A program made the translations under genes and the position numbers. Source: Lepidodermella squamata (taxonomy: Eukaryota > Animalia > Gastrotricha). Taken from it: a stretch of DNA of 64,000 nt. The stretch covers positions 1,116,001-1,180,000 of the forward strand of contig JBLDXI010000019.1 of the NCBI GenBank assembly GCA_047495785.1, read 5' to 3'. Positions 1 through 64,000 of the stretch are shown in pieces; the first letter of the stretch is position 1; the number at the start of each line of letters is the position of its first letter. The notes beneath the pieces are model-generated. The model saw nothing but the letters and a program-made list of their open reading frames with translations, had not been told where the DNA came from and made no database searches.

Positions 1-1903
1 GTTGCTCAAAAAGCCAATTATATCTACAACTCGACAGAATTCCACACCCGAGACGGCAGTGTTGGACCATACCGAAATATTCATATAACAATCATGCGGA
101 CTAAGGTATGGCAATCAAATTTTTTACTTGAACCGTCAACAAAATATTAATTTTTCAGATCTATAAAACCGAGTCTGAATTCGCGCAAGCTTTCGATCTG
201 CGACCAAATGAAGTTATCACTAATCTCGATGCAACCAATTTTCTCAATTTGATATCCCGGGCGAATAATGATAAATACTGCGCAGCTTACGTTTTCACCC
301 TACGCGATTTTTCGAGCGGTATTCTCGGCCTGGCCTGGATTGGCTATCCCGACGCTGTGCAAAGAGGTGGTGTTTGTGATCAGTACGGCGCTACGAGAAC
401 CGGCCGGCAGTCTTTGAACACTGGCATAGTCACCTTGTTGAACTACGGCCAGCAGGTGAACCGGCTTGTTTCTGCGATTACTTTCGCCCATGAATTGGGT
501 CACAATTTCGGCGCACAGCACGATAATACGCCCCTGGAACCCGGCCGTGAGCCGGATCCAACGTGTTTCCCTGGTGGCGATGAGGGCAATTACATTATGT
601 ATTCCTCTGCCACTTCTGGTTTGAAGGTGAATAACGAGAAATTCTCGGAATGCAGTCGCGACTCCATCACGCGGAATATCAATGCGATTTTCAAGAATCA
701 AGTCTCGAAAACGAACTGTTTCCGCGATTCTGACCAACCTTTCTGTGGCAACTCAGTTGTCGATCCGGGTGAAGAGTGCGATTGCGGTTTCAAGGACGAT
801 TGTGGCCTTGACTCGAACTGCTGCGGGGCTGCCGATGAGCCTCAGAATAGGTGTCGCTTCAAAAAAGTAGCGGCTACTAGCAAGCGAGCCCAATGCAGCT
901 TGAGTAACGGCGTTTGTTGTGACGTCGATACTTGCGAGTTTATTCCAAGGTCCAGAAGCTATGTTTGCAGGCTTTCAGATGAATGCAACAAGGATGCCGT
1001 GTGCAAGTAAGTAGAGAAAATTTCTATTAAGATGGGCTTCTAATGCATTTGTTTTATTTCAGTGGGGCTAGTGCTCAATGTCCTCGAGGAGTGCCAGAAC
1101 CGGACGGAAAATTGTGTGCAAACCGGACCAAAATCTGTCAATCAGGCGATTGCAGTATATCGAGCTGTGAAATCATTGCCGAAGGCCAATCAACCGGTAG
1201 CAACAAGGGTCCCAAATTCTTCGGCTGTCAATCTGAACGTCCAGCTCATCAGACCAAATACAACAGATCTGAGCTGTGCTATCTTTCATGCAAATCTCCA
1301 TCGACGGGAAAGTGCTATAATTCTATCAATTTGAACTCGCCCGATTTCGACCCGGATTTCTTGAGGTTCCTGCAAGATCACAGCAATAACCAGCCGATTC
1401 AATTGCTGGCCGGTTCGCCGTGTGATAACGACCGTGGCTATTGCGATGTCTTCCACCGATGCCGCCCTGTTAACGCGGATGGTCCGCTTGCGAGATTGAA
1501 AGACATGCTATTCTCCGAGCAAACTATCAGCACTCTTCGGTCGTGGGTTGAAAAGTACTGGTGGGCAGTTGCGTTGATCGGTGTTGGTATTATTGCGTTT
1601 ATGATTGCTTTCGTGAAAATTTGCTCCGTCCACACGCCGTCTGACAATCGCAATCTCCCGCCAGCGAGATCCATCGCTGATACCCTGCGTCGAACTTCGA
1701 TGAAACCAATCGTCTATTTGGTGAATCGAGGCGGTCCTGCGCACGGCCGCGGGCCCGGGCACCGGAGGATGGCGCCCGGTCACCTCGAGGGCGACTTAGT
1801 GCGTCCTCACCGGGCCAGCCAGCCTTCCGCCCCGCCCCTGCCCGCCAATGTTCAAGTCTCTCGGTCTAGTCGGCCTCCAACTTATCAAGAAACGTTCGCT
1901 TAA
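1..1903 (+). CDS. ADAM10: ADAM10/Kuzbanian metalloprotease, 3' part (exons ~1-105, 159-1006, 1063-1903)
   Basis: Zn motif HELGHNFGAQHD, Met-turn GNYIMY, disintegrin CGNSVVDPGEECDCG. ADAM10-type GYCDVFHRCRPVNADGPLARLK, TM WWAVALIG and KICSVHTPS. GT-AG introns join the ORFs in frame. Confidence 0.93.
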
Positions 1904-2771
1904 TATAGCAATCTTTATTGTAGTCTTCTTCTATTTCTTTCAACGCGTTGTACATTACGATATACCATAATTTATACTGTTATACCATCGTTTCTTATTG
2001 AATGAGCCATATTGCTGCATATATCAATGATATTTTCTCATCATAATTGGTTACTACTATTAACGTTATTATTATTATTATTATTATTTAAGATGGGAAA
2101 TCGAAACACCCAAAGCTCGGTGTCTAAATGAATCAAAGAATTGGAAAGTATGTGACATGAAAGGCCATGGATTTCGCGGAAATAACCACCTTATTTTTGG
2201 CCGCAATTTTGTTTATGTTATTTGCAGTATTTAAAGCTGTCGTATGCTGTATTTTGTTAAGGATTTCCGTTTCACGCCTAAGCTTCTTGTCGCTCAACTG
2301 GAAAGGTGTAATAATTCTCTCTGCAGCTTCCTGTCATTTTCTCATTTTGAATCATTGCAATCAATCGATGGTTAACTAGCTGATTTTGAGTTGTGAATTG
2401 GGTTTTTTCCGATTGGTATCATCATTGAGCAACTTGCTCTTGCATGCGCTGTACTAAAAACTTGCCTTCTAAATGGCTAATACAAGGCGCTACAATACAC
2501 ACACATTTTTTGAAATTTCACACAATTTTAAACCGTGTCCATCACCATGTTTCCCAAGCCTGATTGTTCCCATGGTATTCTTCCGTTGTCTGTGTACTTC
2601 TTGTTATACCAGCGTTCGTTTTTAATCTCTGAACAAATTGCTATATATATCTTCTATATTTCTTGTCTCGAAAGGCGTGTTTGAAGGATATATAAATAAA
2701 GCGCTGACAATCTTTTTAATCGATTTCTTTGTCATCTTTTTAGGAAATATTGAGAGAGAGAGAGAGAAACC

Positions 2772-5700
2772 ATGACACAAGAAATTCGATCGCGGAGTTA
2801 CAGAAATGGGACAACGTTGAGTGGTGGCGAGTCGACGGCTCATTTTTACATGAATTTGGGCGCGAATGCTCGCATGCAAGTTGCCCTGGTCGAGGTGATG
2901 CCTGGACCGCCTGAAACCGAAATGGTCGAGCCGAAAAAGCCGAAAAGACCGAAAGCTAGGCTAACGATAGTCGGCCGGCTTCAACCTAACAGAGATGACG
3001 GCACGTTATTCGCGACTGAAATCGATGAAGACGTCCTGCTAGCCGCTAGATCTCGTCTGCAAGCTAAATTTGGCCTTGTAACTTGGGAGCCGAAAAGCGT
3101 CGTCACTGAAAAAATGATGGATGTTATCAATCCGAGGGTAACGTCTTATTTGCATGAAGCCGAGTCGTCGCTAACTTCGAACAAGCCTGAGGTTTGTCTT
3201 CGATTGCTTGTTCGAATCAATCACCTGGATAAGGAAAGATGCGCAAGTCTCGAGAGTCAGATGCGATTCGTCGCCCTTACCGAGTTGTGTGATTTCAAAG
3301 CCGCTCAAGTCATGGCAACTCGGGCTCAATTCCCCGGCGAGCGCCTATCTTGGTGCTATTTCGCTTACGGCCAATCGTTGATGGACGTTGGGCTGTTCAA
3401 CGAAGCGTTGAAAGCATTTACAGAGGCTGCGAAGCTTGAACCGGAGCGAATCGAGCACAAGTTGAAGCAAATCGAGGCGTTGTATCGTATGAAACGATAC
3501 GTAGAGTGCATTGGCATTGTGACTGACCTTCTTCGTGATTACAAGAAGGACAAGCCTCGTGCTGGGGATCTTTTCGTACTGAGAGCGAGACTTCATGACA
3601 TGTTATCTAACGTTAAGGAGGTTTTAAACGACATCAACAGGGTTAGTCTTGAATGATTAAACATTTTAGAACACATTTTGATGATAATAGAAAGGATTTT
3701 AAATAAATATTGGAATTTTCTGATACTGATCAAAGGCAATGAAAATCAAAAGGCGAATAGAACAATCTGTGAGCATTTTTTTCTGCGTAGAGGAGAATTC
3801 ATCGAATTTTGCTTCTCGGCGAATAACTTTGCTTCATTTTGCGGGTAGCAGTTTTTCAGAATTCAATTTTAGTTACGCAGGCAGATGACAAAAAATTAGT
3901 TTTTATTAAAGACTTAGAAAATTTAATAGCATAAAACATAGTATTTTTCATTTTGAATTAATAAAAAATCATAGTAGTTAATTTTTGTTTTGATACATAG
4001 TAGTCCGTAGAAATCACTCATTTCTATGATAATTATTTTTAATTTTTCAGGCTCTGAGAGTGGATTCCGTGCACATGGGCGCTCAGAATTTCCTCCAAGA
4101 ATTTCGGCGTCGGGCGTGTGATATTCGAGATGAAGCTATGGCGATGTACGCTAAAGGCCGATTCCGTGAAGCGGCCGATCGGCTGACTACTTGCCTGGAA
4201 ACGGACGGCGAAAACCCGGAATTTTACCGCCTCCGGGGGTTGGTCTATCGCCGACTCGGTGACTACCGAAAATCAGTCGACGATTTGTTGGAGGCTATGG
4301 CTAAAATGGAGCATTACGCTCAACTGAATGATATACCGAGCGAAACGATGGATGACGCCAGAAGACAGCTGATTCTCCTCCTTAACGATATGTCAATCGA
4401 CTGCTATAATCGCGGTATCTACGACGATGCGATTCGATTACTGGATCGAGCGATTCGTTTCACTAAAGAAGAGATCGCATTCTATGTCAATCGAGGAGGT
4501 GAGTTCATAGCTCATAGATTTATATGATTAAGGAGGTTTTTTATAGAAACTAATTTTTCCCAGTTTGGATTTATCTGAAACAGCGTAATTCAAGATAGTC
4601 ATTAATATTACGTAGACCACCACTCTAGGACTAATGTTGACACATTTTTTTGAAATAATTAGAAGTATTTTTATTTTGGATTAGACATCAGCTGAGTTTT
4701 AAACATTGTAATTTTTTTCTAAGTGTTATGAAACGTCACCGTTTAAAATCGATAGTGTTTACGCTGATTCCTCGCGTTTCGAAGTTTTTCAATTTCAAAA
4801 CCAGTCGGCTGCTGCGTAGTGCTTTTTGCTAAATCTGAAGCGAGTCGGGGTACGCAAAATGCGCGATAGCCTAACACGTCCATGATGCTAAATTTCGGCT
4901 CAACATCGGGGCAAAATGACGTCGTACAGCAATCGGCGTCATATGTGCAGGGCCGCCAGCGATCGTAGCAGAGTGATTTTGTTGGGCCGCTAATTCGAGC
5001 TCCATTTTCAGTAAAAATGTGCTCCGAATTGGTAGTAGGCTCCAAAGTCGCACTGAAAAACGGCGAAAAATATTATTTCAAAAAGATATATTAGTTATTT
5101 TCTCACCTGTCAGAATTATCTGCTGATAAACTTGCCCCTATCAAGCAGACATTAAAGAAAGAAGCTACCAGACCAGCTGTTCTCATTTTTCAGTAGTATA
5201 GCTAGGAAGGAATTGAATGATTTTTTTTTCAAATTTCACGGCTAATAGAAAATTTAGACTAGTACAGCGTCAAGTGCAAGAATTTTTAGCTCAATTTCCG
5301 TGATTTGTCTCAAAAGCCACGTGTGCATGTCTATCTAGTCGTATTGTAATAATTTCCGCTTGGGGAGTTATATTTACGTGAGTAATTCCGGTGTTATTCT
5401 ACCGCCCGCCATTCACAGATTGCTTTTACGCGTTGGAGGATTTCGACTCTGCGCTGAACGATTACGAGCAAGCCGACGAAATTTCGCCCCATAACGAAGC
5501 AATTACGACGCGGATCGTACTGGTGCATTCGCACCGCGGCCTTCTTGCTATGCGCGATCGAAACTTTGCTGACGCTGATATCGCTCTCACGTCCGCGATC
5601 AACGTCCGGCCACATGATTACGACCTAAGAATTGTATGTTTTACCTATTTATATCGTTTAATAAATTTCCTTATTGAACACTTGATTTTGATTGATTTAA

Positions 5701-6812
5701 TATTTGATTCGACAATTTCCATTTTAAAACTACCGTAACGCGTGGATTGTGGGACAGGGTATCGTTAGAAACTTCAGGATTTATTAAATTTATTTTCTTT
5801 CCAATTTCCAAGGGTTGAAATGAAGTTTTTGTATAAAATTATCTGTCCCACCATTTTTCGCTTGATCGGAGTGAAAATCAGTAACAAGAAGTGTGATTTT
5901 GGAATTGCATATTTGTAACAATCAAACATGTTTGAATAAAATTGGACTGAAATTGAAATTGAAATTCGACGATCCGTTTTTCTACATGAATATCCGGCAA
6001 AAAAATCGGATGATTATTTTGAAATTTGCGAGAAATCAGGAACTTGTTGAGGGAAGGCTGATGTTTCAACCTTTGGTTTTGTCAAAATTCTCATCTTGTT
6101 AGGGTAATAAGGCTCTCGTTTAAATTAATTGAAATGACTACAACTCGACTAAAAATGAAATATGCCATTTTTTCTTAAGCTTCGATGTCGAGCTCGGCTA
6201 ATGCTGGGTAACAACAAAGATTCGGCTTATGACATTGTAGCCGCTTTGGTGTTGAATGCCCCGCCAACTGACCCTCACGTCGCGACGTTGCTACCGAGGC
6301 TATTCCCCGGCATGAACGCCGAAGAGGTGCTGGCGAGCGAAACCGGGCAGGTGGTTTTAGCAGAAATGGGAATTCGAAATGTCAACGCCGAATCGGCCCG
6401 CCGTTCGTCGGCGCTTGCTCTCCGCTCGGCGGCCACTCGAGTTAGCATCGGAACTCTGTCGTTCTCAACAGCGGAAGCGCGTCTAATGAATGAAAAACTG
6501 TTGATTTCCGAAGAAATGCACGTGTTGGCGTCGTGTGAAAGCCGCGAAGGCTGGCTGAAATTAGCGGCGAAACTGGCGCCGCGGACTACGAAATGGCGCG
6601 GCACTTCGGAAGGACCGCTCGATCGGCCGCTGAGCAAACCAGGCGTCGCCCGCGTCCAGCCGAATGGCGAAATTAAACTGGTCTCCACGAAAAAGGACTC
6701 TTATGCGTTCAGATGGCAGACTGCGAATGTTAAGTCGCTGAGACAGAAAAAGCGCAAAAATAGCCCGAGAAAATTGGCTCCAATAGACTCGAGTGATATC
6801 AAAACTACATGA
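2772..6812 (+). CDS. Tetratricopeptide-repeat protein, TTC16-like (exons ~2772-3640, 4051-4498, 5419-5632, 6180-6812)
   Basis: Multiple TPR motifs; the spliced junction gives FYVNRG|DCFYALEDFDSALNDYEQADEISP, resembling TTC16 as I recall it. Splice sites are in frame. Confidence 0.8.
4743..5186 (-). CDS. Secreted cystine-knot (ICK-like) peptide precursor nested antisense in intron 2 of the TPR gene
   Basis: Exon 1 (5186-5107) MRTAGLVASFFNVCLIGASLSADNSD is signal-like. Intron GTGAGA..TTTCAG. Exon 2 (5052-4743) is in frame and contains C-x6-C-x5-CC-x4-C-x18-C. Confidence 0.75.
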
Positions 6813-7437
6813 TTCGTGATATTTTTATGAAGAAAAATTGTGATATTCATGACCTTTTATTAATGCTGATCTGAAATTTTATTTCCTAGTTTTACCAATT
6901 TTATTTTTCGCATTTTCTATTGATGAAATAAATAAATTAATTAAAGCGCTTTTTTCGTTTTGCTCGTTTTTTTAATAACTACGACACCCCAATGAACCAC
7001 CGCTGAATCACCTCTGAACAGGATGTAAAACTGGGTCGACAGCAGCATTCTGAGTTATTTCAAATTTCCTTTTTTCTCTGCTCTTTACAACTTCAGCTAT
7101 CAAATAATTGGAAATTACGAATAACAATTTCTAGTTCAAATTGATCTCCGCTAGCATCGCTTCGCGTCAATAAGCGCCGGCTTCTTGAGTAAACACGCCG
7201 CTAAATTTTTTCAAACTCGCTGGCGATAATCGCTTACGTAGCGAGATGCCAGACGCCCCTGTCTTCAAGTTATCATTTACTGAGTGCATCGGTATCTACG
7301 AAACACGTGAATTGTGCCTAGTCATACGCGTGAACTCGGGTTTGCACAGTTGGTGGAGTTTAGAATGGAGATGCTTATATACAATCGCGAGGCTCCGCTC
7401 TAAACTTTATTCCTTCGTTTCTAATTGTCGTTTAAAT

Positions 7438-7873
7438 ATGAAAAAGATGCTCCTTCTCCCTCTCTTGATGGTAGGTTTTCCGCTTACTTGAGATCTGATG
7501 ATATAGATATATATCAATTTAACAGGCTTTCGCCGCTGTGCAGGCCGAGGCTAACTTCGAAGAAGAAGCAGCTCGTGGAGGTTCAATGACTGGTGGCCGT
7601 GAGGCTGGCGTCGAAGAAGAAGCAGCTCGTGGAGGTTCAATGACTGGTGGCCGAGAGGCTGGCGTCGAAGAAGAAGCAGCTCGTGGAGGTTCAATGACTG
7701 GTGGCCGTGAGGCTGGCGTCGAAGAAGAAGCAGCTCGTGGAGGTTCAATGACTGGTGGCCGTGAGGCTGGCGTCGAAGAAGAAGCAGCTCGTGGAGGTTC
7801 AATGACTGGTGGCCGTGAGGCTGGCGTCGAAGAAGAAGCAGCTCGTGGAGGTTCAATGACTGGTGGCCGTTAG
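7438..7873 (+). CDS. Repetitive secreted peptide precursor (6x GGSMTG-G-R)
   Basis: Exon 1 (7438-7470) MKKMLLLPLLM, intron 7471-7525, exon 2 AFAAVQAEANF followed by six EEEAARGGSMTGGR units separated by EAGV. Confidence 0.8.
7559..7870 (+). repeat. 54-bp coding tandem repeat, ~6 near-identical copies
   Basis: Unit gaagaagaagcagctcgtggaggttcaatgactggtggccgtgaggctggcgtc; a degenerate seventh unit follows the stop. Confidence 0.97.
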
Positions 7874-8676
7874 GCTATCTTCGACGAAGTAGCCTGTGAA
7901 GAAAAATTGAATCTTATTCTGAGTGAGGAGCCATCAACCTTTTGCAAGCAGTGCTGGCTTTCTGTTGAGTGGTTCTGTTGAGTGCGAAGAATTATCCATC
8001 AACGTCTCTTGAATTAATAGTTTAATGATACGGCTTTTGGAATAAATAATTATTGGTATTCATCAGCCAGGCCTTAGTTTTTGACCAGTTTCGAAAGTCA
8101 CCTTCAAAGGTAAACGCGTGACATATTGACCAATAATGTGAGCGCGCGCGCGGACGAAATATAGGCGGGCCTGAAGATGTGCTTATATTGCAGTAGAACT
8201 CGGTGCAGCATACATCATACTTTTCTTGGTGTACTGTCGGACTTCTTCTGAAGTGCGAGCTCTACCACGACGAGATCGACATGATACTTCCAGCAACAGC
8301 ATCTCTTGCAAGCAGCATTCTCTTCATGGCCTAGCTGATTGCTTTACAGCTTCAAGCGTCATCAAATGTGCCATAGTCGATCGACTAATCAATCGAACAG
8401 TATTGTTTGGTATATATTTTTGTGGGAAATAAAACATTACCGTGGACCAAGACCCCCAAAATCAACTCCAGATTTTATGCATGTCTTCTTCGTACTACCG
8501 TTGCGATTTCTTTAGCGATTTAGAAAACTTGAAAGTAAAATGCCTATTAATTCAAGTAAAGAATTGCGCGATTCTGCTCGGCAATGTGCTGCTATAATAT
8601 TATTACATGGACTCGCAAGTTGAATAATTTCAATAAAATCACCCATGATCTTTAAGCTTGTTTTTTGAATGGCCGA

Positions 8677-9357
8677 CTATTGTTGAGAGTTGAAGCGATT
8701 AAAGCGATAGAATTGTAGCAAAATTCTAAGAGAGCAGCTGCGGAGACAATTGAAATTTTTTGCATAGGTGACAGTCACGGCAGGTTGAATTGCCTTGCGC
8801 TAAAATAATTGTCAAAAAAATGTTCTTAATGAGGGCGAATTTTCAGGTTAACCGTGTTAAGAGGTAATAACTTGACCCGAACAAAAAGGTTATTCGAGGC
8901 TTGATGCGATAGCCGCTTAACTTTCAAGCAAAACTTAGGTATATACCAGAAAGCAGTTGCATTAAATTCTCTTCCTTTAGTTCAAACTCCGGCAATAGAA
9001 AAAAATGGCTTATGGTATCAATCCGTTCCATCCAGGCAAAAACGATCGGGAAGAAGTGGTGTAAAACTTGGTTGCATGACTCGAAATCTATAAGACTAAT
9101 TGCTAGCAAAGATTTAATTGTTTTAAACTGAAGGCCGGCTTTATTTCAGTTACAGCTTCAGCTGAGATCCTGTCTGAAAATGATGATGATGAGCACGATA
9201 AGGCTTGAAAAGACGTTGGCAAATCCGGATTCAGTATTTGGCGTTGTAATCCGAATTCTTTTGACACCACGCTATATGTTTGGCCTTTGCGAAAATCCAG
9301 GGCCTCTAATAATGATAGAAATAGTAAAAACTTAGTCACTTTTATTGTCATTGTCAT
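8677..9357 (-). CDS. Possible spliced gene of unknown function with hydrophobic N-terminus
   Basis: ORFs 9103-9357 and 8924-9109 can be joined through plausible but weak splice sites; no recognisable domain. Confidence 0.25.
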
Positions 9358-9831
9358 TTTATTTGGTCATGGCTTTTATTGCCACGCCTAACCGCACATT
9401 GTTAGTAACCTAATTTTCAAATAAAACCCAAAGATAAAAAAAGCTTTCGAGAGGGTAAATTACGCTGAAAAGAGTAGACTTAATTATCCAAGCTATCAAT
9501 TGAGGCAAAAACTAAGGTTGACACTGCGCAAACATTCTTGAAGGAACAATCTGGAACAATCACACGACTGATTAAGCAAAAAGAATAGCGAACGGAAGAC
9601 GTTATAGCCTCGTTTAAACACATGATCACACAGATTAGGCTGCCAATATGAACTAGGGTTCAAGTCGTTTTGAAAGCTATTATCTCAACTATCGCCACAA
9701 AGCGTTACGTTGCGAACTTTTCCTCAGCAAATGAATGCTTCTCCTAGGGCTCTGCAGTATCATAGCTCACCATGCTTTTACTCTGGTATGCCAAGAAATA
9801 ATTACTAATTTAATTTTATTAGATTATAAAA

Positions 9832-10940
9832 ATGGTCAGTAATATTTCAGCATTGATATGCTTTCTGCTGGCATTGACGCCTTTCGGTAAGGGAGTTGAC
9901 TTATGGCTTGCCGACTTTTCTCATAATATTGATTTCCATGGAATTTAGTTGCGGAAGCCCAGATGAGCTTCCCTGCCTCAACGACTACAAAGAAATTAGA
10001 GGCGGAAAGAGCACGAAATAGTGAGACTACGCGCCCAACTCCAGCTTCCATGTCAGCGTTTCTTGCAAAGGAGCGCCCAACGGAGCAGCCATCAGAGCAG
10101 CCATCAGGGCGCCCCGACGGGCGCCCAACGCCCCCGCCAACGTTTAAGTATACTCAATCTGCCGATAAAGGTGACAATCAAGAAAAGAAAGGTACAAGTG
10201 GCCCTCCTCCACAAGATGTGAGGGAGTCTAAACCAGTCGGTATATTGGCTACCAAACCTACGAGCTCGATTGCAAAATCGCAAGACAAACCTTCTTCTCC
10301 GGCTAAGCCGAATGAAGATGCCATATTCACCACGCCGAACTTTCGCCGAACTGAAGAAACAAAACCCACCACGCCGAACACTCGCCGAACTGAAGAAACA
10401 AAACCCACCACGCCGAACACTCGCCGAACTGAAGAAACAAAACCCACCAAGCCGAGTCCTAACAAGGAAGGTACAGCAAAAGGTACAACTCCACCAGACG
10501 TAAAAGAGAAACCAGTCAGTATATTGACTACCAAACCCACGAGCTCGATTGCAAAATCGCAAGACAAACCGACTTCTCCGGCTAATCGACAACCAAAAGA
10601 AGAATCCATATTCACCACGCCGACGAACGCTCGCCGAACAGAAGAAACAAAACCCACCAAGCCGGTTCCTAACAAGGAAGGTTCAAAACCCACCGCAAAG
10701 CCAGGGAAAGCCACTGGTACAGTTGAACCCTCAAAGCCGACAAATAAGTCGTCATTTACCAAGCCGAGCAAACCGGCCCCAACTAAGGCGACACCTAAAA
10801 CCCCACTGCCGCCCGTGAAGGCGACCAAGCGAACGACCAAGGCTGGTGATCTAGCGGCCAAGGCTCAGCCGACTACACCCAAAACAACAAAAACAACGAC
10901 GGAGGCTGAGGGTGACAGTGCTGATTTTGATGATCAATAA
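9832..10940 (+). CDS. Secreted Thr/Pro/Lys-rich mucin-like protein 1
   Basis: Exon 1 (9832-9886) MVSNISALICFLLALTPF, phase-1 intron 9887-9948, then VAEA-QMSF... Internal duplication, 39-bp TTPNTRRTEETKP repeats and an acidic tail. Confidence 0.8.
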
Positions 10941-11718
10941 CTTTTTATCAACTTCCCTTGAGAATTCCCTGATGACATTCAACCCGTGCCCCCGGCCCTG
11001 CTTCAATATTGGGCCACATGCATTTGCAGCAACGCTGCCGGCCTCTCCCAACTCAAATTAACAGGGCATACTATAAAAACGAAGAGTGAAGAATGACACA
11101 GCCTGGCCACTTATTATCAACAATCTACATTGGCCATCATCAGTGTTCTCTTTTGTTTTTTAAGTCATCGCAAATTCTGAAGCTGTCGACATGCTAGAAT
11201 AATTTCTAACCAGTCTGATAAGTGCAGCCACTGAGTATATACATTTGAGCAGCCTTATGAGAGATTATCAATTCCCAGTCGATCGCGAGAATTACCGAGG
11301 TTCCACCCGCTTGTCTCAAAGTAGCTCAAAAAGGTTAAAAGATAGCTACACACTACAATAAAAGCGCTCTTAGACGTGCTCTGTCAATGAAGACGCTTTT
11401 GCTTAATAATGTGCTCAATTAATTGATGGAGGTTTACATGGGGCAAACAATCTTGAAGGAGTTACGGATCAATCTGCACGACTAATAAGCTGGAAATAAA
11501 ACATGATGACGTTGCAACAATTAGGCGAACGATGGTTCAGCTTTGACGGTTTTAGCTATTGTCTCGACTAGAGCTCTAATACTATAAGCATTACGGGCTA
11601 GTGTCCTGTCTTCAATTTGAAAGCTAAATATTTAGACTTCAGTGGAAGGCCAAGCTGAAGGCAATGCTGCTTCGCGTACAGATTGCTCATTATTTCCCAT
11701 TCCTTATAGACTGTTAGA

Positions 11719-12772
11719 ATGTCAAGTTACACTTCGGCGTTATTTCACGTTTTTGTGGCATTAGCTGCGTGTGGTAGGTGAGGCAGCGTGCCCTTTGCAG
11801 CATTCTATTACATTTCTATATCTATCGAATACAGTAGCGGATGCTGAAAAACCAAGCAGCGCTCCAAGCCTCGGGGCAACGACTCGGAAACCAGAGGGGA
11901 CTACAGGATTCAAAGTCAGCCAAACATACCTGCCGTTTTCTACAATTAAATATTCAGGATCAACGGTAGCTCCGAAACGAGCAGACAGTGATGCGAAAGC
12001 CATAACAACTACCTGGAGACCAGAGGGGAGCATGGGAACAGGCAAAGATGGAGTCACGCGCCCAACTCAATCTTACCCAGCATTTACTACGACCAGAAAT
12101 TCCGGAACAGAGAGGTCAACAGCTTTCTATACAACGGCTGTTCCGAAGCGAAGCAGTGATCCGAACATCTTATCCACAACATTAATGAGGAAACAAGAGA
12201 ATACTTCCGCGCGCCCAGCTACAACTAACCTACCCGAAAGAAAGCTTTCAACTGGCAGACCCAGTGAAACTGTGAGCTACAAGCCAAGCTGGCCTACAAC
12301 AAAGTCAGGCAATTATTCTGGCAAACCTGAAAACCAAGCTCGGATAGCTTCAACTTCTTCCCCGCTAAATAAAGGCGCTACGAATTCATCGAAGTCAAGC
12401 TCGACAGACAAAGCACCGGGCGCAGGCAAAACAATGAGCAGTCTGCCACCGACACCTAAGGATAAAGGAGGTAACCACGGCAAGTCGGCAAGTAACTTAT
12501 CTACAGGCAGGACAACCCCAACAGCACGTCCCAAGGCCAGCCCTTCTGCAAACCCGAGTGGAACGAAGACTACAAAGGAAGCTGTTAAATTGACACGTCG
12601 CCCTAAATCGACAACTCCTTCAACAGCAAGATTGACCTCACAAATAACGACGAAAGCGGGCTCTCGTGCGAACTCAGGCCAGGTTAAGCCCAGTACCAGC
12701 ACAGTTAGGCCCAATGCTCCTGGTGGAAACGGTAACGACGAGGACATTGAGGAGCAGAGCGAGGAATGGTAG
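11719..12772 (+). CDS. Secreted Thr/Ser/Pro/Lys-rich mucin-like protein 2 (paralog of 9832-10940)
   Basis: Exon 1 (11719-11773) MSSYTSALFHVFVALAAC, phase-1 intron 11774-11834, then VADA-EKP...; acidic tail DEDIEEQSEEW; AATAAA at ~12865. Confidence 0.8.
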
Positions 12773-12952
12773 TTAATTTATCGGGATCATTCCCTGAAAA
12801 ACCCGCTCTAAAAAACCCGACTGATGAAGGTGCAGCCTCGCTGTAAAAATCAGACACCAAACCCAATAAATAACTTTTATTCAGTAACTTGCAGATAAAT
12901 TATATTCTTATTTTTGACACCGAGAGGTAAAAGATCAGCAAAATTGTTAGGT

Positions 12953-15250
12953 TCAGCTTGGAAGCATTAGCTTTTCGATTGCAGCAGTGAGCCTGATGCA
13001 GTCAGCGAAGGAATCTCCCACCAGCCTCAGTGCAGTCGTATAGTAAAATTGAGCAGCCTGATAATGAATAAATTAACGAGCCAGTCTATAAATGAGATAT
13101 CCCAAAAATTACCGAAGTTTTCACCGTGTAAAGCCCGCAAAGAGCAGTCCCATCAAAATTTGGCATGTTGATATGCCCGAGGTCTTCAGAACGGAGCCAA
13201 GCCAGAACATCAGAATTAGTCCAGCTCTTTATTTTCTTATCGATATCTGAACCATGCATAGGCAAAGGCACAGACGAACTATCAGAAGTGGAAACGAGTT
13301 GAGTGACCAAAGTCTTCAGCATGGTACAGCACTCGCAAGGTCCAGCTGATTGGGTATTAACGTTCGGTTTGCTGGCGATTTCTTCATGTTTGGTAGTTTC
13401 CGAAGCTTTTATCGGGTATAATGGCTTATTATCAGCGTCCATTTTCATGTTCGTAACACTGCGAATTTCCTCGAATAATTTACCGCTGACATCTTCCCAA
13501 GGGTACTTCTCCAACGAAAAGTCAACATATAATCTCGCGCCAAGGATGATACCCAGCCAACCAGTTGGCGCGTACCTAAGCCATACATTTTAAAAATTAT
13601 TAAAAAAATCGAGGTTAATTACCTGTATTGCATATTTACAGGAACTAATGGCTTTCCCAATCGGAAAACGTACTCCGCCTCAGTTCGGCACATATTGCTA
13701 AGCTTGTAATACTCGCTGTAGCAAATCAAAATTAAATACGCGTTTTCGACACCCTAAAATGTCAATTAATAAAATCTGCCTTTAACTTTGTCTGACAAAC
13801 TTTAGCCATTGCTTCTACGGTATTGTTGTGCATGTGATCTACATCCATCCAAATTTTATAGCCCTTGTCAAGGAGGAGCTGTCGAATTCTCAGCGCTGTC
13901 TCCTGATTTTTCCAGCAGTAACTTATGAAAATGTGCCCTTCTTCCTTGAGATTTTTGCCATCTCCATCAGTAGGCTCGCTAATGCCGACCGTTTTCAAGA
14001 TACCTTCCTGGCCAACTTTTATGCAATCAAAAGCTTGGCTAGCCTTTATTCTTAGCGCAGGATCTTGTGACTTTTTAACAACTTTCTCCATAAAGCCATT
14101 GAAATTTTCATTAGCGAGGACTTGAAGCCGAATGTCATTGTTGAAAGCCAATGCCCATAGACAATCGATAGCGCGGCTGACTTCCAATTCGTCCTTCGAA
14201 TGTAACATTTCGACAAGCAGAGGTAGCGCGCCCGACTGAGCGATTTTTGCTTTATTATCGTCATTCACGGCCAGATTTGCCAGACTTTGAGCGAGTTCTT
14301 CGACTGAAAAGCCAAGATGAGAATGGTGCTCAGCCCTCGAAATGTCGTCTTTGCTCAATGCCATTTCCAGACATTTCACTAATTTCGAAATTATACCTGA
14401 AAATCCGAAAAATTTACTGTTAGTTTTGAGCAAATGGCATGCTTTTATACCGGACTCGTCTAGAAAAGCAGCAGCTGCTTTTGAATCACTCAGCATACAA
14501 GATATCGAACAAAGAGCGGAAATTTGCCAACTTTCCTCTTCCCAATTAAAATAATATTTCACAACCTGAGTAATAAACTCTTATTTTTTTATGATTTTTT
14601 TATTAAAAATCAAACCTCAACGGCATTCACGGCTTCGTAGTACTCCTTTGATTCAGGCATTTTCGCAATGTTGTGTATAATGTATAAATTAGTTGATATA
14701 AATGAATGCCGTTCGGCGTTGCTTCGATTGCTTTCAGATCCAACATTTTGAACCAGAGTTGGGATCAAATTACGATCAACGAACAATCGGCAAGCATCTT
14801 GACTGACGTCTGATGCTGTGCAAATGGTCGCGAAAACGATTTGCGCTCCATTTTCGGGTTTCACCTATGGGCAATTTTTTTTATTTAATTTGAACCATAG
14901 GTAGATGGATGATAAAATCTGCCGAACCTCTGTTGAAATTCCAGGCCAGCTACTAATGTAAACGCCGACATCCACCAAAAAATCTGAAAAATTGAATTTT
15001 CACAAAAATTTTGAAAAAAGCAAAACAACCAGGTCAAACCTAGATATTTTATTTTACAAAACATATCGCAGATTGCTTTTCGAACGGGTTTCGGTTCTTC
15101 ACTCAACGAAACGTAGATCTTTCGGGCTGTCGCCAACGGTGGGATGGTAAAAAACCCGGCGACCTTGTTGTCATGATGATCGCAAATCGACATAACTTTC
15201 TCGGCGAGGCCCCTGAAATGCTCAACCGTTTGCTTTGTAGCTTTGTCCAT
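12953..15250 (-). CDS. ARM-TIR-SAM protein A (multi-exon)
   Basis: ARM-like repeats (SGALPLLVEML, DCLWALAF). TIR: HIFISYCW..WMDVD..SNMCRTEAEY..GWLGIILG. SAM-like WTNSDVLAWL..FDGTAL. Confidence 0.88.
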
Positions 15251-15300
15251 GATTATTAAATTTCTAAAAATTTATTTGTTAAAATGCATAATTTTTCCAG

Positions 15301-17433
15301 CTAATTACCAAGTAAATGTTCGAGAGAAGCAGTGATTTTAACGCAGTCTATGAAAGAACCATCAAGTAATTGCAACACCGATTTATAATAGAGGTCTATA
15401 ACTGAAAATTTCATGTTATATAAACCAATCAAAGCGTGTCCGTCGAATTGCCCAAACGCACTCGTTAAAGTTTCCATCTTCTCAGCAATCAGCCATTTCT
15501 CAACGTCAGAATTTGTCCATTTACGCACTTTTGCAAAATTGGCACCTTCTGGAGGGTCAAGCTGGACCTTTCGGCTAAACTTTTCGGCTAATAGAGATTC
15601 GAGAAGGCTACAACGCCGACAAAATTGCCCTGTATCGTGAGAATTAACGTCGATTTGAGGTTTTTTAGGCGCTGAGGTTGTTAAAACATTCTGATGATGA
15701 ACTTCCACAGGTTTCTCAACTTCTTGGGAAAACTCGGCTTCAAGTTGACGAATTTCTGTCAACAGACGGTTCGAAACTTTTTCAAAGCTGTGCTTCTCGA
15801 GTGAAAAGTCAATGTAGAGCTTGGTTCCAAGGATAATTCCCAGCCAGCCGGTAGGGAAATACCGATACTGCATGTTGATAGGAATGAACGGTTTGCCCAG
15901 TTTGAATACGTATTCCGCTTCACAACGGCACATGTTCGAAATTCGGTAGCTTTCCGAGTAACAAATCAGCACAACACTCGCGTTTTCAACAGCCTGAGCC
16001 ATGGCCTCCAACGTGCTGCCTCGCATGCGGTCAACATCGACCCAAACCTTGAAGCCCTGATCTAAGAGTAGTTGGCGAATTTGTAGAATAACATCTTGCT
16101 GTTTCCACGAATAACTTATGAAAATGTGCTCATCTTTCGCGGCTTTTTTCTCATTTTTAGCCTCGCTTTTCTCAATAAGACCTTCCTTGCCGAGTAGAAT
16201 AAAATCACGAGCCCGCTCAGCTTTCATTTTCAGCTGTTCGTTTTTCGTGCTTGACATAATTTCGTTCAACTGCTGAACGACGTCTTGCCTTTCCTGGTAC
16301 AAATTACTGCAAATTCAAAAAATTTCGAAGATGGCGAAATCTACCTTAATTTTCGAGCGAATTTCATCGCTGAAAGACAACGTCCAAAGGCAATCTATAG
16401 CGCACCATTGCTCGATCTCTTGTTCCTCAAGTTCATTTGGCGAATCGTGCGGTAGAAGCATTTTGTACAGGTCATCAATCGTGTCGCCGTCAATGATTTT
16501 CATTTTATTGTCATCATTCACGGCCAGAACAGCCAGGCTTGCTACCAGCTCTTCGGCAGAAAAGCCGTTCGACGTGTGATCATCACTAGACATAGCTTCG
16601 TGGAGGCATTGGGTCATTTTCGGAATTATCGAATATTCATCGAGTAAGTCGTTGGTAGCGGTTGTTTCGCTGAGTAAACAGGCGATGGAACAGAACGCGC
16701 TCACCTGCATTTTCTCGTTAGGAACCGCGAAATAATGCTTCAGAGCTTCGATAGCCCCTGCTTCTTCAAATTGCTGTCGAAGTTCGGCTATTTTTGCAAT
16801 GTTATGAATTGTCGATAGCGCATTCGATACAACGCGCTGCTCCATATCGTTGGACAAGCTCAATTTAGCAGTATCGGATTTTATGTATTTCACAAGAACA
16901 GGTAGCACTCCCTTTGCAGCAAATACCTTCGAAAAAACCGATTTTACTTTCGAATAAAAAATATTACGCTAAACCAACTTTTGCAGTTTCAAGGCTTGCG
17001 TCGCTAAACATGCAAATCAAAGCCATAGCACACTCTTTGTGAAAAAGGCGAGAGCGAGCAGGATCTTTCTCCCATCGGAACACGTAGCTGACTGGATTCT
17101 TGTCATTCATTACGTAAATCAAGGATTTAGCGAGAAATTCTTGGTAAAGCAATTAAACTGAAATTGCTCGAAAAATGGGGCTATTTGAATCTTACCGTTG
17201 AAACCGGGGACGGTTTTATCTTCAGCTATAAGCTTCCTCCAAGGGCGCCATTTGAAATATTTGGTGTAGAAGTCCATATGCAATAGGACGGCTTTGGCGG
17301 TGCTGTAAAATTTTGCAATGTCGATCTTTCCGCCGCTACTGGAAATGGTTTTCAGCACTAATGAAGCCATTTTTCGAAAGTATTCCACAGCCTTATCCTG
17401 CGTCCATTCAGCATCGCCATCAGCGTCACCCAT
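15301..17433 (-). CDS. ARM-TIR-SAM protein B
   Basis: ARM-like exons (IHNIAK, DCLWTLSF). TIR: HIFISYSW..WVDVD..CRCEAEY. SAM-like WTNSDVEKWL..FDGHAL. Confidence 0.9.
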
Positions 17434-17505
17434 TTTCAATTTTTTTAAATCCTAAGAGATGAAAAGTCATTTATAGAAAATTTCAAATAATTTATGTAAA
17501 AAAAT

Positions 17506-19887
17506 CTAGTTTGCTGTATCCTCCAAAGCAGCCGTGAATTTAACTGTTAGAGGGAAGGAGTCGTTGCACAAACGTAGCACAGTTTTGAAAAATAAATCAG
17601 GCGCCTGAAAATAATTTTATATAAAAGGCCGTAAGTTCATTTTTTGTTCAACTTACGGAACTTTTCATATCACGAAGACCTGCCAACGCTTGGCCATCGA
17701 AGTCGCCGAAAGATTTAATCAAATCATCAGGAAAATCTTTACTTCGAAGCCATGACCCAACTTGTGAGCTTGACCAGCAATTTTGATTTACAGCTTTGGA
17801 ATCGCTTCTTTGGGATTTTTCAACTGAACTGAAGCTTTCGTTAGCTTCGAGTAACGATTTCGTAAGAGCTTCGACCAAGCCGTAGAGCTTGTCGACTTTT
17901 TCGGACAACTGTCGACAATCGCTACAATTTGGTTTGTCGACTGAACTCGGAATAACAGCCCCGCTTAAATTTGATGGTCGATTCGAAGGCTTTATTGCTG
18001 TTTGATTGGCTTCGCCTCGCTCAAGTACACTAATTTCCTCTAATAATTTGTAGAAAACATCGTTGAATGGCCGTTTCTGAAGTGAAAAATCGACGTAGAG
18101 CCTCGCGCCGATAATAATCCCTAACCAGCCGTCAGGTTGATAGCGGTACTGAAAATTAACTGGAATGAACGGTTTTTGAAGTCGGAAAACGTATTCAGCC
18201 TCAGTTCGGCACATATTTGAAACTCGATAGTCCTCGCTGTAGCAAATGACAACGACGAAAGCTTTTTCTACCGCATTAGCCATAGCTTCCAAGGTTGAAC
18301 CATGCATTCGGTCGAGATCGAGCCAAACATTATAGCCGTTTTCGACTAGAGCATCTCGTATTTTGACGACAATTTCCTGCTGTTTCCAGCTGTAACTCAG
18401 GAATACGTGGCCGTCCTTACGGTTGATGATTGCTTCAGACCTTTTGGCATCTGCCTTGGCTATCATCCCGTCTTTCCCTAATTTTATGAAGTCCAACGCA
18501 TTCCGAGCTTTCGCCTTCAAATCGAAGTTATCTTCATCTTTCGTGATTTCTTCCAGATTGCTCATGCATCCAGAATGCTCGACTAGAATTGATTTTCTCA
18601 CTTCTTCGTTGAAAGCTAGCCGCCACAGGCATGTGATGGCTCGGTCTTTGAGGACCGCATTTTGCGTAAGCATGTTATTCAAATTTGGCAACATTCCGCA
18701 AGTTAAAAGCTGCAAAAATATTATGTAAAATTTATCACAGGAAGCAGTGAAAATCCACCTTAATTTTGTTCTCCTCATTTATTGCCAAATTAGAGAGGAC
18801 GTCTGTCAATTCCTCCGCTGAGTATCCGCGATAGGCTTTCCTTAGCTTCTTCTTCATCGCTTTAGAAACGTAATCGACCAGTCTTGGAATTATGTCTGAA
18901 GATGAAAATTTCGAATTATAGGACTAATCTGAAAACTGAATAAATTACTGTATTCGTCGGCGAAGCTGTTAGCGTCTTTGTCATTTAGGATATAGGACAA
19001 AACACTGAGGGCTGTCATTTGCGCTCGAGGTTCTGTTTCGTCGGGCAGGTAGAATTCCAATATTTCAACTGCATTGCATTGCTGGAATCTTTCCCTGCAT
19101 TCTGTCACTTTTGCAACATTATGAGAAATCGACAGGCTTTGAATTGCCAAGCGAAAGTGAGCCTGCAAATGATTTTGTTAAATTGGAAATTATGTAAATA
19201 TATCGTTGAACTCACGGCTTTTTTCAAATTCGACTTGATTTCGTTATCATTCAGAATTTCCATTAATTTGGGGATGATCCCATTTTCTGCGAAAAACTTT
19301 ACACAAAATTGATTACTTGGAATTTGAATAGGCTAGAGATTACCTTGCTAGCCCGATAGCTGCAATCGGTAATGACTACTACGACCCGAAGCAAACTAAT
19401 CGCATAAGTCATATCGCTGAGATAATCACATTCCTTGACGGCTTGAAGAATCAACTCTGAAATATTCATGAAATAATTTTATGGAGAAAATGTGATAGTT
19501 TCAATTACCCATGAAATCAGTCCCGCATATCCCTTCAATTGCAGGGACCCGCCACGCTCTCGCCCATGAACTCATCGAGTTGCAAATTCTTCGATAGACG
19601 AACGACGTGAATGCAAAACGAAGCCTGTTTTGATCATCAGCCGGCTTCGATGCGACCATGGCTGAGATTGCATCAGCCCTGTGACGTAATTCTTCGATCG
19701 CCTCTTCCTTCGAATGTACTTCGGACGTTTTCTTCAACCCAACGCCAAATTTGGTCAATAAATCATCGGCATCTTCTTCCTCCAAGTCTTTCGCTGAAAT
19801 TGCTGGTTCTTGTGATTCGGCTGAAATTTCTTCGGCGTCGAATAGTTCATTGTTAGGCTCCTCCGATTCTTCAACACTGGATGCCAT
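17506..19887 (-). CDS. ARM-TIR-SAM protein C
   Basis: Acidic N-terminus MASSVEESEE, ARM-like exons. TIR: HVFLSYSW..WLDLD..CRTEAEY. SAM-like WSSSQVGSWL..FDGQAL; last exon APDLFFK..AN*. Confidence 0.88.
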
Positions 19888-19936
19888 TATATAAATAGTA
19901 TTCACCTAGAAAATTTAATTTCATTCAAAAAAGATA

Positions 19937-22078
19937 TCACGAAGAATTTTCGCTCACAACAACAGGTAAACGTTCAAGAGATTCAGAAAACTTCAAAACA
20001 TCAACAAGCGAATTATCAAAGCACTTTGTTAGCGAGGAATAAAATATTTCTGGTGATAACGTTTTCATCTCGTAAATCACAGATAAATGCCGCCCTGTCA
20101 TGTCCTTCAGCAAGCTAGAAATTCGAAAATTACTAGATAGAGATTGGGTTTCAAGCCATTTTTGAACGTCCTGACCGGTCCATTTGTCAAGTTTAGATTT
20201 CAGGTAGGCGATCGACAGCAATTTTCGCCCCGCTCCACTTCCAGGCAACGAAATTTCCAGCTGTTTTTGTTTAGGTGGATCGACGATTTTCGCAGCTGAG
20301 TGAGTCGAAGGTGCTTCTTCGTTCTTCGAGTTCGATAGCAAGCCATTCATCTCAGTTAGCATTTTAGAGATCGCTTCTTCAAACGGGGTCTTCACCAGGG
20401 ACATGTCAACGTAGAGCCGAGCTCCAAGAATCAACCCTAACCACCCGTCAGGTCGATAACGTCGCTGCATATTGACCGGAACGAAAGGTTTTTGAAGTTG
20501 AAAAACGTACTCAGCCTCAGTTCGGCAATTCGGGCTCTGTTTATAATCTTCGCTGTAGCAAATCAGAATCAGGCGAGCTTTCTCGATAGCAGATGCCATT
20601 GCTTCTAGCGTGGATCCTCGCATTTCGTCAACATCCATCCAAGTTTTGAAGCCTTTGCTCTTCAAAACATCGCGGATTTTTATGCAAGTTGGTTGGTTTT
20701 TCCAGCAGTAACTAATGAATATGTGCCCGTCATTCGGCGAAGGCACAGCCGATTCACTGCTTTTTGATAAGTTTTTCTTGCCATTTTCGATGAAATTCAG
20801 AGCCTTCGAGGCTCGAAGACTAAGACTCGGCTTGCTTTCATCCGCAGCTAGTTCCTTCAGTTTCTTCAGGATGGATTGGTTTTTTAGAATTTGCAGGCGT
20901 TCGTTTTCACTGAAAGAGAGTGTCCACAGGCAATCAACGGCTCTGAGCTGCTCTTTTTCTTCATTCGAATTCAAAATGCGATCTAGAACAGGTAGAATTC
21001 CCGCGGCGATGAATTTCGGTTTATTGGATTCGCAGATCATTATTTGGTTCGCCCCATCAGCCAATTCTTCGACTGAAAAGCCGAGGTACTGATGATTCTG
21101 AATGCTCATAGCTTCGTCCATGAACGCTATCAATGTCGGGATTATTCCTGGAATAAAAATGAAAAAGAATCATAAATCGAGGGGCTGGGCATTTCGAGCC
21201 TAAAGTTGAATTTTTAACATTGAATAACTTTTCGAACCGTTTTCATCGGCGAATTTCGCGCTGTCTTGCTCGCTGGAAATGCTGGCGATCAGCATAAGAG
21301 CCATACATTCCCAGACCTTCTGCTTGCAAGTCAAGTAGAACTTCGCAGTATCCACAAAATTCAGCTCGGCCAACTTTTGCCGACATCCCGCGAAACGTGC
21401 GATGTTATGGGGAGTTCCTATGTGGTTTTCTATCATTCGATTGACTTCAGCCGAATTTTCGATCATTTTGCGCAGCTCAGGGCTATTCAGAACCTGGCTG
21501 CACCACTTGAGATACGCATCGCCCTCAAAAGCCATGCACATCGAGAAAGCTTCGCTGAAATTGGACCAAGTTACAGCTATCGAGGATAGATAATATGCCC
21601 ACATGAGCATTGATTTCGAAGTCGGCAACTTGCCGATATCAAACCATTGAACACATCTCGCTAATACCAGTGGCAAATCGTGACTAACTGCTTGGGAATC
21701 AATGATTTCCTTCCTGTGTGAAGTGATTTCCAAATAACTGCACATGAAGATCGATTTCACGACGTGGCGAGCTTCGATATTTTCCAGCAGATCTTCCTTA
21801 GTTTTGGCAGCCCGGTCTACGCATGCGCCAAGGTCTTGAACTAGTTTTTCGAAGGTAGCAACGCCAGTGTTAGATTCACTCAAACCGCCATTTCTCAGCG
21901 AACCTAGAGCTGACTGGAGGCGATCGCGGTCGAATGCGTAGAAATCAGTTGGAGGTGAGTCAATTGACGCGGAACTGGTAGCTTTGGGTGATTTCCCAGA
22001 ATTCGAATGGTCACTTCCTTCTCGGTTTGATTGAATAGTTTTCTTCGATGGAATCACGTGCGATTTTTTTTTATTCAT
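19937..22078 (-). CDS. ARM-TIR-SAM protein D (two exons)
   Basis: ORFs 21200-22078 and 19937-21133 are joined by a phase-1 intron. TIR: HIFISYCW..SPNCRTEAEY. SAM-like WTGQDVQKWL. Confidence 0.9.
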
Positions 22079-22202
22079 TTTTTGATAATTGAGTCACCTA
22101 AAACAATAGATTTACTCATTAAAACAGCAGCCGGAAAATAAAAATTGCACAATATAAATTGCATCGGGTATCGAGTATATCATCGGGTATAATTTGGCAG
22201 CT

Positions 22203-25200
22203 CTAATCGTCATCCCACAGGCGATCAAGGGCGCCTAAAACTCTCAGTAAGCCCTGCAGAGGCCCGTTGTAGTGTTTCGATACTGTTTTATAGTAAAACT
22301 CTGGGGCATTCGATTTCATGGAATGCAAAGTCTGAAGCATATCGCCGTTGAAATCGTCAAAAGCGTGTCCAAATCTAAAATCAGAAAATACTGATTTTGC
22401 CGAAATCAAAATTCGAAACTCACTCGGACAATTTTTCGCTTTCAAGCCACTTGGCGACTTCCTCTTTCGACCAAGTATTGCACTTCAATTTTCGTACGGA
22501 TCTTGGTCTCTCTTCAATCGGATCGTGAACAGCAGTACTGTGCCCGCCTCCAATCGCCTGCCGAGGTTGGGCGGGTTCAGTAGAGGGTTGCTGCGATTCT
22601 GAATTCGATGAAGGTGGCGCCTCCAAAGACCCGAAGGCTTTTATTTCTCCGATCAACATTTCGAAGGCGGTGTCAAATGTCCGCTTCTGAAGCGACATGT
22701 CGACGAATTTTCGCGACCGAACCATAATTCCAAGCCATCCATCAGGGAAATAGCTTGAAAAATATCAGGAATTCAAATAAAAAGACTAATGAATTTCCAT
22801 TCTTTACTGGTATTCCAAATTAACAGGAACAATCGGTTTGCTGAGAGCATGAGCGTATTGCGCTGGACGATTGATAAGAGGTTCAGAGCAAATTAATAAA
22901 TTTAGGTTGATTAATCACCTTCAGTGCGACAGGGGTTACTTTGCTTGTAAGAGTTCGAGAAGCAGATCAGTACAACGGAAGCTTTTTCAATCGCATCAGC
23001 CATTGCTTCAAGCAAATCTCCGTGCATTTTGTCAATGTCCATCTAGATATAGGTAAGATATATTTATATAATAGATTTTCTCAAATTCAAAGATGGAGCT
23101 AACCCAAACTTTGAAATTATTTTTCATCAGTTCTTGTCTGATTTTCAAAACAACAGCCTGTTGTTTCCAGCTGTAGCTGATGAAAACGTGGCCACCATTA
23201 GGCGAGGCCGACTTCCGGCCGCCACTGTCTTCGTTCGAAGCCTCAGCCTCGGCAACTTTGACGACCCATTTTTCAATAAAAGTCAACGCTTTCGTTGAGT
23301 TCCGGCGCACATCAGCCGAGGTTTCGGCAGAACTGCTGAGTTTCCGCATTTGACCCATAAAATCATACTGGCTTTTCAAAATTTGGTTTCGAGCCGATTC
23401 TTCGAAGCTCAATGTCCATAACAGATCAACGCCAAGATTTTGCAGATTAGCTTCGCCAGTCTTCAGCAAGTAATCAATGACTTCCTCGACCTTATTTTCC
23501 ATTAAGGTGGATTTAATCGAATCGTTAACTGCGATCAAAGCAAGTCCCTCGATCAGTTCTTCCAGCGAGTAGGCGCAAGACATAGTTTCAGCGCCCCTCA
23601 CCAGTATATTGCAGTATCTGTTAGTATCTTCCATTGCTCTTTTCACATATTTTACTAGATGAGGTACAACATTCTGCTCGTGAGCCATTTGTGCCGCTTC
23701 AGGTGTATCGCTGAGAATGTGGGCCAAACACAATATCACGAGGGATTTCGTTAAATCGGACATATTTAGATATTCCCTGAGAATCTAAAACGAAAATTTG
23801 CCAAATGTTCACGATATTGTAGCCAAGTTACATTAACGGCATCGTATTTGATGAAATCGCCTCGTAATTCGATACTGCGGGATATGTTGTAAGTCACGTT
23901 CAAAAGAACGAAATCCAGATACTACGAGCATAGATGAATGCTGAAAACTGAATTTATTAAAGATTAAAAATGCTCACTGTATCTTTTGAGCTCAGGTTTC
24001 TTTCCGCTTTTTTCCGCTCGTTTAAATGATCCAGCAAGAGCTTTATGACGCCAGCTTTTCCCAAATCCTGCATTCATTAAGCTGAATTAATGCTTCAATC
24101 GGTAAAAGATAACACACGATTCGAAATTGCGGGCAGCAATCTGTAAAATTCCATAGACCAGATACTAAGGCGAGGCTGCAGTGATAATTTTCTGTTACAG
24201 CGATCCCATTTTGAATGTAGAACTGCAGGTATTTAAACACAATATCTGGAGAAAATACCAAATGATAAGCTTTCAAAGGCTTTGCAGTTGGGAAAACAGG
24301 TCAGACCTGCGTATTTTTCACTCAACAGAGCATCGAGCAGATCTTGCTTCCAAATTTTGTATTGCTGATAACTGGTGCTCATCAAGTTGAGAACAGTGGC
24401 GATTTCGCGACTAGCCATTTTATCAGGAGTGAGCTCGGCATGCTTCGCCAAAAATTTCACTCGAATTTCCGTCTCGCTTTTGATGTCACTCCTTGCGACG
24501 AAGTTCGAATTCTTCTTGGTACAGAAACCCTGCTTCGGAACGAAAGGACCATACGCATCGGCTTCATCCTCTTTATTCTGGAGACGTCTCTGCCAAGCAT
24601 CGTATTCGTGGTAAAACTCCCTTATACGGACGCTCCTGCGAACATCCTCGAATGTGAGATCACCAGTCGTCTCCGACATTTTATAAACGGCCATAGCCCA
24701 ACCTTGACTCATAGAATGCTTGCAGTAACTCCGAAATAGCAGAGAGCCGATTTCTTGATCAGTTTCATCAGGGCTCGAAACGAATGTCATAACAAATTGA
24801 ATAAGATTTTTCTTGGCAAATATGTCTTTCTCTTCGAATTCGCCACGAGCCACATCACGCCGAACTTTCCACAACAAGCAGTAGTAAGCATTAGCGATTT
24901 GTGACACATCGAAACTCATATAATAGTCGTCCTCGCTATTTTCTATCGCCTTTTCGATGCCGTGTTGTAAAACTGAGCTCAAAGCAGCAAAATTATCGAC
25001 CAAAAAATCGCCGAGACCAACTCTCGCCAAGCAGAACGAGGCGCAAAACCTGACAGCTTTATTGTCAACGCCGCTAAGTTTTTCCAGAACCTATATATTA
25101 TTATAAATAATTTCATTGGCTAAAATTTTATTTCAACTCACTTGTTGAGCCTTCGTCGCCCTTATTTTTTCAAAACTACCAGCTTCAAGAGTCAGTTGAT

Positions 25201-25885
25201 TGATTACATTCAAAACTGACTTCACAACGTGCCATTTTTGCTTTGGAAAATTATTGGAATAAATACAATTAATTTTTCAGGACCAAATCCTAACCGGTGG
25301 ATATTCCTCGGGTGGGGTTTTTTCTGCAATATGCTCGAGAAAATAACAAACAGTTTCCAAATATTCGACCAGAAGAGGTAGAATGCCGCTATCGAGGAGG
25401 CTCTGTAGGTTAAAATTCATCAAAATCGCCGCAATTTCGGGGCTAATATTACATCTTTAAACGCAGAAAACTTCGAGTAGTTGAACAATGAGTTGAACAA
25501 ATTAATGGAAAATTTGTAAGTCGCATCATCCGTTGTTGGTCCAACGTCGAACAAGTACTTGGCTAGCGTGATAGACAAATCTATTTAAATATACCATCTT
25601 AATAAAAAAAACTAGTTCGAATGATCATTTACCGACGTATTTGCCATCAACTAGCACCTGTGCAACATCTGTGTCCCAGTTATTCCAGTCAAAATAAGAT
25701 CGGCTAATTTTCCACATAACGGCTCTTGACTCAGCATTGACAGGTCCATTTTCAAGTAGAGCGCATTTTTCCAAAATCGAGATGCGCCTTCTTGTTTCTT
25801 CAATGCATTCTTCAGCCGTGGTAAAGCTAGCGTTATCATTAGCGATATCGCCACCCAAATCAGGGGTGGGAGTGGGGGATTGCAT
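22203..25885 (-). CDS. ARM-TIR-SAM protein E with extended/duplicated N-terminal helical region
   Basis: Spliced frame from MQSPTPTP through ORF 24233-25030 to the ARM exon 23032-23763. TIR: HVFISYSW..W|MDID..SNPCRTE|AQY. SAM-like WSKEEVAKWL..FNGDML. Confidence 0.82.
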
Positions 25886-26515
25886 AGTTATAAAAACTGT
25901 GCCTATACAAAAAAATATTGCCACTAAATAAGCCAGATATTATCGCTTTTTACTTCATCATCATTCCGAAATTTACAGCGTTCGCTATTCGGTTAATTAT
26001 TCATGATAGCCGATTCGTTTTTTACGTGTGCGGTCAACCGATCAATAATTTTTTTGGCTCATGGTTTTGCAAGGATCGCCAGGTCACTGCGCGTCTTTGT
26101 TTACCCAATGGGCCTATTTGCGAGCAGGCGATCGCCAAGGATAGAGACTACCAAAGTTGCGCAATGTGTATGTGTCATTCTATCCTCGAAGGTAAACAGG
26201 TATTAAGGTGCTAAGTAAGCAAATGGGTACATCAAAAGACACTGCCGCTGCGGTTTCCACAGCTCCGCCCATGTCACATAAAGCAATATAAATATCAGGA
26301 TATGAGCTCTCAATTTCAACACTTCAAAGAAATCAAGCACGCGTATGAATATCTAATGTTCGCGCTATCGCTTCAAAAGTCACTGGAGGGTGGTGACGCA
26401 AGCTGAATCTTAATAAGGCAAATCGCCACGTTGCCTCACAGTCAAAGTTACACCTTAACGCACGCGTCTCACGGAAAACGATATTACTAGAGCTGAAACA
26501 ATAAAAAGCGGAACG

Positions 26516-26807
26516 ATGCATCTCGCGTTTCTTCTGCATTTTTTTCTAGCCGTCACATTACCAGGTAAGCGTGAACACAACAACACTTCACTGTAACTCG
26601 CATTCTTTCCATTTAGCTGCCGCGCTATGTGAAGATTGGCTCGTGTTCGGTAAGATCTTTTGAGTGAACGATGTACCAAGCATCAACAACTTTTCAATCT
26701 ATTTTATAGAGGGTATCGACTTTGCATTTGTTGCCGTCTGCTCAACATTTGTCATCATAATATTCGCATTAACGATCGTGATGTGTCTCAAATTGCCTGG
26801 ACCATGA
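26516..26807 (+). CDS. Signal peptide + single-TM microprotein, family member 1
   Basis: 3 exons, phase-1 introns: MHLAFLLHFFLAVTLP|AAALCEDWLVF|EGIDFAFVAVCSTFVIIIFALTIVMCLKLPGP*. Confidence 0.8.
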
Positions 26808-26873
26808 TAATTCTTTGTTAATAAATGCTTGGCCTTTTCTAACTTTCGTAATGTTCCATTTTAGAATTTTGAA

Positions 26874-27166
26874 ATGAAATTTGAAATCAGAGGCAAATGT
26901 TTGGTGCAATTTCTAATTTGGCTTATACTACCAGGTAGATTATCCCCGTTAAACCGTCAGGATATATTTTTCAGTTTTTATTGCAGTTCTCGTGAATTGT
27001 CAAGAACGCTTTACGCTAAGTAAGTTATATTGAAGCGGTAAATTTGAAATCATTGCTTATTTTCGTAGATTTATTCGAAATATCTCTCATCGCGCTATGC
27101 TCCAGCTTCGTAATAATCATCATTGGACTTTCAATCGTAATGTGTCTAAAAATCAAAAGCTATTAA
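26874..27166 (+). CDS. Signal peptide + single-TM microprotein, member 2
   Basis: MKFEIRGKCLVQFLIWLILP|VLVNCQERFTL|NLFEISLIALCSSFVIIIIGLSIVMCLKIKSY* (exon 2 has an alternative in-frame acceptor). Confidence 0.8.
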
Positions 27167-27317
27167 CTGATTTCCCCATATATTTCTGTAGCCTTTCAAT
27201 ATCAGTATTTGTTTGCTGTGCCAATAACTAGTTTGCTTTTCCGCTAACAACGAGAATTTTGATTTTACAATATAACTTAATCAACTTTTAGAGTCATTTG
27301 AATAAATTTGAGGGCTC

Positions 27318-27559
27318 ATGTCTTACCTAAATACTCATCAACTGTTGCTGTTTACTCTATTAAGTTTAACGTTTCCCGGTGAGTTCATTTTCAAATTGTG
27401 TAACTTTTTAATATCCATGTTTTGTTGACAGATCTGGTAGAAGGGGCTGAACTGGCATTGGATACGTTTTCTGTGGTTTTGCTAACTTTATGCGGTGCTT
27501 TCCTCATCATAATCCTCGCTCTCTCAATCGTCATATGCATCAAAGCAAGACAACCATGA
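27318..27559 (+). CDS. Signal peptide + single-TM microprotein, member 3
   Basis: 2 exons: MSYLNTHQLLLFTLLSLTFP|DLVEGAELALDTFSVVLLTLCGAFLIIILALSIVICIKARQP*. Confidence 0.8.
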
Positions 27560-28184
27560 ACACTTTAAAAATTAAATTCTCATTTTGATATTTGATAAAG
27601 CATCGCTCACTCTTGAAATTTTATATCGCTTTGATTCGATAGCTTGTTTGAAAAAATTTATGATACAAAAGCAAGATTAAACGATCGCTAATAAAAAGGC
27701 GTTATTTTGCATCAAGGCTACTTGTGAACACAAGGTAAACATTTGTAGAGCGTGTCTAATAATGTTTGCTGAGATGTGACCTGTAACCATTTTGCGCTTC
27801 AAATGCGCACATTCTATTTACATAGTCGAAGATAAAGATGCGACACAACGATTAGCATATCTTGCAGACATGACTTGAAATACGACGATAAAGATTGATG
27901 GCTACCAATTGGCTCTCACTTATCACTCTCGAATGGCGTGCTACAAGTGGACGCTTGCGAAGATCGGCGATGCGGAAGGGAGGTGTAAATAAGAGCAGGT
28001 TAATGCTCATCAACTGGGACAGATAATCAGTGACCTTGGTCATCAGACGAATAAAGTGATAATGACAGCGCTGTGTAGAGACACAAACCATAGTCAGAAC
28101 GAATAATCGCTCCTCTCGTCACAATCGCTCTCCTGCTCACCTTGTAATTTTGTGATCGCTCACACAATTTACGACACAGCTCAA

Positions 28185-28494
28185 ATGGCGCACTTCCGAA
28201 TTGGGTTGCGCCTATTCGCAAGTGTAATGCTTGCAATGATTTTGTTTCCAGGTCCGTTTATTTCTTTCAAAATATTAAATTATGATCGATGATTCTATTT
28301 CATTCAGCCCTCGTAAGCTGTCAAACCGTCGCGCTAGGTAAGATATTAGTTTTTGCTATAACAATCAACTGAAATACTATTTGTTCATTTCAGACACATT
28401 TGAAATAGTACTCATAGTACTGTGTTCAGTGTTTCTAGTCATCATCATTGCACTAATCGTCATTCTGTGCGTAAAGGTACCTAACCCCAGTTAA
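28185..28494 (+). CDS. Signal peptide + single-TM microprotein, member 4
   Basis: MAHFRIGLRLFASVMLAMILFP|ALVSCQTVAL|DTFEIVLIVLCSVFLVIIIALIVILCVKVPNPS*. Confidence 0.8.
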
Positions 28495-29501
28495 AGGAGC
28501 CAACTGATTTAACGAACCGAATTTTACGCACAGCCGCGGCACTACTTCATCCGGTGGCTCGCCACTAAATTCAAAGGCGAGATGATCTACATTTATAACG
28601 ATGTTTAATAAATCAAAATCCTGCTACTCAACCTATGTACACTAAATGCTACCTGTAAATAAACTGGCTAATAAGTTTCAATAGCTGAGTTGCAATATTT
28701 GAGTATGCGAGAAGATGAACTAACTGATTCCGTCTATTACTGTCAAAATTGGCTCCTTACTTCCTACGCTTACTTGCTTTGGAAGCAGCCATGCATCATA
28801 TCCTCAATGAGTGAGAATATGGAGGACATTCAATGAGAAAAATTTTCGATGAGGACAGATTCAGAGAAAATTTCCGCTTCTTCGTAAAACGAAAGATGCA
28901 TTGATCCTAAGAGTGCGGACGAAAGTAGAAGTGCAAAGAGTGCTTGTAACGCTTAAATTATACCTACCTAGAAGTAAAAACGGTTCACTTTCACTAAGGA
29001 AATCGGTAGGATGTGGATTTGAAATTCTATGATCCTACGGCACGGAGCGACTGTTTTTCGCGGCGTTTCTAAGGAAGCTGCCTTTCACAACTAAAAATAC
29101 TTAGCACGTGTAAACATTTGATTTTAATTTTCTCGTAGCAAAATGAGAAATATCAGTTTTTAATAAAACTAGCGTTTATGGCAACGGTACTGTTCTCACA
29201 CACGCGTCCACTAAGTCGAGTCGCGAAACTCATGTGCTTCGCCAAATTTCTCGTCAGGCAGGCACCAGGCACCAGTGGATGCCGACCCCTTGCGAAGAAT
29301 ACTCAATTTCTTTGTTGCAGACTGCGAACTTGATTTGAACCATCTTTCGTCTTCTGAGTTATTGCACTCGGGATATATGATACGCCTGATTAACAATGAC
29401 ACTTTGATTACCGCTTATCGCCTTTGAAAGTGACTGTAAATACTTTATTGCAAAATATGTGAGCGTCGTAAGATTCTTTCATCTGAATTACTGAATATTA
29501 T

Positions 29502-29759
29502 TCACTCAGTTACTACTGCAGTGCCCTCATATTGTGATGTCGGATTTGGTATTTTTACGACAGCCACTCCCATGAGCAGCATGATTATTGTTAGGAAGAT
29601 GAAACACAGGAGTACCAGGCACGTTTCTAGGGCGTCTAGGTGAGGACAATGAGTAGTTTTTAGTAGTCAGTATTAAGCTGGCTTACCTAGTTTATCTGCT
29701 TTTACTGCGTTTATTTGCTCCAAAATGATGCTGACAATGAAGAGCATAGTTGATCGCAT
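29502..29759 (-). CDS. Signal peptide + single-TM microprotein, member 5
   Basis: MRSTMLFIVSIILEQINAVKADKL|DALETCLVLLCFIFLTIIMLLMGVAVVKIPNPTSQYEGTAVVTE*. Confidence 0.75.
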
Positions 29760-29860
29760 ATCTGTCGTTGATAGCCAGACCAGTGCTATTTGTTTCGTAA
29801 TAATTTTGCGACCTAGGAAGAGCGAAGTAATTTTATTTTGTATGAAAAGTAGCTCTTTCA

Positions 29861-30166
29861 CTATGTAGACACGGTTGGATTAGGAACTTTAACAATTATG
29901 AGTCCTACGAGACCCAGAATGATAGCGAGGAATATGAAGCACAAGACCACCAAGCAGACTTCCAGAGCATCTGTATTGAGACAGGAATAATTTTGAATAG
30001 ACGTATTGTGAAGTATAATTTACCCATCGCTGCTGAAACAGGTGCTGCGAGCGAAGCAAAGTAAATTTATATTATTCATTAAATTTTTCGGGGATGCATT
30101 ACCTGGAAAAAGGGCAACGTTAATTGCGAGCACCATGCAGATTTCGTTTGATTTTTTGCGAGACAT
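29861..30166 (-). CDS. Signal peptide + single-TM microprotein, member 6
   Basis: MSRKKSNEICMVLAINVALFP|APVSAAM|DALEVCLVVLCFIFLAIILGLVGLIIVKVPNPTVST*. Confidence 0.78.
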
Positions 30167-30375
30167 TTGAGGCGATCGATCGAATTGATGATTAGATCAA
30201 GTAGTCGCATGTCTGCCATAAAATGACAAAGCATATGCCGGTGTGGCACAGGAGCCTTCGGTCAACAATTATCCCATGTTTAATTAGTCGCGGCAATTGC
30301 TCTCACTTGCTCTAAGCTGTCATGTAAATAGCCACTCACTGCTTTTGTTGTAATAGGCTTGTTATTGCTGTCACA

Positions 30376-33300
30376 ATGAGGACGGCGCGGCTCAAAGAAT
30401 TGCCGCCGTCGGTTGTCGACGAATTTATTAACATGCAGCTAAAGAAATCGCAGAACGGTGATGACGTCTTGGCTAATGTCAACTCCACAGATATCCCCAG
30501 CGGAAAATTGAAAGTTGAGTATCGCCTGATAAAAAAGAAGAAGCGTGATTCGAAAGGCGGATTCGTCCTGCCCGACGTGAGTGGCAGCCCTCATTCGCTT
30601 CGCTACACATCACCAACGCCGAATTCTCAGCGGCCTGCGGGTGGACAGATAATTTTGAAACCGATAGAGCACAACGCGGTGCCTCAAGCGATGCCCGAAC
30701 GGAAAATTGTCAGAACACCAGAATTGATCAAATTGTCTTTACAGAGACTCGGCTCGTTTGAATCTGTCATGTTTCCGTTTCGAGGCTCCACTGATATGGA
30801 TTCTATACATAAACAATTGCCTGCTATCGAGCAAACTTCTGCCCTCAGTGGTAACTTTATTTAAATGGAAGAGTAATTACAATATCACTGGCTTTACTTT
30901 CAGCTAATCCTTCCACTATCACTCACAACTTTACTTGTCCGAACTGCAAATTCAATATCGTGAAAGGTGCGAAATTTTAATATTAAACCAGACTAGCCAT
31001 AATCTTTGCATGATTCTTAACATTTTTAGAGCTCTTTGTCACCGTAACTGAAGATGGCAGCTCTCAAAGCTTACATGAAAACAGAAGACATCACAAATGT
31101 AAGTTGAAATTAATTTTGTCATTGTGAGTAGAATTGTGCATGACTAACAAAAACAGCCGCCGAAAGATCCGATTCAAACACAGGGTCTGTAACAATGGGA
31201 ACTCAAACCGAAGCAGATGCCATATCTGGTTCTCCCGCTTCTCCGAAAATGTCCCCAAAAAGTAATGAAATTAGAAGTCGCGTGTCATCTTCACTTGAGA
31301 TGACAGTAAAAGAGAAAACAAAACCGGTGTCTCCATCTCCTCCTCGAATTCCTACTCCTGCTCCTCCACCTGTTGTAGTAGATAGTACTAGTGTTACTAA
31401 AGGTACTTCTGACTTGAGTTTGCTTGGGTGAATTTTAAGTTGGTTTATGTTAAATTGATTGATTTAGTAGCATTGTTCTGCTATTTTTTATTAAATTTTG
31501 GAAAATAACGCTTATACGTTCGTTTTTCCTCATTAGAAACCGAGGCTGAACCTGAACCAGCTAAATCTCATCGAGAGTCAGCCAAGCCCGATCATCTGAG
31601 CATTGAAGATCTAAAATTGATCGAAAAGTGCCGTAAAATCGTGAGAGCAGCCGAATCCAATGGAGATACGGAACAGATTCATTCAGCCATTCGTCAGCTT
31701 TCGGTAATTGCTCAGAAGCTGCTAACGCCGATGAGGGGCTCCGATCTTCATCACAATCGATTTGTTTGCGGGAAAATCGGAGATATGCTAGTTGAGGAGG
31801 GCTTCGATATGCGGCTCTACGCGATTCTACACGAAATGACAGCTGAGTGGAGCTTTTTCAGCCAAGAAGAAAATTATCATGTCACATTCAATTTATTCAC
31901 CTGCCTTACGTCATTCCTTAACCGGAGTTTGAAGCTTCCAGCCGTAATTTTCCTCAATCTTGCTTTTTCATTGTAAAATCTGTCATTTTTTCCACAGAAT
32001 TTGGTCGAAAACACAAAGTTTACTGGGGATATATTGCAAATTCTGGGCTATAAAAAGTATATAAATCAGTTGACGCAGAAAAATATTTGGCGGTTTTTCG
32101 ACGCATGTCTAACAATTCTTTGTTTGCTGGGTCGACTTGAAGCGAATATCGAATCTCTTCGATCTCTTGGCACCATTAATTGTGCGAAGAAATTTCTGTC
32201 AACCGGAGATCTAGGCTACGCTGGCCTATGGCTCCCCGCTCTGGTTACTATGAACCAGGTCGCGAATGATGACGAGATCGGAAATGCGATCAAGGGAAAA
32301 CTTCCAGATTTCGTGCCTACGGTTTGCAGTTACATCACATCGTATTTCGAGGACGAAAGATCAGCAGGCGATGAAACTTATCGGTCTATGCAGATGTCTG
32401 TTCGAGACAATTCGGACCAAGCTGCCGGCGAGTCTCAGCGTCAAATAAATGCTACAGGGATGATGCCAGTTGGTGCTGGTGTTGTTCTGGTTGAAGCTGT
32501 AGACGCATTCTTGCGATTCCTCGGCGTTATTATAGCCAAAATTCGCGAGATGAGCAGAGACTTCCAGTTGACGCAATCTGAACTCGACGAACTGACCGGG
32601 TGCTCGATTTTCTTGATGCAATTACCACATCCATCTAACCAGAAGCAATACGAGTCTAAGCAATTGATTGTGAGCGAGTGGCGAAAACTCGTGAAATCCG
32701 GCGTCGAAATAGGCGATTTCTGTGAAGAGGCTGCCTCGCTATTGAATCTCGGCCTCGGGCATGATCAAAATGATCTTAAAGATGAGATGATTCAAGCTCT
32801 CAGGGATTTGATTTCGAATGAATTCAACGAGGGGACGATTAAGGTGGAGGCTGAAGCTTTGTTAGCGAAAATCCAGCACCCTCGTGTGCCAACTCCGGCC
32901 GCGAGAAGCGTTACGGAAACAATAGAACACTCGCGGGTTCAAAATACCAACGAAATTCCCGATGTTGACCGGGAAAAAACCGAAGCTCAAACTAACAATG
33001 ATAACGGTAATCACCAGATTAAAACTTGACGTAGTTTCTATATTTCGGTTTTTATTTCACAGTTTCCGACTCTTTTTCCCTGAATGAAATAATATGGAAC
33101 TCCTCACTGGTTTCGTGGCAGAATCCGGAAGTTCGAGCCTGGATCCGATCCATCGGTCTCCGCAAGTACGAGGAGGAGTTCCAAGAATACGACGGGCCTA
33201 TGCTACTAGCATTGTATGACGTTCGCCGCGAATCACCGCAATACTTCCAGACGGAGATGGTGGCCAAATTGGGCGGCGTCTTCAATAATTTACTCAAATT

Positions 33301-33400
33301 CACAGCCCAGCTAACTAAACTCATCGCAAACAATAATCTAGGCTCGGGATCAGCCGCGGGTGGTGGAGATCAGCTGTCACTAGCTGTGAGCGGAGTATAA
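30376..33400 (+). CDS. ARM-like + SAM-like protein lacking a TIR domain, with long low-complexity N-terminus
   Basis: Multi-exon, with helical-repeat exons at 31617-33006. The last exon WQNPEVRAWIRSIGLRKYEEEFQEYDGPMLLALY..SPQYF..LLKFTAQLTKL matches the C-termini of genes A-E. No FISY/TIR motif. Confidence 0.78.
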
Positions 33401-33618
33401 ATTCTAAAACTTTGTGCTGTTTCAATGAAATACTTCGTACAATCAATAATTTGTAGCCAAAATAGCTGCTCCGTTGTTGTACCTTAGAAATAAACTGTGT
33501 TTCAACGTTTACTTCAAGGTTAAAAAATCGAGGTCGATAATTTTTACATCAAAAAGCTGTCATAATAATAATACATTTGGCGGCATAATATTGAATATAA
33601 TTTTAATGTATGGGTTAA

Positions 33619-33986
33619 TTATCCGACGTATCGAATTTTCATGAGACACACAATAACAGCGATGCCGAATAGAGTCACAACCAACACGCAACCCAGCACG
33701 ATGCTGATGATGTCGCGAGTGTCTGAAGAAAGAAATAACGTAAAACATGAGAAAAACAGGGCAATAACTCACTTAACACGACCTGACAATTGACGTGGGC
33801 TGTTGCAGGAAAAAACGAAGATTTTTTTATATTACATTTTTATTTAATGCCGTTGTTGTTATTGCAGTTACCTGGGAGGAATAACATGAAGCTCACAATG
33901 ACACCAAGCAGCTTCTGCCATCGTTTTTTACTGAGGCCGGGCAACGCCGGTGTGGCGCGAAAATGCGTCCGAAACAAGTTAAACAT
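33619..33986 (-). CDS. Signal peptide + single-TM microprotein, member 7
   Basis: MFNLFRTHFRATPALPGLSKKRWQKLLGVIVSFMLFLP|AHVNCQVVL|NTRDIISIVLGCVLVVTLFGIAVIVCLMKIRYVG*. Confidence 0.75.
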
Positions 33987-34121
33987 TCTATGCGCCTAAA
34001 ATTTGGGAACAAAAACCCATCAGAATTTTCGAGCTGTGTATTATGAAAAAACTTCATATAGGAGCTATAAATTTCAACTGGTAATAATTAAATTTGCTTA
34101 GTCTTTCAATGCAGGATCCGA

Positions 34122-34385
34122 TCACACTCCGAACAGCTTTACTTTCCATAAGCACAACACCAACGCGATGGAAAACAGGATAATTATGATCAAACTTCCA
34201 ATCACCACGTATATTATGTCCGATGTCGCTGAAAATATCGAAGCAAATAAAAATAATTTAGAAAAAGGTATTGGTTTACTTAAAGCCTGGCAGAGGACAG
34301 TATCCGGAAATGCGACCAAGAAAAGTACCAACAGCTGCATATAATACGTTATTGAAGATTCGAATCGCATTTTAGCGAGAGACAT
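34122..34385 (-). CDS. Signal peptide + single-TM microprotein, member 8
   Basis: MSLAKMRFESSITYYMQLLVLFLVAFPDTVLCQAL|TTSDIIYVVIGSLIIIILFSIALVLCLWKVKLFGV*; the intron is stop-free and in frame in the ORF track. Confidence 0.78.
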   Translation of the reverse strand: MSLAKMRFESSITYYMQLLVLFLVAFPDTVLCQALSKPIPFSKLFLFASIFSATSDIIYVVIGSLIIIILFSIALVLCLWKVKLFGV

Positions 34386-35005
34386 TTAAAAATTGCTCAA
34401 GTCAACGACTGCACGGCTATGCGCTTTGTGAGCAGCCCAGCTAGGACAATATATTCGTTATTCTACCGAGATATAATATTATTTCCGGTTGGACTGATGA
34501 GGCACGTGTAGATATGGTTGGTATTCGGAAATATTTCTGTCTTGCGCTGGGAGTGTTTGTTACGGGTTTGTTTGCCTGTGCATTTATTTCGACACCGCGC
34601 CATTGCAGCGGTAATTTTTCTGGTGCTTTATGACTGGCGTGAGGGGCGCGAACGTTTACGCTCTCGAAAGACGCTATCAATGACATCGTGTGCGTATATT
34701 TTGTCGTGCCGCAATGCAAAGATTCTCAACAGAGTTGCGCGTTTCTCCCGCGCCCATTTGATACCGTTAAGATGAGTTGATGGTTTATTCTCATTATTTT
34801 GTGTTTATGGCCTCAACCATAACGAGAATTCTCGGAAGTAATAAGTAATCAGCCCACCTTGGTTTTACGGTAGATAGTGGTTTTCGCTGAGAAGCGTCGC
34901 TGTTTTGCGCCGCTTGACTGTCACGCGTCTCGTGTAAATGATTCTGCTGCGTCATTTGTATCGCTCTCAAACAGGGGAAACACTTCGAGTACTCAGAGGC
35001 AGTCT

Positions 35006-35323
35006 TTATTTCAAAGATCTGAGTTTGAACAAGCACAGAATAACAGCGATGGTAATGAGCGTTAGTGTCAATGCCAAACCAAGCGAAATTACTATTAAAT
35101 CTGAATTACCTGAAAAAACCAGCTTCATTTTCAATAGTTCATGAGATTAGATAGCCAACTTACTCAAGTACAATCCACCGCCAGTAGAATATTGGCAATT
35201 GGATATGCCTGAAAAACAATACAATATGCTTCGCAAATTTTTATTTTACGAAAACGTACTTCCACTCAATAGGGCGGAGATCCATACTAAGTTTGGTAGC
35301 AAACGCTTGTTAGATACCAACAT
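35006..35323 (-). CDS. Signal peptide + single-TM microprotein, member 9
   Basis: MLVSNKRLLPNLVWISALLSG|SISNCQYSTGGGLYL|SNSDLIVISLGLALTLTLITIAVILCLFKLRSLK*. Confidence 0.75.
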
Positions 35324-35437
35324 AAACCCTTAGATTTGATAAATTTCTAGTGGAAAAGCTAAAATATGCAATGCAAATATATCGGAGAACTGAAAATTTA
35401 TTGAGACCCAACTATGACAATATTTTGTTTCAATCAC

Positions 35438-35706
35438 TCAGGGACCGAACAGCGCCACTTTCCACGAGCATAGAATCAGCGCTATTATCAGGAAGCAAAT
35501 CACGATTGTCGTTCCAACAATGATAAGAATAACCTCTGATCGCGCTAAAGATGAACGCAATAACCCAAGTTAATTATTTATTATTATTCAATATCCAACT
35601 TACTCAGCGGTAACGAAGGTTGCTGGCATGAAGCTTGGCTGACCAGATGTAACAGTATAATCAGTGATAAACTGAATGTTAAGTTGGATGCTTTACTCAA
35701 AAGCAT
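35438..35706 (-). CDS. Signal peptide + single-TM microprotein, member 10
   Basis: MLLSKASNLTFSLSLIILLHLVSQASCQQPSLPL|TRSEVILIIVGTTIVICFLIIALILCSWKVALFGP*. Confidence 0.75.
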
Positions 35707-36411
35707 TGTTTTATTCAGCTGCATTTATATTAGAGAAGGGCGAAGTACAGTGAAGAAAAACAGCATTTTATCTATGCATATCATAAGCGAATAAAAGCAT
35801 TTCGAACCATTTTGGTTTGTTCCCAATAGTCAGAATCCGTGATGGTGTTCAGCAATGCTCGACTCGTCATCAGCCCTTCTTTAGTGGCGAAGCTACTTGA
35901 TACAGCGTCATCAAATCGATATTAAGGAAGCATTATGTTGGTGTTTGCCACCTAACACCTCCGTTCCGCATGATAGCAGGACGCGATGGAATGATCCTTT
36001 CGTTCCATTATGCCTAATTTTGATGGCGTCGAGAATCTGTACTGCCAATGTTCATACGTTCAACAATCTGAGTAACTGTTTCTCAAGTCATGCAAATCGT
36101 ATCAATTCAAAATTGGCGATGAAAACATACACTCGCTCTATTGAATTGGTAACTTGAAAAATCGCTCTTGCGCAACACTCCGAGCATTTTGGCTGTTTCC
36201 TAGCAGTGCAACAGTTATGCATATTCGGTTCATGCTGAGCACTTCAGATTCAAAAACACATTTTCGCGCTTCAATTTGGCTGAATAGCCATTCAGTACAT
36301 GATATCCCAGACTTTGTTCCTTCACAAAACGTCTCGCCATGTTCCACTTTGGATCATCGATTTCCATCTCGGCAAATAAAAGCTGGAACAGTATGAGGAT
36401 TGTTAAAGCAA

Positions 36412-36491
36412 CCAATGGGTAGAATAGGCCCATTCGGCCTATTGGTATTGCCATTATCGCTTCACATTGGCCTATAGGCTGAGATATAAAA
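36412..36491 (+). promoter_or_regulatory. Putative polyubiquitin promoter: three CCAAT/ATTGG boxes and TATAAAA
   Basis: CCAAT at 36412, ATTGG at 36441 and 36466, TATAAAA at 36485-36491. A candidate 5'UTR intron 36622-36925 ends 5 nt before the ATG. Confidence 0.5.
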
Positions 36492-36906
36492 CCGCAATTC
36501 ACAAAAAAACCAGAAAAGCGCGCGCAAATTTTTTTTATCGAATGCAGCGAAAGACAACTTGAAAAAAATAGATATTAGTTATAGATCATATTCTAACAAA
36601 CCAAATTTCCAAATGATTAAGGTAGCTATATTTATGACAAATCACCTTGACCTGATGACTCGTAAACAACCTGAAAGCTGACGCCGAAACAAAGAGCGGT
36701 GTGTACTGACCGGTTTGTTTTTCTGTCAGTATTCAGTTTTTCTCACTCAGCTCTCAGTTCCTAATTCTTAGAAGTTTATTCATTCTTGTTCATCAATCTT
36801 GCTCATTTTCCATTTCCAAACTTTCTCTTTTTCTCAAGACATACGACATTCTGCTTGGTCTGCTTGTTAACTCTATGTGATTGGTATTTACATATCTAGA
36901 AGTTAG

Positions 36907-38307
<1,401 letters not shown>

Positions 38308-38727
38308 GCATCATTCGATCGAAGCCGAAGATTTGTAGTTAGGACTGATTCTGCTTTTTAGGCTCTTAAGATGGTTCAATGATTCTAACTTGTTGGCTAT
38401 AACACATTGCTTCTATCGTTGTAACAAGTATTGTCTGCTTAGCTCTGTCTTTGAAACATCTTGTCATGATAACAAAGTTGTGTGATAACATCAAACTAGT
38501 TCGACTGAGCGGTCCATAATTTAATATTGTTGCTGTATGTGGCTAATGGCGGCATTTAATGACCTGCAATATCATATTGTATGTGATGATACTGATGCTC
38601 GATTCCTCCCCATCAGCTTCAACTAATTACATAACAGATTCTTGAATAAAGCTTCTAGTTAGGATGGCAAATAATCCTGTCTTTTTGCGTCTATTAGATT
38701 TTTAAACCTATACCGGTTCAAGGTATT

Positions 38728-40355
38728 ATGGCGTTCCAAGATCTACAGGTGAATTGCAATGAAAGTCAATTTAAAAATTCTAACGTGTTTCCGTGTAGTA
38801 TTTGTCTGGTTTCGGTAACGAGTTTGCCACTGAGGATGCACGCTGTCCCGGTGCCTTGCCAGTTGGACAGGTTAGGAAAGAGTTGCCACCAGTTTCGATG
38901 AGTATTTGAGTTGTCAGCATTTGACAGAATAGCCCTCAAGTGTGCCCTTACGGGTTGTATGCTGAGCAGCTGAGCGGATCGGCTTTCACCTGCCCGCGTG
39001 AGACAAATAAACGCACCTGGCTATACCGCATCCGCCCGTCTGTCATTCACGCCCCATTTAGCCGGCTACCAAATGAGTACGCACATGTTTTGAATACGTG
39101 GGAAGACTCAACAACGCCTAACCAGACGCGCTGGAAGCCATTTGACATCCCACCGAAGGGTGACGGTCATCCTGATGTTGATTTCGTCCAAGGTCTGCAC
39201 ACCATATGCGGCGCGGGTGAGCCAAAATCACGCAATGGAATCGCAATTTACGTGTACACTTGCAATTCATCGATGGGCGATTCTTGTTTGTACAATTCTG
39301 ATGGCGATTTTTTGATCGTGCCTCAACAGGGAGCTTTAAATATCACAACTGAAATGGGAAAAATGGTCGTTGAGCCGAATGAAATATGTGTGATTCCACA
39401 AGGCATTCGATTTAACATTGAAGTCTCAGGAGAAAGTCGAGGTTACGTTTTGGAGGTTTTCGGCTGCCATTTTGTCCTGCCGGGTCTTGGCCCGATTGGC
39501 GCGAATGGCTTGGCCAACCCTCGTGACTTTCTCACCCCCGTCGCCTGGTACGAAGACCGCGACAACCTGGCTAAATATCGAATTGTTACAAAATATCAAG
39601 GCGCGTTGTACGAGGCGGTTCAAAGCCACTCGCCGTTTGATGTTGTAGCCTGGCATGGAAATTACGCCCCGTACAAGTACAACCTCGCCAACTTCTGCGT
39701 CGCTAATTTCGTGTCATTCGACCATGCCGATCCTTCGATTTTCACCGTTTTGACTGCGCCATCGGTTAAACCTGGTGTGGCTGTTGCTGATTTTGTCATT
39801 TTCCCGCCACGGTGGGGCGTTGCTGAACACACTTTCCGTCCACCTTATTACCACCGTGCGTTTCTTTAGAATTTGTTTCAATATTATTAGAATTTGATAA
39901 GGCCAATTTTCATTTTTTTCAATGATGTAATGATTTTATATTATTCGGTCATTTTAATTACTGATTTTTAAGGTAGCTCAAGTATACAGTTTTCTTATTT
40001 GATCAATTATTGGCATTAATTGAGATTTTTGATTACAGGTAACTGCATGAGTGAGTTTATGGGTCTGATCTACGGTAGCTATGAAGCGAAAGAGGGCGGA
40101 TTTCAGCCTGGCGGCGCGTCGCTTCACAGCATGATGACCCCACACGGCCCGGACAGCGAGTGTTTTGAGAAGGCGTCGCGCGACGATTTGCAGCCGCGTC
40201 GCATAGCCCATGGCACGATGTCATTCATGTTTGAGTCTTCATTCAGCATGGCCGTTACGAAATGGGCCGCTGATACAAAAATCGACCCGGTCTACTACAA
40301 ATGCTGGCAGCCGTTGAAGAAGTACTTCACTGGAAAACGCGACGTCACAATTTAA
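38728..40355 (+). CDS. HGD: Homogentisate 1,2-dioxygenase (4 exons)
   Basis: MAFQDLQ|[15 protein letters not shown]|[28 protein letters not shown]|[23 protein letters not shown], including the Fe-ligand motifs. Confidence 0.97.
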
Positions 40356-40970
40356 AAGTTGTTCGACTGCGTTTTTCGAAAAACTTGAAAACTGAAAAAA
40401 CTATTTTTCCGAAAATCGGTGCAATTTTTCATCTCAAGCCTTCATCTTCCTTATATGCTAGATTTATTTTTCTAAAAGCTGATTAAATAATTAGCGGTTG
40501 TGGTCATGCTAGCTACTAACTATTAAAATGATGCAAAAAGTATTATTTTCAAAGGCCGAATTTTGTTGATTACCGCGATTATTGATATCTGTGATGTTAA
40601 ACTCCCCCTTTTCTTCTACCGATAGAAGTAGAGAAAGCTGCTAAAACATCGAATTGCGCAATATTTGCCGGTGTAAATGGTGATTATTAAACATGCAATA
40701 CTCCATATGAAAAGTGAATAAATACATTTATTATGCAAATTTTTTTTTCAATAATTTCTGAGATATTTTCTTTTGTTAATTCCAGTTGTTTGATTCGATC
40801 GCCGCACTTTAATATTATCCATTTGGCGTGATTTTCGTCACGCCAAATTTGAAGCCGAAATTTGACACGCCGAGAGAATTTCATCGGAGCGAAACAGCCG
40901 AAAGCGTCTTTTCAGAACACTAGTCCTATACCTACCTAAAACTCACCTTTATTTTATTGATTTTGCAAAA

Positions 40971-43900
40971 ATGGCCGCAGGCAGTTTGTACTACGTCGAG
41001 CCGAGATCGCGCCAAGTTTTCCGCCTGCTCGGAGACGTTTCGACGGCTGAAGACGCGATGCGTCTCGACCTTATTCAGCCTGATATCGTCTGGCTGAGTG
41101 GCCCAGGCGGCCACGTGTTTGCTAGTCAGCAATTACTCGTGACTAATTCGCAGGAAAAACGGCTGATCTACAAGCAGTCCTCCTCAATGCGCTTCCACCC
41201 GGTGGGAGAAAAAGCGACTGAAAACAACGATGAGAGCACACGCCTGCCTATGTATAAATTCGGCCGGTCGAAGAGTCTTTTCTTTCGGCCGGAACCTGAG
41301 CGCCGCGATCTAGCCTACGTCGAAAGTTTGAAAGCACGCGGAATAGCTGGTGCTAAATTTTCAGTCTCTGAACAAACCCATCAATCCGTGTTGAAAAATC
41401 TCGCGAAATCAAGCCATAATCCTAATTCTCAACGAGAAGTAAACACCGATTTTTCTATACATTTCATTACTATCTAACGTTTCAGATGGAATTATCAGCG
41501 AGTCCTCCTTTAATTGTTTCAAAGTTGGAAACGATGCCACTCAGTCTAAGCCGACGCTCGTCCGATTCAACGCCTCGGAGCAGGTCAAGCTTATCGAAGA
41601 CTTCACTGCCGAAGTTACCCGCAAAAACAGGGAATAAACGCGTGAAATTTCACTTGATTGACGAAGCCGAGCGAAGCAACACTTCGATCGGCATTTCAGA
41701 GAGCGAAATGAAGCCGGAGAACACGCCAATGAACCGCGGAACAACCTGGATTCCGAGCGAATCTTCAAATTTTCTAGCAACCAGCCCGAAAAATTCGCCG
41801 AGAACTCAGGTCGAAATTTCCGATAAAAACGACGTGGGTGACGTAAACAATTTTCCACCGTCCTACTACGAGACGATGGGCTTAAAAATCGGCGATGAAA
41901 TCAGCGATCAACACAGTTTCAGGGATGATTACAACGATGATGATGTGTTGATCGACGAACGGCCGCCTTCGTTATCAGCATCCACTGATCAGTTGAGTGA
42001 AAGCTCCGGCGGTAAAAAGCGGCTCTCCTTAAAAACCGTGGCTAAACTGGTTTTACCGCGGGCGTTCACTAGTGGCGTCAGGGTGCCGAGTCAGGTCACT
42101 CAAGATTTAATGGCACCGCCTCGCAGCAAGTCAGATTTGATCATGCGAAAGTTGAAAGCGGACGAACAAAGAAAATTGGTACATCCCTGTCAGGGGCGGG
42201 TAATGATCGCAGCGTTAACGGGTCAACCACTGGATGAAACAACAAATATTGACGAGCATTTTGAAGATCCGAGAAACGAAATCGACGAGCAAGAGCTGAC
42301 TGACGGTTAGCTTTTTTCCGCGGCGGGTGAATTAAAATTGATGACTCATTTTTTTTATAGAAAAATGGCTTGAAAAACAATGCATCATTCCGGAGCGTGT
42401 TAAAAATACTTGTGCTCGCACGTTTTTTCAAGTATTTCAGCTTTTTTCCTCTCTAACATTGATGTCACGCTAGCAATTTGTTGTAGGTCAACTCGAGTGG
42501 ATCGGAAGAAATCACTCTCGATGAGGTGATGCAGGGCCTACGGTTGCTGAATCCTGACTTGGCCAATAATCAGATGAGCATGTATTACCTAGAAAATGTG
42601 AGTTGACTTTCGCTCAATTTTGCCGTGATTTTCAAAACTTTTTCCTCAGATTTGTAATTCCATCGGAATTTATCTAAATGACGCGCAACGGGAGAAATTT
42701 GGCATGAACTTGGCCAATTTTACGATTGTCGGCGCTGTTGCTATGCGCATCGCTCAAATAAAGTAAGCCATAAAAGCTTATCGTCGCGTTGCGTCATCGT
42801 AAAAGCGTGATTCATTAGCAAGGGGGTGGAGCTTAGGACGCGCGCCAAACTGGGTCTGCCTGGTATGGTGCATATGCAGATTAGCGACCTGGCTGGCAGT
42901 GTGCGCAGTCGAGAACGCGCCCAAAAATTTTTTCAAAATTTAGTTATCGCTTCTCGGCCTTTTTGGCTATGATCAAAGTGTAGTATCTGTTCTTTGTAGT
43001 TTAATATCTACAACGGCCTCCATGTGGGGCCTACGATATTAGCCCTATTTTTGGCTAGCCGGGCGGGAGCAGCCAGCTTGCTGGACCCCGTCCACGAGTC
43101 GGCCCGGTATTGCAGTACCTCCGGGATTCGGCTCACCCCCTGAAATACGGGGGAATGAAACTAAAGAAAAAATACTTCCTAACTTGTAAAAAGTTACCTG
43201 AACGGATCTATGTGCGAAAGCTTTCAAAGGCGCTACGCCTGGATGCCTCAGCCTGAAGGAAAAATTGCAAATAATGATGGTGATAGGTGATAGTAAATGC
43301 TATGTCACTTCATTTGAAACCAGTCTAAGCTGCTGAAAGTTATACCCCTTAGCCATTTTAAAGTTGATACAGGGTGCTCCAAAAGTCCTTGTAGGTCGGT
43401 ACATTAATAACACTATTTAATTCTTTAGAAAATTCAAGATTCCTCTAATAAGATTGTAAACGCCCCCAAATAGTAATTCGACCATGCGGAAAAGGAAAAC
43501 ATATATTTGGGTTGATAAAACCCATTGGTACCTCTCGACGTAACGATCAAACCAGCCTTCCAAGCTTCGAAAGCATTTCCACCCTAATTAGCCCGAAAAC
43601 ATAGGGAAATTGTACATTTGATCGATTATTTTGAATTATATTCATTGCAGAACTATATGGGCTGCAATTATTTACCAAATTGCGAAAAATGACTAGTCCA
43701 ACGTTACGCAATCGAGCGTAATAGACTTGACGCCACCTTCGAACGATTGCGCAATGTTCAACAGTCATACGCACCGTTATCCTTTGAAAGCCTGGGGTGT
43801 CCGTATTTTTAGTCAAAATTATATGTCAAAATGATCGCGGAATAGTAAGGAATCCAAATCTATGCCAACTATAACTCTATTCACTACAACCATGATGCAA

Positions 43901-44774
43901 TACAAGCAATTGTTACCTACAAGGACTTTTGGAGCACCCTGTATGAATGCGGTATGCATAGTGCTTAAGACTGGGATTTATTTTATTCAGTTCATTATTT
44001 TTGAGACGAGTATTGAGAAATTATCGTTAAGTTACCCAAGTAATATATTATGAGGACTAAATATAAAATGTCCTTTCCATGCACATCAATTTATAACAAA
44101 AAAAATAAAAATTGAAAAAGTGAAATGAAAAATTTTGGAGGATACGGGCGTCGATCCCGTTACCTCTCGCATGCTAAGCGAGCGCTCTACCATTTGAGCT
44201 AATCCCCCTTCGTGCTATAAGGCGCATTTTTTACGCGTATGTTCCTCTGTGTGAGTCAGTTTTTTTCTCGCCAATGGAGGATGTATTTTTTATATTATTA
44301 TTGATTGCGCGCGTAATATAAAATCGACGCTGTGTGCGCACTTCTAAAATGCCGCTTTTTACCCTTATTATTCACCATGCAGTGAAGGTTTGAAGACATT
44401 TCTGTCTGCCAAATTGCGGTATCACGATATTGACAACGTGCTCTCCAAACTCAGAGTAAGAGTGTATTTTTTATTAAAAAAATCTCATGAATTTACGTCA
44501 TTTTAGGCTTTATGGCTGGTGTGTCGCGACCATCGTACCGACCGCGTGGGGCCTGAAAAACTACAAGGTAGCGTGTCAGAAAATTCAAAGAAATAAATAA
44601 CATGAAATTGAATCCAAAACAGTTCTTTTAAGAGCTGCGTGCTTCAACCCAATGAGCCGCCAGTTGACCAGGATCAAATTCCCGAACGGCATCGACTTCA
44701 TCGATTTCCTCGCCTATTCTCCTCTATTCCTTTTCATCCACCGCGCAATTATCGACAACCCGTTAACTTTCTGA
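40971..44774 (+). CDS. Uncharacterised multi-exon protein, disordered N-half, degenerate EF-hand-like C-terminus
   Basis: Exons 40971-41437, 41486-42305 and further small exons to 42762. After a ~1.6-kb intron, exons 44382-44774 end GIDFIDFLAYSPLFLFIHRAIIDNPLTF*. Confidence 0.6.
42946..43138 (+). ncRNA. U2: U2 spliceosomal snRNA
   Basis: 5' ATCGCTTCTCGGCCTTTTTGGCT, branch-point pairing GTGTAGTATCTGTTCTT, Sm site ATTTTTG, stem-loop IV loop ATTGCAGTACC. Confidence 0.97.
43370..43941. mobile_element. Non-autonomous Tc1/mariner-type DNA transposon (MITE), 572 bp
   Basis: Perfect 27-bp TIRs CAGGGTGCTCCAAAAGTCCTTGTAGGT (43370-43396) and its reverse complement (43915-43941), flanked by TA on both sides; no transposase ORF. 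Confidence 0.9.
44136..44208 (-). tRNA. tRNA-Ala(AGC)
   Basis: GGGGGATTAGCTCAAATGGTAGAGCGCTCGCTTAGCATGCGAGAGGTAACGGGATCGACGCCCGTATCCTCCA folds as a cloverleaf with anticodon AGC and a G3:U70 pair; downstream T-run. Confidence 0.96.
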
Positions 44775-46029
44775 ATGACACAAGTTTTTTCAACGCAAAA
44801 TGATATTTATTTTATTTTTCTTCATTTGCGACACGTGAGTGGGTGTATATATTTTTCGAATCGTTCCATTTCTGACGACGCGAATTATTTCGGAGATGGA
44901 CGCCAAAAATTGGATGATTATAATAAAAGAAAAATGGCTGAAAGTGTAGTAAAACTGACAAACCACCACACCGTTCCTCTTCAAAAAAAAATAGCCACTA
45001 CTACGACAGTCAACAGTCCATTAAATAGTCAGCATTTCGGCTATCAAATAAATCGTGCTAGCAAGTGGAACTAGGAGCATGAGACAGAAAGTCGTTATTC
45101 GAGAAAATTGAGGAGGAGAAAGATAAAGTGTTCTTATTTACGACCTGAATTTTAACGATTACTTTACAAAAGACACTCGAAACAATTGAAGACGCACTAG
45201 AATAGATCTGACACAGGTATCCGTGAAATTAATCTGCATTTAAAACAGCGCATGTTTATGCTGAACAAGTTACATCGAGTAAAATAGAAAAGAAAAAATC
45301 GGTATGATTGCAGGTAAGTTTACAAAATCAAAAGTAGGATTGGATAGATTGTTGCAACTAATGTTTTTTTCGCTTAGTTTCGAATGCATATCAACAGAGG
45401 TAGTAGCAGCCGTAATGAGAAAATGCAGGGCGAATTTAAAGTGAGAATTAGCAATGCTAAATAGTATAGCTCTCAAATAATGAAACACGCAGATAGAAAT
45501 GAAATTTCAGTTTTTTATTTCAAATATCGAACGCAGATAAATTCACGTGATACTTTTTCACTTGTGCATCAGGAAAAGACGACTGAGGAATTTATGCGAC
45601 CACAATCTACAGGTGAAAAAGACAGAAAATAATTTCTCTGATTCACGATCAAGTTCACGATACATCACATTTTTAGCGGTTTCATTACGCAATTTTTTAA
45701 GGCTGAAGGCACGGATAAGAGATCATACATTCGTTGATCCCGTGTTTCGATTTGTCTCAGGATATTTCTAAGTATTTACATACCCTACGATTTATTCGAG
45801 CATCGTGAAAAGCCTACTATAATATATATGCGTTTTTGATAAAATCAACTCAAGTTCAACGAATATTTTTTACACAGAAACAATATTTATGACAGTAATA
45901 ATTTCATAATTTTTTTCATTCGGCATATACCCCAAAAGTTTATTCAATATATTTTGCGGCATATCAACAACCAGTATTATAACCAGATTTTTCTTCTCAG
46001 CTCTTAGCTTTATCGACCAGCTACATTGT

Positions 46030-48908
46030 TCATTTCTTCTCGAAGAGCGACTTCATATCAGCCATGGCTTTCACAATTTGATCGCCCATTCTGCGCGAAA
46101 AAAAACACACAAGTTTAAGGATTTTTTTAATAAAATTGAATTCACTCACCGTTTCGAGTCAGTTTTAGGACACGACCGCTTTGAAGATACATGGAACATA
46201 ATCTGATCTTCACCGTTGATGATGTAAGACACGCCATAGCCGTCATCGGCAACCGGGCCAAAACCGCCACCGGCTGTGATGAGTTTCGGGTTCTTGCGCA
46301 GATCCAACAAATCAGTCTGCTGGCTAGGCGTTTGCGATGTAGACAAGCGCCATGGTTCAGAGATTGCTTTCTTCAAAAACGGCGAGTCGACGCCCAACCA
46401 ACGCGACACAACGTAGAGCGTGAATAAATGACGATCAACACCCTGACCAGCCATCGCCGCCTTGTACAAATTCTGGTGGTTCTTACCAGATTCGACTAAC
46501 AACGCGATTTTTTCTTCATTAGTCTTCGAAGAGTCATCCATGGACCGGACGAAAGCGCACGAATGATTCGAGCAAGATCGGACGGTTTCAGTACGGCCCT
46601 CGCGGTACATGCGGGTCATCGATGACTCATAGGTCAGGCAGAAACGACCCTGGTCGCGGTACTGAGCCAGTTGTAAGGCGGTCTGGATGAACGCGTCCGG
46701 GGAAATGTGGCACTTCTTAATGAAACCTTTACCGAACTCGAAGTGCGGAACCAGGTGCAGATCGGTGTCCTGGGCCAGCGCCTCAGCCTCCTTAAGGCTT
46801 TGGTTAATCACATCCTGGCACGCAGGGACCAAGTTCCATTGCAGGCGAATCGGTGGGCGAATGACAGTGGGTGATTTCTCGACGCCCGTGCAGTGGCCAT
46901 CAGCCGCGTACTTGATAATGTGGCAATCGTGGGCGAGGATGTACTCCCACAGATGGCCCATGATAGGCGCATCAGCCCACGAATGTTCGCCGTTGAAGCC
47001 GACAGCCGCGTTTTTGCCAATGCAGAATGTGAACGACTTGTCGAACCACCGGTCGTAGCACCGGCCGTGCAACATCGCGCGGGCCCACTTGTCCAGTTGC
47101 GTGTAGTCGTCTTTATCGTATCGGTATTCGTCGTCATCCAGAGAGACGACGAAAGCAGCGTGTTCGACATCTCGCAGCGACTGGCGGTTGATGCCCTCGG
47201 AGAAGTAGAACTTGCGCGCAATCGCCCAGGGCGTGCGGCTTCCGGCGGTCAAGGCGGCCAGGTGCTTTTCGCCGTCGACTGGTTTCGATGGGTCGTCGAT
47301 GATCGCTTGGAAGATGCGTTCGAGCTCGATCGGTTGCAGGAGACGGCCGCCGGAGTAGACGACCACCTTGAAGTAGCGACCGGCGTGCATAACGACAATG
47401 TGGCGAGAGTCTTCATGGTGAACGATGATATCTGAAAAAATATTACGCAATAAAAAATTGTCCGATCTTAATTCATCAGCCATCTTAAAATTTCAAATTT
47501 TATTCGCCCCAATAAAAATACGGTAATGGAGAAAATATGCAAATTTTCGGCAAAATCGATGGGACACGTAAGGAAAATGGGAATAAAATAAATTACCGGT
47601 TTCCTCTCCTGGTACGCGGGTAGTGTTGAACTGGCGTTCGTATTGCCACGAGCAGAGCGGAATGCTGTTGCTGGCGTAGATCGGTTTGACCTGTTCACGG
47701 TCGAGCAAGCTGCGGTATTTCAGCGCGAAGTAGGTGATGTTGGCAGCACGAGCAGCCTGGATATGCGTCGGCGTGAAGAAGAGCATGTCCAAGCCGTAGA
47801 AGTTGCTGTTGACCATGATGGGGCTGCGACCCTTAAGGTAGACGTACTGCTCCCACCAGTCGGATACGTAATTCGTCGATGTCAGCCACTTGAGCCACAG
47901 GTAGCGCTGCAGTTTGGGTCCGATGCCGCGGCGGAAATCTTCGGCAATTTTCTTAATCTCAGCCATTTCAGATTCTGAGTGCAGCGGTTCGATTGACTTC
48001 AAATACTGCAAAGAAAAATAGATTGAATACTCAAATTTATCTGAATTGAAAATTTCTAGGCAGCGAAATTATCATTTTTGAATTAAGCAACTTCATTCAT
48101 TTCTGATCAGCTTAATATTTTGTTCCAATTAAACAGGTGCATTTTACCGAACGAGTCAAGTGAAACTTTACAATTTGAGCTTACAATTTCGGCAGCCATA
48201 AAAAATTAACACTAGGATGTGAAGTAGCGTGCTTTTCATAAGAAAACCGCACAATTTCCTCTTATCCAAGAGGTTCTTAATGAATAGCGAAAACCTTACC
48301 CTTTGAACGGTATTGTCGAGCTTTGGGAGTGGCAAGTTTGGCAAAGACCCTTGAAGGCCGAAGAGAAGCGGGCTTCTCTGCGAAATGAACTGGACAACTT
48401 TCTAAAAAATTGAACAACATTGAATAATCGGATATCGCATGACTATCAAACATACCAAATAGGCTTTGTTGAACGCCGAGCCGCGTCCGAACTCGTCGTT
48501 CATCCAGCCCTTGTACGAAAGCAGCCATTTGAACAGTTGTCGGATGAACATTGAAGTGCCGACCCAGACAAGGGTCGAAAATACGACAACAGCCGCGATG
48601 TGGCGGTTGAACTGGTTGAGCAGGCGCACGGGCCGGCACTCGGCGATATAGTCGACCATACCGTAAGATAGGTCGAAGCCGAGAATGGAAAGGGCAAGTA
48701 CGAACAGCACGAATGTAAGCCATTGAACCGGCTTTAGCGGGTACACGCCATTGTGCACGGCGTTGCGAAATTTCAGCAATTTTCGATGAAACGACTTGAC
48801 CAGGTGATGCCAGACGGCTTCGAGTAGAACCCAGTTCAGATTCACATCGAAATCGCCGTCCGGAGTTACGGTAAACGTAAAAGCGACAGCGCTATGGGCT
48901 TCCGCCAT
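46030..48908 (-). CDS. CPT1: Carnitine O-palmitoyltransferase 1
   Basis: [13 protein letters not shown]-terminus, two TM segments, [19 protein letters not shown], catalytic [24 protein letters not shown]; last exon [19 protein letters not shown]. Confidence 0.96.
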
Positions 48909-49002
48909 TTTTGTTTAAAATTTTTCCCTAAAAATACATAATTTTGGTATTAAAGCTTTAATTTATATTAAAAAATGACTGATTCATAATGTTAAACCCG
49001 CT

Positions 49003-50211
49003 TCATACAACTATTTTGTTGAGAATGTACTGTTCTACGTTAACATCTTGAGTCGACCGAATCGATTCGACAAACTCAATCACGTTTAGTTTAAGCACCG
49101 CGGCAGGCGATTGTTCATCATCAGGCGCGAACCGGTGTTTCGCCAGTAATTTGTACACATTCCTCACGACAGCCCATAAATCAGCTCGTTGGAACAACAG
49201 CGGGTGATTAGCAGGCGAGCTCATAGTCAAAATCGTGCACAGCAGCGACAGAGTGGACGAAAACGAACAGCTGATATCTTCAATAGCCAATTCCGAGGCA
49301 GTTTCTTCAGGCAGCAATTTGACAGAAATCGACGCAAGTTTCGACACAACATCGTCTTGTTGCGTGTTGATCAAGGTGGAAAATTCACTTCGAAACTCTT
49401 CAACCGTAGAAATCATGTAGAGAACGTTAATCAGCCGGCAAACTGGTTCTGACGAGGCAGACCATTGCAGTTCACGCAAAGCTTCGAAGATTGAAGAGAC
49501 GAATTGAGAACTGGCAGCGTATTGGTACAAAAATCGACCGACATTTCCACACAGAATTTCGAGAAGTTTTGTAACATCAAGCAGCAACTGTTCGTTCTTG
49601 CAGCTTTTCAACACAAATGCGAACCAATCTGGTAGCGAGAACTCATCTTCTTCATCCGTCAAGTTCAAATCGAGAAGGAAATCTTCCCAACCCGGTGAGT
49701 TAGATGGGTCGCAGTGTAGGCATGCGTTCAAAAGCCGGCATGATTGAATCAAAACTTCAGAATCTGTCGTGAACTTTGAGAAGATGCCAACAACGCCTTG
49801 CCGATAGAAGTCATTCGTCGCGATTTCATCAGCCAAGCCAGAGTCTGGTATCGACACAACGTTAGCCAATACGCCGAGTGAAATTTCAACGAAACGAGCT
49901 TTCGAACCAGGGTCGGCGCTCAAACAAGCAGGTAACAGAATGTCAATGACTTGATTTTCAGCGAGATAACACGCAACAGGTGATTCAGTCGAAACGTCCC
50001 ATAGCTTAACGAGAAAGTCGTCGAGTTCGTCTTCATCTGGATGCTCTTCGGCCAATTGTTTATCGCCCTCCAGCGCTTTGACGAGTTGAACCAGCATGTC
50101 GAGAACCCAGGCTTTTGTGTACAAAGTTCCTTTCACCGCACCGATCGCCTCGCCATCCTCCTTTTCCGCGCCAGGCGGTGCTTCGGGGTTAGTAGTCATT
50201 TCAACATCCAT
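49003..50211 (-). CDS. SAAL1: SAAL1-like ARM protein (single exon)
   Basis: GTLYTKAWVL..LVKLWDVSTESPVACYL..RFVEISLGVLANV matches the recalled SAAL1 N-terminal pattern. Confidence 0.8.
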   Translation of the reverse strand: MDVEMTTNPEAPPGAEKEDGEAIGAVKGTLYTKAWVLDMLVQLVKALEGDKQLAEEHPDEDELDDFLVKLWDVSTESPVACYLAENQVIDILLPACLSADPGSKARFVEISLGVLANVVSIPDSGLADEIATNDFYRQGVVGIFSKFTTDSEVLIQSCRLLNACLHCDPSNSPGWEDFLLDLNLTDEEDEFSLPDWFAFVLKSCKNEQLLLDVTKLLEILCGNVGRFLYQYAASSQFVSSIFEALRELQWSASSEPVCRLINVLYMISTVEEFRSEFSTLINTQQDDVVSKLASISVKLLPEETASELAIEDISCSFSSTLSLLCTILTMSSPANHPLLFQRADLWAVVRNVYKLLAKHRFAPDDEQSPAAVLKLNVIEFVESIRSTQDVNVEQYILNKIVV

Positions 50212-50529
50212 CTCTCAACAATAATCGACTAACAAATAACAATTAATGTGGATTTTTCATTACCGAGATTTGAGATAGATTAAAACAACGCGAAATAGTC
50301 AGACACCGAATAAGATAATCGCAGCAGATCAGTCTAAAATTGAGCAGCTACAAGTAAAAATTGCATAAAATGGCAAGCGATGTAAAATTCAGCACAACGG
50401 CGTATTTTGATTCTTTTTAAAACTGAGATAGAAGATAATATAACTAGAATAAAAATAACGACTGGAAGAGTGAAGTAAAAATTGAGACTCGATCATGCGT
50501 TAAAAGTCAGTTGTTTCTTCGTCGAAAAA

Positions 50530-52946
50530 TTAGGTAAGCTTTTCAGTCGGCTTTTGGATAAACGAAGATAGGACTGAGATTTCCGTCTGTAATTCTTGCA
50601 TAGGTAGCGCTTCGCCAGCCGCGTTGTACTCGTCGTCCGATTCGTCATCGTAATCGTTACCAGTCAATGGCATTTGGCTGTTTGTAGCTTCCTGGCTGCG
50701 GGAAGACAATACTACCGAAATTCCGGCTTTCGGCGAGGCAGGTGCGTACAGGACGAGCAAAGCTGCGACGTACAAATTCCACATGCCGTAGACACCGGTC
50801 ATAAACGCGGCTGTGTATTGCAGACGAGGGGCGTAGTGCTGCTCCGGCTGGTTGCCCTCTTGATTCGCAGTAGACGTTTCGGTAGAAGAATTCGGCCATT
50901 TCCAGTCAGACTCCGCCAGTTGGCCTAAATACAAAATAAATTGATGATACCTATTGGTAAATAATGCCTCTAGCGCATTTAAGGGTCGTTAAAATTGAAT
51001 TCCTCGATTCTAACAAAGTGAGATGTTCAGCACCAAACAGGCACCAAAATTGAGCAGCCAATTTCTAAGCGGTGGATCGACTAGATCTCACCCTATTTAA
51101 CAATGCCTAAATATGCCATACTCTTTACTATATTTTGGCATTGCTAAAGCGCCCACTATATTCAGGGAGATTTTGATTAAATTAAACCAAAACGTGTTAA
51201 ACACATGAAATCACCCACATAGAAAAGGGTCTAGCAATTACAATAGATAAGTAATGAACTTTAGATTATAAGAAAATAAATGTTCATTTTTTGACCGCAG
51301 TCTCTGTTACCATACGAAAAATGTCTCTACCGAATGAATCATCACAACATTTCTTGTCCACATATCGAGGTCAAACTAAATACACGAACTGACAACGCAA
51401 TAAAAAAGAGGGTTTATCTCAACTTGATATGCTAGACCGCGCTAACTACAACTCTAATTTAAATAAGGCCAAGTCTACGGATTAATTCATATAATTATTA
51501 TCATATCATGGGCTTACCTAAGATGAAGAAAGCCAATGATAGACCAGCGGCGGCAAGAGTCAGGCCCATGACGAACGAAAATCGGAAAACCAGTCGAGCA
51601 TAGCGTTTATTCCTGAGCGCGGCAGCGGGTGATGATCCAGATGAAAGCGCAGCTTCCTTCAACGCCCGCCTTTTCGCCAAAATATTACGAAGCACCCGAA
51701 CAATATAGACGGCCAGGGTCATGAAGTAGGCGACACAAGCGACGCCGGCCAGGATAACGCAGGCCATGGCGAGTTGGCTTAGACGAGGGCTGGTCCAGAC
51801 GGAGAAAAACGGGTCCGATAGGTGAACGCCTCGCTCGGCCAGGTCAAAGGCGAACAGGCAAATCGAGGCAACAGCGACGGCCGTCAATTCGCGCCAGTAG
51901 GCAAGCAGCGACCCGCGACGACGTGTATCAGTCGAGTCCATCAAATGCTCACCAGCGAAAACGAGCCAGAACGCCATCAAAAACGTATAGAACGCACCCT
52001 GGCGCACGTCTGAATAGAAAATCATGAATGGCGTGTTGATGAATAGCGAAAACCAATCGACGGGTAGATTTAGTATCGAGATAGCCACGCCCAATGCGAG
52101 CAACATTCGTTGTAGCAAATTGATCCTAGGACCTCGAATTGAAGTTGCGATCCACACGCGCCTCGACGCCCAGGCCAAACACAGAAGATTCAAAAGACAT
52201 AGAGCGGTCTTCAGACCCCAAAAAACCGCAGTAAAACCGCCCGTTGGATGAATCAGATGCAGGTTCATACCCATCAATTGGCCCAATTTCCAGTCTTTCG
52301 TCTCGGGGATGCGAATATTCACGGTATAGTAGTCGTAATAGACCGAACCCTGCTCGAAAAGTGGGATCAAATCGCAGTCATAGGGCCAACCCGGCTCTTC
52401 GCGGTCGATTTGGCAGTAAACCGGCCGCTGAGATGCGAGGGAGTCGTCTTTCGAAACAGTCCGCCCCAATTCAACCCAGTCTTTCGAATCAGCCATTCGA
52501 CCGCCGAGTCTAGCGTCCATGCGAAGTAGAGCGCCCTCGTGAAATTTGTTGTTATTTTGATACAAAATATCGAGAGACATTATTCCGATCATGTATTGAA
52601 ACCACCGGGACATTTTCAGGCGGACGCCATCTCGGGGTAGCGGGAATTCGAAGACGAAATTCACGTCCTCTGCGGTTAGATTTCCGTAGACATCACTCGC
52701 CTCTTTTGTGTCTCCAAAGACCTTGCAGCGAGTCGAAGGGTCGACAGCAGTGAACCATTTAGACGGGTCGCGACCTGAGCGGGGCGCGCGAACGTCGATG
52801 CAAATCGAGGCCGAAACCGTTTGAACCATATTTGGATTCGGTGAGATCAGGCCACCGAGAAGGAAACACGCCAGTTCGACAGCGGCCAAAAACACTAGAA
52901 AGGCCGTTAGACGGCGATTACTCCACGTTTCCAAAACGATAGCCAT
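50530..52946 (-). CDS. WLS: Wntless (Wnt secretion factor), 2 exons
   Basis: LKMSRWFQYM, YDCDLIPLFEQGSVYYDYY, GGFTAVFWGLKT, SDVRQGAFY, FDLAERGVHLSDPFFSVW, AFMTGVYGMWNLYV. Confidence 0.96.
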
Positions 52947-53554
52947 CTTAACAAAACTCTATGAAACAAGTAAAAAATTCAATGAGAATCGTTTATTATT
53001 GTTGTTATCTTAATTTAAGTGCCACAACTCTCGAAGAAATCTCAACAATTATCGAAAAACGCACCAGTCAGATTTGTTGCTCAAGAAACTACGAGATGAT
53101 AATGGAAGTTATCCGCAACCACAGCATAGTATTGATATTATGATATCATATCGGAGCACGCAAGCTGAGAGAAAGGAGTGTTGTGGAGTACTATTCAGAG
53201 GTTAACCAAAATAAATTTCAAAAATATTAATACATCGTCCCGACAAGACTTTTCGTTGCGTTCTGAGAAAGAGCTTCGTGTCAACAGAGAAATCAAATAA
53301 GAGGCTTCAACAAAAACAATAATATCGGCTGGAAATTATGCTACTAACAATTTTCCAAGCCTTCTCGCGTCAGAAATTGTGCGTAAAAAAGAAAATTGCA
53401 TAAATAGAGCGCTGCACCAGAGTCCGAATCAGGGATTAAAATTCCATTAAAATCAGGAATAACAATAAGGTGGACAAATATTAGTTAACCTGCGCGCGTT
53501 GAAAAATATGTATCAAGGCTGGAAAAATACTAACATAAATATCAAAAATTCAGC

Positions 53555-57898
<4,344 letters not shown>

Positions 57899-60800
57899 TT
57901 GCTCAGTCTATGCTTGAGTCTCATAGGTATATAATGGAATGATACATGATACTCACTAGAAAAGTAAACTCAATAAAATGAAACATAAACAGAAAACTTG
58001 ATACAGGTAAAATCGACGACGAAAATCCGCAGAAAAAATAATAGCTACGCTGAATTTTAGGTACAAGAAGGACCTCGAAATAACAACAAACAAAAAGCAA
58101 TAGAAAGTTAGCAGCGAGTTCAATAATGAAGTTCCGCATATTGCCATGTATTGAAGCTAAAAGTTGTCACTTGGAAGATGCCAAGATGGGTACGTAGTTG
58201 GGATGAGGTGTGGTTCAGTCCGAAGTTCGATTCGATCGAGGGGTCCAAAGGTCGCTGGAAATACCAAATGGCGACCTTCGGTCAAGGCGATTTTTTTTCA
58301 ATATAAATATAGATGCATAACTTTATTGTTCTCCCGATATCAAATCGCCATAAAAAAAATGAATGTAAACAAAGTTGCCGCATGTTTTCTGAGAATTTTT
58401 TTTCGAGTTCCGAGTCGAGATGTTTCGAGAAACCATCTTCGCATCACTACCGCCAACACCCTTGGCCAACGTCACGATCGGCTGTGCACACACGGCTAAT
58501 ATGCGGCTCGTAATTGCCACTCTCCCAAATGATCTGTCAAAGACCAACCTCCAGCTTGGTCCGAGGGAAGCATCATGTCCCCGTGGTGCTTGCAAAGGGG
58601 ACGCCCGGAATTCAGTCAGCATTAAAGCGTGATTTACCATCGAATACCACTGCAAGCGCTGTTTTTACTCCACGCCAATGGGAAGTCTACGGCGACGATG
58701 GCCAACTGCGTGGTTCTGCAATAGGTAAAGCTGTCAAGGTCAGAAGTAGATATTTTTGTAGAAACCCCTGCTAGCCGATGAGCCTCCGCCATCGCCAGAA
58801 ATTTCGTCCACCTTTAACTACCGAGCGCGTTCAGCCACTCCATCGGCAACTTCATCGCGCTGGGCAGATGTAATCTCTTGGTCCTTCATAACGAACAGGC
58901 CAAACACGTCACCATCATCTAGGCGAAAGGCGGCGAGCGATAGAAGAAGCTGAACGCTGAACGCCTCTCTTCAGTCCCAGGTCGCGTACAATCCGTACTC
59001 AAAGGTCGAACTCAAGCTTGTCGTTTGATGAGTTTTTGATCACCCTTTTGAGGAATATTACTGTCCGATGTACTGTCCTATGTTGACTGCAAGAATTTGA
59101 AACAGTCAAATCGCTTTCTCACACATTTTTGACACTGCAGTCATTTTTAAATTGGCAACTGAGATGAGAAATTTTTGCTTTTTTCCAGGTTGAAATTAAG
59201 GCACCTCTGTTTCATCAGTCTGTTGAACCAAAAATACCAGTGTCAGCCATAAGTCAGCCATAGTTTCATAGTTTCATAGTTTGAAAGTTAATAAAATCGG
59301 TGGTCGCCCTATCCGCTCAGACTTACACAGGAAAAACGCGTGATCTCTTTGCTTCAAAACTGTCGCGCTGTACAAAATGGAAATGCTGAATACTGATCTG
59401 AATACTGAGCTACGAAAACTTATTTAAACTAAATGTTAGGTTAGAAGTATTAGGGACTTTCTTGGGAATAATTTACAACCTATGATTACTCATAAGGTCG
59501 AACTACCGAAATTGTGCTAGGGACTTGCGGCGTGAAATCGATAACGATTTAATTTTAACAAAATGCCGGTTGATATTATGAGGAACATGACCCGGAAAAT
59601 TGACCAAATTGACCAAACTGAACTGTTTTATTTTGAGTCCTCCTCGGTCGCAGAGGGTCTATTTCATCTCCTCGCGGAAAAATTGGTATTTCATTGTGAA
59701 ATGATTTTTCAGTGAGCGGATGAAATACACCCAGAGCTTTAGGGGTAACCTTGCGGGTTTAGGGGACTATAGACGCCGTGAGATCAACTTCGGTGTCAGA
59801 CTGGATAGTGAGGAACAAGCTGCTTTTATTCAGAAATTCATCATTCTTTTCGACATTGAATAGCAGGATTTGCCATTCTACGCGATTTCTCGCTGTAATT
59901 TCGTCAACAATTCTGAGAATGTGTAGGTTTGGTTAACGGGGTGTCTCCCACGTTTTACCGGTTCATTTGAGTTCCTAATCTTGAAGACAAGTTTGAATAA
60001 ATTCCTTTTCAAACTATCGACCCAGCGAGCCGGAGGCGTACCTCGCGGCAAGTGTCAACGGGGATCTGCAGGTTATTTCCAGTAGTATATCCTGTTTGCG
60101 AGACTTTCAACGTCATTCTCGTTTCGACGAACAATGTGTCCGAAATGCCGAAATGTGTCCCGGATCATGCAAGCGGCGAAAATTTTATTCTAAGTACGAA
60201 ATATTAGATCTGAGACGTGATTGAACCAGTGATAGCGGAAGGAATCTGGCGGATCGCATTTGCCGTGAGCGATAAAGATGACGGGAATTAATAATAGATA
60301 AGAAAGTGTCACCTTTAAGGTCACGCTCTCGAGTGATGTTGTTCTTTAATTCGCCATGTAGCCGCGATCCGCGCCTTCACGTGCTAAATCAGTCCGCGTC
60401 TTGGTCCGCGTGCCATGAGTTATCGAAAACGTGGGCTATCGCACTGGGTGCTTTAACTTGGTGTTTTATTTACCTATTGTCGCTGTCTCGAGTACGTCAG
60501 CTGGTGTTACTTTATTAATTACGATCGGTTGCGCCTTTATGGCGGGACCAACAAGTGATACGCACTTTCATGTGTAAGTTTTACTTCGGCGCGTTCTAGT
60601 GGCCACTCTGATGTGTTTATACGCTATGAAGGCGGTGATATGGCCTTTTGGGGACATGTATGCTTTTATTGGAGGAATTCCTCTTGGCAGCCCTAGATAA
60701 CTGATACATGTCTGTGTAATCTTTTTCGCTGTTCGATATCACTGAAAAATTCCTGTTATGTCCGTCATTCTTTACGGCAGCTGTATAACAGGAGTCAAAA

Positions 60801-61948
60801 TATACACAGTGTAAGGTGTCTGCAATGCGTGGCGATTTCGCGGTGCCTAGTAGCCGCGTTATAGTGTTGCGGCTGTGCGGTCACATTTCCTGTCAAATAA
60901 GGTCAATTCCGCACAAGGGAGCGGCGTGGTATTCGCCATTTCTACTCAGGCGCAGATCCGCGCGTGTGTGGAACTGTGTTACAAGCGATTATTTTACCGC
61001 CTTTGTACACTGCGTTACCTAGCTTGTTTATCCCGTTCTGCAAGCGTATCGCAAAGAAATACGTATCACCACCTTTTCAATAGCGTTTTCAACGCCAAGT
61101 CAAGTAGCAGATTTTGTATATTGAATCTTTTGTTAGTTGACCATAAATTTCCAATTTTTAGCCGCAAGGTTTGATAGTGAAATGATAATGATGCATTACA
61201 TTAATTTTATTAGCATGACAAAGATCTACTGACGATGTTTTTCTTTCCTGTAAAATTGTCGTTTATTTTTATATAAAAAATCCTCCTTAATAATAAAATT
61301 ATGACACAACTTTTTAATTACCAAAGCTTATGAACTGCAAACATTCTATCTGCGTCTTCTTTGCCCAATTCTCAGCTACAAACAAACGCGGGCATAAGTA
61401 ATATATAACAAATTCCAGCTAGTCTCACACCTAGCAACACATTCAGGCAAGTTTCCACGTCAACAATAATTATCAATTTTTACTGTCTTCATTTTCGCAC
61501 GTTGGCTCCTTCCCAATTAACTGACATGTTTATTGCAACAACACAACAACTTGGCCATTTTTATCGGAATTCGCCGCGCGCTGAGGATGTTTTGTTTGCT
61601 CTTCGGCGCGTTCGGCCTCTGATTGTTTTCCCAAGCGCATTTCACTCGTTTTTGCGCGAGCGCCAGGCGCGCGGGGCCTCCCTTTGGCGCAGCAAGTGCC
61701 AACCGCGCACTCATATTGCGCCTTCAAAGTTAAGTATTTGCCTACTGGGTTTAGAATTTCGTAGATTTAGACACCCTGGAAAAGTCAATAAAACTTGAAA
61801 CTCTCGAAATCGGTAACGGCGTGAGAGCCCGCGGCGTTATACTAACATCAATCAGGAAGTCCTTCTGAATAACATTTTCTTCTATCAGATTTTAGATTAC
61901 CGTCTGTTTTACAGCGAAAAAATGTTGCTACTCAATCAGATGTCGTAA

Positions 61949-64000
61949 ATGTTTCTTTTCTCCTTTGTCGCATTAACTGTCGTCAGTTTCGCTGGAAATA
62001 CGCACTCGTCGCTGGCGCCGTCAATATTCAGTGGCAACGAATTACTTTTCCGAGCACTGCAAACAACACGCTTTAGCAACGAGCCACGCTCGTTAAACGT
62101 TATCGATGCTCTCGAATTATTTCTTCTCGGCTCATCTGCGGATCAAATCGACAAAATTCTGGTGCCAGGCTCAGGGCAGCACCGGTACGCGCTTGATTTG
62201 GCGCCGTTGAATGGCGGTTTTCACGTCTATTCACCGTCGAATGCCGCTCTTTACAACCTAATACCGGCCAAGTCGGTAGAACATTCCGATCTAATGATTC
62301 TTACCCGAGTGAAGTTCGACTCGATGAAACGCCAATTGCATAGAAGTCTCTTCACTGTTTCAACAATCGACTCAACTCTTACCCTAAACGCGTCGAATAT
62401 CTTTGTGCAACCAATTTTCACAGTTGGAATAATTGAGGATCGGCTGCTGATCGAATATTCGCGGGATGTTGAATCTCAGCCCGTCAAACTATCGGCTCCG
62501 CTCAGAATTCTCGACGAAAAATGGCATTCCATAGTAATACACTGGTCGAAAAGCGTTGACGAAAGCGATGATTTTTACGTTTGGCTCGATTGTCAACTGG
62601 TTTATCAAAGCGTTGCACCCCACCCGGAAATGTTTCTTGACAAAAATTGGCTAATTTCAGTTGGTTCGCTGAACAATCCGAACATATCGATTGTGAGGAA
62701 ATCCGACGCCTTTTACATGAACGAGCCATTTGATGGCGTTATCGAGCAGCTTGTTATCAGTCAAGATCGGACATTTCTGCATTGGGACGACCAATGTCGG
62801 TATCAGCGAGAGACCAGCGCTTCGAAACTCAGCTGTCCGATATGTTCGTCAACAGTTTTTTCCATACATAACCCAATCACGTCAGCTCAATCAAAACTGA
62901 TGACGGCTATTGGCAGGAACAAGCAGCGGCTGGTCGAAGAGTTCGACACTATTAAAGAGCAGTTGAACGCGGCTTTGCAGAGAATCGAATTTCTCGAGCA
63001 GGTTCAGAAGCTGGAGGAAGAAAGAACTGAAGCTTCTGGTCGATGTTTTGAACGCGAAGGAAGCCGATATTTCAATTTGAACGAAAGCTGGTCGGTGCAT
63101 AATTGCTCCCGCTACTGCACTTGCCACTTGGTTAATAACAAGCCTCGGCCAGTTTGCGAGCCGCTTAAATGTTCGCCTCTTCAAGCGGCTGACTGTCCGA
63201 AATATCCATACGGTGGCATTGTTTGGGACTTGGCCAACGGCTGCTGTCCAAGATGTCAGCGTAAAACAGGACAGGAAAAAACGGTCGGAATCGGTAGATC
63301 TTGCGTTCGGTGGCACCGAGCGTCGTCTGTGCCTCACGGAGCGCATTTTTTCATCCGACTGGAGAACGACACTTGCGCTGAGAAAAGGTAAATTTTGATA
63401 TAAAAATGAAAGCCACTCATAAAACGGGCTCAGATCTTAATCCAATATTTTTTTATTACCACGGTGCAATTATATATGAAGCAATATCGTTCTTTTCGTA
63501 GGTGCATTGATGGGCGAGAAACGGTTATTCGACAAGGTCACAAATCTCTGTTTTGTGGCAATTGTTTGAACTTTTCGAATTCATCGACCTCGGCAACGTT
63601 TGAACCAATCCGCAGTCTCGTTTCCTCTCGCCAGATCTGCTGCGGAGCCGGTTTTGGAACGTGCAAAACTCGAAGCTGCGAGCTGAATTCATCTTTATGT
63701 GATCATCCAAGCCGGGCTTATTGCATCGATACCCAGGAGGATATCGAGTGCCGATGCCGCGACGGCTTTATAGGCGACGGTTCTCGTTGCATTGGTTTGT
63801 TCGAATTTTGAATTTTAAGAGTAAATTCGTTATGGCAATATTTTTGTTAGATATCGATGAATGCCAGCAACCTTTTGGTTCCAGATTCTCCGCAAACTGC
63901 TCTGATTCCGAAATTTGCATAAATTCTCCAGGAGCCTATTATTGCGTAGCTAAAACAATTCCTCATCTAGACTCACATTCGGCTCAACATTCAATTAAGC
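61949..64000 (+). CDS. NELL-like secreted protein (LamG/TSPN, coiled coil, VWC, EGF), truncated at window end
   Basis: Signal peptide, DEKWHSIVI..VWLDCQLV (TSPN/LamG), heptad segment, VWC W..CSRYCTC..CCPRC, EGF CRCRDGFIGDGSRC|DIDEC. Confidence 0.8.

Follow-up and report, generated by a model that had tools for sequence, protein, structure and literature searches.

An operon-like array of five old ARM-TIR-SAM paralogs with a conserved glutamate at the predicted catalytic position of the TIR

Array layout and gene models

The window is the whole 64,000-nt stretch of DNA analyzed, and its source is a compact animal genome. Five intact, old paralogs of a conserved eukaryotic ARM-TIR-SAM family occupy positions 12953–25885, from the final base of the gene 1 stop codon to the gene 5 ATG (Table 1). 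All five lie on the minus strand, in keeping with the co-oriented paralogs of the initial annotation, encode ~660–1000 aa each, and give a single open reading frame after removal of GT-AG introns of 47–90 nt. RNA-derived contigs were found on genes 2–4, and splicing was demonstrated for gene 2, where they confirmed a 51-nt intron (16294–16344), and for gene 4, where a contig loose end at 21148 marks the exon junction of the intron at 21148–21237. The models of gene 1, with uncertain N-terminal exon boundaries, and of gene 5, with many small exons, were built without RNA support and are provisional. Genes 1 and 4 have in common an intron position between DE(S/N) and G, and gene 5 carries an additional helical N-terminal extension (~330 aa, no Pfam match).

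Table 1. Coordinates of the array genes, their domains and a neighboring gene.
Feature	Position	Strand	Details
Gene 1	12953..15250	-	~664 aa; provisional 7-exon model
Gene 1 exons	15250-14896, 14845-14616, 14565-14451, 14396-13801, 13753-13623, 13575-13113, 13057-12953	-	provisional
Gene 1 TIR	begins near 13935	-	interrupted by two 47-nt introns
Gene 1 catalytic-position Glu codon	13679-13681	-	
Gene 1 SAM	~13223 through stop	-	
Gene 2	15301..17433	-	657 aa; exons 17433-17196, 17139-16979, 16926-16345, 16293-15301
Gene 2 TIR and SAM	final exon	-	Glu codon 15919-15921; SAM from ~15519
Gene 3	17506..19887	-	691 aa; 7 exons, provisional; N-terminus acidic
Gene 3 TIR-SAM exon	18709-17657	-	Glu codon 18200-18202; final exon 17604-17506
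Gene 4/gene 3 gap	19888..19936	-	49 nt
Gene 4	19937..22078	-	683 aa; 2 exons 22078-21238, 21147-19937
Gene 4 TIR	~20327-20725	-	Glu codon 20516-20518
Gene 4 SAM	~19946-20236	-	
Gene 5	22203..25885	-	~1007 aa; 13 exons, provisional
Gene 5 TIR	intron-split	-	Glu codon 22920-22922 in motif CRTEAQY
Gene 5 SAM	from ~22473	-	
Neighboring gene without TIR	31195..33400	+	C-terminal tail 33098-33400, homologous to family SAM tail

The five genes are arranged head-to-tail, and their packing looks operon-like, with intergenic gaps in the sequence of 124, 49, 72 and 50 nt from gene 5 to gene 1. An RNA contig with an untemplated T18 loose end at 19906 (+ strand) placed poly(A) addition of gene 4 directly after ...TTTTCTAG (CTAG) at 19906, an acceptor-like AG located 18 nt 5' of the gene 3 ATG. 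The gaps of 124, 72 and 50 nt each contain a pyrimidine-rich stretch with a terminal AG, 14–22 nt before the next ATG. Short gaps combined with an upstream poly(A) site adjoining the downstream acceptor are the pattern of a trans-spliced operon; no spliced leader was seen in the listed loose ends of the assembled RNA contigs.

Domain composition and the conserved glutamate

Each protein contains a variable N-terminal helical/ARM solenoid, a conserved TIR_2-type TIR, a disordered linker of 30–60 aa, and one C-terminal SAM. Pfam TIR_2 scored 73–78 bits (cutoff 28) on genes 2–4, where the TIR lies within one exon (E-values of 3.9e-20, 2.6e-21 and 9.5e-22, respectively), bearing out the annotated TIR, and the split TIRs gave partial matches at 30.3 bits for gene 1 (exon 13762–14562) and at 25.5 bits, slightly under the cutoff, for gene 5 (exon 23032–23763). 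The motifs H(I/V)F(I/L)SY, LEAMA, CRxEA(E/Q)Y and GWLG are present in all five genes. Mean pairwise identity among the paralogs is 58% for the TIR (range 49–65%), 34% for the ARM core, 33% for the SAM-like tail, and 15% for the far N-terminus, as expected from the initial description of a strongly conserved TIR behind divergent N-termini.

All invariant TIR residues are retained by every paralog, including the Glu of CRxEA(E/Q)Y, which is also invariant among 22–25 homologs. This Glu was aligned with the Glu of Cat1 CWDE by sequence, and counting without gaps from the K-x-I-x-P strand, which aligns with TIR-1, matches it to the SARM1/TIR-1 Glu. Within the same TIR cluster, the corresponding Glu has been assigned as catalytic by structure (B. 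lanceolatum E489, in CRTE; Hurieva et al. 2026, preprint, Table S4). Judged from these alignments, the conserved Glu is placed at the catalytic alpha-C position, equivalent to SARM1 E642, so that the initial proposal of a catalytic-position Glu in all five genes is upheld.

An AF2 model of gene 4 exon 2 (pLDDT 85.7) contained three folded domains, with an inter-domain arrangement that is unreliable (pTM 0.44). The modeled TIR matched the SPARTA TIR (Z 18.1) and Hydra TRR-2 (Z 17.6), and the modeled ARM region matched beta-catenin (Z 18.5, rmsd 1.8 Å over 117 residues), making canonical beta-catenin/importin-type repeats its closest predicted relatives. Pfam Arm scored 26.1 bits on gene 1 (cutoff 20.6), and designed ARM proteins were matched by sequence at an E-value of 1e-6, which together with the fold match supports the ARM identity given to the N-terminal region at the outset. 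By eye, no signal peptide was seen in the five proteins, and they are therefore probably cytosolic, consistent with the intracellular location first proposed.

The C-terminal tails of the five individual genes scored 13.6–21.6 bits against Pfam SAM profiles, under the cutoffs (SAM_3 on gene 2, 19–21.6 bits, cutoff 22.6), as do the SAM tails of animal ARM-TIR members; Pfam SAM matches were obtained in several family members, and algal clusters in the ESM Atlas are auto-annotated Arm + TIR_2 + SAM_2. A profile of the family tail matched SARM1 SAM1 (E 2.6e-5, the best solved-structure match when multi-SAM proteins and fusions are excluded), SMS1 SAM (3e-4), and also liprin, TEL and TIR-1 SAMs. 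A tail-only model of gene 4 (pLDDT 87.4) was searched against 48,161 chains, and the 10 best matches were all SAM domains, Hyphen, Sfmbt, CNK, SARM1, TIR-1 and liprin among them, with moderate Z-scores of 6–7.3 and an rmsd of 2.1–3.0 Å over 68–75 aligned residues. Profile and model thus agree with the annotated C-terminal SAM, and the tail is predicted to be a SAM domain with the five-helix fold. The tail of the neighboring plus-strand gene (Table 1) matched family proteins by tblastn (E ~2e-7) and exceeded the Pfam cutoffs (SAM_1, 25.4 vs 23; SAM_2, 22.6 vs 20.5), and no TIR was found in that gene by tblastn or Pfam.

Family membership, relatives and age

By sequence similarity, the genes are assigned to a catalogued ARM-TIR family, the A0A0B7AZE4 cluster in the survey by Hurieva et al. 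(2026). Its members number in the hundreds and range from green algae to fish, and it ranks among the largest TIR clusters of the survey. Homologs were found at E-values of 1e-81 to 1e-36 in molluscs, an annelid, an urchin and a tunicate. The motifs HxFISYxW..Q, STLEAMA, CRTEAEY and PDGWLG are identical to rows 149–152 of Table S4 (Hurieva et al. 2026), and TIR identity to the lancelet cluster member is ~55–60%, estimated by eye only. In the rows of Table S2 covered for this cluster, a TPR-clan domain is the only one given beside the TIR, and SAM is unlisted (Hurieva et al. 2026).

In a tree, gene types 5, 4, 3, 2 and 1 each have a 1:1 ortholog in a related organism, the paralog order is kept on a related marine-metagenome scaffold, and collinear arrays were found on L001 and L002, with the best match of gene 5 (45% over 688 aa) being the gene that opens the L001 array. 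Their TIR identity of 49–65% and the orthologs in the same order in a relative indicate that the paralogs are old. Conserved gene order together with operon-like packing suggests that the five paralogs are co-expressed and may act as a set. What is new here is the age of the paralogs, their conserved order and the operon-like packing; the family itself was already catalogued.

Parts of the initial annotation were revised. The variable N-termini reflect ancient differences and not rapid diversification, each paralog having its own ortholog in the relative, and the "permuted SARM1-like" set is better described as part of a separate, widespread ARM-TIR family with a single SAM and an ARM of beta-catenin/importin type. 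Rearrangement of SARM1 in this lineage was considered and rejected; the family spans molluscs, echinoderms, tunicates, lancelets and green algae. As a separate observation, the strong conservation of 1:1 orthologs and of the TIR from algae to fish is explained by a conserved role in the cell no less well than by pathogen sensing.

Proposed mechanism, alternatives and known systems

Animal TIRs beyond SARM1 have been proposed as enzymes only recently (Hurieva et al. 2026, preprint), and NAD+ processing by the five array TIRs is plausible by analogy. An ARM/SAM-gated TIR model for the five-paralog array, as a lineage separate from SARM1, is favored as a whole with a probability of about 0.55. 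The SAM tails would drive homo- or hetero-oligomerization, the ARM solenoid would bind a protein or peptide partner or restrain the TIR, and the clustered TIRs would form composite active sites converting NAD+ to cADPR-type or ADPR products, or provide a signaling scaffold, by the logic of SARM1/TIR-1 in a separate lineage.

It is rather unlikely that the TIRs are instead non-enzymatic adaptors or scaffolds acting through TIR-TIR and SAM-SAM contacts, with a Glu that is structural or binding and not catalytic. The MyD88 adaptor TIR is among the best Foldseek matches, this Glu occurs in >70% of all TIRs without always tracking enzymatic activity (Toshchakov and Neuwald), and for all four tested TIRs, from Chlamydomonas, lancelet, gar and Phallusia, that belong to the same 40%-identity cluster, the "Active" field for E. 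coli is empty (Hurieva et al. 2026, Table S4). That assay, however, used isolated TIRs without SAM or ARM, and the RUN1, RPP1 and RPS4 controls were likewise blank (Hurieva et al. 2026); as RUN1 and RPP1 are known plant NADases, the same-cluster negative is weak evidence. The SAM identity of the tail offers one possible explanation for the silent isolated TIRs, which may need SAM-driven clustering. Activity was moreover recorded in related clusters with the HxMISY...GWLG scaffold, sister-cluster TIRs (oyster A0A8W8J0Z4, herring, Adineta) making cADPR in a Glu-dependent manner (Hurieva et al. 2026). The coelacanth TIR depleted NAD+. That C-R-x-E, W, D and GWLG stay invariant from algae to animals is also what an active site, more than an interaction surface, would typically show.

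A conserved housekeeping or developmental NAD+-signaling role (e.g., cell-death or metabolic control), with the proteins not being variable-receptor pathogen sensors, is a tentative possibility, suggested by ancient paralogs with orthologs in the same order in a divergent relative, a TIR whose high conservation extends from green algae through to vertebrates, and no sign of recent birth-and-death within the window; set against this are a local expansion of gene-1-like copies in a relative (L003) and the typical place of such multi-copy families in mollusc immune repertoires. Decay of some copies into pseudogenes, or artefacts of the gene models, might be suspected from the many small introns required in genes 1 and 5, the ambiguous first exons of gene 1, and RNA contigs compared over genes 2–4 only, and is very improbable given the uninterrupted frames, the full set of invariant TIR residues, the intron position matched between paralogs, and the orthologs known for every gene type. 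More ambitious, and improbable as a whole, is an ancient collinear co-transcribed operon of TIR enzymes hetero-oligomerizing through their SAM tails, possibly together with SAM proteins that lack a TIR, the 31.2–33.4 kb neighbor for example, and sharing ancestry with SARM1 by domain rearrangement; if true, animals would have a second ARM/SAM-gated TIR NADase system, one built of multiple subunits. The five-gene operon-like array would supply a natural co-expressed set of paralogs in which to study hetero-oligomerization and division of labor among the ARMs.

The nearest known proteins are the ARM-TIR proteins of the A0A0B7AZE4 cluster, the Aplysia immunome "ARM-TIR" class (PMC9334734) and the ecTIR-DC families (Gerdol et al. 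2017), with which the array has in common the TIR motifs HxxISYxW..Q, GSTLEAMA.AVE, CRTEAEY and P(D/T)GWLG, N-terminal ARM/TPR-clan repeats, a length of ~650–700 aa, and a tail of ~100 aa past the TIR; unlike them, five ancient paralogs stand here in one operon-like collinear array. Bacterial and plant immunity TIRs (Cat1, SPARTA TIR-APAZ, AbTir, RUN1/RPP1) have the same TIR fold (Z 17–18 to the SPARTA TIR), the (S)xxCxxE of the array aligning with Cat1 SDWCWDE, and a similar dependence of activity on oligomerization would be expected, whereas the partner domains differ and the surroundings of the array yielded neither an effector nor a sensor for a signal made by the TIRs.

SARM1, C. elegans TIR-1 and Drosophila dSarm have the same three domain types and a Glu at the alpha-C position. 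The order here is ARM-TIR-linker-SAM, compared with ARM-SAM-SAM-TIR in SARM1, with one SAM where SARM1 forms its octamer ring from a tandem pair, and an ARM that, unlike that of SARM1, resembles canonical peptide-binding repeats (beta-catenin, importin-alpha). The SARM1 TIR belongs to another cluster of the survey (representative T1J6E6_2; Hurieva et al. 2026). The best sequence matches of the TIR profile were TIR-1/SARM1 (E 1e-3 to 0.03, covering beta-A to beta-B only), and the BB-loop region, D-E-M-R-G-S, is only partly similar to the SARM1-specific E(R/K)LEAG. By analogy, the array proteins and SARM1/TIR-1 likely share one logic, in which a regulatory ARM and an oligomerizing SAM control an effector TIR.

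Gene models, transcripts and packing of the array

On the minus strand, at 12953-25885, five same-direction genes with one shared protein plan were found by ORF listing and by tblastn with the large exons, and were numbered from the low coordinate, gene 5 being the most 5'. The host genome is of a compact animal type with very short introns, and full-length mollusc homologs aligned through apparent stop codons of these genes, which fall within short GT-AG introns (e.g. 51 nt in gene 2, 90 nt in gene 4). Gene models were produced by a shortest-path procedure admitting short GT-AG introns only, and were then corrected by RNA evidence and by hand; fewest-introns models were dropped, since their long introns skipped real exons. 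The short-intron models gave one uninterrupted frame per gene in all five genes. The tandem array of five genes described in the initial annotation was thus confirmed by ORFs, tblastn and uninterrupted models, and a reading as a pseudogene array was rejected on the basis of open frames and kept motifs in all five. Spliced joined models, built from window coordinates, served to align the paralogs, to build the tree and to search metagenome loci by tblastn; database and fold searches took single exons, rather than joined full-length proteins, as queries.

Features of the array and its flanks (window coordinates)
Feature	Coordinates	Strand	Description
Gene 1	15250 to 12953	minus	~664 aa; first exons provisional
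Gene 2	17433 to 15301	minus	657 aa
Gene 3	19887 to 17506	minus	691 aa
Gene 4	22078 to 19937	minus	683 aa
Gene 5	25885 to 22203	minus	~1007 aa; many small exons, provisional
Gap, genes 5-4	22079-22202	minus	stop-to-ATG distance 124 nt
Gap, genes 4-3	19888-19936	minus	stop-to-ATG distance 49 nt
Gap, genes 3-2	17434-17505	minus	stop-to-ATG distance 72 nt
Gap, genes 2-1	15251-15300	minus	stop-to-ATG distance 50 nt
Ser/Thr/Pro-rich frame	11771-12772	plus	333 aa; mucin-like, low complexity
TIR-less helical-protein gene	31195-33400	plus	SAM-tail homolog at C-terminal end

RNA evidence was taken, over genes 2-4, from contigs of a public run that behaves as RNA. These contigs omit exactly 16294-16344 in gene 2, with GT..AG ends on the minus strand, and connect 21148 in gene 4 to an upstream exon with the end ...GAAAACG; at 19906 (gene 4) they pass into an untemplated poly(A) tail. 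The contigs thus demonstrate splicing in genes 2 and 4 and polyadenylation of the gene 4 transcript. An intron at an identical codon position, between DE(S/N) and G-I-I, occurs in genes 1 and 4 (14397-14450 and 21148-21237). Introns within the TIR occupy different positions in genes 1 and 5 and are missing from genes 2-4, a pattern that indicates that introns were gained or lost once the genes had duplicated.

Every gap between genes (49-124 nt) contains a pyrimidine-rich stretch with a terminal acceptor-like AG that lies 14-22 nt upstream of the following ATG, and the gene 4 poly(A) tail starts directly after such an AG (19906), upstream of gene 3. Such an arrangement is that of trans-spliced operons, and the array is operon-like; among the contig loose ends listed, none showed a spliced leader. 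On the opposite strand, the Ser/Thr/Pro-rich frame runs towards the 3' end of gene 1, in convergent orientation.

Domains and the catalytic-position glutamate

Pfam TIR_2 matched genes 2-4 at 73-78 bits and gave partial matches in genes 1 and 5, where the TIR is split between exons. An AlphaFold2 model of gene 4 exon 2 (402 aa, mean pLDDT 85.7) placed the TIR at residues 140-273, and this predicted TIR resembles the SPARTA TIR (Z 18.1, rmsd 2.0 Å, 129 residues) and the Hydra TRR-2 TIR (Z 17.6); Foldseek matches of the same exon model include the TIRs of MyD88, SARM1, RPS4 and AbTir. Residues 1-125 of this exon model resemble beta-catenin (Z 18.5, rmsd 1.8 Å) and designed ARM proteins. By phmmer, the ARM region reached designed ARM proteins, importin-alpha and Vac8 (E 1e-6 to 1e-3), Pfam Arm was above cutoff on gene 1, and the precomputed Pfam annotations of homologs comprise Arm, ARM_PUB and ARM_ARMC5. 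SARM1 was not reached by phmmer of a single exon against the PDB.

Taken one by one, the SAM tails of the five genes fell just under Pfam cutoffs (SAM_3 19-21.6 bits vs 22.6), and several family members match SAM_1, SAM_2 or SAM_3 individually. A profile built from 19 family tails matched SARM1 SAM1 (E 2.6e-5), the TIR-1 and SMS1 SAMs, and the liprin and TEL SAMs. Foldseek with the tail model alone gave no match at E <= 0.001; the tail-only model (pLDDT 87.4) was also compared exhaustively (VIA), without Foldseek, against 48,161 chains, and the best 10 matches were all SAM domains (Z 6-7.3, 68-75 residues aligned). Although the Z scores are moderate, three lines of evidence agree, and the tail was therefore accepted as a divergent SAM. 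The domain calls of the initial annotation (ARM, TIR, SAM-like) thus hold by Pfam, profile and fold matches.

In the TIR-less helical-protein gene, the last ~100 aa (33098-33400) are homologous to the ARM-TIR-SAM tail (tblastn E ~2e-7), and this tail is above the Pfam SAM_1 and SAM_2 cutoffs. The product of this gene may pair with the TIR proteins through SAM-SAM contacts.

The motif CR(T/C)EA(E/Q)Y is present in all five genes, and its first Glu is invariant in 22-25 homologs, as are W, D, C-R, Y and G-W-L-G. Numbered on the provisional models, this Glu is residue 452 of gene 2 and residue 491 of gene 4. HMMER aligned SpnCRtEAEY to Cat1 SDWCWDELEQ, Glu opposite Glu, and the strand vFqlrKpiIPl to TIR-1 AFEHQKNIIPI; an ungapped back-count from this strand pairs the Glu with that of TIR-1/SARM1, which lies nine residues ahead of the K in K-N-I-(I/V)-P. 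Independently, by structural alignment, Hurieva et al. (bioRxiv 10.64898/2026.04.20.719644) assigned the catalytic residue of lancelet A0A8J9W3M3 to residue 489, the Glu of CRTE. The Cat1 alignment, the TIR-1 register and this assignment agree that a Glu at the catalytic position is retained in all five genes, as first proposed.

Family, age and variation of the array

A word-based search returned 23 relatives (E 7e-81 to 2e-35), all labelled 'uncharacterized', from bivalves, gastropods, one cephalopod, one annelid, one sea urchin, one tunicate and marine metagenome contigs. In the 2026 survey of Hurieva et al., this TIR type falls into one large cluster, with representative A0A0B7AZE4 and at least 595 mentions in Table S2; members recorded there are from Metazoa and green algae, and the cluster rows examined in that table carry TPR-clan (ARM) domains, with SAM in none of the examined rows. 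ESM Atlas annotates mollusc clusters as Arm + TIR_2 and algal clusters as Arm + TIR_2 + SAM_2, and 'ARM-TIR' proteins appear in mollusc immunome papers; 'ARM-TIR-SAM' as a term was not found in a literature search. From these annotations, the survey and the immunome entries, the ARM-TIR-SAM architecture is already catalogued but uncharacterised, and the window genes are new members of this known family. Three points are modestly new: in animal members the tail is identified as a SAM, the array is both old and collinear, and its packing is operon-like.

In a maximum-likelihood tree of the five joined models and 23 homologs, the window genes formed a group with metagenome proteins (support 93/89) that is separate from the sequences of molluscs, urchin and tunicate, and within this group the metagenome proteins interleave with the window genes. 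Gene 2 paired with P0004 (100/97), and gene 1 grouped with P0003, P0006, P0007, P0010, P0011 and P0012 (97/93); gene 3 was closest to P0001 and P0002 by path length, at a fork without resolution in the tree. On the marine metagenome scaffold L001 (ERZ23486764 scaffold_3407), co-oriented genes best match, successively, gene 5 (590 bits, 45% identity), gene 4 (456 bits) and gene 3 (432 bits), followed by a truncated fourth gene; its source is a related organism, with a similar GC content of 40% on this scaffold. A second scaffold, L002, carries a gene-2-type copy, a copy about equally like genes 1 and 2, and a gene-1-type copy, in that order, and a third, L003, carries a tandem of four gene-1-type copies, a local expansion that the window lacks.

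Given the interleaved tree and the collinear scaffolds, the genes had duplicated before these organisms split, and their order was preserved. A recent lineage-specific burst of sensors was accordingly rejected, the duplications being older than the split from the metagenome relative; the kept order speaks against a recent diversifying burst and fits constraint from co-transcription. Synonymous sites between paralogs are saturated, since amino-acid identity is 49-65% even in the best-conserved domain. A contig from a second public run covers 19497-20646 with ~3% differences, of which those listed cluster in the acidic N-terminal exon of gene 3 (19600-19902) and the gene 4-gene 3 gap; these differences are strain or allelic variation.

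Enzymatic activity and relation to SARM1

In Table S4 of Hurieva et al., the 'Active' field is empty for four isolated TIRs of the same cluster (Chlamydomonas, Branchiostoma lanceolatum, Lepisosteus and Phallusia). The RUN1, RPP1 and RPS4 controls are likewise blank in that assay, and a negative result there is therefore weak evidence. The position of the SAM immediately behind the TIR suggests that these isolated TIRs may have lacked their clustering module. Activity was recorded in the preprint for neighbouring TIR clusters that share the HxMISY...(G/E)WL(G/A) scaffold; cADPR was produced by oyster A0A8W8J0Z4, herring and Adineta TIRs, and a coelacanth TIR depleted NAD+. We infer that the window genes may have enzymatic activity and an immune-sensor role; the one negative data set is weak.

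The initial annotation had called the array a permuted SARM1-like set of sensors. This description is fair for the logic of the proteins but fails for membership: the window genes differ from the SARM1 definition (ARM-SAM-SAM-TIR) in domain order and SAM number, and in the 2026 survey their TIR belongs to another cluster.

Follow-up and report, generated by a model that had tools for sequence, protein, structure and literature searches.

Overlapping promoters are the usual reason why head-to-head gene pairs persist. In plants, the head-to-head layout of NLR pairs (RRS1/RPS4, RGA4/RGA5) reflects functional pairing. SARM1 is a TIR-containing NADase organized as ARM-SAM-SAM-TIR, in which SAM is the oligomerization module and ARM the regulatory module.

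The locus described here lies within a window of 64,000 nucleotides from the gastrotrich Lepidodermella squamata. It consists of an array of ARM-TIR-SAM genes (minus strand, 25885 to 12953), the microprotein genes mp1–4 (plus), mp6–5 (minus), gene G (plus), and mp7–10 (minus) (Table 1). There are ten very small membrane-protein genes overall, with mp1–6 flanked by the five-gene TIR array and the orphan gene G. Conserved head-to-head pairs with bidirectional promoters offer one comparison: start codons on opposite strands are less than 1 kb apart (630 and 209 bp) and are kept so in a deeply diverged second species, but no conserved promoter motif is seen, and possible trans-splicing may uncouple start distance from promoter position. 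As in the plant NLR pairs, an immune-type TIR gene diverges from a partner gene, although the partner is a membrane protein of 59–81 aa rather than a second receptor, and only one locus of the family shows the pairing. The array has the same three domain types as SARM1 (ARM, SAM, and TIR), whereas the order in units A–E is ARM-TIR-SAM, with one family-specific SAM-like C-terminal tail. The build of the microproteins (signal peptide, ectodomain of ~10 residues, often Cys-bearing, acidic start of the helix, and juxtamembrane Cys plus basic residue) is one that we take to resemble DAP10/DAP12/FcR-gamma/CD3-zeta and FXYD. This likeness is architectural only, as the microproteins have no sequence homology to these proteins and no ITAM, YxxM, or FXYD motif; they further differ from ITAM/YxxM adaptors of the DAP12 type in their tails of 5–18 residues, none of which contains an ITAM.

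Results

Table 1. Features of the locus (positions in the window; relative, the second species compared)
Feature	Position	Strand	Description
Unit E	12953..15250	-	ARM-TIR-SAM; introns split TIR and SAM domains; ORFs, Pfam TIR_2, tblastn, SAM-tail HMM
Unit D	15301..17433	-	ARM-TIR-SAM; ORFs, Pfam TIR_2, tblastn, SAM-tail HMM
Unit C	17506..19887	-	ARM-TIR-SAM; intron splits SAM domain; ORFs, Pfam TIR_2, tblastn, SAM-tail HMM
Unit B	19937..22078	-	ARM-TIR-SAM; start 124 bp past Unit A stop; TIR_2 9.5e-22; SAM tail 8.5e-17
Unit A	22203..25885	-	First ARM-TIR-SAM gene of array; long N-terminal extension; start 25885 faces mp1; ORFs, Pfam TIR_2, tblastn (P0005/P0001), SAM tail
Divergent spacer Unit A/mp1	25886..26515	.	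630 bp; 473 bp in relative
mp1	26516..26807	+	59 aa; exons 26516-26564, 26617-26649, 26710-26807; tail end KLPGP
mp2	26874..27166	+	63 aa; three exons; orthologue 84% identical
mp3	27318..27559	+	62 aa; two exons (intron 2 lost); orthologue comparison
mp4	28185..28494	+	65 aa; three exons; tail KVPNPS; orthologue 88% identical, dN/dS 0.04; possible additional exon downstream
mp5	29502..29759	-	68 aa; two exons; KIPNPTSQ at tail start; orthologue comparison
mp6	29861..30166	-	64 aa; three exons; tail KVPNPTVST, unchanged in relative
Divergent spacer mp6/G	30167..30375	.	209 bp; 157 bp in relative
Gene G	30376..33400	+	Orphan all-helical protein; family-type SAM tail; TIR-less
mp7	33619..33986	-	81 aa; three exons; lies tail-to-tail with G as the first gene of the third subfamily
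mp8	34122..34385	-	70 aa if spliced; the 51-nt intron keeps the reading frame open, which would also allow an unspliced form of 87 aa
mp9	35006..35323	-	70 aa; three exons
mp10	35438..35724	-	75 aa; two exons; head-to-head with polyubiquitin gene at 36931

The layout agrees with the original prediction from the DNA alone. All four start codons that it named were found (Unit A 25885, minus; mp1 26516, plus; mp6 30166, minus; G 30376, plus), the array and mp1–4 diverge across an ATG-to-ATG spacer of 630 bp (~630 bp predicted), and a third cluster does follow G directly, mp7–10 (minus, 35724-33619) lying 218 bp beyond the G stop codon in a tail-to-tail arrangement. The array is made up of five separate tandem genes, not one, and one gene assignment had to be revised. 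The supposed TIR-less ARM-SAM gene that diverges from mp6–5 over ~210 bp is G; the distance (209 bp), the missing TIR, and the SAM tail were borne out, but the ARM label was not.

Units A–E each have a Pfam TIR_2 match (1e-20 to 1e-22) and a match to the family-specific SAM-tail HMM, and the ARM repeats of the array match designed and importin-alpha ARM structures in PDB (1e-6 for Unit B). Searches by tblastn with P0005 and P0001 gave collinear matches along the array units. All five thus combine ARM repeats, TIR_2, and SAM tail in one gene and belong to a single ARM-TIR-SAM-tail family. Their closest database relatives are uncharacterized ARM-TIR proteins of mollusc, annelid, echinoderm, and tunicate, not SARM1; these relationships and the position of TIR_2 ahead of a single SAM tail do not fit SARM1 orthology. 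The array products are cytosolic, and the family is widespread in spiralians, echinoderms, and tunicates, with at least seven further ARM-TIR loci in the 121-Mb genome studied here. The intergenic gaps inside the array measure 49–124 bp, and acceptor-like sites are found directly 5´ of several start codons, which hints at trans-splicing or polycistronic transcription. If either occurs, start-codon distances are a poor guide to promoters.

The ten microprotein models all translate in frame across canonical GT-AG introns. Exon 1 always ends in phase 1, such that the intron behind the signal-peptide exon has a phase common to all ten genes, and the last exons form one family. The proteins consist of a signal peptide, an ectodomain of ~10 residues (often with Cys-Gln), one membrane helix with an acidic residue before it and Cys-x-Lys at its end, and a tail of 5–18 residues of the type KLPGP, KIKSY, KARQP, or K[VI]PNP... 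When compared with one-to-one orthologues from the second species, the last exons show 68–88% protein identity at pS 0.64–1.0, with dN/dS ≤0.13. Such identity at saturated synonymous sites identifies them as real genes rather than chance ORFs, and the family, which is undescribed, is under strong purifying selection. It is lineage-restricted, and its three sub-clusters arose as genes were duplicated locally in tandem. No member was found elsewhere in the 121-Mb genome. A full-sensitivity scan of 135 kb at no fewer than seven further ARM-TIR loci gave no microprotein gene, and four other ARM-TIR contigs have none either.

Gene G comprises coding segments at ~30376-30864, 30904-30968, 31195-31431, 31537-31976, 32001-33007, and 33062-33400; these are approximate, as not every splice site is fixed. 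Its N-terminus is conserved with the orthologue from the second species. The last exon matches Pfam SAM_1 (25.1 bits) and SAM_2 (22.4 bits), both above cut-off, and the tail matches the family SAM-tail HMM over model positions 3–65 (5.4e-11); no TIR domain was detected on any segment by Pfam or tblastn. For the body, Pfam gave no match at E ≤10, HMMER no relative in a set of 1.84 billion proteins, and tblastn no similarity to the other array genes; it has no paralogue. By hhalign, its probability is 15% against the family, a weak collinear match on the ARM region, and 0.2% against Unit A. An AF2 model is all helix at low pLDDT (35), and protein-language-model look-alikes, which are leads only, are all ARM/HEAT-type families (0.84–0.86). 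The SAM of G is 29–31% identical to that of Unit A versus 33–35% to mollusc proteins, and reaches ~30–35% at most with any family member; the SAM tails of L022, recovered in the genome, are among the nearest (33–35%). Judged from its sequence, G is an orphan gene with a SAM tail taken over from the TIR family.

The second species, present on ENA metagenome scaffolds, is the sole relative compared. It keeps order and orientation of a Unit A orthologue (50% identity across the ARM exon), four plus-strand and three minus-strand microprotein genes, and the G orthologue, including both head-to-head junctions. The two families are thus physically linked in the relative too, and the outcome that was to speak against the original prediction, families unlinked in relatives, was not observed. 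The block from the array through mp1–4 and mp5–6 to G, with both junctions, is older than the split from a species with saturated synonymous sites. Synteny breaks right past G, and the third microprotein cluster is absent from the relative.

One alternative is that these genes are accidental neighbours in a compact genome that were spared rearrangement in the relative and share neither regulation nor function. An arrangement with outward-facing genes on either side of a cluster that has a strand switch in its middle is expected by chance in ~1 in 4 cases, so that geometry alone is not significant; it is conservation in the second species that lifts the arrangement above chance. That conservation rests on a single comparison, block retention may need no special constraint since general microsynteny of the two species may be high, and the block is not immutable, as one microprotein gene was gained or lost in the relative and an unrelated 441-aa gene lies within its array. 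Purely neutral adjacency nevertheless appears rather unlikely, because at least eight genes have kept order and orientation despite synonymous saturation while synteny ends immediately past G, and because independent promoters are physically implausible between start codons 157–209 bp apart.

The divergent spacers themselves favour neutral adjacency in one respect, in that neither contains a non-coding block conserved with the relative. The alignment of the locus between species covers coding DNA only, and the Unit A/mp1 spacer has in common with its orthologous spacer one 10-mer and one low-complexity word. The opposite-strand start codons are nonetheless less than 1 kb apart at both junctions in both species (630 and 209 bp versus 473 and 157 bp), and the mp6/G spacer would be too short for anything but promoters that are shared or overlap.

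Discussion

We favour, at slightly better than even odds (about 0.55), the interpretation that the locus is a single old neighbourhood of genes, specific to this site and probably kept intact by overlapping promoters, and not a mirror-duplicated two-gene module. From distance and conservation, the junctions, that of mp6 and G above all, would most simply have persisted because the promoter regions of the facing genes overlap and could not be separated without damage.

The original prediction explained the mirror image by inverted duplication of a module consisting of an ARM-(TIR)-SAM gene and a microprotein gene with a bidirectional promoter, followed by expansion of both halves and loss of one TIR, the products cooperating as membrane anchors, baits, or effectors. 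In the tree of the microproteins, every physical cluster is one clade (support 100/98 and 100/99), and clusters 1 and 2 fall into distinct clades, as if each came from one founder. This agrees with an old inverted copy of one microprotein gene and needs no copying of the adjacent large genes. Paralogy between the arms of the module is in fact confined to the microproteins: the large genes are alike in the SAM tail only, in which G is not particularly close to Unit A, and k-mers common to the two divergent spacers do not exceed shuffles, leaving no residual DNA or motif similarity. The ARM/HEAT-type look-alikes of G and its weak match to the ARM region of the family would fit such a duplication, but similarity of the body to Unit A or the other units was not detected, HMMER found no relative of it, and the SAM of G is equally far from local and mollusc members. 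The SAM-tail intron in the relative's G orthologue does have the position and phase seen in Unit A and in C20 paralogues; as it is also found in unlinked paralogues, this position goes back to the ancestor of the family and is no special link between A and G. Although retention of both junctions in the second species agrees with such a module, the other ARM-TIR-SAM loci lack microprotein genes, and the third cluster, unconserved in the relative, is paired here with polyubiquitin. Duplication of a module is therefore improbable, and the claim was not upheld.

Nothing in the sequence data shows a working TIR/microprotein system or a functional link between the two families. At its boldest, such a link would have the microproteins serve the cytosolic TIR machinery as docking or gating subunits in the membrane, with tails read by importin-alpha-type ARM grooves, G bridging or capping via SAM, and two ancient bidirectional promoters, in effect a TIR signalling module of animals that is tethered to the membrane and has micropeptides as partners; we consider this improbable. 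The ARM repeats of the array are of the peptide-binding importin-alpha type, and strongly conserved short tails beside such genes may leave room for a real physical link. Tails of 5–18 residues are too short for sensing of a nucleotide signal. In the interpretation that we favour, the microproteins would be independent small membrane subunits, helix and tail being constrained by some membrane partner, not necessarily a TIR protein. G would be a TIR-less regulator or scaffold that joins or caps ARM-TIR-SAM oligomers through the common SAM tail. Should the linkage prove functional, these would be the first TIR enzymes of animals to have membrane micropeptides as dedicated partners, and would offer a handle on localization and control of the cytosolic ARM-TIR-SAM proteins, an uncharacterized family in several animal phyla.

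The selected microprotein family, the SAM-tailed orphan gene, and a microsynteny block that has outlasted silent-site saturation are solid results. They help with annotation in a poorly known phylum and supply candidates for the bench; they do not amount to evidence for a system of a new kind. Among the microproteins, the mp1 orthologue of the relative has an unchanged tail, yet is a 156-aa proline-rich form.

Conservation of the gene neighbourhood in a second species

The locus is most likely a single old gene neighbourhood comprising five tandem ARM-TIR-SAM genes (Units A–E, together the array, with Unit A nearest mp1), three clusters of microprotein genes (mp1–4, mp5–6 and mp7–10) and a TIR-less, SAM-tailed gene, G, that is head-to-head with mp6 and tail-to-tail with mp7. 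P0001, a database relative of the array, is encoded on an 18.5-kb ENA metagenome scaffold (L002/L003) with near-identical DNA in two other assemblies (L004 and L009). As the original prediction of linked families had it, this relative keeps the array, microprotein genes and G together. One-to-one orthologues of mp1 to mp6 occur in unchanged order, with an additional gene separating mp5 from mp6. The start codons that face each other lie 473 bp and 157 bp apart, compared with 630 bp and 209 bp in the window. Alignable DNA between the species is coding only. In the microprotein last exons, protein identity is 68–88% at saturated pS (0.64–1.0), and dN/dS is ≤0.13 where computable; this marks the microproteins as functional and as under tighter constraint than G. 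The array–microprotein–G block has outlived a long divergence, as judged from one relative whose distance is gauged by sequence divergence alone.

Coordinates of features in the window, in the second species and on another contig (C6) of the window's genome
Feature	Sequence	Position	Strand
Units A–E	window	25885-12953	minus
mp1–4	window	26516-28494	plus
mp6, mp5	window	30166-29502	minus
G	window	30376-33400	plus
mp10–7	window	35724-33619	minus
Polyubiquitin gene	window	36931-38307	
Unit A SAM intron	window	22380-22440	
Block downstream of mp4 stop	window	28476-28600	
ARM-TIR array with Unit A orthologue (50% identity, ARM exon)	L003	up to 9529	minus
Four microprotein genes	L003	last exons 9992-12105	plus
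Three microprotein genes	L003	13572-12729	minus
G orthologue (46%, 42%, 34% identity by exon)	L003	from 13734	plus
mp1 orthologue	L003	9992-10468	
mp1 orthologue	L009	5166-5636	
Block downstream of mp4 stop	L003	12090-12215	
441-aa ORF	L003	4555-5880	opposite to array
SAM intron of G orthologue	L009	11520-11585	
TIR match	C6	443784-444152	plus
TIR match	C6	447751-448119	minus

The tight head-to-head junctions have probably been kept because the promoter regions of the genes on either side overlap, as the short distances and the retention of the junctions suggest. The short gaps within the array (124, 49, 72 and 50 bp) and in mp1-mp2-mp3 (66 and 151 bp) give an operon-like spacing, for which trans-splicing could be the reason. 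Acceptor-like pyrimidine-AG sites lie 2–27 nt upstream of the start codons of mp2, mp3, mp4, mp5 and G, and together with the very short array gaps they suggest trans-splicing or polycistronic transcription, either of which, if present, would weaken arguments from start-codon spacing.

The published Lepidodermella squamata assembly is MDA-based (122 Mb, 157 contigs, 43% GC; PMC11660948); the genome searched here comprises 121.2 Mb in 151 contigs at about 43% GC. The window covers 1116001-1180000 of its contig C19, and nothing in it resembles human sequence. A chimera of such an assembly was rejected as the source of the mirror layout, which recurs in independent scaffolds from three ENA assemblies and whose arms are not sequence repeats.

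Microprotein genes

The ten small genes were modelled from coordinates, and the spliced models were translated for frame checks; all are in frame and all introns are GT-AG. All ten signal-peptide exons end in phase 1, and six genes have a middle exon of 21–45 nt, the corresponding intron being lost in the other four. The products (59–81 aa) start with a signal peptide, followed by a short ectodomain that often carries Cys-Gln. Next come an acidic residue and a single hydrophobic helix, which in most copies terminates in Cys-x-(x)-Lys; the tail is 5–18 residues long. The possibility that the small ORFs belong as exons to a single larger receptor gene was rejected, as every one of them has an ATG, a signal peptide and a stop of its own; an AATAAA signal directly follows the stop of mp1 at least. 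A last-exon profile searched against the whole genome found exactly ten places, mp1–10, and nothing beyond these better than E = 7. No match was found for mp4 in a JGI metagenome scan, and a word search with the relative's mp6 returned only itself.

The microproteins resemble small membrane subunits in which some partner constrains the helix and the tail. Given the adjacent importin-alpha-type ARM grooves, the TIR proteins of the array are a legitimate candidate.

The mp1 orthologue in the relative is a single exon encoding 154–156 aa, with a proline-rich ectodomain of ~100 residues before the same helix and KLPGP tail; the “micro” size is therefore not fixed in the family. Separately, a block downstream of the mp4 stop is conserved. 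A conserved donor, AAG|GTACCTAA, lies within the last codons. Behind an acceptor (cacag), both species have an ORF of ~24 codons, PRHYFIRWLATKFKGEMIYIYNDV in one and PQHYFIRWLASKYHGGVLYMDVEV in the other, several differences being synonymous. The frame of this ORF relative to the main ORF differs between the two species. The block is probably an alternative fourth exon, which would lengthen the cytoplasmic tail of mp4.

The ARM-TIR-SAM array

The “TIR array” of the original prediction does run on the minus strand from 25885, but comprises five tandem genes. All five carry ARM repeats, a C-terminal SAM-like tail and a Pfam TIR_2 domain, which scores 1e-20 to 1e-22 in cases where a single exon holds it. 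The ARM part resembles peptide-binding importin-alpha and designed armadillo structures at about 1e-6. Single exons served as queries in database and genome searches; the closest database relatives are uncharacterized ARM-TIR proteins from bivalves, gastropods, cephalopods, an annelid, a sea urchin and a tunicate (28–39% identity), and several metagenome proteins are likewise close. The array genes differ from SARM1 in their domain order, ARM-TIR-SAM, and are therefore not SARM1 orthologues. Within the relative's array, the opposite strand holds a 441-aa ORF with a signal-peptide-like start, for which neither a Pfam match nor a counterpart in the window was found.

Gene G and its SAM tail

G is best seen as a non-TIR gene bearing the SAM tail of the ARM-TIR-SAM family. 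The last exon scores above the Pfam cut-offs for SAM_1 and SAM_2, and G aligns over the full model length (5.4e-11) with an HMM made from C-terminal sequences of mollusc-type ARM-TIR proteins; the tail is therefore the family's own. Through it, G could co-assemble with the array proteins. Outside the SAM, G has no TIR and no Pfam match at E up to 10. The genome holds no paralogue, and searches of 5.8 billion clustered proteins and 1.84 billion representative ones turned up a sole relative, the orthologue of G in the second species. A full HMMER search with the G profile returned this orthologue and one repetitive 2693-aa protein (5e-6); a JGI metagenome scan with the N-terminus gave no match, and a word search with the orthologue only a self-match. 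G had been described as a TIR-less ARM-SAM gene. The absence of TIR and the SAM hold, and the ARM assignment is unconfirmed, since the probability in profile comparison is 15% for the ARM-TIR family and 0.2% for Unit A aligned with its orthologue. An AF2 model of the main exon is all helix but unusable (pLDDT 35), and the language-model look-alikes, ARM/HEAT-type families at 0.84–0.86, are leads only by the tool's own rating.

Relationships among the SAM tails were judged by pairwise identity, with intron-split pieces joined by coordinates, as about 50 shared columns are too few to resolve a tree. The G SAM is 65% identical between the two species and 29–35% identical to every other family member; Unit A (29–31%) is no closer than the mollusc proteins (33–35%). 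Further family-type SAM tails were recovered upstream in the same genome (L022) with the family HMM and entered the comparison of pairwise identities.

A phase-2 intron interrupts the SAM of Unit A and that of the relative's G at one and the same place (model position 16/17), a site also placed on L012 and L013. This intron was rejected as proof of a special relationship between the two, on the ground that unlinked paralogues on contig C20 also break there. It therefore goes back to the ancestry of the family and shows only that the G tail derives from a genomic copy. It is missing from the respective orthologues, so intron loss in the SAM tail has been frequent and lineage-specific.

Origin of the mirror layout

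The original prediction explained the layout by inverted duplication of an [ARM-SAM gene + microprotein] module with a bidirectional promoter. In the microprotein tree, mp7–10 form a clade (100/98), as do mp5, mp6 and the extra gene (100/99), and mp1–4 each pair with their own orthologue; all duplications among mp1–6 predate the species split. Each physical cluster is its own clade, a pattern consistent with one founder per cluster. The tree allows an ancient inverted copy of one microprotein gene and is silent on the large neighbours. Duplication of the whole module is disfavoured: G and Unit A have no special SAM affinity, the body of G is an orphan, and the two divergent spacers have no common words above shuffle expectation. 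A 10-mer and a low-complexity run are all that the orthologous spacers have in common. The sole positive support for the module model is its geometry.

Extent of the linkage

On L009, which extends 2.2 kb beyond the G SAM exon, the gene that comes next, a secreted ORF of 107 aa, is unrelated; no microprotein exon is present and nothing there matches the window. Cluster 3 is therefore not kept at that position, and synteny stops directly after G. Within the window, a polyubiquitin gene (a single 458-aa ORF with six ubiquitin repeats) faces mp10 head-to-head from about 1.2 kb away, so microprotein clusters also face genes unrelated to TIR or SAM.

Other ARM-TIR(-SAM) loci lie on C33 and C20 (two genes each), C59, C55 and C6 (an inverted pair), and at two places upstream on C19. 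A six-frame search at full sensitivity with the microprotein HMM, covering 135 kb around seven of these, gave a best E of 0.44, and four further metagenome ARM-TIR contigs held no microprotein exons. The association of microproteins with ARM-TIR genes exists at one locus only.

The two TIR matches on C6 have identical scores and lie 3.6 kb apart near the end of the 450-kb contig; they represent either a recent inverted duplication or an assembly/MDA chimera.

Follow-up and report, generated by a model that had tools for sequence, protein, structure and literature searches.

Single-membrane-helix microproteins, among them the FXYD proteins, the regulins and the KCNE subunits, belong to a class that is recognised but very poorly annotated, and orphan families of single-pass proteins turn up often. 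FXYD proteins are small, cross the membrane once in type I orientation and in some cases lose a signal peptide by cleavage; a short ectodomain precedes a helix packed on a pump, and the juxtamembrane cysteine of FXYD1 is S-acylated and has basic residues alongside. Regulins (phospholamban, sarcolipin, insect sarcolamban, DWORF) are anchored by the tail, lack a signal peptide and keep the N-terminus in the cytosol. KCNE subunits are proteins of 100–170 residues with a glycosylated ectodomain. Hardly any molecular biology has, to our knowledge, been done in the gastrotrich phylum. On our best reading of the sequence, ten mini-genes in a 64,000-nt stretch of Lepidodermella squamata contig JBLDXI010000019.1 (the window, in whose positions all coordinates are given) constitute a lineage-restricted family matching none so far described.

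The best functional analogy for the ten is FXYD (phospholemman, Na,K-ATPase gamma subunit; PF02038), and predicted type I features fit: a signal-peptide-like N-terminus, one helix of 23–24 residues and a lysine after it. The ten nevertheless lack the helix glycine pair and the conserved boundary serine of FXYD proteins and have far shorter tails; membership was rejected, F-x-Y-D being absent from all members in both species compared and PF02038 unlisted for the helix exons at E ≤10. Regulin products, of 30–60 residues, are likewise essentially one helix, regulating a pump through intramembrane packing, but the ten have an N-terminal signal peptide and a lysine C-terminal of the helix, the opposite predicted orientation, and the E of 7 returned by the Phospholamban Pfam model for one member is noise. 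The ten resemble DAP12, DAP10, FcR gamma and CD3 zeta in that a signal peptide and a very short ectodomain precede a single helix, and in forming tandem or small gene families; they were rejected as ITAM/YxxM adaptors, since the helix core is uncharged, the acidic residue lies at the outer boundary, and neither an ITAM or YxxM nor a YxxL/I pair is present. KCNE (PF02060) gave no Pfam hit, and the products here are of 59–81 residues with outer stubs of 6–15. SMIM3 (PF17307), stannin, TMEM52 and SMAGP are of similar size and have one helix, a generic likeness that is not evidence of kinship; SMIM3 in particular gave a feature score of only 0.84 and no Pfam hit. The ten would probably belong to the generic class of signal-peptide single-pass membrane microproteins, for which open reading frames, partial splicing evidence, selection and a predicted helix were found.

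No family was identified in Pfam either with the ten helix exons (E up to 10) or with the whole mature member 3 (E up to 1), and a PDB search and two metagenome scans returned no known family. Searching 1.84 billion proteins with a profile brought up no described family, and the family was absent from the public protein collections searched, where nothing scored above about 35 bits against the helix profile. In a language-model feature search the nearest clusters were SMIM3, stannin, TMEM52 and SMAGP (0.81–0.84) and coronavirus E with stannin (0.80–0.82), all below the level of 0.9 at which a score counts as a lead, and as a lead only. The original prediction had recognised no family in these genes, noting the lack of an FXYD motif and of an ITAM, and these searches agree with it.

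Gene models and their transcription

The mini-genes comprise 59–81 codons in two or three exons, and every model runs from ATG to stop once its introns are removed. Introns are of 49–72 nt, bounded by GT..AG, and phase 1 in every case (16/16). The ten genes in three mini-clusters that had been predicted (+26516-28494, -29502-30166 and -33619-35706) are there with closed frames, split by phase-1 introns as described, and their near-invisibility on the ORF track is real: because the genes carry introns, ORF tracks miss them. Annotation of small invertebrate genomes therefore needs splice-aware small-ORF searches. The models are as follows.

26516..26807, +: member 1, 59 aa; exons 26516-26564, 26617-26649, 26710-26807
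26874..27166, +: member 2, 63 aa; exons 26874-26934, 26987-27019, 27069-27166
27318..27559, +: member 3, 62 aa; exons 27318-27378, 27432-27559
28185..28494, +: member 4, 65 aa; exons 28185-28251, 28308-28337, 28394-28494
29861..30166, -: member 5, 64 aa; exons 30103-30166, 30024-30044, 29861-29970
29502..29759, -: member 6, 68 aa; exons 29687-29759, 29502-29635
35438..35706, -: member 7, 69 aa; exons 35604-35706, 35438-35544
35006..35323, -: member 8, 70 aa; exons 35260-35323, 35164-35208, 35006-35109
34122..34385, -: member 9, 70 aa; exons 34280-34385, 34122-34228
33619..33986, -: member 10, 81 aa; exons 33872-33986, 33773-33799, 33619-33722

Member 1, for example, has introns of 52 and 60 nt, each GT..AG and phase 1. 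The 51-nt intron of member 9 is by chance in frame and free of stops, leaving the stop-to-stop fragment 34125-34385 uninterrupted. Member 8 starts 114 nt downstream of member 7, and member 10 135 nt downstream of member 9. AATAAA or ATTAAA lies ≤200 nt from the unit in eight of the ten members.

Transcription was assessed across members 1–6 in a public run (X1) taken as RNA from its pattern, namely four GT..AG joints in a neighbouring gene and patchy coverage. One X1 joint, 28337/28394, omits 56 nt bounded by GT..AG, precisely intron 2 of member 4. Members 2–4 were covered, at a low depth on the family of about 4–12 (in member 2 across 27000-27199, and with a contig on member 3 at 27421-27511), and no coverage was seen on members 1, 5 and 6. 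If X1 is RNA, the splicing of one intron and the transcription of members 2–4 are shown; the spliced transcripts that had been predicted would then be recovered in part, at the member 4 joint and with coverage of members 2–4, and not at members 1, 5 and 6.

Conservation in a relative and kinship among the ten

In the one relative that was found, the syntenic contig (L002) is collinear with window positions 22000-33400 and carries seven genes of the family, their order and strands unchanged, situated between an ARM-TIR gene and an orphan gene (the middle gene). Members 1–6 each have a one-to-one orthologue there (o1–o6), with order and orientation kept, the starts and stops of the units kept, and helix exons 68–88% identical; between the same species the middle gene is 35% and wntless 72% identical. 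The helix exon of member 1 is 68% identical to L002 5544-5636, and that of member 2 84% identical to L002 5867-5962 (nucleotide match 77% over 99 nt). The single intron of o3 falls where that of member 3 does, with 76% identity between the two over the mature part; both introns of o4 fall at the member 4 positions, with 48/65 residues identical overall and 34/38 in the predicted mature part. For o5 the helix exon is 71% identical and the post-helix tail, KVPNPTVST, identical throughout; for o6 the helix exon is 68% identical. In members 3 and 4 the outer stub is conserved in full. For members 7–10 the 2.4 kb that follow the middle gene downstream on L002 yielded no counterpart.

Codon-level conservation, which had been set as a test of the genes, was found in this relative: last exons gave pS 0.76, which is saturated, against pN 0.164, and upstream exons gave pN 0.40. 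The helix exon is under strong purifying selection and the signal-peptide exons under weak selection. Strain variants listed in coding sequence were all synonymous (3/3; 27482 in member 3, 29918 and 30028 in member 5). On this comparison the family is evidently one that has been maintained over a very long time. Its N-terminal plan appears not to be fixed across species: o1, of 154 residues, couples the same type of helix and tail to a 110-residue proline-rich ectodomain that bears an N-glycosylation sequon, and o6 is apparently without a signal peptide. The six orthologous pairs, with their defined conserved helix face, make a clean test set, to which can be added a candidate acylation site present in some paralogues only and natural variants that either have or lack a signal peptide or an extended ectodomain; the family alone does not answer any long-standing question.

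The plan common to the ten goes well beyond what chance would give. When a helix-exon profile was run against the window's 2,028 six-frame fragments, exactly ten matched, at 42–53 bits with the next best at 6.6, these ten being the sequences on which the profile had been trained. Profiles of members 1–4 and members 5–6, built separately, match each other (E 1e-5 to 1e-7), and members 1–6 are firmly placed by sequence as one family. Within members 7–10, member 7 is a paralogue of member 9 (z 14.3, pS 0.71, pN 0.36) and member 8 of member 10 (z 14.0). Helix-exon profiles of members 7–10 and members 1–6 gave no detection in either direction. Full-length alignments of members 9 and 10 with members 1, 2 and 4 nonetheless exceed local block shuffles (p 0.002–0.008 overall; member 9 with members 1 and 4, p ≤0.002; member 10 with members 2 and 4, p 0.002–0.008), and these alignments, together with common intron positions, are why members 7–10 are joined, weakly, to members 1–6. 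The predicted single family of ten therefore holds for members 1–6, through mutual profile detection, and for members 7–10 may hold.

Predicted product and proposed function

In each of the ten window members the helix is preceded by a hydrophobic N-terminal region, which is followed by a -3/-1 small-residue site with C, A or G at -1 and Q, E, A or D next. An acidic residue stands ahead of the helix in 10/10; hydropathy calculations give an uncharged stretch of 23–26 residues, mostly 23–24; the lysine past the helix is invariant; C-x(1-2)-K occurs in 8/10, and C-x14-C is limited to members 1–4. Outer stubs are of 6–15 residues (e.g. ...LDTFE, ...LNLFE, ...DALE) and inner tails of 5–17. This matches closely what had been claimed from the letters alone, in its two cysteine patterns, its ectodomain of about 5–15 aa, its acidic residue and its 22–24 aa transmembrane segment; the claimed signal peptide ending, x-x-C/A then Q/E, holds too, with G at -1 and A or D after it also occurring. 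The further claim that mature products are nearly pure transmembrane helix is supported by an AF2 model of the member 4 last exon, helical across residues 2–27 (pLDDT 90.5).

We infer that the signal peptide would be cleaved after the C, A or G at -1, giving a product of about 38–45 residues, often Gln-first, made up of an outer stub with Asp or Glu as its last residue, a helix of 23–24 residues and an inner tail opening with the invariant lysine, the last of which fits the positive-inside rule. The cysteine at the inner membrane edge in 8/10 is a candidate S-acylation site; palmitoylation, like the regulator, adaptor or pore roles suggested from the letters alone, is conjectural. The cysteine before Gln would probably be lost with the signal peptide, rather than form a disulphide, because Ala or Gly can replace it at -1.

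Conservation along the helix is periodic (peak 100–110 degrees, p 0.004; for members 7–10 taken alone p 0.10, not significant), and the fixed face consists of L6, C10, F13, I17, L20 and K27. Because a specific face is fixed, and not mere greasiness, side-to-side packing of the helix inside the membrane would be the most likely mode of action. That the ten are real, selected membrane-microprotein genes is very probable. A role as accessory subunits, exerted by packing of the helix, is a tentative proposal from their sequences; most probably each would serve a larger membrane protein as a small subunit, accessory or regulatory, following the logic of FXYD, KCNE and the regulins. As a whole, lineage-restricted type I single-pass microproteins acting by helix packing, probably as small accessory subunits, is the best explanation and one that we hold to be moderately likely.

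The conserved face is equally compatible with self-association and with partner binding, and many co-located paralogues could mix, so the ten might instead assemble among themselves into homo- or hetero-oligomers, as a small channel, a viroporin-like pore or a membrane-organising bundle. Coronavirus E and stannin are among the nearest language-model clusters, yet at scores short of a lead; the helix is nearly all aliphatic, its conserved Leu, Cys, Phe, Ile and Leu offering no polar or charged lining residues, which would make a poor aqueous pore, and no GxxxG-type motif was found in the helix sequences. Self-packing is accordingly judged less likely than packing with larger membrane proteins, and the oligomer explanation unlikely. 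The long proline-rich, sequon-bearing ectodomain that o1 carries on a member 1-type helix and tail, and the fast evolution of N-terminal parts (pN 0.40), would suit leftover anchors of formerly larger type I surface proteins, with nothing specific beyond membrane residence. Helix exons, however, remain 68–88% identical despite saturated synonymous divergence, the constraint is face-specific, for which a passive anchor has no need, and members 3 and 4 keep even their brief outer stubs in full; this origin seems improbable.

The family directly adjoins five TIR-domain genes, and the succession of a TIR gene and then microprotein genes is kept in the relative, which might suggest membrane-active or immune-related peptides serving the ARM-TIR-SAM (SARM-like) array as sensors, anchors or effectors. 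Adjacency carries little weight where the whole region is collinear between species, unrelated genes included; the short inner tails have no recognisable docking motif, and one-to-one orthology with strong purifying selection is unlike fast-evolving immune effectors, so that such a tie is quite improbable. Units so short, so closely spaced and absent from public protein collections could also be thought open frames that arose by chance, or alternative terminal exons belonging to a single larger transcription unit. Against this, no unit lacks an ATG, a signal peptide or a stop of its own, and eight of ten have a poly(A) signal; starts and stops persist in the relative; one X1 contig stops about 30 nt past the member 4 poly(A) signal; and 35 bits separate the profile matches from background. 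This non-gene reading is largely refuted and very improbable. The preferred reading, of accessory microproteins, might be extended to make the family one arm of a genome-wide gastrotrich expansion of tandem single-helix arrays, combinatorial intramembrane regulators with each paralogue tuned to a different membrane complex, possibly including signalling via the neighbouring SARM-like TIR proteins; this is distinctly unlikely, and if true would represent a scale of bare-transmembrane-helix regulation previously unseen in an animal.

Spacers and the member 4 3′ UTR

The plus-strand cluster also has two non-coding features.

26808..26873, +: member 1/member 2 spacer, 66 nt; AATAAA at 26820-26825 and a pyrimidine-rich ...TTTTAG acceptor; operon-like
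28495..28660, +: member 4 3′ UTR; nucleotide-conserved block at ~28508-28579 and AATAAA at 28607-28612

In the spacer the acceptor ends at 26864, 9 nt 5′ of the member 2 ATG; the relative's counterpart, of 77 nt, is arranged alike, with AATAAA and then ...TTCTTAG immediately 5′ of the ATG. Neighbours separated by 66–150 nt, where an acceptor follows a poly(A) signal, would probably be co-transcribed and their transcripts resolved by trans-splicing. The member 4 3′ UTR gave no match in Rfam; X1 contigs lie on it at 28548-28642. Nucleotide conservation between the species is limited to the helix exons, the member 4 mini-exon and this 3′ UTR, where a blastn match of 28375-28579 with L002 7157-7356 (72%) extends about 85 nt beyond the member 4 stop codon.

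Gene models and transcripts

All ten mini-genes (members 1–10), each encoding a signal peptide and one membrane helix, ran from ATG to stop once their introns were removed (10/10 models rebuilt from sequence, products of 59–81 residues), and 16/16 of their introns were in phase 1, bearing out the original prediction of ten spliced genes with phase-1 introns. They lie in three clusters:

26516–28494, + strand: cluster 1, members 1–4
29502–30166, − strand: cluster 2, members 5–6
33619–35706, − strand: cluster 3, members 7–10

The window is animal DNA of high gene density, with GT..AG introns of 49–72 nt and a GC content of ~43%; the published Lepidodermella squamata assembly comprises 157 contigs and 122.8 Mb at 43.3% GC (PMC11660948).

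The common plan begins with an N-terminal hydrophobic region, mostly with F/L-P at its end, and a −3/−1 small-residue site followed by Gln in 7 members and by Glu, Ala or Asp in the remaining ones. The residue preceding the predicted cut was Cys, Ala or Gly, interchangeable among paralogues and orthologues, so that the cut site first described as Cys or Ala followed by Gln or Glu stands in a wider form. Cys, Ala and Gly are the set permitted at −1 of a signal-peptidase site (the −3/−1 rule), and because they swap freely here the Cys would belong to the signal peptide rather than being kept in the ectodomain. An acidic residue marked the outer helix edge in 10/10 members, and the Lys following the helix was invariant across the ten. 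Between them the uncharged stretch was of 23–24 residues, within the 22–24 predicted for the membrane segment, but reached 26 in member 3. Cys-x(1–2)-Lys was present in 8/10 (Cys being absent from members 5 and 6) and C-x14-C was restricted to members 1–4, both counts as originally reported.

Two public sequencing runs were compared with positions 26400–32399, a range covering clusters 1 and 2 and a neighbouring gene, with members 7–10 outside. One run (X2) gave even coverage throughout, at ~1% difference from the window, and is DNA, of another strain or of the source itself. The other (X1), labelled RNA as a guess, was the sole run here with RNA-like behaviour, showing patchy coverage and splicing the neighbouring gene (30376–32400) at four GT..AG joints. 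Its joint 28337/28394 coincides to the nucleotide with the predicted intron 2 of member 4 and upholds it; members 1, 5 and 6 had no X1 coverage. Contigs from X1 comprised the 3′ part of member 2, member 3, and member 4 with its 3′ UTR to ~28642, coverage of member 4 stopping 30 nt beyond an AATAAA at 28607. X1 also gave many joints between ‘opposite strands’ (27319/27421 and 28456/28535 among them); these appear to be artefacts of low-depth assembly, from hairpins or chimeric contigs, rather than biology, and were set aside. Among the X2 variants listed, three fell in coding sequence (27482, 29918 and 30028), all synonymous, and the other 30 listed for 26400–30400, of which coding sequence makes up 29%, fell in introns, UTRs or spacers; among these listed variants the distribution agrees with coding constraint, as a supporting hint.

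Several neighbours are only 66–150 nt apart (members 1–2, 2–3, 5–6, 7–8 and 9–10). The member 1–2 spacer contains AATAAA and, further on, close upstream of the member 2 ATG, a ...TTTTAG acceptor, a layout repeated in the corresponding spacer of a related species (contig L002), and operon-like co-transcription of close neighbours is predicted as likely. A bacterial promoter/terminator scan, irrelevant to an animal genome, scored at about shuffle level.

Kinship of the clusters and comparison with known families

Searching all of the window's 2,028 six-frame fragments with a profile built from the ten helix exons (the last exon of each member; alignment A1) retrieved exactly the ten, at 42–53 bits, the next fragment scoring 6.6 bits. 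This test is circular, the profile being trained on the sequences it recovers, and sub-profiles were therefore built per cluster. That of members 1–4 recovered member 5 (E 2e-5) and member 6 (E 7e-3), and that of members 5–6 recovered member 4 (E 1e-7) and member 3 (E 5e-3). Helix-exon sub-profiles of members 7–10 and of members 1–6 did not detect one another. Full-length local alignments joined members 9 and 10 to members 1, 2 and 4 (p 0.002–0.008 against shuffles preserving local composition), with matches spanning the signal-peptide end (F/L-P ... V-x-C-Q), the acidic boundary and C-x-K, and the introns of cluster 3 occupy the same two places as in the other clusters. On these sequence comparisons the one family of ten originally proposed is firm as a single family for clusters 1 and 2, whose sub-profiles cross-match, and probable for cluster 3, through its alignments and intron positions. 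Paralogues within the window are old (pS 0.6–1.0, pN 0.27–0.52), those of cluster 3 equally so, which indicates that cluster 3 has long kept its open frames, splice sites and common plan. Because every duplication is old, comparing intron with exon nucleotide identity among paralogues was uninformative.

Exons, exon alignments and open frames served as search queries, joined spliced proteins being used for translation, alignment and pN/pS. A word-based homologue search with the member 6 helix exon gave no match, and the ten-helix-exon profile gave 0 matches at E ≤ 0.001 among 1.84 billion representatives. The ten would score E ≤ 6e-6 in that library, so they and close kin are absent from it, within a power limit of ~35 bits that the relative's ORF-called fragments (30–31 bits) would escape. 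There was likewise no match in Pfam (FXYD, KCNE, SMIM3 and phospholamban included) for the exons, the member 9 open frame, the member 1 orthologue o1 or the neighbouring genes, in a PDB profile search at E 10, in JGI metagenome contigs scanned with alignments of members 3 and 4 with their orthologues (m3/o3 and m4/o4), or in Rfam over 25500–36500 (including the member 4 3′ UTR block). A literature search on gastrotrich microproteins found no relevant publication. Look-alikes proposed by protein-atlas and language-model tools (SMIM3, stannin, TMEM52, SMAGP and coronavirus E) were all below the tool's lead threshold. FXYD proteins are nearest in architecture, but every FXYD defining motif is absent; regulins have the opposite orientation; and immune adaptors carry an ITAM and an intramembrane charge, whereas the family has neither. 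The blank database searches agree with the earlier statement that the family, without FXYD motif or ITAM, was not recognisable, and it is classed here as a new family of an already known kind, the ‘single-helix membrane microproteins’.

A syntenic relative and selection

As sequence search gave no family member, neighbouring genes were used to seek a relative. The wntless exon (51501–52946) matched an environmental contig (L001, P0001) at 72% identity, against 34–37% for the next-best matches, which belong to insects, a flatworm and a nematode. The orphan gene between clusters 2 and 3 (32001–33029) had a single match, 35% identical, on L002, which is collinear with window 22000–33400 (ARM-TIR gene, family, orphan gene). 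On L002 the A1 profile found seven helix exons, four on the + strand and after them three on the − strand, in the strand order of the window; the 2.4 kb beyond its orphan gene held nothing resembling cluster 3. In this one relative, on which the orthology comparison rests, orthologues o2, o3 and o4 equal members 2, 3 and 4 in length, o3 and o4 share the intron positions of their counterparts, o2 has one intron against two in member 2, and o5 and o6 correspond to members 5 and 6. Further features of L002 are:

5175–5639: o1, a single exon of 154 residues with signal peptide, N-glycosylation sequon and ~110-residue proline-rich ectodomain
7894–8087 and 8126–8381: o5b, an extra paralogue between o5 and o6, and o6, with a 13-nt first exon

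Behind its ectodomain o1 retains the member 1 helix and KLPGP tail, suggesting that the family can carry, gain or lose an ectodomain. o6 is without a signal peptide, so its insertion would have to be as a signal-anchor.

The surrounding genes merit brief description. An ARM-TIR(-SAM) gene array (TIR_2 matches; 12953–25885) adjoins the family and has at least one syntenic counterpart (L002 1875–3502). At 30376–33400 (+), separating cluster 2 from cluster 3, stands a fast-evolving orphan gene that X1 shows spliced at four GT..AG joints; it encodes roughly 800 residues at least, has no Pfam domain and shares only 35% identity with its syntenic orthologue. At 46146–57429 (−) the order zinc-finger protein, wntless, orphan 400-residue protein, carnitine acyltransferase is kept on L001. 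A six-unit polyubiquitin gene occupies 36922–38307 (+), and a 450-residue open frame opposite it is almost certainly a repeat artefact.

The suggested dN/dS comparison with orthologues showed constraint on the helix exons: between the two species, last exons had pN 0.164 (dN 0.185) against pS 0.76, synonymous sites being saturated, and upstream signal-peptide exons had pN 0.40. Predicted mature member 4 and o4 were identical at 34/38 residues, the changes being Ile/Val/Leu swaps or the last residue, and members 3 and 4 had completely conserved outer stubs. Nucleotide alignment was possible only for the helix exons, the member 4 mini-exon and ~85 nt of the member 4 3′ UTR. This last block (window 28495–28580, L002 7277–7356), conserved despite saturated synonymous sites, has a core resembling GCACAGCCGC..CACTA.TTCATCCGGTGGCT with a possible short AGCCGC/GTGGCT stem, and may be a regulatory element.

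The helix face and its possible use

For the member 4 helix exon AlphaFold2 (AF2) predicted one helix, spanning residues 2–27 and ending at the Lys (pLDDT 90.5). In an alignment of 13 sequences from clusters 1 and 2 of both species (A2), F13, I17, L20 and K27 were invariant and L6, C10 and I16 nearly so. Column conservation was helically periodic, with a peak at 100–110 degrees (p 0.004, permutation), and L6, C10, F13, I17, L20 and K27 form one helical face.

A helix that serves only as an anchor requires hydrophobicity, not a fixed face, and for this reason lateral helix–helix packing is proposed as the way these proteins work. Most likely they would serve larger membrane proteins as accessory subunits; the main rival is self-association of the helices. 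With no polar lining to the helix, a water-filled pore is improbable. A Cys beside a Lys at the inner boundary is a textbook context for S-acylation, and the inner-boundary Cys is a candidate site for that modification.
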